Source: Mustelus asterias (taxonomy: Eukaryota). From it: a stretch of 64,000 bases of DNA. Shown one piece after another: positions 1 to 64,000 of the stretch. Location: assembly GCF_964213995.1 (NCBI RefSeq), contig NW_027590120.1, positions 1,178,001 through 1,242,000 on the forward strand, in the 5' to 3' direction. Position 1 is the stretch's first letter; each line of letters opens with the position of its first letter. The notes below the pieces were generated by a model, which was not told the DNA's origin, did not search any database, and saw only the letters and a list, made by a program, of their open reading frames with translations. Made by a program: the position numbers and the translations under genes.

Positions 1-88
1 TTTGATATCCTAATCCTACTGATTTCAGGCATGGTCAAGTTTCAGTACAACATCCACAGTACACTTTTTACATTATCTCAGGAACAAT

Positions 89-1740
89 AAACATAGAACA
101 TAGAACATTACAGCGCAGAACAGGCCCTTCGGCCCACGATGTTGCACCGACCAGTTAAAAAAAAAACTGTGACCCTCCAACCTAAACCAATTTCTTTTCG
201 TCCATGAACCTATCTACGGATCTCTTAAACGCCCCCAAACTAGGCGCATTTACTACTGATGCTGGCAGGGCATTCCAATCCCTCACCACCCTCTGGGTAA
301 AGAACCTACCCCTGACATCGGTTCTATAACTACCCCCCCTCAATTTAAAGCCATGCCCCCTCGTGCTGGATTTCTCCATCAGAGGAAAAAGGCTATCACT
401 ATCCACCCTATCTAAACCTCTAATCATCTTATATGTTTCAATAAGATCCCCTCTTAGCCGCCGCCTTTCCAGCGAAAACAATCCCAAATCCCTCAGCCTC
501 TCCTCATAGGATCTCCCCTCCATACCAGGCAACATCCTGGTAAACCTCCTCTGCACCCTCTCCAAAGCCTCCACATCCTTCCTGTAATGTGGGGACCAGA
601 ACTGCACACAGTACTCCAAGTGCGGCCGCACCAGAGTTGTGTACAGTTGCAACATAACGCTACGACTCCTAAATTCAATCCCCCTACCAATAAACGCCAA
701 GACACCATATGCCTTCTTAACAACCTTATCTACTTGATTCCCAACTTTCAGGGATCTATGCACACATACACCTAGATCCCTCTGCTCCTCCACACTATTC
801 AAAGTCCTCCCGTTAGCCCTATACTCAACACATCTGTTATTCCTACCAAAGTGAATTACCTCACACTTCTCCGCATTAAACTCCATCCGCCACCTCTCGG
901 CCCAACTTTGCAACCTGTCTAAGTCTTCCTGCAAACTACGACACCCTTCCTCACTGTCTACCACACCACCGACTTTGGTGTCATCAGCAAATTTGCTAAT
1001 CCACCCAACTATACCCTCATCCAGATCATTAATAAATATTACAAACAGCAGTGGCCCCAAAACAGATCCCTGAGGTACACCACTTGTAACCGCACTCCAT
1101 GATGAATATTTACTATCAACCACCACCCTCTGTTTCCTATCCGCTAGCCAATTCCTGATCCAATTTCCTAGATCACCCCCAATCCCATACATCTGCATTT
1201 TCTGCAGAAGCCTACCATGGTGAACCTTATCAAACGCCTTACTAAAATCCATATATACCACGTCCACTGCCTTGCCCCCATCCACCTCCTTGGTCACTTT
1301 CTCAAAAAACTCAATAAGGTTAGTAAGGCACGACCTACCTGCCACAAAACCATGCTGACTATCACCTATCAATTCATTACTCTCCAAATAACTATAAATC
1401 CTATCCCTTATAATTTTTTCCAACATCTTGCCGACAACAGAAGTGAGACTCACCGGTCTATAATTCCCGGGGAAGTCTCTGTTCCCCTTCTTAAACAATG
1501 GGACAACATTCGCTAACCTCCAATCTTCTGGTACTATACCAGAGGCCAACGACGACCCGAAGATCAGAGCCAGAGGCTCTGCAATCACTTCTCTTGCCTC
1601 CCAGAGAATCCTTGGATAAATCCCATCCGGACCAGGGGATTTATCTATTTTCAGACCCTCCAGAATATCCTGCACATCCTCCTTATCAACTGTAATACTG
1701 TCTATTCTACTCCCTTGCAACCCAGTGTCCTCCTCAGCTC
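89..1740 (-). mobile_element. CR1-clade LINE, 5'-truncated, with uninterrupted RT half of ORF2 (ORF 182-1720) and 3' microsatellite tail
   Basis: ORF has PGPDG, NYRPVSLTS, DFSKAFDKV, GVPQGSVLGP and KFADDTK RT motifs. (AACATAG)n tail at about 89-107. Confidence 0.95.
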
Positions 1741-2284
1741 ACTGATCGACTTCCCTGTTCCTTTAGTAAAACAACGAAGATTGCAAAGTATCTCACAGCC
1801 CATCCGCTGATATCTGAACATTCGAACACAAAAATTAGGCTGCCTGCAATCTGCTCTACCATTCAGTCAGATTACAGTTCATCTGATCTTCCGTTTAAAT
1901 CCACTTTGCTGCCTTGATCTTCTTGAACCGTGGCATAAATTTTAGTTAAAATGTTGGTTTCACTCAGCTTTAAAATTATTCTGTGGCCCTCAGCCTCCAC
2001 CGTTCTCTGGACTCTCACTGGAGTCTCAGGCACTAATGCTCGGATGCGAAAGCTAAGAGAATGTGCACAGAACATTGATTGGAAATCCACCAAATCAATC
2101 AACACTCCTTGCTCCTCCGTTCCAATAACAAAATGAAGTTTCTTTTTTCTTGACATCCCGTTTCCAAAGCGGAACAATTCGCCCAACAGGGACACCGAAT
2201 GGAGGACAAGTTGGAGAGCTTCCATTCACTAACAGTCATCTGAGCAATTATCAATCTCACGGAGCCACTGGCGAGACACGGAAC

Positions 2285-2313
2285 TGACGCGTGAGCATTC
2301 TGAGACACGTCAT
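2285..2313 (+). promoter_or_regulatory. CRE-like half sites in the promoter of V segment 1
   Basis: TGACGC and ACGTCA lie about 75-105 bp upstream of the leader ATG. CRE-type elements are typical of TCR V promoters. Function is inferred. Confidence 0.35.
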
Positions 2314-2388
2314 CAGATTATTAAGGGTGGGGATTAGAATGGGTGTCTTCAAATATCCGATTCCTCCTTTACAGAGCGGACAGAGACA

Positions 2389-2847
2389 ATGAAGATACTC
2401 GTCATTTGGATTGTGTGGGGGGCATTTCTAACAGGTATATCTGGACATTACGTTTGTTTTCTCATTTCCAAAACTTGGGTTGAATCTTACTGTTGAGTAC
2501 TCGTCACTCTATTCTTTATCTATTTGAACATATTTTCCAGATCTGACCCATGGAGATTCTGTCACTCAGTCGCTGTCCTCAGATGTTAAGACAGAAGGAG
2601 ACGCGGTGACATTAAACTGCAACTATGATACTGCAGAAACCAGCTATATTTTATACTGGTACCGACAGCATCCAGACTCCCAGCCCGAGTACATACTGTG
2701 GAAGCTCTCAGGGGGTAATGAAGATAAAGCAGATTTTGCTAAAATCCGTTTCTCGACTGACCTCCAAACCTCGAAGAAATCCATCAGTTTGACTATCTCG
2801 GATCTGCAGTTGTCTGACGCGGCCGTGTATTACTGCGCTTTCAGCCT
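2389..2847 (+). CDS. TRAV: T-cell receptor alpha/delta-type V gene segment (V1), apparently functional; leader exon 2389-2434, intron 2435-2540, V exon 2541-2847
   Basis: Leader MKILVIWIVWGAFLT with phase-1 GT donor and ttttccAG acceptor. V exon reads DLTHGDSVTQ...VTLNC...LYWYRQ...LTISDLQLSDAAVYYCAFS, keeping both Ig cysteines and the conserved Trp. TRAV versus TRDV cannot be resolved here. Confidence 0.92.
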
Positions 2848-2886
2848 CACAGTGATGGAAAGCAGTTTGACTCCTGTACAAAAACT
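2848..2886 (+). other. 23-RSS of V1
   Basis: CACAGTG (2848-2854), 23-nt spacer, ACAAAAACT (2878-2886). Confidence 0.95.
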
Positions 2887-3998
2887 GTCTCAGCAAGATA
2901 AGTCAGAGCTCCTCGCTGCTGTATAGAACTTCTGGCAGATGCAGCCACAATGAGCAGCGGCGCTGTCAGCCGCTCAAACACAAACCGACAGGAAACCACA
3001 TTCACCTCGGATCAACTGTCACCCAACTGTTTCCAGGAGAGGCCGAGAAAACAAACTGCAGAACCGTTTTAGGCCGACAAGTCCATCACATAATGAATGT
3101 GTCAATTGAATCGTCCCTTCTGCTGCTAATCAACTCTGTATTCCTCTAAAATCAGACCTGGGTGATAAAATCCCAAACATCCGTCAAACCTGGCCGTGAA
3201 GCGCCACACACACAGCAGACGGACAGTTCTCCATGTCTGTGTGACGTCCTCTGATCCCGAAGTCCCTATTTGTCCTTTTCCTTCTTTTTCCATGCTGCTT
3301 ACCATATTGAACACCCGTCGCTCGATCTCCCTTTTCAGTTTCTGGGGGCCTTTGAGGGTGAGCTGTTCATAGCGTTTATTTGATCACTATTGCTACATTC
3401 CAGACAGCTTGCACACCCTGAACACATTTCATAAAGTTGCGACTTTGATTTCTCAAATAAATCCGAAGTTCAGAGCAGCCAGTTTCCACATCTCCCTGAC
3501 TGTCTCCACCGAAGACCAGGGTAGCATTAAACTTCTTATCATATCCGCATTGTTCATCTGTTTCTCGCTGCTCCTCGTTTCTGTAAATCAGATGAGTATT
3601 CGAATACTGTTCGGGAAAGATTGTGAAATTCAATTGAATGATCAAAGTCAATGAGTTCTGAAATCTGTTCATTTTTCATAAACTGTTTCTGACCCAACAA
3701 CACACTCTGATCAAATAAAACCAGAGGACTGGTCTCGGGCCAAAGGCTCCAGAAATCTAAAAGGGGAGATGAACAAGAGTTGTTTAGTGTTACAGACAGG
3801 CGTGGAAACAGCTTCAAAACACTAATTAAACGAAATAGATCAAATAGATTTCTAAAGGCGAGTTTTATTATGAATGCGCGTTAAAATCAACGAATACAAT
3901 TCCGCAAGTGTCCCTCACCTCTTCTCATGGGGGGTTATATTTTGTTCTTTTCTGTGACTCTCACTGGGTTTAATTCTTGTCCCGATTGATCAGTGTGA

Positions 3999-4017
3999 CA
4001 GCGCCATCTTCTGGCCA
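3999..4017 (-). promoter_or_regulatory. CTCF-like motif just downstream of the pseudo-V2 RSS
   Basis: Minus strand TGGCCAGAAGATGGCGCTG, one mismatch to CCASYAGRKGGCRS. Confidence 0.55.
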
Positions 4018-4041
4018 CCAACTGGAACTCCCATTCTGGGG

Positions 4042-4509
4042 GGTTTCGGACTGGATCCGCTCTATCTCTGTATCAGTGTGTGCTCCATCGCACGGAAATA
4101 CACGGCAGTATCCGACAGAAGAGCCCCCGCGAGATATACAGGAACTGTTTCATTTCCTTTCTGCAAATCTGCAGAAAACCTCCGTTTGGGGACCTTTCGT
4201 AACCCCCTAAGCTATATTTCTTCAGGAAATATCTCGGAGCTTCCCCGGAATACTGCATGTACCAGAGTAGAGTTGGGGTAGTGTAGGTTATCAAGTAACG
4301 GCAGTCCAGTCCACACTGTCCTTCCCGAATTGTCAATTCGAAATGAACCTGGAACACTGAAATTTTGCCACTCATTCATGTCACACAAATACAGACTGGC
4401 TCAAAAGTCAGGGTTTAAAAATAACCACTGGATGACATGGTTACCGTTTAATAATGGACTCGCCGGGCAGCAAGATCATTATAATCAGTAAGGAGCATGG
4501 AGAACACAT
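4042..4509 (-). pseudogene. TCR V pseudogene (V2); leader 4509-4464, V exon about 4377-4081, degenerate 23-RSS 4080-4042
   Basis: Leader MCSPCSLLIIMILLP (46 nt) with donor GCGAGT and acceptor CAT instead of CAG. V exon SVFQ..ELTIREG..LDC..LLWYMQYSGEAPRY, then a frameshift, then RFSADLQKGNETVPVYLAGALLSDTAVYFRAME (Cys to Arg). RSS CACACTG-23-TCCGAAACC. Confidence 0.85.
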
Positions 4510-4904
4510 GGTTTCCGTGTATACACTTCGATACGAAGTAACAAAATGCTCTAATTCTGCCGGTGATTCCAATCCAGTGTAAAGGGTAGCCCCTGTTATA
4601 ATCTGGGTTTATTTTTTGAGAAACTGAGGGGCATTTCCCAGAGACAGGATTGGCTACTCTGCCGGAACTGATGGATATTCCCCGCCAATAAATGAGAGCT
4701 GTAAAGAATCGCATTTTCTGGTTCCTTCTGTGTCTCATGTGACTTTCATCATAACTCTGTCTCATTGCTTCCGTCTCTCTGTTATACCAACCTCTCATTT
4801 TTTGTAAACCTTCTTATCGCTATCAAATGACTGAAAATTAATTCAAATAATTCAAGGGGTGACAACCGATTTTGACAAACTCGACAAACAAAGCTACCCG
4901 AAAC

Positions 4905-4921
4905 CACCAGCAGGTGGCGTG
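4905..4921 (+). promoter_or_regulatory. CTCF-like motif about 400 bp upstream of the pseudo-V2 leader
   Basis: CCAGCAGGTGGCG (4907-4919) matches CCASYAGRKGGCR exactly. Confidence 0.6.
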
Positions 4922-5436
4922 ACTTACCGTCGTTGCGGAGTTTTCACATTGCTACCTGACAATCAATGTGTCCTTTCTATTTGTCTCATTTAATGAATCC
5001 GTCATTACCAGAGACCATGAGAATGGCGGTGTAAATAAGAAACAGCTAAAGTTAACGACATAAACTTAAGATCACGTGTGTTCTCCGCTCTTGGATTGTT
5101 TGGAAATGGATAATGTTCACCAGATTTAAGCAGTGATCCTTCCTTGTTGATCAGCCCCACTACTCGCCATCAGCAATTGCTGAAACGATTCATTCCGCTG
5201 CTGTCTGCACCCGGGCAAAGTCAGTGAAGGCAAAAGTAGCGGAGCAGACCATGGCTGTATTTTGCGTTTCATTGACAGTCATCCAATGGAGCAGCACCAC
5301 CTTATCCTCACTGCTCACATCCGCACAGCGAAGTGTGTAAACCACCAAAGAAATTCTGTAAATTCAGAACATTTGCAGATCGTGCGATGGGCCCTTCACC
5401 CCATCGTGCGTGCTTGGCTGTCATTAATTGGTACAG

Positions 5437-5750
5437 TGGTGTCACAGTGGTTAGCACTGCTGCCTCATAATTCCAGGAATCCGGGTTCAGTTCCAGGCTA
5501 CGTGGAGTTTGCAGATGCTCCCAGTGTCTGTGTGGGGTGCCCCTTTTCCTCCGCCAGTTCAATGATGTGCAGGTTAGATGCGTTCAGCATGCCAACTTGT
5601 CAGAAATTTGTGGGTTAGAATAAATCGCCACGAAAAGTCTGTGGGGTTACGGTGATGGAGCAGGGGAGAGGACCAGGAAAATATACCCTGTCGGAGAGTC
5701 ACTGCAGACTCGAAGAGCTTGATGGCCTCCTTTTGCACTGTATGGATTCG
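5437..5750 (+). mobile_element. Degraded HE1/V-SINE-type SINE with CR1-like tail
   Basis: tRNA-like head GGTGTCACAGTGGTTAGCACTGCTGCCTCA, V-domain-like core and GCAGACTCGA..GGCCTCC tail. Confidence 0.7.
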
Positions 5751-6111
5751 AAGACAATTGTTGATCTTTTCATCAACTGCATTCCCTAAACTCCATATTC
5801 CTTATGCAAACGTAATTGGAGCAGCGCTGGGAAGCTTACTTCCAGCAATGTAACTCAAACATACGTGAGAGTTTCTTTATTGAATTTTCAGTCATCTACC
5901 TGAATCACTCAAACATTCTGGGTTCATGCCTACCATTAAGGATACCTGTGGCCACGGAGGGGCATCATGGTGATTGAATAAGCAGTGATCCTTAATTGAG
6001 TTACAATTAATGAATCAGTCGTTATAGTAAAAGACTGAGTTTTTATTTGCTGTTAAAATGTAAAATCTTAATTGCTGTGTATGTAACGAATGTGCAATGA
6101 AGATAAATTTT

Positions 6112-6415
6112 TAAAGTTTATTTATTTGTGTCACAAGTAGGTTCACATTAACACTGCAATGAAGTGACTGTGAAAATCCTCCAGTCGCCACATCCGGCGC
6201 CTGTTCGGGTTACACTGAGGGAGAATTTAGCATGACCAATGCACCAAACCAGCACGTCTTTCAGACTGGGGAAGGAAACAGGAGCGGCTGGAGGAAACCC
6301 ACGCAGACACGGGGAGAACGTGCAGACACCACATGGACAGTGACCCAAAACGAGAATCGAAACCAGATCCCTGGCGCTGTGAGGCAGCAATGCCAACCAC
6401 TGTGCCACCGTGCCG
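6112..6415 (-). mobile_element. HE1/V-SINE-type SINE
   Basis: Reverse complement of the head CACGGTGGCACAGTGGTT, the V-domain core and the tail ...CTTGTGACACAAATAAATAAACTTT. Confidence 0.8.
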
Positions 6416-6827
6416 CAGCTGGCGTAGTGTACTGGCGAGAGAGATCTTCAAACTCTGATTAGCCTCAACATTTGAAACTGTGTGAATAAGGGGATTGTAT
6501 AGAATCAGTTAAAGGGACAGCATGAACCAGTTCTCTTGTATTCCTGTCTAAGATAATGAGCGAAAGTGGTGTCAGTAATTGAGGATCCAATTCAATTAAT
6601 CTGGTGACCAAATTGACCAATTGTCATGTTCCAACAGGCCCAACTCTGACGTGAGGTAACGGTCACTTTGGGGATAAAAGTAGAGGTTCTGAAGGTCTTC
6701 CTTGTGAACCAAATTCTGAAAACTCCCGAGGCTGAGTTCCAAGGAAATTCCTGTGAAAGAAGGAGCCAGAGAGGGTTACTCTTCTACGGACCGATCACCC
6801 GCATGAAGTTGTGAAAGTCAATGTCTT

Positions 6828-7105
6828 AAAGTTTATTTATTAGTCACAAGTAGGCTTACATTCACGCTGCAATGAAATTACTGTGAAATTCCCCTAGTTG
6901 CCACATTCTGGCGCCTGTTCAGGTACACTGAATGAGAATTTAGCATGGCCAATCCACCTAACCTGCACATCATTGGGCTGTGGGAGGAAACCGGAGGACT
7001 TGGAGGAAACCCATGCAGACATGGGGAGAATGTGCAGACTCCGCACAGACAGGGACCCAAGCCGGGACGCTGTAAGGCAGCAGTAACCACTGTGCCACCG
7101 TGCTC
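6828..7105 (-). mobile_element. HE1/V-SINE-type SINE
   Basis: Same head, core and tail as 6112-6415. Confidence 0.75.
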
Positions 7106-7469
7106 AGTTGTTCAGTAAACCTTTTTCATTCAATAAACTTCTTTTTAAATTTACTATCCAGAGAATTCTGCCTTTACCACAAAGAGGTCAGGGAACAGAT
7201 AAAGAGAAACCATTTGTGTCCAGAACATTGTGAACATCCTTTTACTCTGTTGTCTTTGGTGGACGCTAAGTCCGAAGGATACACCGGACCTGGGGGGTGT
7301 CCAAGCGTCTGGGGCGGAGGGGGCGACTGGGCCGCCGTCGCACGGGGGCCCGCAATCCGGGAAAGGTGAGCCCGGGGGGAACCCCTCCTCCACCGATCCT
7401 GGGGGTGGGATCGGGGAGGGGCTAGGGCTAGTTGGTGGCTCCGTGCCGCCCGCCGTAAAAGTGGGGGGT

Positions 7470-7720
7470 TGGAGGTTTAGGGGGGATTTGAGGAAAAACT
7501 TTACCCAGAGGGTGGTGATAGTCTGGAATGCACTGCCTGAGAGGGTGGTGGAGGCGGGATGCCTCACATCCTTCAAAAAGTATCTGGATGAGTACCTGGC
7601 CATAACATGGGCCAAGTGCTGGCAAGTGGGATTAGGTGGGCAGGTCAGGGCCTTTCATGCATCAGTGCAGACTCGATGGGCCAAAGGGCCTCTTCTGCAC
7701 TGTAGTAATCTGTGATTCTG
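7470..7720 (+). mobile_element. CR1 LINE 3' end fragment
   Basis: Translates RFRGDLRKNFTQRVVIVWNALPERVVEAG..FKKYLD, followed by a CR1-type 3' UTR. Confidence 0.8.
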
Positions 7721-8829
7721 TTACCATTACCTTACATTGGTAGATTCACAAATGTTACACTAACATTTTGAAACTTAAACCTGCCATTTCACTCAGTCAG
7801 GAACAGATCCGTTTTACACCAATCTCTGATTTGACAGCCCGTTTCCATTATTCACTGTTGTTCTTCCTGACTCTAAAACACATTGTAAAGGAGTTTCTGT
7901 TCCGTGTCCAGGAGCTCAGAGTCATGGAAGAAAGCGGCTGGACACATTTCTCACGCACCTCAGGATTAACCCACATGGAGATTTTGCTGTCAGTGAAGAG
8001 AGATGAGATAAAGATAAAGTGGGGGGTGAGCCCACTTGTGCTTCAGCCGGGCGGGGGGGGGGGGGGGGTGGGGGCGGTGTGGAGGGGTGGAATGAACAAA
8101 TGAATCACTTCCCACAGTCCCCACATTTCCATGGTTTCCCCCCAGCTTGACTGTGCTTTTATCTTGTGTCCCCTCATAACTGACTCTTCAACTAAGAGGA
8201 ACAGCTGCTCCCTCTGCACCCTGTCCATGCCCTTCTTTCTTCACCCAGAGAGTGGTGAATGTGGGGAAATCAGTACCTCAGAAAATAATTAAGGCCAAAG
8301 TGTTTTGTGATTTGAAGAAGGAATTACAAACAGCTCTTGGGCCTAAAGGGATATGGGGAGAGAACCGGGATCACGTATTGAATTTGATGATCAGCCATGA
8401 TCATAATAAATGGCAGAGTAGCTCAAAGGAGTGAATGACCGACCCCTGCTTCTAGTTTCTATGTATGTTTCAATGTTACAAGGCCTCTAACTCAAATATA
8501 ACTGTTAATTGTCAATGGCTGGGGAGTTAACAGTTCCAGACCTTAGCTCATCCAGACTTGATGGGATTCACAGTCCGTACTCTGTAATTAAACCATAAAA
8601 AGTTTAACTCTGCACCATCCACGGGCCATGTGATGTATTTCGCTTGTCAAATAAGGATGCAGCTACAGACAAAGAGCCAGTCACATGATACTAATGTCTT
8701 ACACCGATTACAACTGAGCAGAATATCACATCAGGTTAAATGATGAATATAATTCAATTACTTGATCATTACACATAGCAAGTATAAACTAACTTCAACA
8801 TGAGTTTTCCTCCAGTCTCTCAGTTGAGT

Positions 8830-9715
8830 CAAGCAACAGGTGGACACGGAGACAGGTAGGAAAGCAAGTTGTGAGGAATCTGCTAAGGGACAAATATAAT
8901 TTAGTGAATGGGCAAAAATCTCAGCAGATGGAGTTTGATGTGGGAAAATATGAGAATGTCCACTTTAGCAGGAAGAATGGAAAAAAAACTGAATATAATT
9001 TAAATAAGAGTGTAGAATGCTGCAGGACAGAGGGATCTGGGTGAACTTCTAAAAGAATCACAGAAAAGGAACATGCAGGAACAGCAAGTAATTAGGAAGG
9101 TTTTCTGTAATGGGGATGGGAAGTAAAAGTAAAGAAGTCTTACTGCAACTGTACATGGAATTGGTGTGACTGCACCGAGACATGTACAGATTTGGTCTCC
9201 TGACTTAACCAGGGATATCGGTAAATTGGAGACTGTTCAGGAAAGGTTCACGAAACTCAGTACTGGGATGAAGGAGTTTGTCTTATGGGGAAAATTGAGC
9301 AAGTTGGGTCTGTACTCAGTGACAATTAGAAGAATAAGAGGTGATCTTTTTGAAACATGAGATTCAGAGGGATCTTGTTGGGGTGGATGCTGAGAGAATG
9401 TTTGCTTTTGTGGGGGAATCTAGAAGCAGGAGACACGGTTTAAAGATAAGGGCTCTCCCATTTCAGACAGAGATCAGGAGAAATTTCTTCACCGAGGGTC
9501 ATTAGTTTGTGGAATTCACTTCCCCAGAGAGCTATGGGTCATTGAACATATTCAAGGCTGAGTGAGACAGAGTTTTAATTAACAAGGAGTCAAGAATTAT
9601 GGAGCAGCAGGAAAGTGGAGTGAAGGCCACAGTCAGATCAGCCATGATTCTTACTGAATTGTGGAGCAGGCTTGAGGGCTGAATGGCCTGCACCTGCTCC
9701 TAATTATTGTGATCA
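8830..9715 (+). mobile_element. Degraded CR1 LINE 3' part
   Basis: Remnants of VQIWSP..LETVQERFTKL..LGLYS..RIRGDLFET and a CR1 3' UTR. Confidence 0.75.
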
Positions 9716-11339
9716 TATGAGACAAAGTCCCATCTTCACACTGAGAATACCCTCCATCATCTTGTGTGGCACTATCACCATGCTAAACGGGATAGATTCA
9801 GAATAGACATAGATCAAAACTGCACATCCATGAGGTGCTGTGGGTCATCAGCAGCTCAATATTCAACCACTATCTGTAAACTCATGGCCCGGCACATCCC
9901 TCACTCGACCATTACCATCAAGCCAAGGGACCAACTCTGGTTCAACATGGAGTGTAGGACGACATGTCAGGAGCAGCACCAGGCACCCTAAAACAGATTC
10001 CAATATGGTGACTATAACACGGGACTTTAAGGGGCGGGTGGGACAGGGACGAAAGGAAGGTCTGTGAGAGGGTGGAAGACAGGAGAGATTGAATGAGAGA
10101 AAAGTGAATCCCCCCCCAGAGCCAAACTCCCTCAGAGGCTCCCACACTGCATTCCAACAAACTGAACTGGATTGGACTGAATGGGAAGTCATGGCAATGT
10201 AACCCTCACTGACTTCATGGATCAAGTACATTTCTGGATGGAAATTAGCTGCATAGACTCCAGCCTGGTTGTTGGTGTGAAACAGGAGCTGATGTCTATC
10301 TGTGTGTGTGTGAGTCCCTGCCTGCAGCTCCCAGAGAGTTTAAAATCCTGCATCTGTCTCTCTGCAGAGCTGCTGGTTAAAGACACATTTACAGCATTGA
10401 TCAGACAGAAACTTCACTCTCATTCTCTCCCTCCCCTCCCCCAGCCAGTGCTTCTGTTAAAAGAAGTTGAAACGCTTTATTTTGCAGCTCTGATCTCTGG
10501 TGAATCATTAACCACTAAGCACAGGGCACACACACACATTCACACACCCGGACAGACAACAGACAGATTGTAAATCAGAAGTGGGATTTGTAAACGCAGC
10601 AACAAAGAACTTTGCAAGATATTGTTTCAGTTCAGGCAACTTAAGGAAAAGTGAACTTTGCAAGAATCAGCAAAGGGTGCAAACCTGTAGCCGATGGAGT
10701 CCTGGATGAACAAGTTGTACAATCCACATTCAGACCTGGCCTCTCTCTCTCTCTGGCAGTGCAGGGCTGCGAGTTAATTGAAACCCATCTTCTCTCAGCT
10801 CCCAGTGCTGGTGATGTGAAGCTGGGAGTGGGGGGGAGGGAGAGCCTTGGGATAAACCATTTGCCTGGTGCTCAGTAACCCACACACACACCACCCCCAC
10901 ACATTCAGAGACAGGTTGGTGTTGGACTGGGCCAGGTAGGAGGAGGTGTGTTCAGGTGAGGTGGAGGAGCTGTGGTTGGATGAGGATTGATTGGGGAGGT
11001 GTGGGACTCAGTGAGGTTATAAAAAGGCTGGCGATGCATTGTTCTGTCTCTCTCTCCACGTGGGTTGGTAAGTATCAGGTAAGCTGTGTCTTTGTGAGTG
11101 AGTGAGTCAGTGTGTGCTTGCATGGAGTTCCAGCTCTGATATTTTAACCCCCCCTTTCCCAGCACAAAGCCCCTGTTCCTGGATCTCTCTCCCCCACCAT
11201 GGGAGAGGGGATGGAAGGAGTTGGAGAGATCACCGAGGGAAAACATGTGCGATGGTGAGTATGAACCTCTTCACTTTCTGTCCGCACCTTTCCCGCCTCA
11301 GCCCTGCTTTTCTCTCTGTTTGCAGCCTCCTCTCAATCT

Positions 11340-11767
11340 CCCGCTCCATCTTTCTCTCTCTCAACCTTTCTCTCTCTCAATCTCTCTCTCAATCTCTCTG
11401 TCTTTCTCTCTCTAAATCTTTCTCTCTCTAAATCTTTCTCTCTCTAAATCTTTCTCTCTCAATCTCTCTCTGTCTTTCTATGTCTCAATCTTTCTCTCTC
11501 TCAATCTTTCTGTCTCTCAATCTTTCTGTCTCTCAATCTTTCTCTCTCTCAATCTTTCTGTCTCTCAATCTTTCTGTCTCTCAATCTTTCTCTCTCTCAA
11601 TCTTTCTCTCTCTCAATCTTTCTCTCAATCTTTCTGTCTCTCAATCTTTCTGTCTCTCAATCTTTCTGTCTCTCAATCTTTCTGTCTCTCAATCTTTCTC
11701 TCTCTCAATCTTTCTCTCAATCTTTCGCTCTGTCTTTCTCAATCTTTCTCTCTCAATAGTTCTCTCT
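11340..11767. repeat. CT-rich micro/minisatellite (TCTCTCAATCTT-type units) running into a gap
   Basis: Direct inspection. Confidence 0.9.
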
Positions 11768-12677
11768 NNNNNNNNNNNNNNNNNNNNNNNNNNNNNNNNN
11801 NNNNNNNNNNNNNNNNNNNNNNNNNNNNNNNNNNNNNNNNNNNNNNNNNNNNNNNNNNNNNNNNNNNNNNNNNNNNNNNNNNNNNNNNNNNNNNNNNNNN
11901 NNNNNNNNNNNNNNNNNNNNNNNNNNNNNNNNNNNNNNNNNNNNNNNNNNNNNNNNNNNNNNNNNNNNNNNNNNNNNNNNNNNNNNNNNNNNNNNNNNNN
12001 NNNNNNNNNNNNNNNNNNNNNNNNNNNNNNNNNNNNNNNNNNNNNNNNNNNNNNNNNNNNNNNNNNNNNNNNNNNNNNNNNNNNNNNNNNNNNNNNNNNN
12101 NNNNNNNNNNNNNNNNNNNNNNNNNNNNNNNNNNNNNNNNNNNNNNNNNNNNNNNNNNNNNNNNNNNNNNNNNNNNNNNNNNNNNNNNNNNNNNNNNNNN
12201 NNNNNNNNNNNNNNNNNNNNNNNNNNNNNNNNNNNNNNNNNNNNNNNNNNNNNNNNNNNNNNNNNNNNNNNNNNNNNNNNNNNNNNNNNNNNNNNNNNNN
12301 NNNNNNNNNNNNNNNNNNNNNNNNNNNNNNNNNNNNNNNNNNNNNNNNNNNNNNNNNNNNNNNNNNNNNNNNNNNNNNNNNNNNNNNNNNNNNNNNNNNN
12401 NNNNNNNNNNNNNNNNNNNNNNNNNNNNNNNNNNNNNNNNNNNNNNNNNNNNNNNNNNNNNNNNNNNNNNNNNNNNNNNNNNNNNNNNNNNNNNNNNNNN
12501 NNNNNNNNNNNNNNNNNNNNNNNNNNNNNNNNNNNNNNNNNNNNNNNNNNNNNNNNNNNNNNNNNNNNNNNNNNNNNNNNNNNNNNNNNNNNNNNNNNNN
12601 NNNNNNNNNNNNNNNNNNNNNNNNNNNNNNNNNNNNNNNNNNNNNNNNNNNNNNNNNNNNNNNNNNNNNNNNNNNNN
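11768..12677. other. Assembly gap (910 N)
   Basis: Run of N. Confidence 1.
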
Positions 12678-13086
12678 CCCCGGGCTTTGCCCCCCCCCCC
12701 GGGCTTTGCCCCCCCCCGGGCTTTGGCCCCCCCCGGGCTTTGCCCCCCCCGGGCTTTGCCCCCCCCCCCGGGCTTTGCCCCCCCCGACTTGCCCCCCCCG
12801 GGCTTTGCCCCCCCCGACTTGCCCCCCCCCCGACTTGCCCCCCCCCCGGGCTTTGCCCCCCCCGACTTCCCCCCCCCGACTTGCCCCCCCCGACTTGCCC
12901 CCCCCGACTTGCCCCCCCCCCGACTTGCCCCCCCCGACTTGCCCCCCCCGACTTGCCCCCCCCCGACTTGCGCCCCCCCGACTTGCCCCCCCCGACTTGC
13001 ACCCCCCCCGACTTGCCCCCCCCCCCCGACTTGCCCCCTCCCCGACTTGCACCCCCCCCGACTTGCACCCCCCCGACTTGCCCCCC
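12678..13086. repeat. C-rich minisatellite (GACTTGCn / GGGCTTTGCn units)
   Basis: Direct inspection. G-runs on the minus strand. Confidence 0.9.
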
Positions 13087-13299
13087 AACTCCTTTTCCCG
13101 CCCCACCAACAGACCCAAAACCCGCTGCTGAATCTCCTCCCCCCCCTCCCCTTCCTGCCAATGCCCTATAGATTCCTCTCTCAGCTCAATCCCCCCCGAA
13201 CCCCTCTCCTGAACCCACTCCTGAACCCAAGACAGGCTAAAAAGATGTGTATTGTCTCCAGACAATGCCTGGACAGTTGCCTAGACCTGCAGAGTTTCA

Positions 13300-13612
13300 C
13301 TGGCTGTCTTGTCTGGAGACAATACACATCCTTTTAGCCTGTCTGGATGCTCTCTCCACTCCCATTGTTTTGTTTCTTAAAGACTTGATTAGTTGTAAGT
13401 ATTCGCATTCCAACCATTATTCATGTAAATTGAGTTTGTGTCTTTATATGCTCTGTTTGTGAACAGAATTCCCACTCACCTGAAGAAGGGGCTTAGAGCT
13501 CCGAAAGCTTGTGTGGCTTTTACTACCAAATAAACCTGTTGGACTTTAACCTGGTGTTGTTAAACTTCTTACTGTGTTTACCCCAGTCCAACGCCGGCAT
13601 CTCCACATCATG
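13300..13612 (+). mobile_element. Penelope-like element terminal repeat carrying a hammerhead motif
   Basis: Contains CTGAAGA..GAAA, AATAAA and the terminus CCCCAGTCCAACGCCGGCATCTCCACATCA, which recurs inverted at about 29932-29970. Family assignment is from recognition, not from a search. Confidence 0.55.
13472..13516 (+). ncRNA. Putative minimal type I hammerhead ribozyme
   Basis: CAC-CUGAAGA-A-GGGGCU(UAG)AGCUCC-GAAA-GC-UU-GUG gives core boxes CUGANGA and GAAA, a 6-bp stem II, stem I CAC/GUG, a palindromic AAGCUU in place of stem III, and a UH cleavage site. Confidence 0.55.
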
Positions 13613-13724
13613 TGAAAGAAAGATACAGGGGGGCGATCTTACCGGCTCGACTCGCCGCTCGATTAGACCGGTGAGCCAGGAAGATAGCGTGCGAGACTGG
13701 CTGGGAGTTTTGCTAGTGCAGTTC

Positions 13725-16700
13725 GGGTGGGTTTAAACTAATATGGCAGGGGGGTGGGGATCAAAAAATTAGTTCTACAAGTGTAGAGGCTGGGGACGAG
13801 CTTGGGGCCAGGACAAGGCTGGCAAAGAAGAAGAACACTCTGGGGGAGGATGACCTCACTGGGCCTGGAGGTCTGGAGTGCATCTACTTCACTGCAAGGA
13901 GCGTCGCATGTAAGACAGACGAACTTAGGGCCTTAATGCTTACGAGGAATGTGGATGTGGTTGCGGTGACAGAGACTTGGTTGAAAGAGGGACAGGACTG
14001 GCAGCTGAATATTCCGGGGTACAAGTGTTTTAGGCGAGACAGAGGAGGGGCCATAAGAGGTGGGGGAGTAGCAGTATTAGTTGGAGAGCATATTACAGCG
14101 GTGCAGAGGGAGGACAACTCAGAGGGGTCGTGTAACGAGTCACTGTGGATGGAGCTCAGAAACAGGAAGGGCACAGTCACTATGTTGGGGGTATACTACA
14201 GGCCCGCCAACAGCCTAAGGGAAGTGGAAGAATGGATATGTCAGGAGATAATGGATAGGTGCAGGAAAAATAGGGTTGTTGCAGTGGGAGACTTTAATTT
14301 CCCTGGTACAGACTGGAAATCGCCAAGGGCTGGGAGTCTGAATGGGGAGGAATTTGTAAAATGCGTACAGGAGGGTTCTTTGGAACAATATGTAGATAGC
14401 CCGACAAGAGAGGGGGCTATACTGGACCGAGTACTGAGGAATGAGCTCGGTCAGGTCTTCAAAGTTTCGGTAGGGGAACATGTGGCAAATAGTGACCACA
14501 ATTCTGTTAGCTTTAGGATAGTGATGGAAAAGGATGAGTGGTGTCCCAAGGGTAAGGTGTTGGATTGGGGGAACGCTAAATTTAATGGGATTAGGCAGAA
14601 ATTGGCAGCTGTTGATTGGGAGAGGCTGTTTGAGGGTAAATCCACATCTGGCATGTGGGAGTCTTTTAAGGAACAGTTGTTAGGGCTGCAGGATAGGCAT
14701 GTGCCCGTAAAAAAGAAGGATAGGAAGGGTAGGATTCGAGAACCGTGGATAACCAGGGAAATTGAGGGATTGGTCAAAAAGAAAAGAGTGGTGTACGTTA
14801 GGTCCAGGCAGCTAAAAACGGAGGGAGCTCTGGAGGAATACAAAGAAAGTAGGCAAGAACTCAAACGAGGAATTAGAAGGGCAAAAACGGGTCACGAAAT
14901 GTCCTTGGCAGACAGGATTAAGGAGAATCCCAAGGCATTTTATTCATACGTTAGGAACAAAAGGGTTGTCAGGGAAAATATCGGACCTCTCAGGGACAAA
15001 AGTGGGGAATTATGCTCAGAGCCCAAAGAAGTCGGGGAGATTCTAAATGAATACTTTGCGTCGGTATTCACAAAGAAGAGGGATGTTTTGACTGGGAGTG
15101 TCTCGGAGGGGAGTGTTGACCCGTTAGAGAAAATCTCCATTACAAGGGAGGAAGTGTGAGGTTCTTTAGGGAATATAAAGACTGACAAATCCCCAGGGCC
15201 TGATGGAATCTATCCCAGGTTGCTCAGGGAGAGGAGAGATGAAATCGCTGGGCCTCTGACGCAAGTCTTTGTACTCGTCACTGGACACAGGTGACGTCCC
15301 AGAGGATTGGAGGATAGCTAATGTGGTCCCGTTATTTAAGAAGGGTAGGAAGGATAACCCGGGTAATTATAGGCCGGTGAGCTTGACGTCCGTGGTGGGG
15401 AAGTTGTTGGAGAAGATTCTTAGAGATAGGATGTATGCGCATTTAGAAAGGAATAAACTCATTAACGATAGTCAGCATGGTTTTGTGAAAAGGAGGTCAT
15501 GCCTCACTAACCTGGTGGAGTTTTTTGAAGAAGTGACCAAAATGGTTGACGAGGGAAGGGCCGTGGATGTCGTCTATATGGACTTTAGTAAAGCGTTTGA
15601 CAAAGTCCCTCATGGTAGGCTGGTGAAAAAGGTTGGATCTCATGGGATAAAGGGGGAGGTGGCTAGATGGGTGGAGAACTGGCTTGGTCACAGAAGACAG
15701 AGGGTGGTAGTGGAAGGGTCTTTTTCTGGCTGGAGTCCTGTGACTAGTAGTGTTCCGCAGGGCTCTGTATTGGGACCTCTGCTGTTTGTGATTTATATAA
15801 ACGATCTGGAAGAAGGTGTAACTGGGGTGATCAGTAAGTTTGCGGACGACACAAAATTGGCAGGACTTGCAGATAGTGAGGAGCATTGTCAGAGGCTACA
15901 GAAGGATATAGATAGGCTGGAAATTTGGGCAACGAAATGGCAGATGGAACTCAATCCTGATAAATGCGAAGTGATGCATTTTGGTAGAAATAATGTCGGG
16001 AGGAGCTATCCGATAAATTGCAGAACCATAAAGGGTGTAGATACGCAGAGGGACCTGGGTGTGCAAGTCCACAGATCCTTGAAGGTGACGTCACAGGTGG
16101 AGAAGGTAGTGAAGAAGGCATATGGCATGCTTGCCTTTATAGGATGGGGCATAGAGTATAAAAGTTGTGGTCTGATGTTGCAGTTGTATAGAACGTTGGT
16201 TCGGCCGCATTTGGAATACTGCGTCCAGTTCTGGTCGCCACACTACCAGAAGGACATGGAGGCTTTGGAGAGAGTACAGAGGAGGTGTACCAGGATGTTG
16301 CCTGGTATGGAAGGGCTTAGTTATGAGGAGAGATTGGGTAAACTGGGGTTGTTCTCACTGGAAAAACGGAGGATGGGGGGGGTGACCTAATAGACGTGTA
16401 TAAAATTATGAAAGACATAGATAGGGTGAACGGTGGGAAGCTTTTTCCCAGGTCGGTGGTGACGTTCACGAGGGGTCATAGGTTCAAGGTGAGGCGGGGG
16501 GCGGGGGGGGGGGGTGAGGATTAACACGGATATCAGAAGGACGTATTTTACACAGAGGGTGGTGGGGGCCTGGAATGCGCTGCCAGGCAAGGTGGTGGAG
16601 GCGGATACACTGGGAATGTTTAAGACTTACCTAGATAGCCACATGAATGGAGTGGAAATGGAGGGATACAAAAGCATGGACTAGTTTGGACCAGGGAGCG

Positions 16701-16750
16701 CCACGGGCTTGGAGGGCCAAATGGCCTGTTCCTGTGCTGTATTGTTCTTT
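13725..16750 (+). mobile_element. CR1 LINE ORF2 (APE endonuclease plus RT), disrupted, with 3' UTR
   Basis: ORF 13936-15159 (VTETWL, GGGVA, YRP, GDFN, SDH) and ORF 15269-16390 (RT, FADDTK). Confidence 0.95.
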
Positions 16751-16751
16751 A

Positions 16752-17690
16752 AAATCAGATGCACAAAGGAATTTGGGAGTCCCTGTTGAAGATTCTCTGA
16801 AAGTTAACGTGCAGGTTCAGTCGGCAGTTAGGAAGGCAAATGGAAGGCTAGCATTCATGTCGAGAGGGCTAGAATATAAGAGCAGGGATGTATTTCTGAG
16901 GCTATATAAGGCTCTGGTCAGACCCCATTTGGAGTATTGTGAACAGTTTTGGGCCCCAGTTTAGAAAGATGAGGGGGGATCTTATTGAAACTTATAGGAT
17001 ACTGCGAGGTCTGGATCGAGTGGACGTGCAGAGGATGTTTCCACCAGTAGGAAAAACTAGAACCAGAGGGCAAAAATCAGTTAAGTGCCAGTGGTGTTGA
17101 GGGTAAGATCCTGGCATGGATAGAGGGTTGGCTGACTGGCAGGAGTCAGAGTTGGCATGAAGTGTCTTTTTTCAGGACAGCAGCCAGTGACCAGTCGTGT
17201 GCCTCAGGGGTCGTTGCTGGGACCACAACTTTTCTCAATATACATTCATGATTTGGAAGAACGAAATGAAGGCACTGTTGCTCAGTTTGCAGATGATACA
17301 AAGATATGTAGATGGACAGGGAGTATTGAGGAAGGGAAGTGAAGGGAGGGGAGGGTGCGGTTGGCAGCAGAAGGACTTCGGACAGGTTAGGAGAGTGGGT
17401 AAAGAGCTCAGACTAAAAGGACGATCTTTTAAAACAGATAAGGAGGAATTTCTTCAGCCAGAGAATGGTGAATCTGTGGAACGTTTTGCTGCAGAAGGCT
17501 GAGGAGGCCAGATCATTTACTGTCTTTAAGACAGAGACAGATAGGTTCTTGGTTAATAAGGGGATCAGGGGTTATGGGAAAAGGCAGGACAATGGGGATG
17601 AGAAAAACATCAGCCATTGAATGGCAGAGTAGACTCGATGGGCCGAGTGGCCCAGTTCTGCTTATGTCTTAAGGTCTCTTATGGTCTGGG
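16752..17690 (+). mobile_element. Rearranged CR1 fragments
   Basis: LVRPHLEYCEQFWAP, VPQGSLLGP and FADDTK remnants out of order, plus a 3' UTR. Confidence 0.75.
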
Positions 17691-18029
17691 GAATGAGGGA
17701 TACATATGGACAGAAGGAGCATTTGGAATATGTTCCGAGTGCAGGGATTTGGGGTGGTGTTTTGAGGGCAGTTTGGGGTGGTGAGGAATGGGGTTGATGC
17801 TGTTTGTTTGTGTGAGGGAGGGGGGAGCGAACTCCCCTGTTTCAAATCCACCCTGGGTTTGCACCATACCTGTCCTCAAGGTATCATTAGGTGCGCAGCC
17901 TCATCTGGTTCAGAACATCAGGTTCATTTCCGCACCAACGTCGCTCAATCAATATGTCCAAACACTTCCAGAGGTTCAGGCCCACGCCAGGTTCACACTC
18001 ACCCCAGTTTCACAATCATAGAAACATTG

Positions 18030-19370
18030 AAATATAAGAACAGCAGGAGCAGGCCATTCGGCCCTTGGAGCCTGCTCCGCCATTCAGTTTGATCATGGCT
18101 GATCATCAACTTCAATATCCTGATCATCCCTTGCTCCCACATCCCGTGATCACTTTAGCCCCAAGAGCTATGTTTAATTTCTTCCTGAAATCACGAAAGG
18201 TTTTGGCCTCAGCTACTTTCTGTGGTAATGAAGTCCATAGATCATCAGAGTGGAGAAATTTCTCCTCACCTCTGTTCTAAAAGGTTGATGCTTATCCTCA
18301 AACCATGAACCCTAGTCCTCAACTCCCTGAGCATCGGGAACATTCTTTCTGAATCTACCCTGTCTAAACCTGTTCCAATATTATATGTTTCATTCTAATG
18401 AACTCCAATGAATAAAGCCCTAACCGACTTAGTCTCTCTTCATATCACAGACTTGCCATCCCAGGAATCAGCCTGGTAAACATTCGCTGTACTCCCTCGA
18501 TAGCGAGGATATCCTTCCTCAGATAAGGACACCAAAACTGCACACAATACTCGAAGTGTGGCCTCAGCAATGCCCTGTACAGCTGCAGTAACACATCTCT
18601 CTTCCTGTACTCAAATCTTATCCCAATGAAGGCCAGCATTACAGTTGTCTTCTTCACTGCCTGTTGTACATGCGCGCTGACTTTCAGTTACTGATGCATA
18701 CGGACACCAAAGTCGCTGAGTATCCACCTCTCTCAATTTACACCCATTCAAGTAATAATCTGTCTTCCTATTATTGCTGCTAAATTGGATAACCTCACAT
18801 TTACCCACATTTTACTGCAACTGCTTTGCACGTGCCCACACATTGAGCCTGTTCAAATCACACTGAAGCATGTCTGTATGTTTCTCATAGCTCACCCTCA
18901 TCCACCTTTTATCATCTGAAAATTTGGAGATGATACATTTCGTTCCATTTTCAGAATAATTAATATATAATGTGAGCAGTTGGGGTCCGTGCACAGATTC
19001 CTGCAGAACCCCACGAGACACTGACTGCTAATCAGAAAAAGGCCCATTTATTGCCAACTCTTTGCTTTCTATCAGCGAACCAGCTTTCTATCCATCTCAA
19101 AACATTGCCTGCAATCCCATGTGCTTTCACTTTACATGGCAGTCTGTTGTGTGAGACCTTGTCCAAAGCCTTCTGAAAGTCTAAATAAACCACATCCACT
19201 GGTTCTCCTCAGTGAACTCTACGAGTTGCATCCTCAAAAAATTCCAATAGATTCTTCAAACAATATTTCCCCTCTGTAAATCCATGCTGACTTTGTCTGA
19301 TTTTCCCACTGCCTTCCAAATGCTGAGTTATGAAATCATTGATAAATCCTCCAGCTCCAACTTCCCCTGT
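18030..19370 (-). mobile_element. Degraded CR1 LINE RT/3' part
   Basis: ORF fragments 18445-19409 with RT motifs. Confidence 0.85.
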
Positions 19371-19514
19371 GCTGACGATTGGATCACTGGGATCAGTATA
19401 TCTTATCACTGATCATGTGTCTGTAAAATGCTGACATGTAGATCAGTCACAGAGTAGCAGCATAGAGCAGCTCACACACACATTTAGACAAAAACAATGG
19501 TAATAGTCACTTAC

Positions 19515-19563
19515 CAGGAACACCAATAACTCCATGGATCAGGTGGTATATTTTCTTCACCAT
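19515..19563 (-). pseudogene. Relic first exon of a third GPR139/142-like GPCR, cut by a CR1 insertion
   Basis: Minus strand (M)VKKIYHLIHGVIGVP followed by phase-1 G|GTAAGT. This is the same (I/V)GVP exon end as the two intact GPCR genes. Confidence 0.6.
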
Positions 19564-20893
19564 GTTTTTGAGGAAGAGAAGGTGTTACAAGCTAATAGGC
19601 AGGAGGAAGTAGATGTTCGGAGGGAGGATGTACTAGCAGTTTTGAATAGACTGAAGGTTGATAAGTCCCCTGGGCCTGATGAAATATATCCAAGGACTCT
19701 TTGGAGGCAAGGGTTGAGATTGCAGAGCCTTTGGCTATGATCTTTGGGTGCTCACTGTCCATGGCGATGGTGCCAGAGGACTGGAGAGTGGCGAATGTTG
19801 TTCCTCTGTTTAAGAAAGGGAATAGAAATGACCCTGGTAATTATAGGCTGGTTAATCTTACTTCGGTGGTTCCCATCCATGGGATGGGATTTACGACCAT
19901 TTAGAAAGATGCGGATTAATCCGGGCTAGTCAGCACGGATTTGTGAAGGGCAAGTCGTGCCTCACAAATTTGACAGAATTTTTGAGGAGGTAACTCAGTG
20001 TGTTGATGAAGGTAGGGCAGTTGATGTCATGTACATGGATTTTAGTACGGCGTTTGATAAGGTCCCCCATGGTCGGCTTATGATGAAAGTAAGAAGGTGT
20101 GGGATAGAGGGAAAGTTGGACGATTGGATAGGTAACTGTCTTCGATCAGATAGCCAGAGGGTGGTGGTGGATGGAAAATTTTCGGACTGGAGGCAGGTTG
20201 CTATCGGAGTGCCACAGGGATCAGTGCTTGGTCCTCCGCTATTTTGTGATTTTTATTAATGACATAGAGGAAGGGGCTGAAGGGTGGATCAGTAAATGTA
20301 CTGATGTCACCAAGATTGGTGGAGTAGTGGATGAGGTGGAGGGCTGTTGTAGGCTGCAGAGAGACATTGATAGGATGCAGAGCTGGGCCGAAAAATGGCA
20401 GATGGAGTTTAACCCTGATAAATGTGAGGTGATTCATTTTGGTAGGACTAATTTAAATGTGGATTACAGGGTCAAAGGTAGGGTTCTGTGCAGGAACAGA
20501 GATCTTGGTGTCCATATCCACAGATCGCTGAAGGTTGCCACTCAAGTGGATAGAGCTGTGAAGAAGGCCTATAGTGTGTTAGCTTTTATTAACAGGGGGT
20601 TGGAGTTTAAGAGCCGTGGGGTTATGCTGCAACTATACAGGACCTTGGTGAGACCACATTTGGAATATTGTGTGCAGTTCTGGTCACCTCATTATAAGAA
20701 GGATGTGGAAGCGCTGGAAAGAGTGCAGAGGAGATTTACCAGGATGCTGCCTGGTTTGGAGGGTAGGTCTTTTGAGGAAAGGTTGAGGGAGCTCGGGCTG
20801 TTCTCTCTGGAGTGGAGGAGGTTGAGGGAAGACTTAATAGAGGTTTATAAAATGATGAAGGGGATAGATAGAGTGAACGTACAAAGACTATTT
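19560..20893 (+). mobile_element. CR1 LINE RT fragment, same subfamily as 35845-38424 and 42828-46765, running into a gap
   Basis: Frameshifted RT ORFs 19534-21067. Confidence 0.9.
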
Positions 20894-21022
20894 NNNNNNN
20901 NNNNNNNNNNNNNNNNNNNNNNNNNNNNNNNNNNNNNNNNNNNNNNNNNNNNNNNNNNNNNNNNNNNNNNNNNNNNNNNNNNNNNNNNNNNNNNNNNNNN
21001 NNNNNNNNNNNNNNNNNNNNNN
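20894..21022. other. Assembly gap (129 N)
   Basis: Run of N. Confidence 1.
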
Positions 21023-21249
21023 GGGGTGGTGTGGGGGGGGGTGTGGTGGGGGGGTGTCGTCCTGTAATTGAAGTTGAATCTGGATGGTTTGGTGTCCAAG
21101 GAGGCTGTGGGATGTTTTTTTGAACCTGCTTTTACTATTTGGGTCGTTGCAGGCCGTTGGATGATGAGTAATATGACACTGTCCGAACGTGTTAATTTCT
21201 GTTCAACTTCATCTAATGCACAAATTCCTGACTGATGCAGGGTGGTCCA

Positions 21250-21350
21250 TTTTCCACCATCTGCCGTGACGGGATTCGAACCCGAGTGCCCAGAACATTA
21301 GCTGAGTTTCTGTATTAATAGTCCAATGATAAAACCACCAGTCCATCGCA
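21250..21350 (-). mobile_element. tRNA-derived SINE head (family distinct from HE1)
   Basis: Minus strand contains the B-box-like GGGTTCGAATCCCG and an A-box-like start. Confidence 0.5.
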
Positions 21351-21508
21351 TCCACACCCTGAGTGTACCCACCCTGAGTTCTGGTAACCTAGACACACCA
21401 TATTATATACGTCTGCAGGGTTCCCGGATTGGGCAGCATTAACTGTCTCAATCAGGGAGCTCATATTCCAATAACTCCACCTGATGGGTATCGTTAAAAT
21501 CATTAAGT

Positions 21509-22210
21509 ATGTCTCTCTCTCTCACCGTCTCTTTCTGTCTTTCTGAGCATCCCTCTCTGTATCTCTCTCTCTCTCTCTCTCTGTGTGTCTCTGTCTCTGC
21601 CTGTTTCTCTGTTTCTCTTACTGGCTCTCTGCACCTCCCTCATTCACCTTCTCTCTACACTCTTCCTCTGTGTCTCCTCCCCCCTCTCAGTCTCACTCTC
21701 CTTCTCCCTCTCCTTCTCTGTCCCCCTTTTCTTATTTCTCTGTCTTTCTCTCTCTCCACCTCGCTCTGTCTTTTGCTCTTGCTGTGTCCATTGTACTCAT
21801 TCAGTCTCACTGTTTCAAATTCGCTGACGCTCTCTGTCTCTGTATCTGTTTCCCTCTGCCTCCCTTTCTGTCTCCCTTTCCATCTTAGTCTCCCTCTCTC
21901 ATTAATTCCTCCCATCAGTCTCCCTCTGTCTCCCTTTCTCATTCCCTGTCCATCTCCCTCCCCATTTCCCCCAATCTCTATCCCTGCTTTTCTCGCTCTG
22001 TGAGACTCCCTATCTGTCTCTGTCCTTTCTCTCTGTCTCTCTCTCTCTCTCTTTGTCTCTTTCCCTGTATCTGTTAGAAACTCTTTCAAACTCTGTCACA
22101 CTCCATGTATTTGTGCCCTTCCCTCTCTCTGTCAATCGCTGTCTCTCTATCACTCTCACTGTTGCTCTCACTGCGCTGTCTCTCTCTCTATCTGTCACTG
22201 TTTCTGACTC
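21509..22210. repeat. CT-rich low-complexity tract
   Basis: Direct inspection. Confidence 0.9.
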
Positions 22211-22284
22211 TGTGAGGCTGTTTGTTATTTACAGTTTGAATGTCCAATAGGAAGAGTCAGGGGTCTTGTGGTTGTAGTTTCCTC

Positions 22285-25200
22285 TCAGGGTCTAATGAGT
22301 TGAAGAATTGCAGTAAGGGGAGCTTTCAGCAGATTTTTCAGCTGCTGTCTGAACTGAGTCTGTGTCACAGCATAAATGGCAGTGTTTGTACAGCAACTTG
22401 TGAGTTGGAGCATGAAACCCAATTCCATAACAAAATAATGTAACCATACTGGGCTATAGCTCACATTTAACATCCGACTCCATATAGAATAAACCATGAA
22501 TGTCGACCATAAGACGATGAAATTGGCTGAGATAACAAACAGTAAAATGATGGATTTCCTTCGACTCTCCATCTCTGGGTCTCTGGGATTCTCTCCACTG
22601 CTGTGAGCCCGGAGTCTCCTGCGGGCTCTGCTGCTCATTAAAATGTGTCTGACGGTGAAAGCATTGAGCAGCAGAATCAGGACGAATGGGACACATGGGG
22701 TTAGAATGTAGTGGAGGAACTCGATTGTTCCCCAGACCGGAGAGTACATAACATGCCATGTGACCAAACAAAACCAGGGGTCGTTCTCCAGCCGATATCT
22801 ATTTAATAACACAAAATACCAGAAAATGTTCTTTAAGCAGCTCAGCACCGTCACTGTTCCCAGAACCACAGCCGCCGATTTCTCGCTGCAATATTTACTT
22901 TTCAGCTTGGGGCAGCAAATGGCCACAAATCGATCAAAGGTGAAAGTGACGGTGAACCAGACAGAACAGTCAGTGGCTGCATAAAGCAGGACGGCGTGGA
23001 TGTTACACACGGGGACTGAGCTCAGGAAAGTAAACAGTTCCTGATAAACAATAGGAATTTGTCTCAATATCAGGTCGAGGATAACGACCAGCAGATCCCC
23101 CACTGACATGGCCACCAGGTAACGGGTGACACAGTTGGACAGACCACAGTTTCTGCTCGTCAGTGTCACAATTGTGATTATGTTCACTGTCAGGAAGGGA
23201 AATAAAGAATAAAATTAGACAGGATTCAGGGAAAGAAGTTACCATTTGGACTGAGGATGGGTTGAAATAAAAAAGAATGGACACACATAAAATCACTGAA
23301 ATCTGTTTTTAAAAATCCAGCACGTCTTTTGCAGTGTGAGAGGAAAGTGGAGAACCGGAGGAAACCCACGCAGACACGGGGAGAAGGCCCAAACTCCACA
23401 CAGACAGTGACCCAAGCCTGGAATTGAACCCATGTCCCTGACGCTGTGAGTGAGCAGTGCTAACCACTGTGTCACCGTGCTGCAGTATGGTCGCGACACA
23501 GTGGTATACATTTGGGAAGAGATTTCCGCTGAGTACACAACATTGACCCTCACTCAGCTGCAGGTAAATAGCCCCTCTACCTTGTGGGGGATTTGGAGGG
23601 TAAGAAGGATGAGTGAGTAAACACTGACAGAAAATCCAGACTGGAGTCCTGGAGCTGGTAATCTGTTGTCACTCAGACAACTCACTGACAACCCCTGCAG
23701 CAGAGCTGGTAACAAACAGTGCTGGTTTCACCCTTTCCTCTGGACAATAGTAACAGTTGGAAGAGGGAGATCCCGATGCCTCAACAGTTCCGACTCTATT
23801 ATACTTCCACAGGACTGGAGAGGAGACCACAGCATTGTGACCACCGTTAGCACAACACAGGAAGAAACAGTAATCTCACACTCGATTGGCACAAAGCACA
23901 AGTACCAGGGTTTCCTTTCAACAGTGGGAGAAAGGTTCAGGGTTCAGTGAATAGCTACCGTCCTTAGTGCCCAGTGCGTTTGCTGCTCTCCCCCTATGGC
24001 CTGCTGGACCACTGAAGCTTAGTGAGTCCTCTCTCAGTAGAAAATTTGCTAATCTATGCACCAGGTAAGAAGAACTCAAACCAAGGCCGGTACCAAAGAA
24101 AGGCCAAGCAGGCTGCCTTAATAACTATTGTCCGGTGACTCTGACATTCAATATTATGAAATGCATCAAAAGGTTAGTCATGGCATGAATCAATTCCTGC
24201 CTCCCAGATTGCCTGGATACACTACAGTTCACCTACTTCCGCAACAGGTCCACAGACGCCATCTCCCTGGCCCGACAGTCAACCCTGGAACACAGACTCG
24301 TGTTTATCGACTACAGCTCAGCGTTTAACACCATTATTCTTACGAAACTCATGTCCAAAGTCTGTATCCTGGGGTTCGGCTCCTGCCTCTGCAATTGGAT
24401 CCTGAACTTCCTGACGCGCAGACAGCAATAAATAAGGACAGTCAACAAAACCTCCTCCACAATCATCCTCAACAACAGTGCCCCACAAGGGTGTGTCCTC
24501 AGACCCTTACTATACTCCTTATACGCCAATGACTGAGTGGCCTAATTCCCGTCCAACTCTATTTCCCAGTTTCCTGATGACACCACGGAGTGGGTCGGAT
24601 CTCAAACAACGATGACACCAAGAACAGGGAAGAGACAGAGAATCTGGTGAAGTGGTGGGACCACAATTATCTCTTCCTCAATGTCAACAATGCAAAGGAG
24701 ATCGTCATCGACTTCAGGAAGCAGAGTGGAGTACATGCCCTGTCTAAACAATGGGATGAAGTTGAAATGGTTGAGAGCATCAAGTTTGTATGGGTCCAGA
24801 TCACCAGCAACCTGTCCTGGCCCCTCCACGACGATCCCATAATTAAGAAAGCCGATCAACGCCCCTACCTTCTCAGAGGTCTAAGGACAATTGGCATGTC
24901 AGCTACGATTCTCTCCAACTTTTAGAGATGCACCATAGAGAACTGTCTTTCTGGTTGTGTCACAGTTTGGTATGGCTCCTGCTCTGTCCAAAACTACACA
25001 AAACTTCAAAGCTTTATGAATGGAACTCAGTCCATCACTCAAACCACCAATTGACACTGTCTCCACTTCCCGCTGCCTGGGAAAAGCAGCCAGGCTAATT
25101 AAGGACCCCGCTCACCATGGAGATAAACTCTTCCAACTTGTTCCGTCGGAAACTAAGATGAAAAAGTCTGAGGACATGTACCAGCTGACTCATAGAATCA

Positions 25201-28200
25201 TAGAAACATTACAGTGCAGAGGAAGGCCATTCGGCCCATTGAGTCTGCACCGACAACTATCCCACCTATGTCCTATCCCCTAAGTCCCATATGTACCCTG
25301 GTAATGTCTCTAACATACATATCCCGGGACCCTAATGGGCAATTTTGCATGGCCCATCAACCTAAGCTGCATATCTTTGGACTGTGGGTGGAAACCAGAG
25401 CATCCGGAGGAAACCCACGCAGACCTATGAAGAATGTACAAATTCCACACAGTGCTCCAAGCTGCGAATCGAACTCAGGTCCCTGTGAGACAGCAGTGCT
25501 AACCATTGTGCCATCATGCTGCCGACTCAAGAACAGCTTCTTCTCTGCTGCCATCAGACATTTGAATGGACCACCATCGCATCATGATGATCTTTTTCTA
25601 CACCTTAGCTATGATTGCAACATTACATTCTGCACTCTCTCCTTCTCTATGTATGGTATGCTTTACCTGCATATCACTGAAGGAACAATACTTTTCACTG
25701 TATACTAATACATGTTACAGTAATCAATCAAATCAATTCAAATCAAATCAAATCAGTCTTTCACATCTCAAGCTGGAACAATGCACAATGAACAGCAGAG
25801 TGTGAGGAAGTGCAGAGGGCCAGAATGAATGTGGGGCGCATATATAAGGATCCCTGAAGGCAGTAAGACAGGTAGATCAGGTGGTTAAAACAACATATAG
25901 GATACTTGTCTTTAGCAGCTGCAGCATAGAATATAAGAGGTGGGAGATTTTGATGGAAGTGTATAAAATGCTGGTTTGAGCAGAGCAAGAGAACTGTGTG
26001 CAGCGCTGGTCATCACACGACAGGAAGGATGTAATTTTACCTTAGAGCAGAGACGGCTGGAGGGAGAGTGGGTGTAGTGGGTGGTGGTGGGGAACACTTT
26101 CAGGTCGGGAGACGTGAGTGATCTGTACAAAACTATGTGGCACCAAGATAGGAAGAAAACTTCTCCTTTAGTAGAGGTGTCAATAACAAGTGGGGCGTGG
26201 ATTTAAGGCAAAGGGCAGATTTTTGTGAGTATTTGAGGGAAAATGTTCCCATCCACAGGGTGCTGGGGTCTGCAGTTCATGGTCTGAAAGGATGGTAGAA
26301 GCGGGAACAACCACAAGAGGCATTTAGATCAGCAATTCAAATGCCAGAGCACACATGGCTGTGGATCGAGTGCTGGAAAATGGAATTCGATTGGATAGGT
26401 GTTTGATGACCAGTTCAGACATAATGGGCCGAAGGGCCTCATTTTGTGCGGTTAAAACTCTATGGCTGTTAGACCACCCACAGCAGTGGCCACATCACTT
26501 GCAGCTCTTACAGCGCTGGCTGGGATACCGACCACGTACCAAACCGATGTGGTTGCAAATGCGCAATTGCAGCGAGCAGTGAGCTGCCTGGTCTGAGAGA
26601 GAAATCTGTCAGCTCTCTGCTGCTGCAGCGAGCTTCAACACAGCAGCTGCTCCCAGATAGTCCGGGGGTCCGCAGCACTTCGTGAGCAACCTCCGACCGG
26701 ATATAGCCCCACCCCCACTACCTGGACCAATCACCCACCTTCCTTCACACCAATTGCATGCAGAGAGGCTGCGTGACCCCACTCCCTACCCCACTGTGCA
26801 GGCAGAGAGGCAGCGAGAGCCCCTCCCTCCCTCACTGTGCACGCAGAGATACAGCGAGACCCCCTCCCTACCACAGTGTGCATGCAGAGAGGCAGCGACA
26901 CACCCTCCCTAACCCACTGAGCATGCAGAGAGGCAGCGAGACCCCCTTCCTACCCCATTGTGCATGCAGAGAGGCAGCGAGACCCCCTCCCTAATCCACT
27001 GTCCAGGCAGAGAGGCAGCGAGACCCCCTTCCTACCCCACTGTGCATGCAGAGAGGCAGCGAGACCCCCCTCCGTTCCCCAGTGTGCATGCAGAGAGGCA
27101 GTGAGACCCCCTCCCTACCCAACTGTGCACGCAGACAGGCAGCGAGACCCCGTCCCTACCTAACTGTGCACGCAGACAGGCAGCGAGACCCCCTCCCTAC
27201 CCGACTGTGCATGCAGAGAGGCAGCGAGACCCCATCCATAACCCACTGTGCGTGCAAAGAGGCAGCGAGACCCCTCTCCCTACCCCACTGTGCATGCAGA
27301 GAGGCAGCGAAACCCCCCTCCCTACCGCACCAATCACTTGCAGAGTGTCAGTGGGACCCTCTGCCCTTCACTACGTTGAGAGTGGCGGCAAGACCAAACT
27401 ACCTCAACAATCTCGAACAAAGTGGCAGCGGGGCCGCACTCCCTACTCCACCAATGACATGCAGCGTGGTATTGGGCCACCCTCCAAACCCGATCGGCCT
27501 GTTCCCCAAGTGCCAAGCTGCCTTCAGGCCCCGCCCCTGCAGGCCCCGCCCCTTCTGCTCCAGCCCCTGCAGGTCCCGCCCCTGCAGGCCCACTCCCTGG
27601 TACTGCCCGGTGAGCATTGCCCAAGGGGCACCTACCTTTGCCCTCGACCTTGCCCAGCGTCCTCAATGGTCTTTGGTTCTACTGGCGAAGTCATCATGAC
27701 TGGTCCACGTACGTGGGGTCCAGCTGTTTTCCTCACGACACACAACCTCTCCCAGTGAGGCAAGCGTGCAAAAGCAAAGGCAAGCGTGCCGCACAATTCC
27801 ATCCCAGGCTCGCTAATTTTATTTAAAATTGTTTTAAAATAAATTTAAATAATCTATTCAGCCTCTCGTCAGAAATGGGCAGGAGGCTGAATCCGCTGCA
27901 TATCCATTCCTGGTGAGGTTGCAAGAGGTGAGAAATCGGGCGTGGACCTGAGTTCTAGGCTGTTACACAGTTTTACTGCTCACCCTGTCATCAATAGACA
28001 GGAAGTAGCTGTAAACCCGCCCACCTCCCTTGTGTGTGTGTTTGTGTGTTTGTGTGTAAATCTGATTGCCTTTATCAGCAAATGTGTGCATTTGTGTATG
28101 TGCGTCTAGGTGTGTCTGTGTTTGTGTTTCTGTGAATGTAGGAGGGTTTGTGGTGGTACAGCATTGTTGCCTCACAGCACCAGGGGCCCTGGATCAATTC

Positions 28201-29244
28201 CAGGCTTGGCTACTGTCTGTACAGAGTTTGCACGGTCTCCCTGTGTCTGCGTGGTTCTCCTCTGTGTGCTCCGATCTCCTCCCAAAATCTGAAAATTACT
28301 CTGTTTAGGTGCATTGGCCAAGATAAGTTCTCCCTCAGCGTACCCGAACAGGGGCTGAAATGTTCACAGTAACTTCAGGGGATTTTTAAACTAACTTCAC
28401 TCTAATGTTAATGTTTCCATACTTGTGACACTGATGAGTAATTTCAAACTTTAGAAAACATGTTCTCTCTCTGTGAGATCTTGCTGTGCACATATGACTA
28501 ATAAAATGATTCTGTGATCTGCTGACTGGGTGGGTGATTAGCAGTGAACTGGTGTTACGTGCAGAGGGTAAAAATGATTCTGCCTCAATCTCTTATTCAC
28601 GAACGAATAGTGTTTGAGATCACATGTCTATGGAAAGTCACAACACACAGAAGACATTTCAGCCCATAGGCCCTGAGCCAATTGTCAGTCGCTGAAAGAA
28701 TTAATAACTGGATACAGAGATTCAACAGAAACAACAAGAGCAGCAAACCGTGTACAGTAAATTATAAGAAAATCAATACAGTTAAACAGCCTTTGTAGAA
28801 TTAGGAACTGTACACAGGGGACAGGACCTTACAGCCTCACTCTTCCCCAAGCTGCCAAATCCCACCCGTGTTCAACAGACCTTCCCATGCTCCGCCCCTC
28901 GTCTGCACCGATTCCCGTGGCGGTCGGGCCGGTACAATTCCAGCCAGGGACTTACCCGGAACACCAACAATCGCTAGGAGGGGATAGTAAAAGTGTTGAA
29001 TCGCCTTCAGCAGATATCGAATCCGATCAGCTGATGTTATCCACCAACCATCTGCAGTAAACCAAGAAATCCAATGGAATAAACTTCTGTCCTTAACTGG
29101 AACATTCCAATCCATTGTTCCCAGATTCTGATCTATTGTTGAAACATTCCGGTTCATTGTTCCCAGATTCGGATCCATTGTTGGAAGATTCCAATCCATT
29201 GTTCCCCGGATTCTGATCTCTCCTCTCCCTCCCTCTCTCTCCAT
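22285..29244 (-). CDS. Class A GPCR, GPR139/GPR142-like (GPCR-1); exon 1 29244-28956, exon 2 23186-22285; about 396 aa from the first ATG
   Basis: Exon 1 ends [12 protein letters not shown]|GTAAGT and exon 2 starts cctgacAG|TG AAC, giving GVPVNIITIV (TM1). Motifs AMSVGDLL (TM2), [22 protein letters not shown] (TM6) and CCTNTAIY (TM7) are present. No stops. Confidence 0.88.
23315..23482 (-). mobile_element. HE1/V-SINE-type SINE (partial), in the GPCR-1 intron
   Basis: Head and V-domain on the minus strand. Confidence 0.75.
24180..25755 (+). mobile_element. Degraded Rex1/Babar-like non-LTR retrotransposon (RT part), interrupted by a SINE
   Basis: [34 protein letters not shown]-like and KEIVIDFRK motifs, with a (AATCA)n tail at about 25725-25755. 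Confidence 0.7.
25190..25522 (-). mobile_element. HE1/V-SINE-type SINE with CR1-like tail nested in the Rex1-like element
   Basis: Head, V-domain and ...GGCCTTCCTCTGCACTGTAATGTTTCTATGATTCTATG tail on the minus strand. Confidence 0.75.
26755..27330. repeat. 41-bp minisatellite (TGCATGCAGAGAGGCAGCGAGACCCCCTCCCTACCCCACTG), about 14 copies
   Basis: 41-nt period measured between successive CATGCAGAG. Confidence 0.9.
28149..28450 (+). mobile_element. Degraded HE1/V-SINE-type SINE
   Basis: Head, V-domain and tail recognisable. Confidence 0.65.
29098..29202 (-). repeat. Coding 21-bp tandem repeat x5 in GPCR-1 exon 1 ([35 protein letters not shown])
   Basis: Direct inspection of DNA and translation. 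Confidence 0.85.
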
Positions 29245-29529
29245 AGCCGCTGATCTCTGTTAGTGTCGGAGTTTCGGTCCCGCTGACTCAATGGGACAAC
29301 ACATTGAACGGAATCCCTTATTAATAGAAGAGGGAAATCCCTCCAGACACATTAATCGGATCCATGGAGACTCACATCAATTCCAGTCACTAAACAAACA
29401 GCTTCACTTAACCCCCTTCAATCCGACACGTTTTATACCCAAAGTAGAACAGTTACAGCCTCGATGGGGTTTTGAGGGTCAGGGAGGTATGGAAAGTTGG
29501 AAATAATGGAGGATCAATATTAATTCGAT

Positions 29530-30330
29530 ACAGCAGAGATCACTCTGGTAGCGTTAATTTCGAGACAACGAGAATGCAAAAGAAGGGGTGTACTGCTGAG
29601 GGTTTATAAGACACTGGTCTGACCGCATTCAGAATATTGTCAGCAATTTTGGTCCCCGTATCTAAGGAAGGATGTGCTGGCCTTGGAGAGGGTCCAGAGC
29701 AGGTTCACAAGAATGATCCGGGGAATGAAAGACTTGACGCAAGAGGAGCGTCTGAGGACTGTGGGTCCATACTCGATGCAGTTTGGAAGTATGCGAAAGG
29801 GGATCACATTGAAACTTACAGAATAATGAAAGGCCTGGATCGAGTGCACTTGGGGAAGATGTTTCCATTATTAGGGGAGACTTGGACCCGAGGGCACAGA
29901 CTCAGAGGAAAGGGATGGCCCTTTAGAAATGTGATGTGGAGATGTCGGCGTTGGACTGGGGTGTGCGCAGTAGGAAGTCTCACAGCACCAGTTGCCCACT
30001 CACCTGATGAAGAAGCAGTGTTCCGAAAGCTGGTGATTCCAAATAAACCGGTGAGACTTCTTACTTTAGAACTGAGACGAGGAGGAATTTTTTCAGCTCG
30101 AGGGTGGTGAATCTGTGGAATTCATTGCCAGACAGGGCTGTGGAGGCCAGGTCATTGAATGTACTTAAGAAAGAGATAGATAGGTTCTTGACTGGTACAG
30201 CGATCAAAGGTTACAGGGAAAAAGCAGGAGAATGGGTTTGAGAAACTTATCAGCCAGAATTGAATGGTGCAGCCGGCTCGATGGGCCTAATGGCCAAATT
30301 CTGCTCCGATATCTTATTGTCTTATGGGTA
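29530..30330 (+). mobile_element. Degraded CR1 3' part interrupted by a Penelope-like insertion
   Basis: YLRKDVLALERVQ..GDHIETY..TRGHRLR remnants and a CR1 3' UTR. Confidence 0.8.
29929..30063. mobile_element. Short Penelope-like insertion with inverted 5' part, degenerate hammerhead and 8-bp TSD (CTTTAGAA)
   Basis: CTTTAGAA at 29921-29928 and 30064-30071. CAC-CTGATGA-..-GAAA-GC-TG-GTG at 30001-30035. Confidence 0.65.
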
Positions 30331-30489
30331 TCATGGTTGTGGGTTTTGGATGAAGGTAACGTCAATCAGGGTTGCTATAGTCTGCTTAATCCAGGCTGTA
30401 GCAGATCGTATGTATAGCTCATGGACAGAACAATCTTAGTATGGGACTTCACACGGATCGATCTCTCAGCATTACGTATAGTACAGTCT

Positions 30490-31010
30490 TAGCTCGGGTC
30501 ACCAGAAAGAACTATCTCTCAGTGTTACGTACAGTGCAATCTGAGGTTTCAGATAGACCTATCTCTGTGTTATGTACAGTACAATCTGAGCAAGAGGTTT
30601 CAGATAGAACTATCTCTCAGTGTTACATACAGTACAATCTGAGGCTTCAGATAGAACTATCTCTGTCCTATGTACAGTGCAATCTGAGGCTTAAAATAAA
30701 ACTATCTCTCAGTGTTATGTCCAGTATAATCTTTGGCTTAGGATAGAACTATTTCTCAGTGTTATGTACAGTTCAATCTGAGGCATCAGATAGAATGATC
30801 TCTCAGTGTTATGTACAGTACAATCTGAGGCTACAGATAGAACTATCTCTCAGTGTAACGTCCAGTACAATTTGAGGCTTCAGATAGAACTATCTCTCAG
30901 TGTTACGTACAGTACAATCTGAGGCTTCAGTTAGAACTATCTCTCAGTGTTACGTACAGTACAAACTAAGGCTTCAGATAGAACGATCTCTCAGTGTTAT
31001 GTACAGAAGA
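30490..31010. repeat. 47-bp minisatellite (TCTCTCAGTGTTATGTACAGTACAATCTGAGGCTTCAGATAGAACTA), about 11 copies
   Basis: 47-nt period measured. Confidence 0.9.
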
Positions 31011-31084
31011 ACCTGATCAAGAAGCTTCACATCAATCTTTCTCAGCATTTTCTATTGTGAGGTTGTAATGAGGCAAGGGTGACT

Positions 31085-31865
31085 TGAAGAGAGTGTGGGA
31101 GAAGGACACCGGGACACCTGAACAGAGTCAGCAGAACCTTGAGGAGAGTGTGAGAGGAGGACTCTGGGACACCAGGACAAACAAGCAGTACCGCGAGGAG
31201 AGTGTGAGAGGGGTTACTGTGTCACCGGGACAGACAGTCAGCACCTTGAGGAGAGTGTGAGAGGGGACACTGGGTCACCGGGACAGACAGTCAACACCTT
31301 GAGGAAAGTTTGAGAGGGGACACTGGGTTACCGGGACAGGCAAGCAGCACCTTGAGGTGAGTGTAAGAGGGGTACAGGGAGACACTGGGACAGACAGTCA
31401 GTACTTTGAGGAGAGTGTGAGAGGGGGACTCCAGAACAGACAAGCAGCACCTTGAAGAGAGTGTGAGAGGGGGACACTGAGACACCGGGACAGACAGTCA
31501 GCACCTTGAGGAGGGTGTGAGATGGGCACACTGGACAATGGGACAGACAAGCAGCACCTGGAGGAGAGTGTGAGAGGGGAGCGCAGGGACAGACAGTCAG
31601 CACCGTGAGGAGAGTGTGAGCGGGGGACACTGGACAACAAGACAGACAAGCAGCACCTTGAGGAGAGTGGGAGAGGGGGACACCAGGACAGACAAGCAGC
31701 ACCTCGAGGAGAGTGCGAGAGGGGGGCACTGGGACAGACAAGGAGCACCTTGAGGAGTGTGTGAGAGGGGGACACTGGGACACTGGGACAGACAAGCAGC
31801 ACCTTGAAGAGACTGTGAGAGGGGGACACTGGGACAGACAGTCGACACCTAGAGGAGAGTGTGAG
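31085..31865. repeat. Variable-unit minisatellite (GCACCTTGAGGAGAGTGTGAGAGGGGGACACTGGGACAGACA...)
   Basis: Direct inspection. Confidence 0.85.
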
Positions 31866-32569
31866 ATGAGGACATAGAGGATTCAAGCTATTGGTAGAGT
31901 TGTGCAGCACTGGGACCGAGACCATTTGTTTATGGCCTGTGGTGCTGAGGATTCTCTTCAATATCGACTCCACAGTCAGGCGTCAGGGACACAACTCTTT
32001 GTTCCATCTGTTCACACAATGGTCCAAATATTGACTGCCCACTCTGGGAGAATCCCAACAACTCACCCCACACCTGAGATCACATGGCCCGTTCACTTAA
32101 AGAATGCCCCAACATATATAACTCTCCTCCCGTGTAAATAATAACCCCCTCCTCACCATCCCCCCGCCCCCCACCCCCTGCCCCCCCACTCCCCCTTTAC
32201 AGCAACAGCATTTGAAACCGTTTACGAACAATTGTACATTTTTCCCTATTTACCTCATACAGGCTTGGTGCAGAATCCACAGCATATTTACAATATAACA
32301 CAACCCATAGTTCATCCCTCACCCTTACGTCCATCTCACATAGACCTGATCAGGGGGAAGACAATCTCTGGGGGTTGATGCCTGTGGACTGGAGCCAGTT
32401 TTAAGATCCTCTCTGCTGAGTATGGCCTTGATGAACCCACCAACGTTTGATCGTCTTCCCACCCGTCATCAGTAACCAATGTCGAGTTCCCTGTCCCCTC
32501 CATGAGTGGAGGAGCTGTTGATTCCAGGCCTCCCTGGCCTCCCACATAATAGAACAGAGAGTATAGAAG

Positions 32570-35455
32570 GTGGCAGGAATCTAACCTCAGGCAGAGCAAA
32601 AAAGGTGACAAAAATGGGAAGGGGGTGGTCAATGCAGGACTGCGGGTGTTGTACCTAAATGTGCACAGAATATGGATCAAGGTAAATGAGCTTGTTGCGC
32701 ACATTAAAATTGGCCGGTACGATGTTGTGGGCATCACAGAGACATGGCTGCAAGGGGATCAGGGCTGGGATCTAAATATCCAAGGATAGGTGTCCTATTG
32801 GAAGAACAGGCAGATGGGCAAAGGAGGTGGGGTTGCATTGTTATTAAGGAATGGCGTTAAATCAATAGCAAGAAGCGACATAGGATCAGAAGGCACAGAA
32901 TGTGGGTAGAGTTGAGGAAAAACAATGGTAAAAAATACCCTGATGGGAGTTATGTACAGGCCTCCAAGCAGTAGTCAGGATGAGGGGCAGAAAATAAATC
33001 TGGAGATAGAGAAGGCATATAAAAAGGCAATAGTTACAATAATTAATGGGGACTTCAATATCCAGGTGGTCTGGGAAAATCCGTTAGGTCGTGGATCCCA
33101 AGAAAAGGAATTTGTGGAATGTCTGAGAGATGGTTCTTTGGACCACCTTGTGACAGAGCCTACTGGGGAACTGGGAATTCTGGATTTGGTGATGTGTAAT
33201 GAGGCAGATTTGATTAGGGAACTTAAAGTGAAGTAACGCTGAGAGAGCAGTGACCACAATATGATAGAATTTACCCTGCAGTTTGAGAGGGAGAAGCTAG
33301 AATCAGATGCAAGGATATTACAATTAAATAGTGGTAACTACAAAGACATGAGGGAGGAGCTGGTTGGAGTTGATTGGAAAGGGAGCCTAGCAGGGGAGAC
33401 AGTGGAACAGCAATGGCAGGAGTTTTGGGGGCTTATTCCCGAGGCACAACAGAAATTCATCCCAAGGAGGAGGAAACCTGCCAAAGAGAGGATGAAGCGT
33501 CCATGGCTTACGAGGAAAGTCAAGGACAGCATAAAAGCAATATAATCAGTGGAGGCAGGGAGTGTCCCAGAGGACTGGAAAGTTGCTAATGTAACACCGC
33601 TGTTTAAGAAGGGAGGGAGGCTGCAGACGGGAAATTATAGGCCGGTTTGACTGACTTCGTTCATTGGCAACATTTTAGAGTCCATTATTAAATATGAGAT
33701 TACGGAGTACTTGGAAGTGCATGATGAAATAGGACTGAGTCAGCACGGCATTGTCAAGGGGAGCTCATGTCTGACAAATCTGTGAGAGTTCTTTAGGAGG
33801 TAACAAGGAAGTTAGATAAAGGAGAACCAGTGGACCTGATTTATTTGGATTTCCAAAAGGCCTTTGACAAGGTGCCACGTCGGAGGCTGTTAAAAAAATT
33901 AAGAGCCCATGGTGATAAGGGTAAGATCCTGGCATGGATAGAGGGTTGGTCGACTGGCAGAAGGCAGAGAGTGGGGATAAATGGGTATTTTTCAGGATCG
34001 CAGCTGGTGACTAGTGGTGTGCCTTAGGGGTCGGTGCTGGGAACACAACTTTTCACAATACACATTAACGATTTGGAAGAACGAAATGAAGCCACTGTTG
34101 CCAATTTTGCAGATGATGGAAAGATATGTAGAGGGAGAGATAGTATTGAGGAAGCAGGGGGACTGCACAAGGACTTGGACAGGTTAGGAGAGTGGGCAAA
34201 GAAGTGGCAGATGGAATATAACGTGGAAAAGTGTGAGATTATGAACATTGGAAGGAGAAATGGAGGCATAGACTATTTTCTAATTGGGGAAATGCTTAGG
34301 CAATCAGAAGCACAAACGGACTAGGGAGTCCTTGTTCAAGATTCTCTGAAGGTTAACGTGTAGGTTCAGTTCGCAGTCAGGAAGACAAATACAATGTTCG
34401 CATTCATGTCGAGAGGGCTGGAATACAAGAGCAGGGATGGACTTCTGAGGCTACATAAGGCTAGATTTGGAGCATTGTGAGCGGTTTTGGGCCCAGTATC
34501 TGAGGAAGGATGTGCTGGCCTTGGAAAGGGTCCAGAGGAGTTTCACAAGAATGATCCCTGGAATGAAGAGCTTGTCGTATGAGGAACGGTTGAAGACTCT
34601 GGGTCTGTACTCGATGGAGTTTCGATGGATGAGGGTGATCTTATTGAAGCTTACAGGATACTGCGAGGCCTGGATAGAGTGGACGTGGAGAGGATGTTTC
34701 CACTAATAGGAAAAACTAGAACCAGAGGGCATAACCTCAGGCTAAAGGGACGGTCCTGCAAAACGGAGATAAGGAGGAATTTCTTCAGCCAGAGAGTGGT
34801 GAATCTGTAGAATTCGTTGCCACAGAGGGCTTTGGAGGCCAGGTCATTGAGCATCTTTAAGACAGAGATAGATGGGTTCTTGATCAATAAAGGAATCAAG
34901 GGTCATGGGGAGAAGGCAGGAGAATGGGGATGAGAATCATATCAGCCATGATTGAATGATGGAGCAGACTCGGTGGGCCGAATGGCCTAAATCTGTTCCT
35001 CTGTCTCAAGGTTTTATGACGAGAGATTGTATCGGCTTGGGCAGTTTTCCTTGGAGCAGAGAAGACTGAGGGGCGACCTGATCGAGGTGTACAAGATTAT
35101 GAGGGACATGGACAGAGTGGATAAGGAGCAGTTGATTCCCTCAGTTGAAGGGTCAGTTAAGAGAGGACATAGGTTCAAGGTGAGGGTCAGGAGGTTTGGG
35201 GGGATGTGAGGAAAAGCCCTTTACCCAGAGGGTGGTGATGGTCTGGAATGCGCTGCCTGGGAGGGTGGTCGAGGCGGGATGCCTCACATCCTTCAAAAAG
35301 TGCCTGGCTGAGCACTTGGCACATCATAACACTCAGGGCTACGGACCAGGTGCTGGTAAATGGGATTACGTGGGCAGGTCAGGGCATTTCATGCGTCAGT
35401 GCAGACTCGATGGGCCGAAGGGCCTCTTCTGCGCCATGTGATTCTATGATTCTCT
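32570..35455 (+). mobile_element. Degraded CR1 ORF2 (APE plus RT, internally deleted) followed by a second CR1 3' fragment
   Basis: ORF fragments 32925-35441 with YRPP, GDFN, DFQKAFDKV and FADD motifs, and two 3' UTRs. Confidence 0.88.
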
Positions 35456-35569
35456 GAGTGTTGCTGAGGTCATGGAGTAGCGGGGAAGTGATGGGTTCAT
35501 GCTGGTTGGGTTGGTGGGGATCAGGTGGTGGGAGAGGCAGGTGTGAGTGGAATGTTAGAATGGAATCAA

Positions 35570-35838
35570 TGTAACAACCAACAGAACCACATTGGATCTG
35601 ATGTAGTGACCAATGGGAACAAGCCATAAGGGTCAGCTGACCTAGGAAACTATGTAACCAATGAGAAAATGACGTGGCGATCAGCTGACCAGCTGACTCA
35701 GTATAAGTAAGAAGCTGCTGTGGTTTGTGGGAGCTTGGAATGGCCCAGGGTGAGGTCTCGAGTGTTGGAATAATTAAGTTTCATTATTAAACCTTTCTGT
35801 TTGATTTACAAGTTGGAGTAAGTTTTGTTTCATTTTAT
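35570..35838 (+). mobile_element. Possible solo LTR remnant
   Basis: TGTAAC start, CCAAT boxes, GTATAA and ATTAAA in LTR-like order. No TSD seen. Confidence 0.3.
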
Positions 35839-35844
35839 TGCCAG

Positions 35845-38424
35845 GGGTTAGAAATAGGAAAGGAGCGGTGACGTTGTTAGGAGTTTACTATCGGCCCCCA
35901 AATAGTAATAGAGATGTGGAGGAAGAAATTGCCAAGCAGATTATGGATATGTGTGGGGGTCACAGGGTAGTTGTCATGGGGGACTTTAACTTTCCAAATA
36001 TTGATTGGAACCTTTATAGGTCGAATAGTTCGGATGGGGTAGTTTTTGTGCAGTGTGTGCAGGAGGGTTTCCTGACACAATATGTGGATAGGCCGACAGG
36101 AGGTGAGGCCACATTGGATTTGGTACTGGGAAATGAACCGGGCCAAGTGTTAGATTTGGTTGTGGGAGAGCACTTTGGAGATAGTGACCACAATTCGGTG
36201 TCTTTTGTTATTGCAATGGAGAGGGATAGGGCCATACGGCAGGGCAAGGTTTACAATTGGGGGAGAGGTAATTATGATGAAATCAGGCGGGAATTAGGAA
36301 GAATAAGTTGGGAACAGAAACTGTCAGGGAAAGGCACGATTGAAAAGTGGAACTTTTTCAAGGAACAAATACTGCATGTCATTCATAGGTATGTCCCTGC
36401 CAGGCAGAGAGGAAATGGCTGGTGAGGGATCCATGGTTCACAAAACAGGTGGAATGTCTTATCAAGAGGAAGAAGGAAGCGTATGTTAGGTTGAGGAAAC
36501 AAGGTTCAGTTGGCTCGATGGAAGGTTACAAGTTAGCAAGAAATGAGCTGAAAAGGGGGCTTAGGAGAGCTAGGAGGGGACATGAGAAGTCATTGGTGGG
36601 TCGGATCAAGGAAAACCCCAAGGCTTTTTACTCTTATGTGAGGAGTAAAAGAATGACCAGGGTGTGGCTGGGGCCAGTCAAGGACGGCAGGGGGAATTTG
36701 TGCATGGAGTCAGAAGAGATAGGAGAGGTGATGAATGAATACTTTTCTTCGGTGTTCACCAAGGAGAGGGGCCATGTTTTTGAGGCAGAGAGGGTGTCAC
36801 AGGCTGATAGGCTGGATGAAGTAGATGTTCGGAGGGAAGATGTACTATCAATTTTGAATAAACTGAAAGTTGATAAGTCCCCTGGGCCTGATGAAATATA
36901 TCGTGGGATTCTTTGGGAGGCAAGGGATGAGATAGCAGAGCCTTTGGCTTTGATCTTTGCGTCCTCACTGTCCACGGGGGTGGTGCCAGAGGACTGGAGA
37001 GTGGCAAATGTTGTTCCTCTGTTTGAGAAAGGGAATAGAAATGACCCTGGTAATTATAGGCCGGTTAGTCTTACTTCGGTGATTGGTAAGTTGATGGAAA
37101 AGGTCCTTAGGAATGGGATTTAAGACGATTTGGAAATAAGCGGCTTAATCCGGGATAGTCAGCACGGATTTGTGAAGGGCAAGTCTTGCCTCACAAATTT
37201 GATAGAATTTTTTGAGGAGGTAACTATGTGTGTAGATGAAGATAGTGCAGTTGATGTCAGATACATGGATTTTAGTAAGGCGTTTGATAAAGACCCCATG
37301 GTCGGCTTATGAAGAAAGTAAGGATGTGTGGGATAGAGGGAAAGTTGGCCGATTGGATAGGTAACTGGCTATCTAACAGAAGACAGAGGGTGGTGGTGGA
37401 TGGAAAATGTTCGTACTGGAAACCGGTTACCAGCGGAGTGACACAGGGATCAGTGCTTGGTCCTCTGCTATTTGTAATTTTTATAAATGACTTGGAGGAG
37501 GGGGCTGCAGGGTGGATCAGTAAATTTGCTGATGACACCAAGATTGGTGGAGTAGTGGATGAGGGGGAGGTCTGTTGTAGGCTGCCAAGAGACATAGATA
37601 GGATGCAAAGCTGGGCTGAAAAATGGCAAATGGAGTTTAACCCTGATGAATGTGAGGTGATTCATTTTGGTAGGACTAATTTAAATGTGGATTACAGGGT
37701 CAAAGGTAGGGTTCTGAGGACTGTGGAGGAACAGAGAGATCTTGGGGTCCATATCCACAGATCTCTAAAGGTTGCCACTCAAGTGGATAGAGCTGTGAAG
37801 AAGGCCTATAATGTGTTAGCTTTTATTAACAGGGGGTTGGAGTTTAAGAGCCGTGGGGTTATGCTGCAACTGTACAGGACCTTGGTGAGACCACATTTGG
37901 AATATTGTGTGCAGTTCTGGTCAACTCACTATAAGAAGGATGTGGAAGCGCTGGAAAGAGTGCAGAGGAGATTTACCAGGATGCTGCCTGGTTTGGAGGG
38001 TAGGTCTTGTGAGGAAAGGTTGAGGGAGCTAGGGTGTTCTCTCTGGAGCGGAGGAGGCTGAGGGGAGACTTAATAGAGGTTTATAAAATGATGAAGGGGA
38101 TAGATAGAGTGAACGTTCAAAGACTATTTCCTCGGGTGGATGGAGCTATTACAAGGGGGCATAACTATAGGGTTCATGTTGGGAGATATAGGAAGGATGT
38201 CAGAGGTAAATTCTTTACGCAGAGAGTGGTTGGGGTGTGGAATGGACTGCCTGCAGTGATAGTGGAGTCAGACACATTAGGAACATTTAAGCGATTATTG
38301 GATCGGCACATGGAGCACACCAGGATGATAGGGAGTGGGATAGCTTGATCTTGGTTTCAGATAAAGCTCGGCACAACATCGTGGGCTGAAGGGCCTGTTC
38401 TGTGCTGTACTGTTCTATGTTCTA
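35845..38424 (+). mobile_element. CR1 LINE ORF2 (APE plus RT), frameshifted, with 3' tail
   Basis: ORFs 35838-38348 and a TGTTCTATGTTCTA tail. Confidence 0.95.
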
Positions 38425-39183
38425 ACTGAAGAGTCCCTTCTGTTGGATGAACATGGAATACCGAGGGGGGTGGGGTGTTTATTTGGGGTGGGGGTGGGGT
38501 AGGGCATGTGGGGCTGTCCCATAAGGGACACCATCTGCACCTTTAAAATAAAATCCAAAGTTACAAGAGAGTTTCCCCCTCCTAATGTTTTCAGTGTGGC
38601 TATGATCTGATGTCAGTGATTGAAATCAGTTTGTCAGATGGTAGCAGGCACAGCACAACTCTCCAGTAGAATAGGCCCTATGGACAATCGTCGGGTAAAC
38701 CCTTAACTATCTGAGGGGCAACAAGTACAATATTACCCAGCCCCCCTTCCCGTTATCAGACAGATCCCCCCCCCACCCCCCCACCAACCAGCCCATGCTT
38801 CAACCCATTATTAATTAAAACTCTGTCTGTCTCCTCAAATTTGCCATGTACCAGTGAAGACGAGAATGGGTTAATGAACTTTGTAACACTTAAGCGTTGA
38901 GACCCGAACGCTGTAATAATTAAGAGATTTGTGAGAGGCAATGCAGAGCTCATTGTTTTCGTGTCCGTAAAGCTTGTTTTCATGTATCAAACCAGATAAG
39001 AGAGACAGCTGTCCTTGCTGCGGTTTTCAACCATATGATTTTCCCAGCTAATATAAGCTAAGCAGAGTCAGCGAAGGAGAATCCATTTTAACATGGTGGA
39101 ACTTACATGTATACCTTCTGTGATTGTATAATCATAAATTCACATTTATTAATTATATACTATTCTTCCTCACCGATATAAAG

Positions 39184-39520
39184 TGTTATATAGACCCCTG
39201 TACGTCAGTTAACCTGTGTGTACAAACTTATAATCTGAACAACCCACAGGAGTCCACATAGAGGCGACAAACAGGCAGCCTTGAGATGGCCACGATTACA
39301 TGGACTACGTGAAGGATGGAATCACTGAGGCAGCAATAATCGTGGGAAGATACAGACGTGACCAGGGGCGAAAATATAGGTATAAATGTTTGCTCATGAT
39401 CTGTATTCGGTGAGAAGTCTGGAGACCGCGTTAGGGATCGGACTTCTCCCACAATTGTGAAAATAAACCACTGTACTTTGACTCACGACTGGTCTCAGAG
39501 TTATTATTTTACCTACAACA
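39184..39520 (+). mobile_element. Possible solo LTR
   Basis: TGTT...AACA termini, GGTATAAAT at about 39380 and AATAAA at about 39462. No TSD found. Confidence 0.35.
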
Positions 39521-39687
39521 CCAGCATCCACGGCACTCCGAGGTTATGAATTCCACAGAGTCACCACCCATTGAGAGAAGTAATTTCTCCTCATATCTGT
39601 TTTAAATCTGCTACCCTTTTCCCGTAAGATGCCCTACCTTGTCCTACACTGTGATTCCTGTTAGGCTGCTTTATACCACTCCCACTC

Positions 39688-39985
39688 CGGTGGCACAGTG
39701 ATTAGCACTGCTGCCTCACAGCGACAGGGACCTGGGTTTGATTGCCGTCTTGCGTCACTGTCTGTACGCAGTCTGCACATTCTCCTCATGTCTGAGTGGG
39801 TGTCCTCCGGGTGCTCCAGTTTCCTCCCACAGTGCAAAGACGTGCTGGTTACGGTGCATTGACCGTGCTAAATTCTCCCTCAGTGTAACCCGAACAGGCG
39901 CCGGAATGTGGCGACTCGGGGATTTTCACAGTAACGTCATTGCAGTGTTGATGTAAGCCTACTTGTGACACTAATAAATAAACTT
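39688..39985 (+). mobile_element. HE1/V-SINE-type SINE
   Basis: Head, V-domain and CTTGTGACACTAATAAATAAACTTT tail. Confidence 0.8.
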
Positions 39986-40444
39986 TATACTTATTCACTG
40001 GTGCTTGAGTATTAAACATCCCGATACAATCAGCACTTCTTTACAGAGCAAAAGCATTCACATTCCAAGAGATACATGGGAGAGTGTACATTGGAGGGCC
40101 GAAGGGCCTGTTCACGTGCAGCACTTTTCTTTTTTCTTAAGGCATAAATATCTTTAAGCATGTTGATTTTGAAATAATTTTATCCAAGATTTAACATAAA
40201 TTTGCCTTCTTTATATCAGGCTATGGATCTGACTCTTATGGTAAGAACAACACCCTTCAGTTCAGTACCTGTTATTCAACTCCTCCAAGACAGTCACGGG
40301 GGCGATGGATTATTCACTCAAACATTTCCCTAAGATGCTTTTAGGATGATAAGCTTTGGAAATTTCAGCAGATAGTGAAAAATCATGATGGTTCAAATAA
40401 TCCGATCACATTGCAGAATACCAAGACAAATATAACCTGGTGCC

Positions 40445-41038
40445 TGGTTTATTGGTTTAGCTGTGTTACCTCACAGCACCAGGGAACTGGGTTTGATTCC
40501 AGGCTTGCGTCACTGTTTTTGTGGAGCCTGCATGTTCTCCCCGTATCTGCGTGGTTCTCCTCTGTGTGCTCCAGTTTCACCCCACAGTCCAAAGATGTGC
40601 AGATTAGGTGGATTGGCCATGCTAAATTGCCCCTTGTTGTCCAGAGATGACAAGGTTAGGTGAATTAACCATGCAAAATTGCCCCTTTGTGTCCAATGAT
40701 GTGCAGGTTAGGGGGATTGGCTGTACAGATTATCCTTTAGTGTCCAAAGATGTACTGGTTAGGGGGATTGGCCATGATAAATTACCCCTTATTGTCCAGA
40801 GATGACAAGGTTAGGTGAATTGACCATGCAAAATTGCTCCTTAATGTCCAATGATGGGCAAGTTAGGGGGATTGGCCATCCTAAATTGCTCCTTCGAGTC
40901 CAAATGTGCTCGTTAGGTGGATTGGCCATGCGAAATTCTCCCTCAGTGTACCTGAACAGGCACTGGAGTGTGGCGACTAGGGGATTTTCACAGTAACTTA
41001 ATTGCAGTGTTAATGTAAACTGACCGATGACACTAAAA
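40445..41038 (+). mobile_element. HE1/V-SINE-type SINE with about 6 internal tandem copies of a roughly 52-bp unit
   Basis: GGTTAGG..ATTGGCCATG..AAATTGCCCCTT..TGTCC repeated at a 51-52 nt period. Confidence 0.8.
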
Positions 41039-41146
41039 ATGACATTTTAAGAAAGCTAATTTTATTGTTACGGTTCATATGCAGATTTAAAACACACGTG
41101 ATTATTGCCCTCTCTTTAACAAGGGCACACAGAGTTTATTCTTGTA

Positions 41147-41285
41147 CAAAAGCAAGGTACTGCAGAAACTGGAATCGGAAAGAATTCTAACGAAGGGTCA
41201 TCCAGAGTTGAAACATTGGCTCTATTCTCTCTCCACAGATGCTGTCAGACCTGCTGATTTAACGGCATTTTCTGTATTTGTTTCT
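41147..41285 (+). mobile_element. Short repeat with degenerate hammerhead-like core
   Basis: CTAACGA-AGGGTC-ATCCA-GAGTT-GAAA-CATT at 41187-41217. The CUGA box is mutated. Confidence 0.35.
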
Positions 41286-41394
41286 TCTGGTATACTTTAC
41301 CACTCTTACTGGTGGATTCTTTCCCCAAGAACTCCTCATCTCCAGACATACAACTTCCACTTTCCAGCATCCTCAGCCCAATGAATCTCTAACA

Positions 41395-41937
41395 CGACAC
41401 GGTGGCACAGTGGTTAGCACTGCTGCCTCACAGCAGCATGGTGGCACAGTGGTTAGCACTGCTACCTCACAGCGACACGGTGGCACAGTGGTTAGCACTG
41501 CTGCCTCACAGCGACATGGTGGCACAGTGGTTATCACTGCTGCCTCGCAGCGACACGGTGGCACAGTGGTTAGCACTGCTGCCTCACAGCGACATGGTGG
41601 CACAGTGGTTATCACTGCTGCCTCGCAGCGACACGGTGGCACAGTGGTTAGCACTGCTGCCTCACAGCGACATGGTGGCACAGTGGTTAGCACTGCTGCC
41701 TCACAGCGACATGGTGGCACAGTGGTTATCACTGCTGCCTCACAGCGACATGGTGGCACAGTGGTTATCACTGCTGCCTCACAGCGACACAGTGGCACAG
41801 TGGTTAACACTGCTGCCTCAGAGCAGCACGGTTGCACAGTGGGTAGCACTGCTGCCTCACAGTGACACGGTGGCACAGGGGTTAGGCACTGCTGCCTCGC
41901 AGGAGCACGGTGGCACAGTGGTTAGCACTGCTGCCTT
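41395..41937 (+). repeat. Tandem array of 14 x 39-bp SINE heads (CACGGTGGCACAGTGGTTAGCACTGCTGCCTCACAGCGA) followed by one SINE body to about 42150
   Basis: 13-aa period in spurious ORFs. The unit equals the HE1-type 5' tRNA-like A-box region. Confidence 0.92.
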
Positions 41938-42254
41938 TCAACGGCAGAGACCCGTGTTCAATTCCCAGCTTGGGTCATTGTCTGTGTTCAATCTGCATGT
42001 TTCCCCGTGTCTGTGTGTGTATCGTCCGGGTGCTCCTGTTTCCACTCACAGTCTGAAAGACGTGCTGGTTAGGTGCATTGGCCATGCCAAATTCTCCCTC
42101 AGTGAACCCGAACAGGCGCCGGAGTGTGGCGACCAGGGGATTTTCACAGTAGATTCATAGAGGTTTACAACATGGAAACAGGCCCGTTGGCCCAACTTGT
42201 CCACACCTGCAGTTTTTACCAATAAGCGAGTTCAAATTGCCCACATTTGGCCCA

Positions 42255-42827
42255 TATTCAGGACAGGGAGGGAGGCAAGAGAAGGGGTGGAGTGGCACTG
42301 CTGATCAGGGATAGTGTCACAGCTGTAGAGAAGGTGTATGCTGTGGAGGCATTATCGACAGAGTCTCTCTGGGTGGAAGTTCGGAGTGGGAAGGGGTCGA
42401 TCACTTTGCTGGGAGTTTTCGATAGGCCACCCAATAGTAAAAGGGAGGTGGAGGAGCAGATAGGGAAACAGATCCTGGAGAGTTGCAATAATAGCAGAGT
42501 TGTTGTGATGGGAGACTTTAATTTCCCAAACATAGAATGGAATATCCCGAGGGTAAGTGGCTTGGATGGGGAGGAGTTCGTTAGGTGTGTTCAGGAGCGT
42601 TTCCTGACACAGCATGTGGACAAGCCGACAAGAGGAGAGGCTGTGCTTGAGCGGATACTGACCAATGACCCTGGACAGGTGTCAAATCTTTCAGTGGGAG
42701 AGCATCTTGAGGATAGCGATCATAACTTTATCTCCTTTATGTTTCCATTGGAAAAAGAGAGGATCAGGCAAGCAAGGAAAGCGTTTATATGGAGTAAGGG
42801 GAAATATGAAGACAAAAGGCAGCAAAT
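42255..42827 (+). mobile_element. CR1 APE endonuclease fragment
   Basis: GGVALLI, DRPPNS, GDFNFP and SDHN in ORF 42247-42843. Confidence 0.88.
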
Positions 42828-45800
42828 AGAACATAGAACATAGAACAGTACAGCACAGAACAGGCCCTTCAGCCCACGATGTTGTGCCGAGCTTTATCTG
42901 AAACCACGATCAAGTTATCCCACTCCCTATCATCCTGGTGTGCTCCATGTGCCTATCCAATAATCGCTTAAATGTTCCTAAAGTGTCTGACTCCACTATC
43001 ACTGCAGGCTGTCCATTCCACACCCCAACGACTCTCTGCGTAAAGAACCTACCTCTGATATCCTTCCTATGTCTCCCACCATGCACCCTATAGTTATCCC
43101 CCCTTGCAATAGCTCCATCCACCCGAGGAAATAGTCTTTGAACGTTCACTCTATCTATCCCCTTCATCATTTTATAAACCTCTATTAAGTCTCCCCTCAG
43201 CCTCCTCCGCTCCAGAGTGAACAGCCCTAACTCCCTCAACCTTTCCACATAAGACCTGCCCTCCAAACCAGGCAGCATCCTGATAAATCTCCTCTGCACT
43301 CTTTCCAGCGCTTCCACATCCTTCTTATAGTGAGTTGACCAGAACTGCACACAGTATTCCAAATGTGGTCTCACCAAGGTCCCGTATAGTTGCAGCATAA
43401 CCCCACGGCTCTTAAACTCCAACCCCCTGTTAATAAAAGCTAACACACTATAGGCCTTCTTCACACCTCTATCCACTTGAGTGGCAACCTTTAGAGATCT
43501 GTGGATATGGACCCCAAGATCTCTCTGTTCCTCCACAGTCTTCAGAACCCTACCTTTGACCCTGTAATCCACATTTAAATTAGTCCTACCAAAATGAATC
43601 ACCTCACATTTATCAGGGTTAAACTCCATTTGCCATTTTTCAGCCCAGCTTTGCATCCTATCTATGTGTCTTTGCAGCCTACAACAGCCCTCCACCTCAT
43701 CCACTACTCCACCAATCTTGGTGTCATCAGCAAATTTACTGATCCACCCGTCAGCCCCCTCCTCTAAGTCATTAATAAAAATCACAAAGAGCAGAGGACC
43801 AAGCACTGATCCCTGTGGCACTCCGCTAGCAACCTGCCTCCAGTCCGAAAATTTTCCATCCACCACCACCCTCTGTCTTCGATCAGATAGCCAGTTACCT
43901 ATCCAATCGGCCAACTTTCCCTCTATCCCACACCTCCTTACTTTCATCATAAGCCGACCATGGGGGACCATATCAAACGCCTTACTAAAATCCATGTATA
44001 TGACATCAACTGCCCGACCTTCATCAACACACTTAGTTACCTCCTCAAAAAATTCAATCAAATTTGTGAGGCACGACTTGCCCTTCACGAATCCGTGCTG
44101 ACTATCCTGGATTAATCCGCATCTTTCTAAATGGTCGTAAATCCCATCCCTAAGGACCTTTTCCATCAATTTACCAACCACTGAAGTAAGACTAACCGGT
44201 CTATAATTACCATGGTCATTTCTATTCCCTTTCTTAAACAGAGGAACAACATCCGCCACTTTCCAGTCCTCTGGCACCATCCCCGTGGACAGTGAGGACC
44301 CAAAGATCAAAGCCAAAGGCTCTGCAATCTCATCCCTTGCCTCCCAAAGAATCCTAGGATACCTTTCATCAGGCCCAGGGGACTTATCGACCTTCAGTTT
44401 ATTCCAAACTGCCAGGACATCCTCCCTCCGAACAACTATTTCCTCCAGCCTATTAGCCTGTAACATCTTCTCTTCCTCAAAAACATGGCCCCTCTCCTTG
44501 GTGAACACTGAAGAAAAGTATTCATTCATCACCTCGCCTATCTCTACTGACTCCATACACAAGTTCCCACGACTGTCCTTGACCGGCCCTAACCTCACCC
44601 TGGTCATTCTGTTATTCCTCACATAAGAGTAAAAAGCCTTGGGGTTTTCCTTGATCCGACCCGCCAAGGACTTCTCATGTCCCCTCCTAGCTCTCCTAAG
44701 CCCCTTTTTCAGCTCATTCCTTGCTATCTTGTAACCCTCAATCGAGCCATCTGAACCTTGTTTCCTCATCCCTACATAAGCTTCCCTCTTCCTTTTCACA
44801 AGACATTTCACCTCTTTTGTGAACCATGGTTCCCTCACTCGGCCATTTCCTCCCTGTCTGACAGGGACATGCCTATCAAGGACACCCAGTATTTGTTCCT
44901 TGAAAAAGTTCCACTTTTCATTAGTGCCTTTCCCTGACAGTTTCTGTTCCCATCTTATGCCCCCTAATTCTTGCCTAATCGCATCATAATTACCTCTCCC
45001 CCAATTGTAAACCTTGCCCTGCCGTATGACCCTATCCCTCTCCATTGCAATAACAAAAGACACCGAATTGTGGTTACTATCTCCACAGTGCTCTCACACA
45101 ACCAAATCTAACACTTGACCCGGTTCATTTCCCAGTACCAAATCCAATGTGGCCTCACCTCTTGTCGGCCTATCCACACATTGTGTCAGGAAACCCTCCT
45201 GCACACACTGCACAAAAACTGCCAAATCCGAACTATTTGACCTATAAAGTTTCCAATCAATATTTGGAAAGTTAAAGTCCCCCATGGCAACTACCCTGTG
45301 ACCCCCACACATATCCATAATCTGCTCAGCAATTTCTTCCTCCACATCTCCATTACTATTTGGTGACCTATACTAAACTCCTAACAACGTGACCGCCTCT
45401 TTCCTATTTCTAATTTCAGCCCATATTACCTCCGTGTGCAGATCCCCCTCGAAGTGCCTTTCCGCAGCCGTTAGACTATCCTTGATTAACAATGCCACTC
45501 CTCCACCTCTTTTCCCAGCTTCCCTACTCTTACTGAAACATCTATATCCCGGAACGTCCAACAACCATTCCTGTCCTTGTTCTACCCACGTCTCCGTAAT
45601 GGCCACAACATCGTAGTCCCAAGTACCAATCCACGCCCCAAGTTCATCTACTTTGTTCCAGATGCTCCTTGCATTGAAGTAGGCACATTTCAACCCACCT
45701 TCCTGTCTACCAGTACCCACCCTTGACCTTGATACCTTCCCCAGTACCCCACCACCCTCAACACTGACTTCTGGACTACAACTCCTTTTCCCACTCCCCT

Positions 45801-46765
45801 GACAAATTAGTTTAAACTCCCCTGAAGAGTCGTAGCAAATTTCCCTCCCAGGATATTGGTGCTCCTCTGGTTCAGGTGCACCCCATCCTGTTTGTACAGG
45901 TCCCACCTTCCCCAGAATGTGTTCCAATTATCCATGTATCTGAAACCCTCCCTCCTACACCATCCCTGCAACCACATGTTTAACTGCACTCTCTCCCTGT
46001 TCCTCAACTCGCTATCACGTGGCACCGGTAACATACCAGAGATGACCACATGTTCTGTCTTGGCTCTCAGCTTCCAGCCCAGCTCCCGAAATTCCTGTTT
46101 TAAATCCCCGTCTCTTCTCTAACCTATGTCGTTGCCACCAATGTGTTCCACGACTTGTGACTGTTTCCACTCCCCCTTAAGAATCCGGAAGACACAGTCC
46201 GAGACGTCACGGACCCTGGCATCCGGCAGGCAACATACCATCCTCGAGTCTCTTTTCCTGCCACAGAACCTCCTATCAATCCCTCTAACTAACGAGTCCC
46301 CAATAACTATTGCCCTTCCGCTCTCCCCCTTACCCTCCCGAGCCACAGAGACGGACACAGTGCTGGAGATCCTCTCACTGCGGCTCACCACTGGTCCGTC
46401 GTCCCCCTCAACCATACCCAAAGCGGAATACTTGTTGCTAAGGGGAACGACCACAGGGGATCCCTGCACTGACTGCTTCCTCCCAGCCCCTCTCACCGTC
46501 ACCCATCTATTTTCATTCCTCGGAGTAACTGTATCCCTAAAGCTTCTGTCTATGGCCACCTCCGCATCCCTAATGATCCTAAGTTCATCCAACTCCAGCT
46601 CCAGTTCCCTAACACGGTTTTGGAGGAGCTGCAGATGAGTGCACTTCCCACAGGTGTAATCATCAGGGACACTGACGTCGTCCCTCACCTCAAACATAGT
46701 GCAAGAGGAACATAGCACTGCCTGCACACCCATCCCCTCTAGATACCTTGCCAGTACCAGGTCGC
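42828..46765 (-). mobile_element. Near full-length CR1 LINE: ORF1 (Zn-finger/leucine zipper/SGNH esterase-like) plus ORF2 (APE frameshifted, RT open at 42910-45063) plus tail
   Basis: ORF1 has CSSC..CGKC, LELELDEL and VIGDSLVRG; ORF2 motifs are present; (AGAACAT)n tail at 42828-42847. Confidence 0.95.
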
Positions 46766-46769
46766 GTGA

Positions 46770-47715
46770 TGCTTGGGGATTAATCATTATTTAGAGTGAT
46801 CATTGGGATTGTGTCTTTTTACAGTGATCTGTGGGCATTGTGTCATTATTGAGAGTGTTCCTTGGTGATTGCGATGTTATTCAGAGTGACACTTGGGGAT
46901 GGTGTCACTATTGAGAGTGATCCTGGGGATTATGTGACTATTTCGTGTGAACCTTGGGGATTGTTTCACTATTTAGAGTGATACTTGGGGATTGTGTCAC
47001 TGATTAGAGTGATCCTTGAGGATTGTGTCATTATTTAGAAAGCTCCTTGGGGTTCTGTCAGTATTTACAATGATCCATGGGAATTGAGTCATTAATAACA
47101 ATAATCTATGGGGATTGTATCACGCTACAGGGTGATCCTTGTGGATTGTGTCACTATTAAAAGTAATCCTTGAGGATTGTGTCGCTTTTCAGCGTGATCG
47201 TTGGGGAATGTGTCACTATTTAGAGTGTTCTTTGGGGTTCGTGTAACTATGTGCAATGATCCTTGGGCATTGTGTCTTTATTTAGAGTGATCCTTGGGGA
47301 TTGTGTCTCTATTTAGAGTGATCCTTGTGGATTGTGTCACTATTTAGAGTGATCTTTTGGGATTGTGTCACTATTTAGAGTGATTCTTGAGGATTGTATT
47401 ACTATTTAGAGTGATCCTTGGGGATTGTGTCACTATCTAGAGTGATCCTTGAGGATTGTGTCACTATTTAGATTGATCCTTGGGGATTCTGTCACCAGTT
47501 ATAGTGATCCTTGGGGACTGTGTCACTATTTAGAGTGATCCTTGGGGATTGTGTCAGTATTCGGAGTGATCCTTTGGGATTGTGACACTATTTACAGTGA
47601 TCCTTGGGGAGTGTGGCGCTATTTACAATGATCCTTGGGTATTGTGTAACTATTTGGAGTGACTCTTGTGGATTGTGTCACTAATTAGTGCTTACCTTGC
47701 AGATTGTGTCACTAT
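46770..47715. repeat. 31-bp minisatellite (TCACTATTTAGAGTGATCCTTGGGGATTGTG), about 30 copies
   Basis: Direct inspection. Confidence 0.92.
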
Positions 47716-50700
47716 AGAACATAGAAAACCTACAGCACAAACAGGTCCTTCGGTCGACAAGTTGCGCCGAACAATTTCCTTCCCTTCTCGGCGCATCTAT
47801 AACCCTCTATCTTACCAACCTCCATGAACCTATGCAAAAGTCTCTTAAAAGACTCTATCCAATCCGCTTCCACCACCACTACCGGCAGCCGATTCTACGC
47901 ACCCACCACCCTCTGAGTGAAAAAGTTACCCCTAACATCTCCTCTATACCTACTCCCCAGCAGCCTAAACCTGTGGCCTCTCGTGACAACCATTTCAGCC
48001 CTGGGTAAAAGCCTCTGAGAATCCACTCTATCAATACGTCTCAACATCTTATACACATCTAACAGGTCACCTCTCATCCTTCACCTCTCCAAGGAGAATA
48101 GACCTAGCTCTCTCAACCTATCCTGATAAGGCATACCACTTCATCCTGGCAACATCCTCGTAATTCTCCTCTGCTCCCGTTCTATGGCTTCCACATCCTT
48201 TCTGTAATGAGGCGACCAGAACTGGGCACAGTACTCCAGGTGAGGTCTGACCAGGGTCCTATACCGCTGCAGCATTATCTCCCGATTTCTAAACTCAATT
48301 CCTCTATTGATGAATGCCAGTATGTCATACCTTCTTAACCACAGCCTTTACCTGCTACGCCGCTTTGAGCGTCCTATGAACCCGGACCCCAAGATCCCTC
48401 TGTTCTTCCACACTGCCAAGCGTCTTACCCTTAATATCCTATTCTTCCATCCTAGTCGACCTGCCAAAATGAACCACCACACACTTATCTGTGTTGAAGT
48501 CCATCTGCCACTTCTCCGCCCAGTCATGCATCTTATCAATGTCTCATTGCAACTGCTGACATCCCTCTACACTATCCACAACACGTCCAACCTTTGTGTC
48601 ATCAGCAAACTTGCCAACCCATCCTTCCACTTCCTCATCCCGGTCATTTATAAAAATCACAAAGAGCAAGGCTCCCACTGGTGACCGACCTCCACTCTGA
48701 AAAAGACCCATCTACAACCACTCTTTGCCTTCTGTGGGCAAGCCAGTTCTGAATCCACAAAGCAACGTCCCCTTGTATCCCATGCCCCTTCACTTTCTCC
48801 ATAAGCCTTGCATGGGGCACCTTATCAAACACCTTACTGAAATCCATATGAACCACATCTACCGCTCTCCCCTCGTCTACGTGTCTAGTCACACCTTCAA
48901 AAAACTCAATCAGGCTCGTAAGGCATGATCTGCCTCGGACAAAGCCGTGCTGGCTACTTCTGATCATACTATTCCTTTCCAAATGTTCACAAATCCTGCC
49001 TCTCAGGATCTTCTCCATCAACTTACCTACCACTGAGGTTAGACTCACTGGTCTATAATTTCCTGGGCTATTCTTCTCCCTGTCTTGAATAAGGGAACTA
49101 CATCCGCCATCCTCCAATCCTCTGGAACCTCTCCCGTCTCCATTGACAACGCAAAGATTATCGCCAGAGGATCAGCAATCTCTTCCCTCGCCTCCCACAG
49201 TAACCTGGGATACATCCCATCCGGTCCCGGCGATTTATCTAACGTGATGCTTTTCAACAGCTCCAACACATCTTCTTTCCTAATGCCCACATGCTCAATC
49301 TCCTCAGTCCACTGCAAGTCTGCACTGCAACTACCAAGATCCTTTTCCACTGTGAATACTGAAACAAAGTATTCATTGAGTACCTCTGCTATTTCAACCG
49401 GTTCAATGCAGACTTTCCCACCGTCACATTAGATAGGTCCTACTCCTTCACATCTTATCCTCTTGCTGTTCACATACTTGTAGAATGCCTTGGGGTTTTC
49501 CTTTATCCTGTCTGCCAAGGCCTTCTCATGTCCCCTCCTGGCTCTTCTAATTTCCCTCTTTAGTTCCTTCTTACTAGTCGTATACTCTTCTAGATTTCTA
49601 ACATTACCCAGCTCCCTCAACGTTTTGTCGGCTTTTCTTTTCTTCCTGACTAAATCCGTTACAGCTTCCGTGCACCACGGTTCCTGTAACCTACCATAAC
49701 TCCCCTGTTGCACCGGAACATTGCTGTGCAGAGCTCCAGACAAATTTTCCTTGAACATTTGCCACATTTCGCCAGAGGATCAGCAATCTCTTCCCTCGCC
49801 TCCCACAGTAACCTGGGATACATCCCATCCGGTCCCGGCGATTTATCTAACGTGATGCTTTTCAACAGCTCCAACACGGAGAAAACCTCCTTCCAATTTA
49901 TGCCTCTAATTTCCCGCCTAATAGCATCATAGTTGTCCTTACTCCAGATAAACACTTTCCTAGCTCCGTTGATCCTATCGCTCTCCAATGGTAGTGTAAA
50001 GGAGATAGAGTTTTGATCACTATCTCCAAAATGCTCTCCCACTGATAGATCTGACAACTGCCCAGGTTCATTCCCTAATATCAAATCAAGCACAGCCTCT
50101 CCTCTTGTAGGGTTATCCACATATTGCGTCAGGAAGCTCTCCTGAGCACACTGAACAAACTCCTTTCCATCTAAACCCCTTACCCTAGGGATATTCCAAT
50201 CGATATTTGGGAAATTAAAATCTCCCATCACGACCACTCTGTTATTATCACATCTCTCCAGAATCTGCTTCCCAATCTGCTCGTGCACATCTCTGCTACT
50301 ATTGGGCGGCCTATAGAAAACACCCAGTAAAGTTACCGACCCCTTCCTGTTCCTAACCTCCACCCACAGAGATTCCGTAGACATTCCTTCCGTGGCATCC
50401 ATCTTTTCTACAGCTGTGACACTATCCCTGATCAACAGTGCCACTCCCCCACCTCTTTTGCCTCCTTCTCTGTCCCTCCTGAAACATCTGAAACCCGGCA
50501 CCTGAAGTACCCAGTCCTGACCCTGAGATAACCAAGTCTCTGTAATGGCCACCACATCACAGTTCCAAGCAGCGATCCACGCCCTAAGCTCATCCATTTT
50601 GTTCACTATGCTCCTTGCGTTAAAGTAAACACACCTCAACCCTTCGGCCTGAGAGCTCCCCTTCCCCTTCACATGCCGATCCTCCCTCTCACAATGCTGA

Positions 50701-50810
50701 CCAGCCCCTCTTACTTTTACTCTAACCTCCTCTCTCCGAGTCACCACATTTTGATTCCCACCCCCCAACCATTTGAGTTTAAACCGTCCCCAGTAACCTT
50801 AACAAACCTT
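47713..50810 (-). mobile_element. CR1 LINE ORF2 (APE plus RT), disrupted
   Basis: ORF fragments 47895-50768 with APE and RT motifs, and a tail at about 47713-47730. Confidence 0.93.
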
Positions 50811-51212
50811 CCCTTTTTAACCAGAGGGTGGTGGGAATCGGGAACCCACTGGCTGAAAGTATGGCAGGGGAAAGAACCCTCACATTTAAGAAGCATTTAG
50901 CACTTGAACCGTCATATCATGAAAGGAAGCGAACCAACTGTTGCAAAATGGGATTTGATTCGATAGGTGTTTTATAGCCGAAGGGCCTCTTTCAATGCTG
51001 GAAATCTCCAACACTACATTATCTCTTCCAGGAAGTTAGCAAATGTGATAACTCAGCATTCATTCAGAGCAACAACCGGGGCTGTGAGCACTGTATTATG
51101 AGCCTTACATCTCTCAAGTCCTGTATCTGAAGCCCAATAGTGTCTGATTCCAGAGAGACGGAGTACACATTGATCTAAGTTGATGAAAGCCAAGCACGTG
51201 CTGATGTGTATT

Positions 51213-53394
51213 TTAGCCAGTGAGCGTGGTGAAGGGGCATAGCAGAACCTTCTTCAGGTCCTCTCGGAACTTGGTCTGGGCGACTGCATAGATGAAGACG
51301 TTGTTGCAGGAACTGACTAGCTGGAGCATGTTTGCTGCTTCCTGAAAGACGTACCGTGGGTCTTTGAAATCCAGGCTGGTGCGGTAGCCCTCACCTGTAA
51401 TCCGCACATAGAGGAAGTGTGCGATATAGGTGACCCAGAGGAGGAGGAAGCTGAGGGCGATGGCGAAGAGTAGGATGATGGACCTCTTGCGGTTTGCCAT
51501 CTCTGGGTCCCTGTGACTCTCAGTGCCCCGGAGTCTCCTGCGGGCTCTGCTGGCCGCTAAGATGTGTTTTACGGTTAGAGCGTTAAGAAGCAGGATGAGG
51601 AGGAACGGGAGAAACGGAGTTAAGATGTAGTCCAGCCAGTCATAGGCCTGCCAGGCGGGCAGCGTGTAATAGCTGGACTTAAAAGCACAGAACCAGGGCA
51701 CCCCGTCCAGGGTGTACAAGGGCTGGTAAGTGAAGTAGAAAGGGACATTCCTGACACAGCTCAAGGCACAGACTATTCCTATAACCAGCAATGCTGCTTT
51801 CTCGGTGCAGTATCTGGTCTTCAGGCTCTGGCAGCAGATGGCCACAAAACGGTCGATGGTGAAAGCCACTGTCAACCAGACGGACATATCCCGCGCAAAA
51901 TAGACCAGCAGATTGCTGAGTGTGCATGCGGGGGTGGTAGACAGGACGCTGTTCTGAAAGTAGATCCGCCCAATCCGGTTGAGGATTATGGTGGTGATGA
52001 TGACAAGGAAATCAGTCAGTGCTATCGCGATCAGGTAGTAGGTGATGCAGCGTGACAGTCCGCACCGTCCTCGGGATAAGATTACGATCGTCACCAAGTT
52101 GGCTGTGAGATAGAAAGAGACAGAGAGAGGTGTTACAGAGAGGGCTCTAAACACCATCTGCTGCGCCATCCAATCGGTTACTGAAAACATCCTCATCCTT
52201 CACTTTGCCAACTCCAGACTCCAGTGATTGCAAAGTCTTTGGCAATGGTCCGACATTCAAAACTGGATTAAAGTTATTTTAAATCAGGAGACATTGCAAT
52301 CAGTCCAAATTGTTACTCTGCCCTCTGGTCACTGAGTTGATCCCCTCAGATAACTATCAAATTTCAGATTCTCCGTAAATGTGCTGTCGTTGTTCTTATT
52401 CGTACCAATCCCATCCATCCATCAGCCCTATCGGCTGCCATTCAGGCAGCGTCTCTGTTTTTATAATCTCGTCCTTCGAATTATAAATCCCTCCATAATC
52501 TTGCCTTTCCAGATTTTGATAACATGCTACAACTATCTGAGATCACACCATATCTCCGAGTGTGGACTTCCATGACCCTGATTTGATCTTTTCAGTTTGC
52601 CTTTATGTGCCGAGACCCTAATCTCTGGAACTCCTTCTTTCAAAGACTAATCTTTCCCTTTGTGCTTCAGGACGATCCTTAGAAAATAAATTATTTGAAC
52701 AATTCTAAGTCATTTTGTCGGTCAGTATAAAGTTGATTTGTTAAAGTCTTGTGAAGCATCCCCATTCTACTTATCCGAGCGTCTGAAGAAACAAACGCTA
52801 CATCGCCTTCTCAAATGAAAGCTAGATATGGACAAGACATATTCGCCTTGCCATATCTACATGCATACAGCTAGTGATTAAAAATATAATTATCCGAAAT
52901 TTACCACACTGACTAACACAAGACAAAATGCATAATGCATAACCCCCACACCTTTTTCAAACGTTTCAATAATTCAATCTTAAAACCTCAGTAACGATGT
53001 GGGCAGCCCAGTGCCGCCTCACTACAAATCAACCATTACTAACTGCTGGAGGTCACAGCTTAGGTTCATGTAAGCACTGAATGAATGTTCTATGTCAATG
53101 CATCTAATTGAATTATTAGATTGCGATAGCTCATTTTCTGAGACTGTGCATACCAGTGGATGAAATATAGGTCACTTTATAGACTTTATCGTGCAAAACA
53201 CTGAAAACACGAGATCGCATTTTACTACATTCGAATAAAACCGAATTTTCAACAATAAAAGGTTAATGATAATGCAACGCCATACATTTCAAGTCATGAG
53301 AATTATTTGGGATCTTTCACCTACCAGGAACACCAATGGCAGCGAGAATGGGATAAAAAATGGCGAAGAAGAGACCTTTCGCTGGTCCATGCAT
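51213..53394 (-). CDS. Class A GPCR, GPR139/GPR142-like (GPCR-2); exon 1 53394-53325, exon 2 52102-51213; 319 aa
   Basis: Exon 1 MHGPAKGLFFAIFYPILAAIGVP-G|GTAGGT and acceptor tctcacAG|CC AAC give GVPANLVTIVIL. Motifs [30 protein letters not shown] and SCNNVFIY are present. No stops. Confidence 0.88.
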
Positions 53395-54529
53395 CCTGTC
53401 CCAGAAAGTGAAATGAAGCTTAAACCTGAGCTCTGCGGTGGTTTCATAGCGTCTCACATTTATTCTGAGTGAGCGTCTCCAGAGGAATAATTAAGTTAGA
53501 GCCTGCACCTTAGTTACAGAACGGTGAACAAACAGATTCGCTCACTGTTGGGTACCTCCACATTGCACCATTGGCAAGGGGGATGATTCCATTATATACT
53601 GAGCCAAACTCTGCTTGCTCATTCCATGGTTACATCCACCTCCCGCAAACCATGCCTTTGTGTCTACATCAAGAACAGCAGGTGAGGGGAGATATTGATC
53701 TGGGCTCTAATCTCAAATTCAAAGACCGTCTCTTCCGATTTCTGCCAGGCGCCCAATTACTTCTTGCTCACAGATATCAGATTAGTTCGGCACGTATTTC
53801 CTTCTGAGAGTTTTGGAAACAGAAAATAGAAGCATGAGTAAGCCATTCAGCATTTTGAGTCTACTCCGCCCTTCATTTTGATCATGAGTGATCATCAAAA
53901 TACTTTCCTACTCCCTAATTCTTTTTATTAGATGTACATCTGAAATATCTGAAGTCACTATGACCGTTTTGCTCTCACACTCACCGAACACAGGATGGAT
54001 TTCACAGAAATGACAAATGATAACTGAGGTTAATATGCTATAACAAGTGATACAATGAACCCGTTTTCCCATCTACAAACAGCAAGCGAAACAATTTTCA
54101 CGCACGGAATTCATCGTTTTATTGTTTTGGGTGAAATAATTGCCATCCTGCATTGTATTTATTTGATTTTCCCACAGAAAACTCGGTCATCTGAAGTTTT
54201 GTTATAGAGAAGATTTGTAAATCATATTTGGAGGAGTAAGCTTGATGAAAGTTAATTAAGCTAACTCATTTTAACGGTAAGTGGTCACAGCTTGCAGCAA
54301 CTTTATGAATTGGATCTGTTTTTGATTATAACTTGAACATCAATTCCAGCATGCTTGACTCTGACTGTCACAATTGCTGTTGAAGCTAATATTGCCGTTA
54401 TTGTTGCTGAAATCATTGTTGTCGGCGCCTCTCTGGCCACAACTCGCACAACAAATTCCAACAACAACAATCTATCTGATATTTTCAGTGATGCTGCTTG
54501 AGAGCTAATGACAGGCCCAGGACAGATGG

Positions 54530-56935
54530 AAGGAATAAGTTGAGAAGGAAATATTTAATTAATGGCATGACACCAGGAAGTTCAGTGGAACAAAGGGACC
54601 TTGGCGTGGTTCTGCACAGATCTCTGACGACGAAAGGACATGTTAGTAGGGTGCTGAAAGAGGCAAATGGGACAATTGCCTTTATCAATCGAGGCATAGA
54701 TTAAAAAAGGAGAGATGTCATGTGGAAGTTGTGTCGAGTTGGTTAGTGCCGAAGCTAGAGTATTGTGTGCAGTTCTGGGTGCCACATTATCGGAAGGATA
54801 TGATTGCACTGGACGGGATGCAGAGGAGTTTCACCAGGATGCTGCCTGGGATGGAACATTGAAGTTATGAAGAGTTTCCGTCGGCTTGTGTTGTTTTCAT
54901 TGGAGCATGGAAGACTGAGGGGCGACCTGATCGAGGTGTACAAGGTTATAAGGGCCATGAACAGAGTGGATAGGGAGCAGCTGTTCCTCGTATTTGAAGG
55001 GTCAGTCAAGAGGCAACACAGATTCCATAAGACCATAAGACCATAAGACATAGGAGCGGAAGTAAGGCCATTCGGCCCATCGAGTCCACTCCACCATTCA
55101 ATCATGGTTGATTTCAACTCCATTTACCCGCTCTCTCCCCATAGCCCTTAATTCCTCGAGAAATCAAGAATTTATCAATTTCTGTCTTGAAGACGCTCAA
55201 CGTCTCGGCCTCCACAGCCCTCTGTGGCAATGAATTCCACAGACCCACCACTCTCTGGCTGAAGAAATTTCTCCTCATCTCTGTTCTAAAGTGACTCCCT
55301 TTTATTCTAAGGCTGTGCCCCCGCGTCCTAGTCTCCCCTGTTAATGGAAACAACTTCCCTACGTCCATCCTATCTAAGCCGTTCATTATCTTGTAAGTTT
55401 CTATCAGATCTCCCCTCAACCTCCTAAACTCCAATGAATATAATCCCACGATCCTCAGACGTTCATCGTATGTCAGGCCTACCATTCCTGGGATCATCCG
55501 TGTGAATCTCCGCTGGACCCGCTCCAGTGCCAGTATGTCCTTCCTGAGGTGTGGGGCCCAAAATTGCTCACAGTACTCCAAATGGGGCCTAACCAGTGCT
55601 TTATAAAGCCTCAGAAGTACATCCCTGCTTTTGTATTCCAAGCCTCTTGAGATAAATGACAACATTACATTTGCTTTCTTAATTACGGACTCAACCTGCA
55701 AGTTTACCTTTAGAGAATCCTGGACTAGGACTCCCAAGTCCCTTTGCACTTTAGCATTATGAATTTTGTCACCGTTTAGAAAATAGTCCATGCCTCTATT
55801 CTTTTTTCCAAAGTGTACGACCTCGCACTTGCCCACGTTGAATTTCATCAGCCACTTCTTGGACCACTCTCCTAAACTGTCTAAATCTTTCTGCAGCCTC
55901 CCCACCTCCTCAATACTACCTGCCCCTCCACCTATCTTTGTATCATCGGCAAACTTGGCCAGAATGCTCCCAGTCCCGTCATCTAGATCGTTAATATATA
56001 AAGAGAACAGCTGTGGCCCCAACACTGAACCCTGCGGGACACCACTTGTCACCGGTTGCCATTCTGAGAAAGAACCTTTTATCCCAACTCTCTGCCTTCT
56101 GTCTGACAGCCAATCGTCAATCCATGTTAGTACCTTGCCTCGAATACCATGGGCCCTTATTTTACTCAGCAGTCTCCCGTGAGGCACCTTGTCAAAGGCC
56201 TTTTGGAAGTCAAGATAGATAACATCCATTGGCTCTCCTTGGTCTAACCTATTTGTTATCTCTTCAAAGAACTCTAACAGGTTTGTCAGGCACGACCTCC
56301 CCTTACTAAATCCATGCTGACTTGTCTTAATCCGACCCTGCACTTCCAAGAATTTAGAAATCTCATCCTTAACGATGGATTCTAGAATTTTGCCAACAAC
56401 TGAGGTTAGGCTAATTGGCCTATAATTTTCCATCTTTTTTCTTGTTCCCTTCTTGAACAGTGGGGTTACAACAGCGATTTTCCAATCCTCTGGGACTTTC
56501 CCTGACTCCAGTGACTTTTGAAAGATCATAACTAACGCCTCCACTATTTCTTCAGCTATCTCCTTTAGAACTCTAGGATGTAGCCCATCTGGGCCCGGAG
56601 ATTTATCAATTTTCAGACCTTTTAGTTTCTCTAGCACTTTCTCCTTTGTGATGGCAACCATATTCAAGCTGAGGGGGCGAAGGTTTAGGAGGGATGTGAG
56701 AATTTCTTTTTGAACTGGAGGGAGTTGGCAGTCTGGAATGCGTTGCCTGGGAGGGTGGTGGAGGCGAGTTGCCTCACATCCTTTAAAAATTACCTGGATG
56801 AACATTTCGCACATCATAACATTCAAACTTATGGGCCAATTGCTGGTAAGGGGAACGTCAAGTGTTTCTAGCGTGTCAGTACAGACTCGATGGACCGAAG
56901 GGCCTTTCCTGCACTGTATGGTTCTATGATTCTAT
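54530..56935 (+). mobile_element. Old CR1 3' fragment (54530-55025 and 56662-56935) split by a younger CR1
   Basis: HRF|KLRG junction is interrupted. ATTC is duplicated at 55022-55025 and 56662-56665. Confidence 0.8.
55026..56661 (-). mobile_element. Young 5'-truncated CR1 LINE with open RT frame
   Basis: ORF 55114-56826 (its first roughly 55 aa come from the flanking host element read antisense) and a (CATAAGAC)n tail. Confidence 0.95.
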
Positions 56936-57226
56936 GAAATCCGCAATGATTTTCTAAAATAGTAGTCAAGGATATTTTACATAAATGAAGTGTGTGTCCC
57001 TAAGATTAATGTCCGATGCGAAATATGACAACCATTGCTGTCCAGCACGCCCTCGGTGCTGCCACTCGGCAACAGCCTGGATTACAGGCTGAAGTCTCAG
57101 GAGTGAGCCTTGACCCTGAAACTTTGCAACTCAGAAGCAGGACTAACAGATTCTGAACAGGACAGTCACTTACAGAGCAACGAAGGTTCCTGTGATCTTG
57201 AGAGAACGCCTGTTCGTCAGCCCTGA

Positions 57227-57674
57227 GGTTTTTGTTCAGAGACAGATAAGTTTTGAACCACTGCGATCTTCAACCCACCGAAATAGAAGGCCATGTCCTG
57301 GATTCCTGTTCGAATGATCTTTAAGGGAAATCTCTTTTCTGTCTTAGTCTGACCAGCCTCGAATCTTCCTCTGGTAAAAACTGTGATTGTTCTTCGACTG
57401 TTATCCCGAAGTAAACTAAAACTCAGAAAGTAGTTTGTGTGCTGTCTGTGCCAATACAGATCAGGATTAAAGAGATTTGTTTTATAAGTACAATCTGTAA
57501 TCACACTGTCTCCTTCAGTCACGTAGAGTTCTGTCTTGGATTGTGATACCGAATCTGCGCGAATCCTCCCTGAAATAAAAATGAACAGTGGGTTGTGATG
57601 GAAGTATGTCATAAGTACATACGGCCATACGTACCGAGTTCAAACCACAATATAATGAGATGACGGGACGACAT
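57227..57674 (-). pseudogene. TCR V pseudogene/ORF (V3); leader 57674-57635, V exon 57569-57266, 23-RSS 57265-57227
   Basis: Leader MSSRHLIILWFEL-G|GT. V exon ADSVSQ..VTEGDSVITDC..LYWHRQ..FPLKI..DMAFYFGG is in frame but the second Cys is Gly. RSS CGCAGTG-23-ACAAAAACC has lost the essential CAC. Confidence 0.88.
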
Positions 57675-57890
57675 GGGATCTATTATGACTCTCCCTAAAA
57701 AAAACCTCTGGAATAGCAGTTCTATTTACTGTTGTAATCTGTTGCAGTAAAGTGAGAAGCGGGTTGACATAGAGATTACAGCGGAGAAGAGCTCGTGCCT
57801 AGTGCAATTCTGCTGCTATCATAATGTTGCGATTGAGGAAACTGGGTTTTCACAGGAGATTGTGTTTTCGGATGTATTTTCCATTTCCTC

Positions 57891-57907
57891 CTGCGCCACC
57901 TGGCCGC
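57891..57907 (-). promoter_or_regulatory. CTCF-like motif about 220 bp upstream of the V3 leader
   Basis: Minus strand GCGGCCAGGTGGCGCAG. Confidence 0.45.
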
Positions 57908-58694
57908 ATCACACAGAGCATCATTCAGTGAACGGAGGAGGAGAGACAGACTCTGTTAGAGCACTGGGATGGTCTGGGTTTGTGTTGGGTAATTCACCCC
58001 TCCCTCCCTGTCTCAGCACTCTTGCTTAAGGAAATTGTGCTGAACACGTTAAAACCGTTTCAAATTAGAAAAAATAGAAAGAGAATTAAACTATGAAAAA
58101 GTTCGGAAGATGAAAAAGGAAATGGAGAAAGAATAAGAACGAATGAGAAGAATTTTAAATTGTGTGCAAATATTAATAGTGGATGAAAGAACAAGTAAAA
58201 AAAAAACACAAGAAAGATAACGGTTGGTGTTTGCGGTTCCGAGCCGTTGTTTCTTGCATTGTTTCACATCTATTCCCTAAAACGGCGAGTGCTCAGTGCA
58301 AGCTCTTGGTTCATACTGAGAAGGTGGTGATGAGCAGCCTTCTTCAACAACAGCAGCCCAGGTACTGAAGGTTCATCGGCAGAGTTAGCTCGGGTGTTAC
58401 AACATTAGACCCCTGGGATACTAAAGGGCCGGCAATGGATGTACAGACCGGAATGTCTTGGATAAGAAAGTGGATGTTGCCCATACACCCGCTGCCCGTC
58501 TGAGTGATTCAGAGCATGGTAATGGAAGGTAAATTCAAAGAGGGCCTGGCGTTTTGCTACAGTTCATCTAATGGGTTTCACACAACACAGCCAGCATTAG
58601 AGATCACCACAGAATATTCAGCCTCTGACGTGCTTCTACAACTACGGGGCTCAGTTCAGCATATTGACGACGGAGAATACATTGTGCATAGTGT

Positions 58695-59022
58695 CTTAGA
58701 ATCCCTACAGTACAGAAAGAGGCCATTCGGCCCATCGAGTCTGCACCGACCACAATCCCACCCAGGCCCTACCCCCATATCCTACCCACTAATCCCTCTA
58801 ACCTACGCATCTCAGGACACTAAGGGGCAATTTTAGCGTGGGCAATCAACCTAACCCACACATCTTTGGACTGTGGGAGGAAACCGGAGCACCCAGAGGA
58901 AACCCACGCAGACACGAGGAGAATGTGCAAACTCCACACAGACAGTGACCCAAGCTGGGAATCGAACCCAGGTCCCTGGAGCTGTGAAGCAGCAGTGCTA
59001 ACCACTGTGCTACCGTGCCGCC
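58695..59022 (-). mobile_element. HE1/V-SINE-type SINE with CR1-like tail
   Basis: Well-preserved head, B-box GGTTCGATTCCC, V-domain and tail. Confidence 0.85.
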
Positions 59023-59556
59023 CGTGTCATTGAACATCAAGGGAAGGTGGCTGTGCTGTTTCGAAATGAGAATAATCAATGTCTTCATCGATACATTTTA
59101 GTGAATTGTTGATTAATGGAATGAGTCGATGGGTCAGGCAAACTAATATTTTATCCAGGACAACAGTTCTGCACATTAATACTGAGTTCCAGTATGTGCA
59201 GCCGATTTTCTCTGATAAATTCGCACTAGAATTATGTTATTTATTGGTCTGGATCATCTCTTTGACATTATTACTTTGAACCATGATCATATTTTAAAAG
59301 ACTACTTATTACTGCATTTGACCACTTGAACCCATTAAACGTTATTTCATGTTGCAGTCATCACTGTGTTTGAATATCCGACGATGTTTCTAAGACTAGA
59401 CTCTTTTTCCATCCAAATAATATCTGCAGCCTCTCTCTGTTTCACTTTTCTTTCCAATAATCCCATAACTGGTGTACAATTTACAGTTTTGGTCTTCCCC
59501 ATGGAAGGGAGCCGATAGAGGATTCAATGAAGACTGAATAAATGTGTCGTGGATAA

Positions 59557-59694
59557 GTGTGTAGTGATTGTAATCCAGCTTGTGGTTTTTCTATTTATTA
59601 ATAGCTGGCACACCATTTGCCAATCTCACGGCAAATGGTGTGCCAGCTATTAATAAATAGAAAAACCACAAGCTGGATTACAATCACTACACAC
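59557..59694. repeat. Perfect inverted repeat, 65-bp arms, 8-nt loop (AATCTCAC)
   Basis: 59557-59621 is the exact reverse complement of 59630-59694. Confidence 0.95.
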
Positions 59695-59785
59695 CACGTG
59701 TGACACCAGGTAGTGAGTTAAGAGCTGGATTTAGATCGGGTGTTTTCAAATATCAAACTGCACTTTTAAAGAGCGGACAGTGGCA

Positions 59786-61253
59786 ATGTGGTTACTCAGC
59801 TTCCGGGTTATGTGGGGAGCATTTCTGGCAGGTAACTGTTCGAAGGAACAATTTCATATTTTCTTTAGCTTTGTTGTTTACATATTTGCACACTTTTAGT
59901 CTCATCTGTTGCTGTGTGATTTTCTTTAGACCTGACACATGGAAATTCTGTCGCGCAGCGGCTCTCCACAGAAATGGGGACAGAAGGAGAAGCAGTGACA
60001 TTCACCTTTACATCTGATTCTACAGAGAGCAGCTATTATTTGTACTGTTACCGACAGCACCCAGCTACACAACCTGAGTTTATACGGTGGAAAGAATCCT
60101 GGGGTTCTGAAGATAAAACAAATGTTGCAAAAATGCGTTTCTCTACAGAGCTCGAGGGAATAACGTCAGCAGATTAACTATATCGAGTCTGCAGCTGACT
60201 GACGCTACCGTCAATTTCTGCGCTTTTAGTCTCACAATGATAAGAACATAAGAACATAAGAAATAGGAGCAGGAGTAGGCCATCTAGCCCCTCGAGCCTG
60301 CCCCGCCATTCAATAAGATCATGGCTGATCTGACGTGGATCAGTACCACTTACCCGCCTGATCCCCATAACCCTTAATTCCCTTATCGCTCAGGAATCCA
60401 TCCATCCGCGCTTTAAACATATTCAGCGAGGTAGCCTCCACCACCTCAGTGGGCAGAGAATTCCAGAGATTCACCACCCTCTGGGAGAAGAAGTTCCTCC
60501 TCAACTCTGTCTTAAACCGACCCCCCTTTATTTTGAGGCTGTGTCCTCTAGTTTTAACTTCCTTACTAAGTGGAAAGAATCTCTCCGCCTCCACCCTATC
60601 CAGCCCCCGTATTATCTTATAAGTCTCCATAAGATCCCCCCTCATCCTTCTAAACTCCAACGAGTACAAACCCAATCTCCTCAGCCTCTCCTCATAATCC
60701 AAACCCCTCATCTCCGGTATCAACCTGGTGAACCTTCTCTGCACTCCCTCCAATGCCAATATATCCTTCCTCATATAAGGGGACCAATACTGCACACAGT
60801 ATTCCAGCTGCGGCCTCACCAATGCCCTGTACAGGTGCATCAAGACATCCCTGCTTTTATATTCTATCCCCCTCGCAATATAGGCCAACATCCCATTTGC
60901 CTTCTTGATCACCTGTTGTACCTGCAGACTGGGCTTTTGCGTCTCATGCACAAGGACCCCCAGGTCCCTTTGCACGGTAGCATGTTTTAATTTGTTTCCA
61001 TTGAGATAGTAATCCCATTTGTTATTATTTCCTCCAAAGTGTATAACCTCGCATTTATCAACGTTATACTCCATTTGCCATATCCTCGCCCACTCACTCA
61101 GCCTGTCCAAATCTCTCTGCAGATCTTCTCCGTCCTCCACACGATTCACTTTTCCACTTATCTTTGTGTCGTCTGCAAACTTCGTTACCCTACACTCCGT
61201 CCCCTCCTCCAGATCATCTATATAGAAAGCATTGTTACCGCCATACAGAAACT
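59786..61253 (+). pseudogene. TCR V pseudogene (V4), paralog of V1; leader 59786-59831, V exon 59930-60232, RSS split by a CR1
   Basis: Leader MWLLSFRVMWGAFLA-G|GT. V exon has Cys to Phe, Trp to Cys and a frameshift, ending LQLTDATVNFCAFS. Heptamer CACAATG at 60233-60239, nonamer ACAGAAACT at 61245-61253. Confidence 0.9.
60243..61221 (-). mobile_element. Young 5'-truncated CR1 LINE inserted in the V4 RSS spacer
   Basis: Open RT C-terminal frame (KFADDTK, LVRPQLEYC), (AAGAACAT)n tail, and ATA on both sides. Confidence 0.93.
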
Positions 61254-61789
61254 CTATATAGGAGCTCCTGTCTGTGCGTGCCTGTGTATACTCGCTGGAG
61301 AATGCAACAATGAACAGTGCGGAGTCAGACACTCAAATACACATCAAGAAATCAAATTAACCTCGGACCAAACCGCCACTCAAACGCGACCAGGAGCGAC
61401 AGCGAAAATAAGTTGCTCTTTTATTAGAGACAGGAGCTCCGGATGAAAATCCGGTCTGTTAATTACCACTAGCAATCTGATATTCTGGAAAAATTAAACA
61501 TTCAAGCATTGGGAAGACGTGCTGAAGCACAGTACACATGTGGAGAGGGGCACTTTTTCTGTTTGCTTCAGTGATCATTTCTTTTGAAATCTGTCGATTA
61601 TCTTTGAACTGCCTCTTACCCAGCAGCACACTCTGGCCAAACACATATTCTGTAAACATAGATCGGGAAGGTGACGGGGGAGATGGCTAAAGGACAGGTC
61701 ATTACTGCAGCCAAGCTTAATTGCAAAATATCCCTCACTCTCTCTTTAAAAAAGACCAGAAAGACTCCAAGATAAGGAGTAAACATTTT

Positions 61790-62050
61790 ACACCTGTGGT
61801 GTGGAGAAATTCCTTCACCCAGAGAGTGAAGAATGTGTGGAATTCACGACCACAGAAAGTAGTTGAAACCAAAACGTTGTATTATTTCAAGAAGAAATTA
61901 TATGTAGCTCTTGGGGCTAAAGGGATCAAGGCATATGGGAGGTGGGAGGGGGAGGCAGCATCAAGATATTGAATTCGATTTTCAGCCATGATCATAATAA
62001 ACGGCAGATCAGGCTTGAAGGGCCAAATGGCCTACTTCTGTTTCTTTGTT
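61790..62050 (+). mobile_element. Degraded CR1 3' end
   Basis: RNSFTQRVKNVWNS..FKKKL and a 3' UTR. Confidence 0.7.
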
Positions 62051-62235
62051 TCTGTGATAATTGTGCTACATACTTGAATTTATGAGGTTCAGTATTATCA
62101 ATGCACTGAAATCCGGAGTTGATTCTCATTTTCTTTTATTTTTATTTTTCTTTTTAAGGATATTTTTGGAATGTCGCTTTGACGCTCGAGGTGTCATTTC
62201 AACTATCGCTGCCGTTTAGCACTCTTAGCACACTT

Positions 62236-62253
62236 TAGCGCCCTCTGGTGAGA
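62236..62253 (-). promoter_or_regulatory. CTCF-like motif about 900 bp upstream of the V5 leader
   Basis: Minus strand TCACCAGAGGGCGCTA. Confidence 0.6.
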
Positions 62254-63151
62254 ACTAACTGGGTATCTCTATCTAGGATTTTCTATGGATTTTCTTTTTT
62301 CCCTATATTTGTGGCAGCGAAATACGCAGCGGTGTCGGACAGAAGCACAAAAGTGACGTTTAAATGAATAATTTCCTTTAATCGTTTACTCAATTACTAA
62401 AGCTGTGTACTGTTCTCCAGCTGAGATATCGCCAACAATCAGTGCAATTGCAACAGTATTTAACTTAATTTCTCTTGAACATCGTCAGCTTTGGAAAAAA
62501 GGGCAACATCCAAATCACCCTTCCCAATTGATGGCTCCATCTTTAGATTAAATGTCTGTGTTTTGCGTGCAAGAACATACAAATCGCTCTGCACACCAGA
62601 AAGAAATAATTTCTCACTAATTACAATGTTTTATATTTCCTTTCTCTTCCCTGCAAATTGAATAGCATATTTTTCTATTCATGTCCCCAGTTGACGCGTC
62701 ACATAAACTCCACATAACCCTTGGCAGGACTTTCTATCTCTCTCTACAGCTGACTATGTAACGTCACTTTGTATTATCCGAAAACTTCGATAAATTACAC
62801 CTGCCCTCTCTGCATGTTAATAAAGTCCAGGTGAATAGCAGTGCTTCAGGGAGGCGGCTCACCAACACCTTTCCCGAGGATATCAAAGATGAAGAAATAA
62901 GCACTGGTCTTACCAGTGACGCTGGAATTAAGTGAAAAAATTAAATGCTTAACTGAACGTAATTCAATTGGATTCACGGTTATCACTGTTCCAATGGTAA
63001 AGCTATCAGAATTATTGAGAAAATGTGGAAAAACTCATTAATTTGTGCTAGTTTCCGCTCATCATAAGGCAACACCGGCAAATTACTGGGGGCGGGGTTT
63101 AGAATAGATTCTGTCAAATACCCAACTCTTTTCACAGCGCGGAAAGAGGCA

Positions 63152-63658
63152 GCACGGCTGCTCAGCATCTGGGTAGTGTGGGGAGCATTCTTGGCTGGTA
63201 AATGGGAATAAATACATTTCATCTTTTCTCTGACTTATCAAGCATGGCTCAAATATTTCCATATTTCTGGCCTGGCCAGTTTTTATTTGATTATGTTTCT
63301 TTGTTTTTTCAGATGTGACTAATGGAGATTCTGTCACTCAGCGGTTCCCCTCAGATTATAAAACAGAAGGAGAAGCGGTGACATTGACCTGTACCTATGA
63401 TGCCACAGCCACCAATTATTACTTACACTGGTATCGACAGCGCCCAGAGAAACAACCGGAATTTATAGTGATGAAAAGCTCTTTGGACACTGAGGATACA
63501 GCAAGTTTTACTCCAATCCGTTTCTCTGCTGAGCTCCAGATCGAGAATAAAGTCACCAGTTTAACCATCTCGGGCCTGCAGGTGACTGACGCTGGCGGCT
63601 ATTACTGAGCTTTCAGTCACTCAGTGATAGAAAACATTATCACCGCCGTACAAAAGCT
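63152..63658 (+). pseudogene. TCR V pseudogene (V5), paralog of V1; leader 63152-63197, V exon 63313-63619, 23-RSS 63620-63658
   Basis: Start codon replaced by GCA. V exon GDSVTQ..VTLTC..LHWYRQ..LTISGLQVTDAGGYY is followed by TGA in place of Cys (63606-63608). RSS CTCAGTG-23-ACAAAAGCT. Confidence 0.92.
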
Positions 63659-64000
63659 CTAGATAGGAGCTGCTGTCTGCTGCGGATTGTTTACAATCGC
63701 GGGCAGATTCAGTCACAATGAACATCGGCGCTGCCAGCTGCTCAAACACAGCGAAGCGAAACCAGAATAACCTCGGATTAAACATTCACCCAACAGTTTC
63801 CAGGACCAACAGAGAGCCGACAGTTCAGTTCAACCCGTTCCCTTTCCCGAAACCGCACTCGCTCAGGGTGGGAACTCTGATCCTCACACTGAACGGCTGT
63901 GAACACAAATGTCAATTAACCAAAGCACATGATTAATAAATTACTAAAACGTGGCATTTGATTAGAAAAATACAATCACACAGTATCAGCAGGATCAGAG

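Follow-up and report, generated by a model that had tools for sequence, protein, structure and literature searches.

In the antigen-receptor complex of the great white shark, TCR-type V exons of both orientations are dispersed between the IgH clusters across a span of megabases (PMC12227049). The 64-kb window of Mustelus asterias DNA that we analysed resembles this elasmobranch complex, whose V exons are of TCR alpha/delta type, stand in both orientations over megabases and include some pseudogenes; moreover, relatives of one V segment (V1) and one receptor (GPCR2) of the window appear to share contigs in other sharks. The difference lies in the GPCR genes, which are mentioned neither in the text nor in either supplement of PMC12227049. 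Table S1 of that study is limited to genes related to Ig or TCR plus a few markers, and gene numbers are skipped between its V entries. The mammalian TRA/TRD locus likewise has intact class A GPCR genes, namely olfactory receptors (ORs, at TRAV1/TRAV2), between TCR alpha/delta V segments (PMC4574546). These number two or three and occupy the distal tip only, whereas the shark receptors belong to a non-OR, two-exon family that appears at many points along the array. In the human IGL V array, use of any V lying more distally removes the embedded genes PRAME, ZNF280A/B and GGTLC2 (PMC9282919). Loss of passenger genes that depends on V choice is already known, both from PRAME in IGL and from the ORs among TRAV. 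The IGL case concerns B cells and a few unrelated genes, whereas the shark arrangement would concern T cells and a multigene receptor family, and could involve inversion as well as deletion.

The window, by which we mean the whole stretch of DNA under analysis, contains the following features:

2389..2886, plus strand: V1, intact; leader 2389-2434, V exon 2541-2847, consensus 23-RSS 2848-2886 facing the GPCR genes
4042..4509, minus strand: V2, pseudogene; GC donor, frameshift, second Cys replaced, decayed nonamer
11768..12677: assembly gap of 910 N between satellite arrays
19515..19563, minus strand: isolated first exon left from a third GPCR; keeps its splice donor and is flanked by LINE fragments
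20894..21022: assembly gap of 129 N
22285..29199, minus strand: GPCR1, intact class A receptor of 381 aa; exons 29199-28956 and 23186-22285
51213..53394, minus strand: GPCR2, intact class A receptor of 319 aa; exons 53394-53325 and 52102-51213
57227..57674, minus strand: V3, open frame, non-functional; second Cys changed to Gly, heptamer start not CAC
59786..61253, plus strand: V4, pseudogene; first Cys and Trp lost, frameshift
63154..63658, plus strand: V5, pseudogene; no ATG, stop at second Cys, heptamer start not CAC

The five V segments are of TCR alpha/delta type and lie on either side of the GPCR genes (2.4-4.5 kb and 57.2-63.7 kb), with V1 and V2 arranged tail to tail and V3 at a distance of 3.8 kb from the start of GPCR2. 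V1 alone qualifies as a functional V segment, combining an open frame, both cysteines and the tryptophan, a leader exon and a consensus 23-RSS (one match versus none in 100 shuffles). It is 69% and 59% identical to the V domains of the shark V-J-C chains P0153 and P0156, and 59-69% identical to four V-J-C products that carry two different constant regions; one of these constant-region types is labelled TCR alpha (Table S1, PMC12227049), and we take the second to be delta. V1, V4 and V5 form one family (69-72% DNA identity), and in V4 the 3' piece of a LINE (about 60243-61221) has been inserted between the heptamer and the spacer and nonamer of the RSS. Four of the five V segments are unable to recombine or to encode a domain. 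The preliminary description had placed V segments with a 23-RSS on both sides of the receptors: the five flanking segments are indeed there, but the consensus 23-RSS is confined to V1. Scanning the window for D, J and C elements gave no J motif, no constant-region match and no convincing 12-RSS, and its own linkage to J and C is suggested by the situation in other species. A Pfam check for hidden genes in seven stretches and six frames (42 translations) returned one reverse-transcriptase match only.

Closer analysis bore out the two intact, two-exon GPCR genes on the minus strand and the relic of a third that had been reported before. In both genes a GT-AG intron of phase 1 follows GVP (5769 nt in GPCR1, which has a long N-terminus, and 1222 nt in GPCR2), and both proteins match Pfam 7tm_1 at 66 and 77 bits, compared with a curated cut-off of 30.5, accompanied by weak Srx and nothing else. 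The relic is a genuine donor-bearing first exon, which ranks third of 320 donor sites and scores 19.1, versus at most 8.7 in 100 shuffles. Its second exon was absent from the sequenced DNA of the window in searches by tblastn, blastn and the family HMM, and could lie within the 910-N gap. A structure model of GPCR2 exon 2 forms a seven-helix bundle with helix 8 (pLDDT 75.6). In a fold search this model best matched receptors for peptides, for example NTSR1 (TM-score about 0.7-0.8), GPR139 was absent from the best 49 rows, and the search pointed to no particular ligand class. We predict that the receptors are seven-helix proteins which sense peptides or small metabolites outside the cell, and that their ligand pocket differs from the one in GPR139.

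GPR139/GPR142 are the nearest human sequences with solved structure to the shark receptors and, like these, retain W6.48 and have no proline at position 7.50; GPR139 also shares the two coding exons of GPCR1 and GPCR2. The splice point of the window receptors aligns with the corresponding TM1 stretch of GPR139, where the intron of the human gene presumably lies at the end of TM1. The earlier designation "GPR139/142-like" nevertheless expresses the nearest human name, not orthology. The arginine at 6.51 that is exclusive to GPR139 and GPR142 (PMC8807744) occurs in none of 32 aligned family members and is replaced by tyrosine in GPCR2 and phenylalanine in GPCR1. Each window receptor shares two of the six residues of the Trp/Phe pocket (E3.32, F3.33, H5.43, W6.48, R6.51 and N7.38; PMC7318219), GPCR2 the W and N and GPCR1 the W and H, and E3.32 is missing from all 32 aligned members. 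While GPR139 is strongly conserved in vertebrates, at 70% between human and zebrafish (PMC7318219), the human protein matches the window receptors at merely E 2e-8 and 7e-6. The family profile gave only 70 bits against GPR139/GPR142, compared with 215 bits for a salamander, 187 for a coelacanth, 165 and 124 for teleost and 136 for an amphioxus relative. The shark family furthermore has invariant cysteines in TM3 and ECL2, whereas the aligned TM3 position of GPR139 has no cysteine, and it exists in many copies, unlike the one conserved gene of GPR139/GPR142. Orthology with GPR139/142 is thus ruled out by the missing R6.51 and E3.32, the pocket identity of two in six and the weak human matches. 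Olfactory receptors have a single coding exon, and the two exons of the window genes, together with the lack of an OR-type Pfam domain, exclude this identity too.

Judged by sequence, the family, which consists of orphan receptors, is hugely expanded in sharks and rays, in keeping with the expansion that had been proposed: it numbers 1306 proteins at E<=0.001, and among the best 120 of these, 116 are named from 19 species, all sharks or rays, and four carry no species. A repertoire of such size most likely serves chemical sensing. GPCR1 is 69.5% identical to zebra-shark P0203, and GPCR2 is 94-97% identical to six Mustelus asterias proteins, which sit on six different contigs. GPCR1 and GPCR2 (48% identical) fall into separate clades in a quick tree of the family, in which no true GPR139 or GPR142 row was included, and hence represent two old subfamilies. 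This descent, and the absence of any duplicated unit of V and GPCR within the window, speak against the suggestion that the receptors had co-duplicated with the V genes.

The proposal that TCR V segments have a GPCR family in their midst gains from other species, as the neighbourhood appears to recur in whale, horn, epaulette and great white sharks. Co-location, deduced from same-sized contigs and accession order rather than from coordinates, would unite 10 of the 11 listed whale shark relatives of GPCR2 with the V-J-C chain P0153, five of seven in the horn shark with the two-V model P0146, and two of 17 in the epaulette shark with the TCR alpha chain P0156. The remaining 15 epaulette relatives lie on different contigs, some of 116-168 Mb, and the family is therefore not confined to the complex. 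All three listed great white receptors are on one contig, with accessions 27-161 above that of UrIg2 of the complex, offsets that are inexact in that two of four great white and one of two epaulette values coincide with numbers listed as V genes. In whale and horn shark, and probably also in the great white, the GPCR2 subfamily is concentrated on the contig that bears the TCR genes, and the relatives of GPCR1 that we looked up are on other contigs. Linkage of V segments and GPCRs is thus likely to be conserved among sharks, and could have been kept across several shark orders through selection rather than accident.

With a probability of about 0.62, we regard the window as a piece of the antigen-receptor complex in which a V array and a cluster of orphan GPCRs are interleaved, and we consider the receptors to be probable bystanders when V(D)J joining takes place. 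The TCR alpha/delta V array and the elasmobranch GPCR cluster may each have arisen by their own birth and death, in what would be a duplication-prone zone where both gene families expanded. When a V distal to the receptors is joined in a T cell, these would be deleted on that allele if the V has the same orientation, and inverted if it has the opposite one. Such a loss would resemble that of PRAME and the genes around it in human IGL. It may do little harm, as the receptors have close paralogues elsewhere and probably work mostly in cells where no rearrangement takes place.

The V and receptor block may instead be an orphon-like outlier, too far from or unlinked to D, J and C, where RAG never acts across the block and the V segments are decaying. 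Four dead V segments out of five, 64 kb with neither J nor C, and the spread of six near-identical GPCR2 relatives over as many Mustelus contigs would fit this, as would the great white, in which V exons can be as much as about 9 Mb away from the TCR constant model that is listed. However, V1 still has an uninterrupted frame, its two cysteines and an RSS that fits the consensus, and its close relatives occur joined to J and C. Because receptors and TCR models recur together, in epaulette and whale shark apparently on the contig that carries a V-J-C model, an unlinked orphon is disfavoured for the other sharks concerned, and overall we hold this explanation to be unlikely. It is scarcely credible that V1 and V2 became neighbours of the receptors through a scaffold mis-join. 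Repeats make up 61% of the window, and both N gaps, which have satellites and pieces of LINEs at their borders, separate V1/V2 from GPCR1, but GPCR1, GPCR2 and V3-V5 occupy one gap-free block and the V1, V4 and V5 family spans the gaps. Other assemblies also indicate the same neighbourhood, whose recurrence in other sharks disfavours an artefact.

A functional coupling to T-cell clones is speculative and, in our judgement, very unlikely. It would require receptor expression in T cells, with V(D)J joining deleting or inverting a V-dependent subset; if true, the sensing repertoire of each clone would be somatically edited together with its antigen receptor. The geometry permits this, the RSS of V1 facing both receptors, the linkage recurs in several sharks, and the family is diverse and located in an immune gene complex. 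Near-identical copies on other contigs would, however, buffer any loss, most V segments of the window are dead, and co-duplication of V and GPCR is not seen there. The human IGL case is described as an expected by-product, and loss would follow a nested, position-dependent series that leaves no free choice. At least as improbable is a role as immune-cell sensors (chemoattractant or danger receptors) that shared regulation holds near antigen-receptor genes, with deletion playing no part. Lineage-specific expansion is typical of immune receptors, and the concentration of the GPCR2 subfamily beside TCR genes would suit such sensors, but the contigs of the GPCR1 relatives do not, and the ORs beside mammalian TRAV illustrate that linkage need not mean immune function.

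With their probable seat in the antigen-receptor complex, the receptors would add a non-Ig resident to the presumed ancestral locus of IgH and TCR alpha/delta, and could serve as markers for the maximum distance from V to J and C that is still usable. The arrangement parallels, apparently independently, the ORs beside mammalian TRAV. Our literature search, mainly of open-access papers, found no description of the receptor family in sharks or of its seat in the shark antigen-receptor complex, and both thus appear to be new. Passages of PMC8455134 and PMC11979771 describe cartilaginous fishes as GPCR-poor and poor in classical odorant receptors. A many-copy family that the automatic label 'probable GPR139' has concealed would alter this picture, and is a candidate for a missing chemosensory or immune-sensing repertoire. 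The ESM Atlas clusters that match the receptors bear the same automatic name.

Five TCR V segments flank the GPCR genes of the window on both sides, and this arrangement is real. A profile of shark V domains found none further. The preliminary description had given the V segments of both flanks a 23-RSS; a consensus 23-RSS is present in V1 alone (1 match in the window; 0 in 100 shuffles), which is also the only one of the five of working type. The features are:

2389-2886 (+): V1, leader exon, open V exon, both cysteines and the tryptophan
4042-4509 (-): V2, frameshift, decayed nonamer
19515-19563 (-): third receptor copy, 49-nt first exon and donor only
22285-29199 (-): GPCR1, two exons, 381 aa
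51213-53394 (-): GPCR2, two exons, 319 aa
57227-57674 (-): V3, open frame, no second cysteine, heptamer not starting with CAC
59786-61253 (+): V4, frameshift, no first cysteine, LINE piece separating heptamer from spacer
63154-63658 (+): V5, no start codon, stop at second cysteine, non-CAC heptamer

V1, V4 and V5 form a single family (DNA identity 69-72%). Compared with four shark V-J-C products, which carry two different constant regions, V1 is 59-69% identical over the V domain and is thus a TCR alpha/delta-type V; the second of these constant regions is presumably delta. Neither a J motif nor a constant-region match occurs within the 64-kb window, which is 38% LINE-coding and 61% repetitive.

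Both two-exon receptor genes hold up as described: they are uninterrupted, share a GT-AG, phase-1 intron after GVP and pass the Pfam 7tm_1 cut-off. The predicted structure of GPCR2 exon 2 is a helical bundle with a generic match to peptide receptors. GPCR1 carries a 38-nt internal duplication (92% identity) and a glycosylation sequon at its N-terminus (29199-29090, -), a sequon being absent from GPCR2, and its intron harbors what is left of a reverse transcriptase from another type of LINE (23400-25200). The relic of a third copy is also real: it ranks third of 320 donor sites on the family matrix (score 19.1 vs 8.7 for the best in 100 shuffles). This exon lies between LINE pieces, with its ATG at a LINE junction and its frame open to the donor; no second exon was found in the window's sequenced DNA. 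Two N gaps (11768-12677 and 20894-21022) interrupt the window. The first, 910 N long and 7 kb downstream of the orphan exon, roughly matches a second exon in length, and a GA-rich tract comes after it, just as one does after the second exon of GPCR1; it could thus conceal a third receptor gene.

The proposed expansion of this GPCR family in elasmobranchs was confirmed: GPCR2 returned 1306 protein matches, and among the 120 listed, 19 species of sharks and rays account for 116 (the other 4 lack a species name). Nearly all GPCR2 relatives among the matches listed bear the automatic name 'probable GPR139'. The nearest solved sequence to the window receptors is indeed human GPR139, with E values of only 2e-8 and 7e-6. 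True GPR139 orthologues retain 70% identity to zebrafish, according to the accessible part of PMC7318219, and arginine 6.51 is described as exclusive to GPR139 and GPR142 in that of PMC8807744. Both R6.51 and E3.32 are absent in 32 of 32 aligned family members (GPCR1, GPCR2 and 30 hand-picked from the 120 matches listed), while W6.48 and the TM3 and ECL2 cysteines are invariant. The weak GPR139 score and the two missing residues rule out orthology with GPR139/142. Human GPR139 scores 70 bits on the family profile and is outscored by proteins of salamander (215), coelacanth (187), teleosts (165 and 124) and amphioxus (136); by sequence, the window family thus looks like a lineage of its own, related to GPR139, that underwent a massive expansion in elasmobranchs. 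The higher-scoring proteins (P0272, P0284, P0294, P0315, P0309), auto-named GPR139 themselves, may represent a vertebrate GPCR lineage that has no name yet.

A joint duplication of V segments and receptors, as previously suggested, finds no support in the window, because no repeated unit contains both and two old receptor subfamilies lie side by side. Self-comparison matched only satellites, SINE and LINE pieces, V1/V4/V5 and one short GPCR1/GPCR2 coding stretch. GPCR1 and GPCR2 are 48.5% identical and fall into different well-supported clades of a quick tree (68 rows, without true GPR139/142). The best GPCR2 matches are six Mustelus asterias proteins (94-97%) on six contigs, and the many near-identical Mustelus copies show recent duplication. 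Three gene models (P0253, P0254, P0301) join, by eye, a family member to integrin alpha-, sodium channel- or uromodulin-like sequence, a hint that the receptors also occur in other gene neighborhoods.

Linkage in other sharks was read from contig sizes and accessions of protein records rather than coordinates. A V-J-C chain model shares a contig (11,734,621 bp) with 10 of 11 listed receptors in the whale shark, as does a two-V model with 5 of 7 in the horn shark (59,489,666 bp) and a TCR alpha chain model with 2 of 17 in the epaulette shark (5,136,515 bp). The last contig is consistent with scaffold NW_026867487.1, whose V entries reach 5.119 Mb, with gene numbers 671, 673, 675, 681 and 682 missing from the series (Table S1, PMC12227049); the two epaulette receptor accessions project to numbers ~669-671. 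In the great white, all three listed receptors and one further cluster member share one contig; their accessions lie 27-161 above that of UrIg2 in the chromosome-27 complex and project into the V-array number range. As such projections are inexact (3 of 6 fall on numbers assigned to V genes), we only infer that receptors are interleaved with V segments in these species. The other 15 listed epaulette relatives lie on other contigs, which argues against the family being exclusive to the complex. So does the placement of GPCR1 relatives: five were looked up and four have a contig, which is never the one bearing V segments or the main one for GPCR2 in that species, although the horn-shark contigs are small scaffolds.

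V(D)J joining obeys the 12/23 rule, so that an allele rearranging a V located distal to the receptors would either lose them or carry them inverted. The RSS of V1 faces the receptors, so that V1 use would delete them if D/J/C lie to the right and spare them if these lie to the left. The window probably belongs to the elasmobranch antigen-receptor complex, in which V exons of TCR alpha/delta type, in both orientations, are dispersed among IgH clusters (PMC12227049, accessible part). A precedent for the loss of embedded genes is human IGL, where it is called inevitable for PRAME, ZNF280A/B and GGTLC2 (PMC9282919); olfactory receptor genes among TRAV1 and TRAV2 of human, mouse and sheep (PMC4574546, accessible part) are one for GPCRs among V segments. 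In light of both, the receptors are likely bystanders of V(D)J recombination (probability about 0.62). In non-rearranging cells they would most likely sense extracellular peptides or metabolites, judging from fold, family size and analogy.

A decaying outlier out of RAG's reach seems unlikely; the damage in V2-V5 speaks for it and the well-preserved V1 against it. The functional coupling to T-cell rearrangement envisaged earlier is considerably less plausible still, and a co-location of immune-cell receptors for regulation marginally less so again. An assembly mis-join is most improbable of all: GPCR1, GPCR2 and V3-V5 form a single gap-free block, with V3 3.8 kb from the GPCR2 start. V1 and V2 are connected to this block across both N gaps.

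Neither the interleaving of GPCR genes and V segments nor the loss of embedded genes according to V choice is unprecedented in kind. In a literature search that covered few subscription journals, we found no publication on this receptor family or its place in the shark complex. GPR, GPCR and G-protein are not mentioned in the text or supplements of PMC12227049, nor GPR in the accessible main text of a catshark sensory paper (PMC11979771); a term search of a Greenland shark preprint gave no mention of GPR either, and the accessible parts of PMC12208981 and PMC5931798 hold nothing bearing on a GPCR-antigen-receptor link. According to the accessible part of the whale shark genome paper (PMC8455134), GPCRs are relatively scarce in cartilaginous fishes; a search of the paper's 24 supplements gave a single GPR142 orthogroup line only.

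Several minor features accompany these genes. A TATA-like box at ~11016-11085 (+) precedes a short exon-like stretch with splice donors, no downstream coding exon being found, and a short remnant at ~8100-8164 (-) resembles, by eye, the linker and first cysteines of a C2H2 zinc finger (Pfam negative). In the V4 RSS, a LINE 3' piece (60243-61221) sits exactly between heptamer and 23-nt spacer, with spacer and nonamer intact beyond. Directly upstream of V4 lies a 138-bp inverted repeat (59557-59694, 94% identity), likely a small DNA element.
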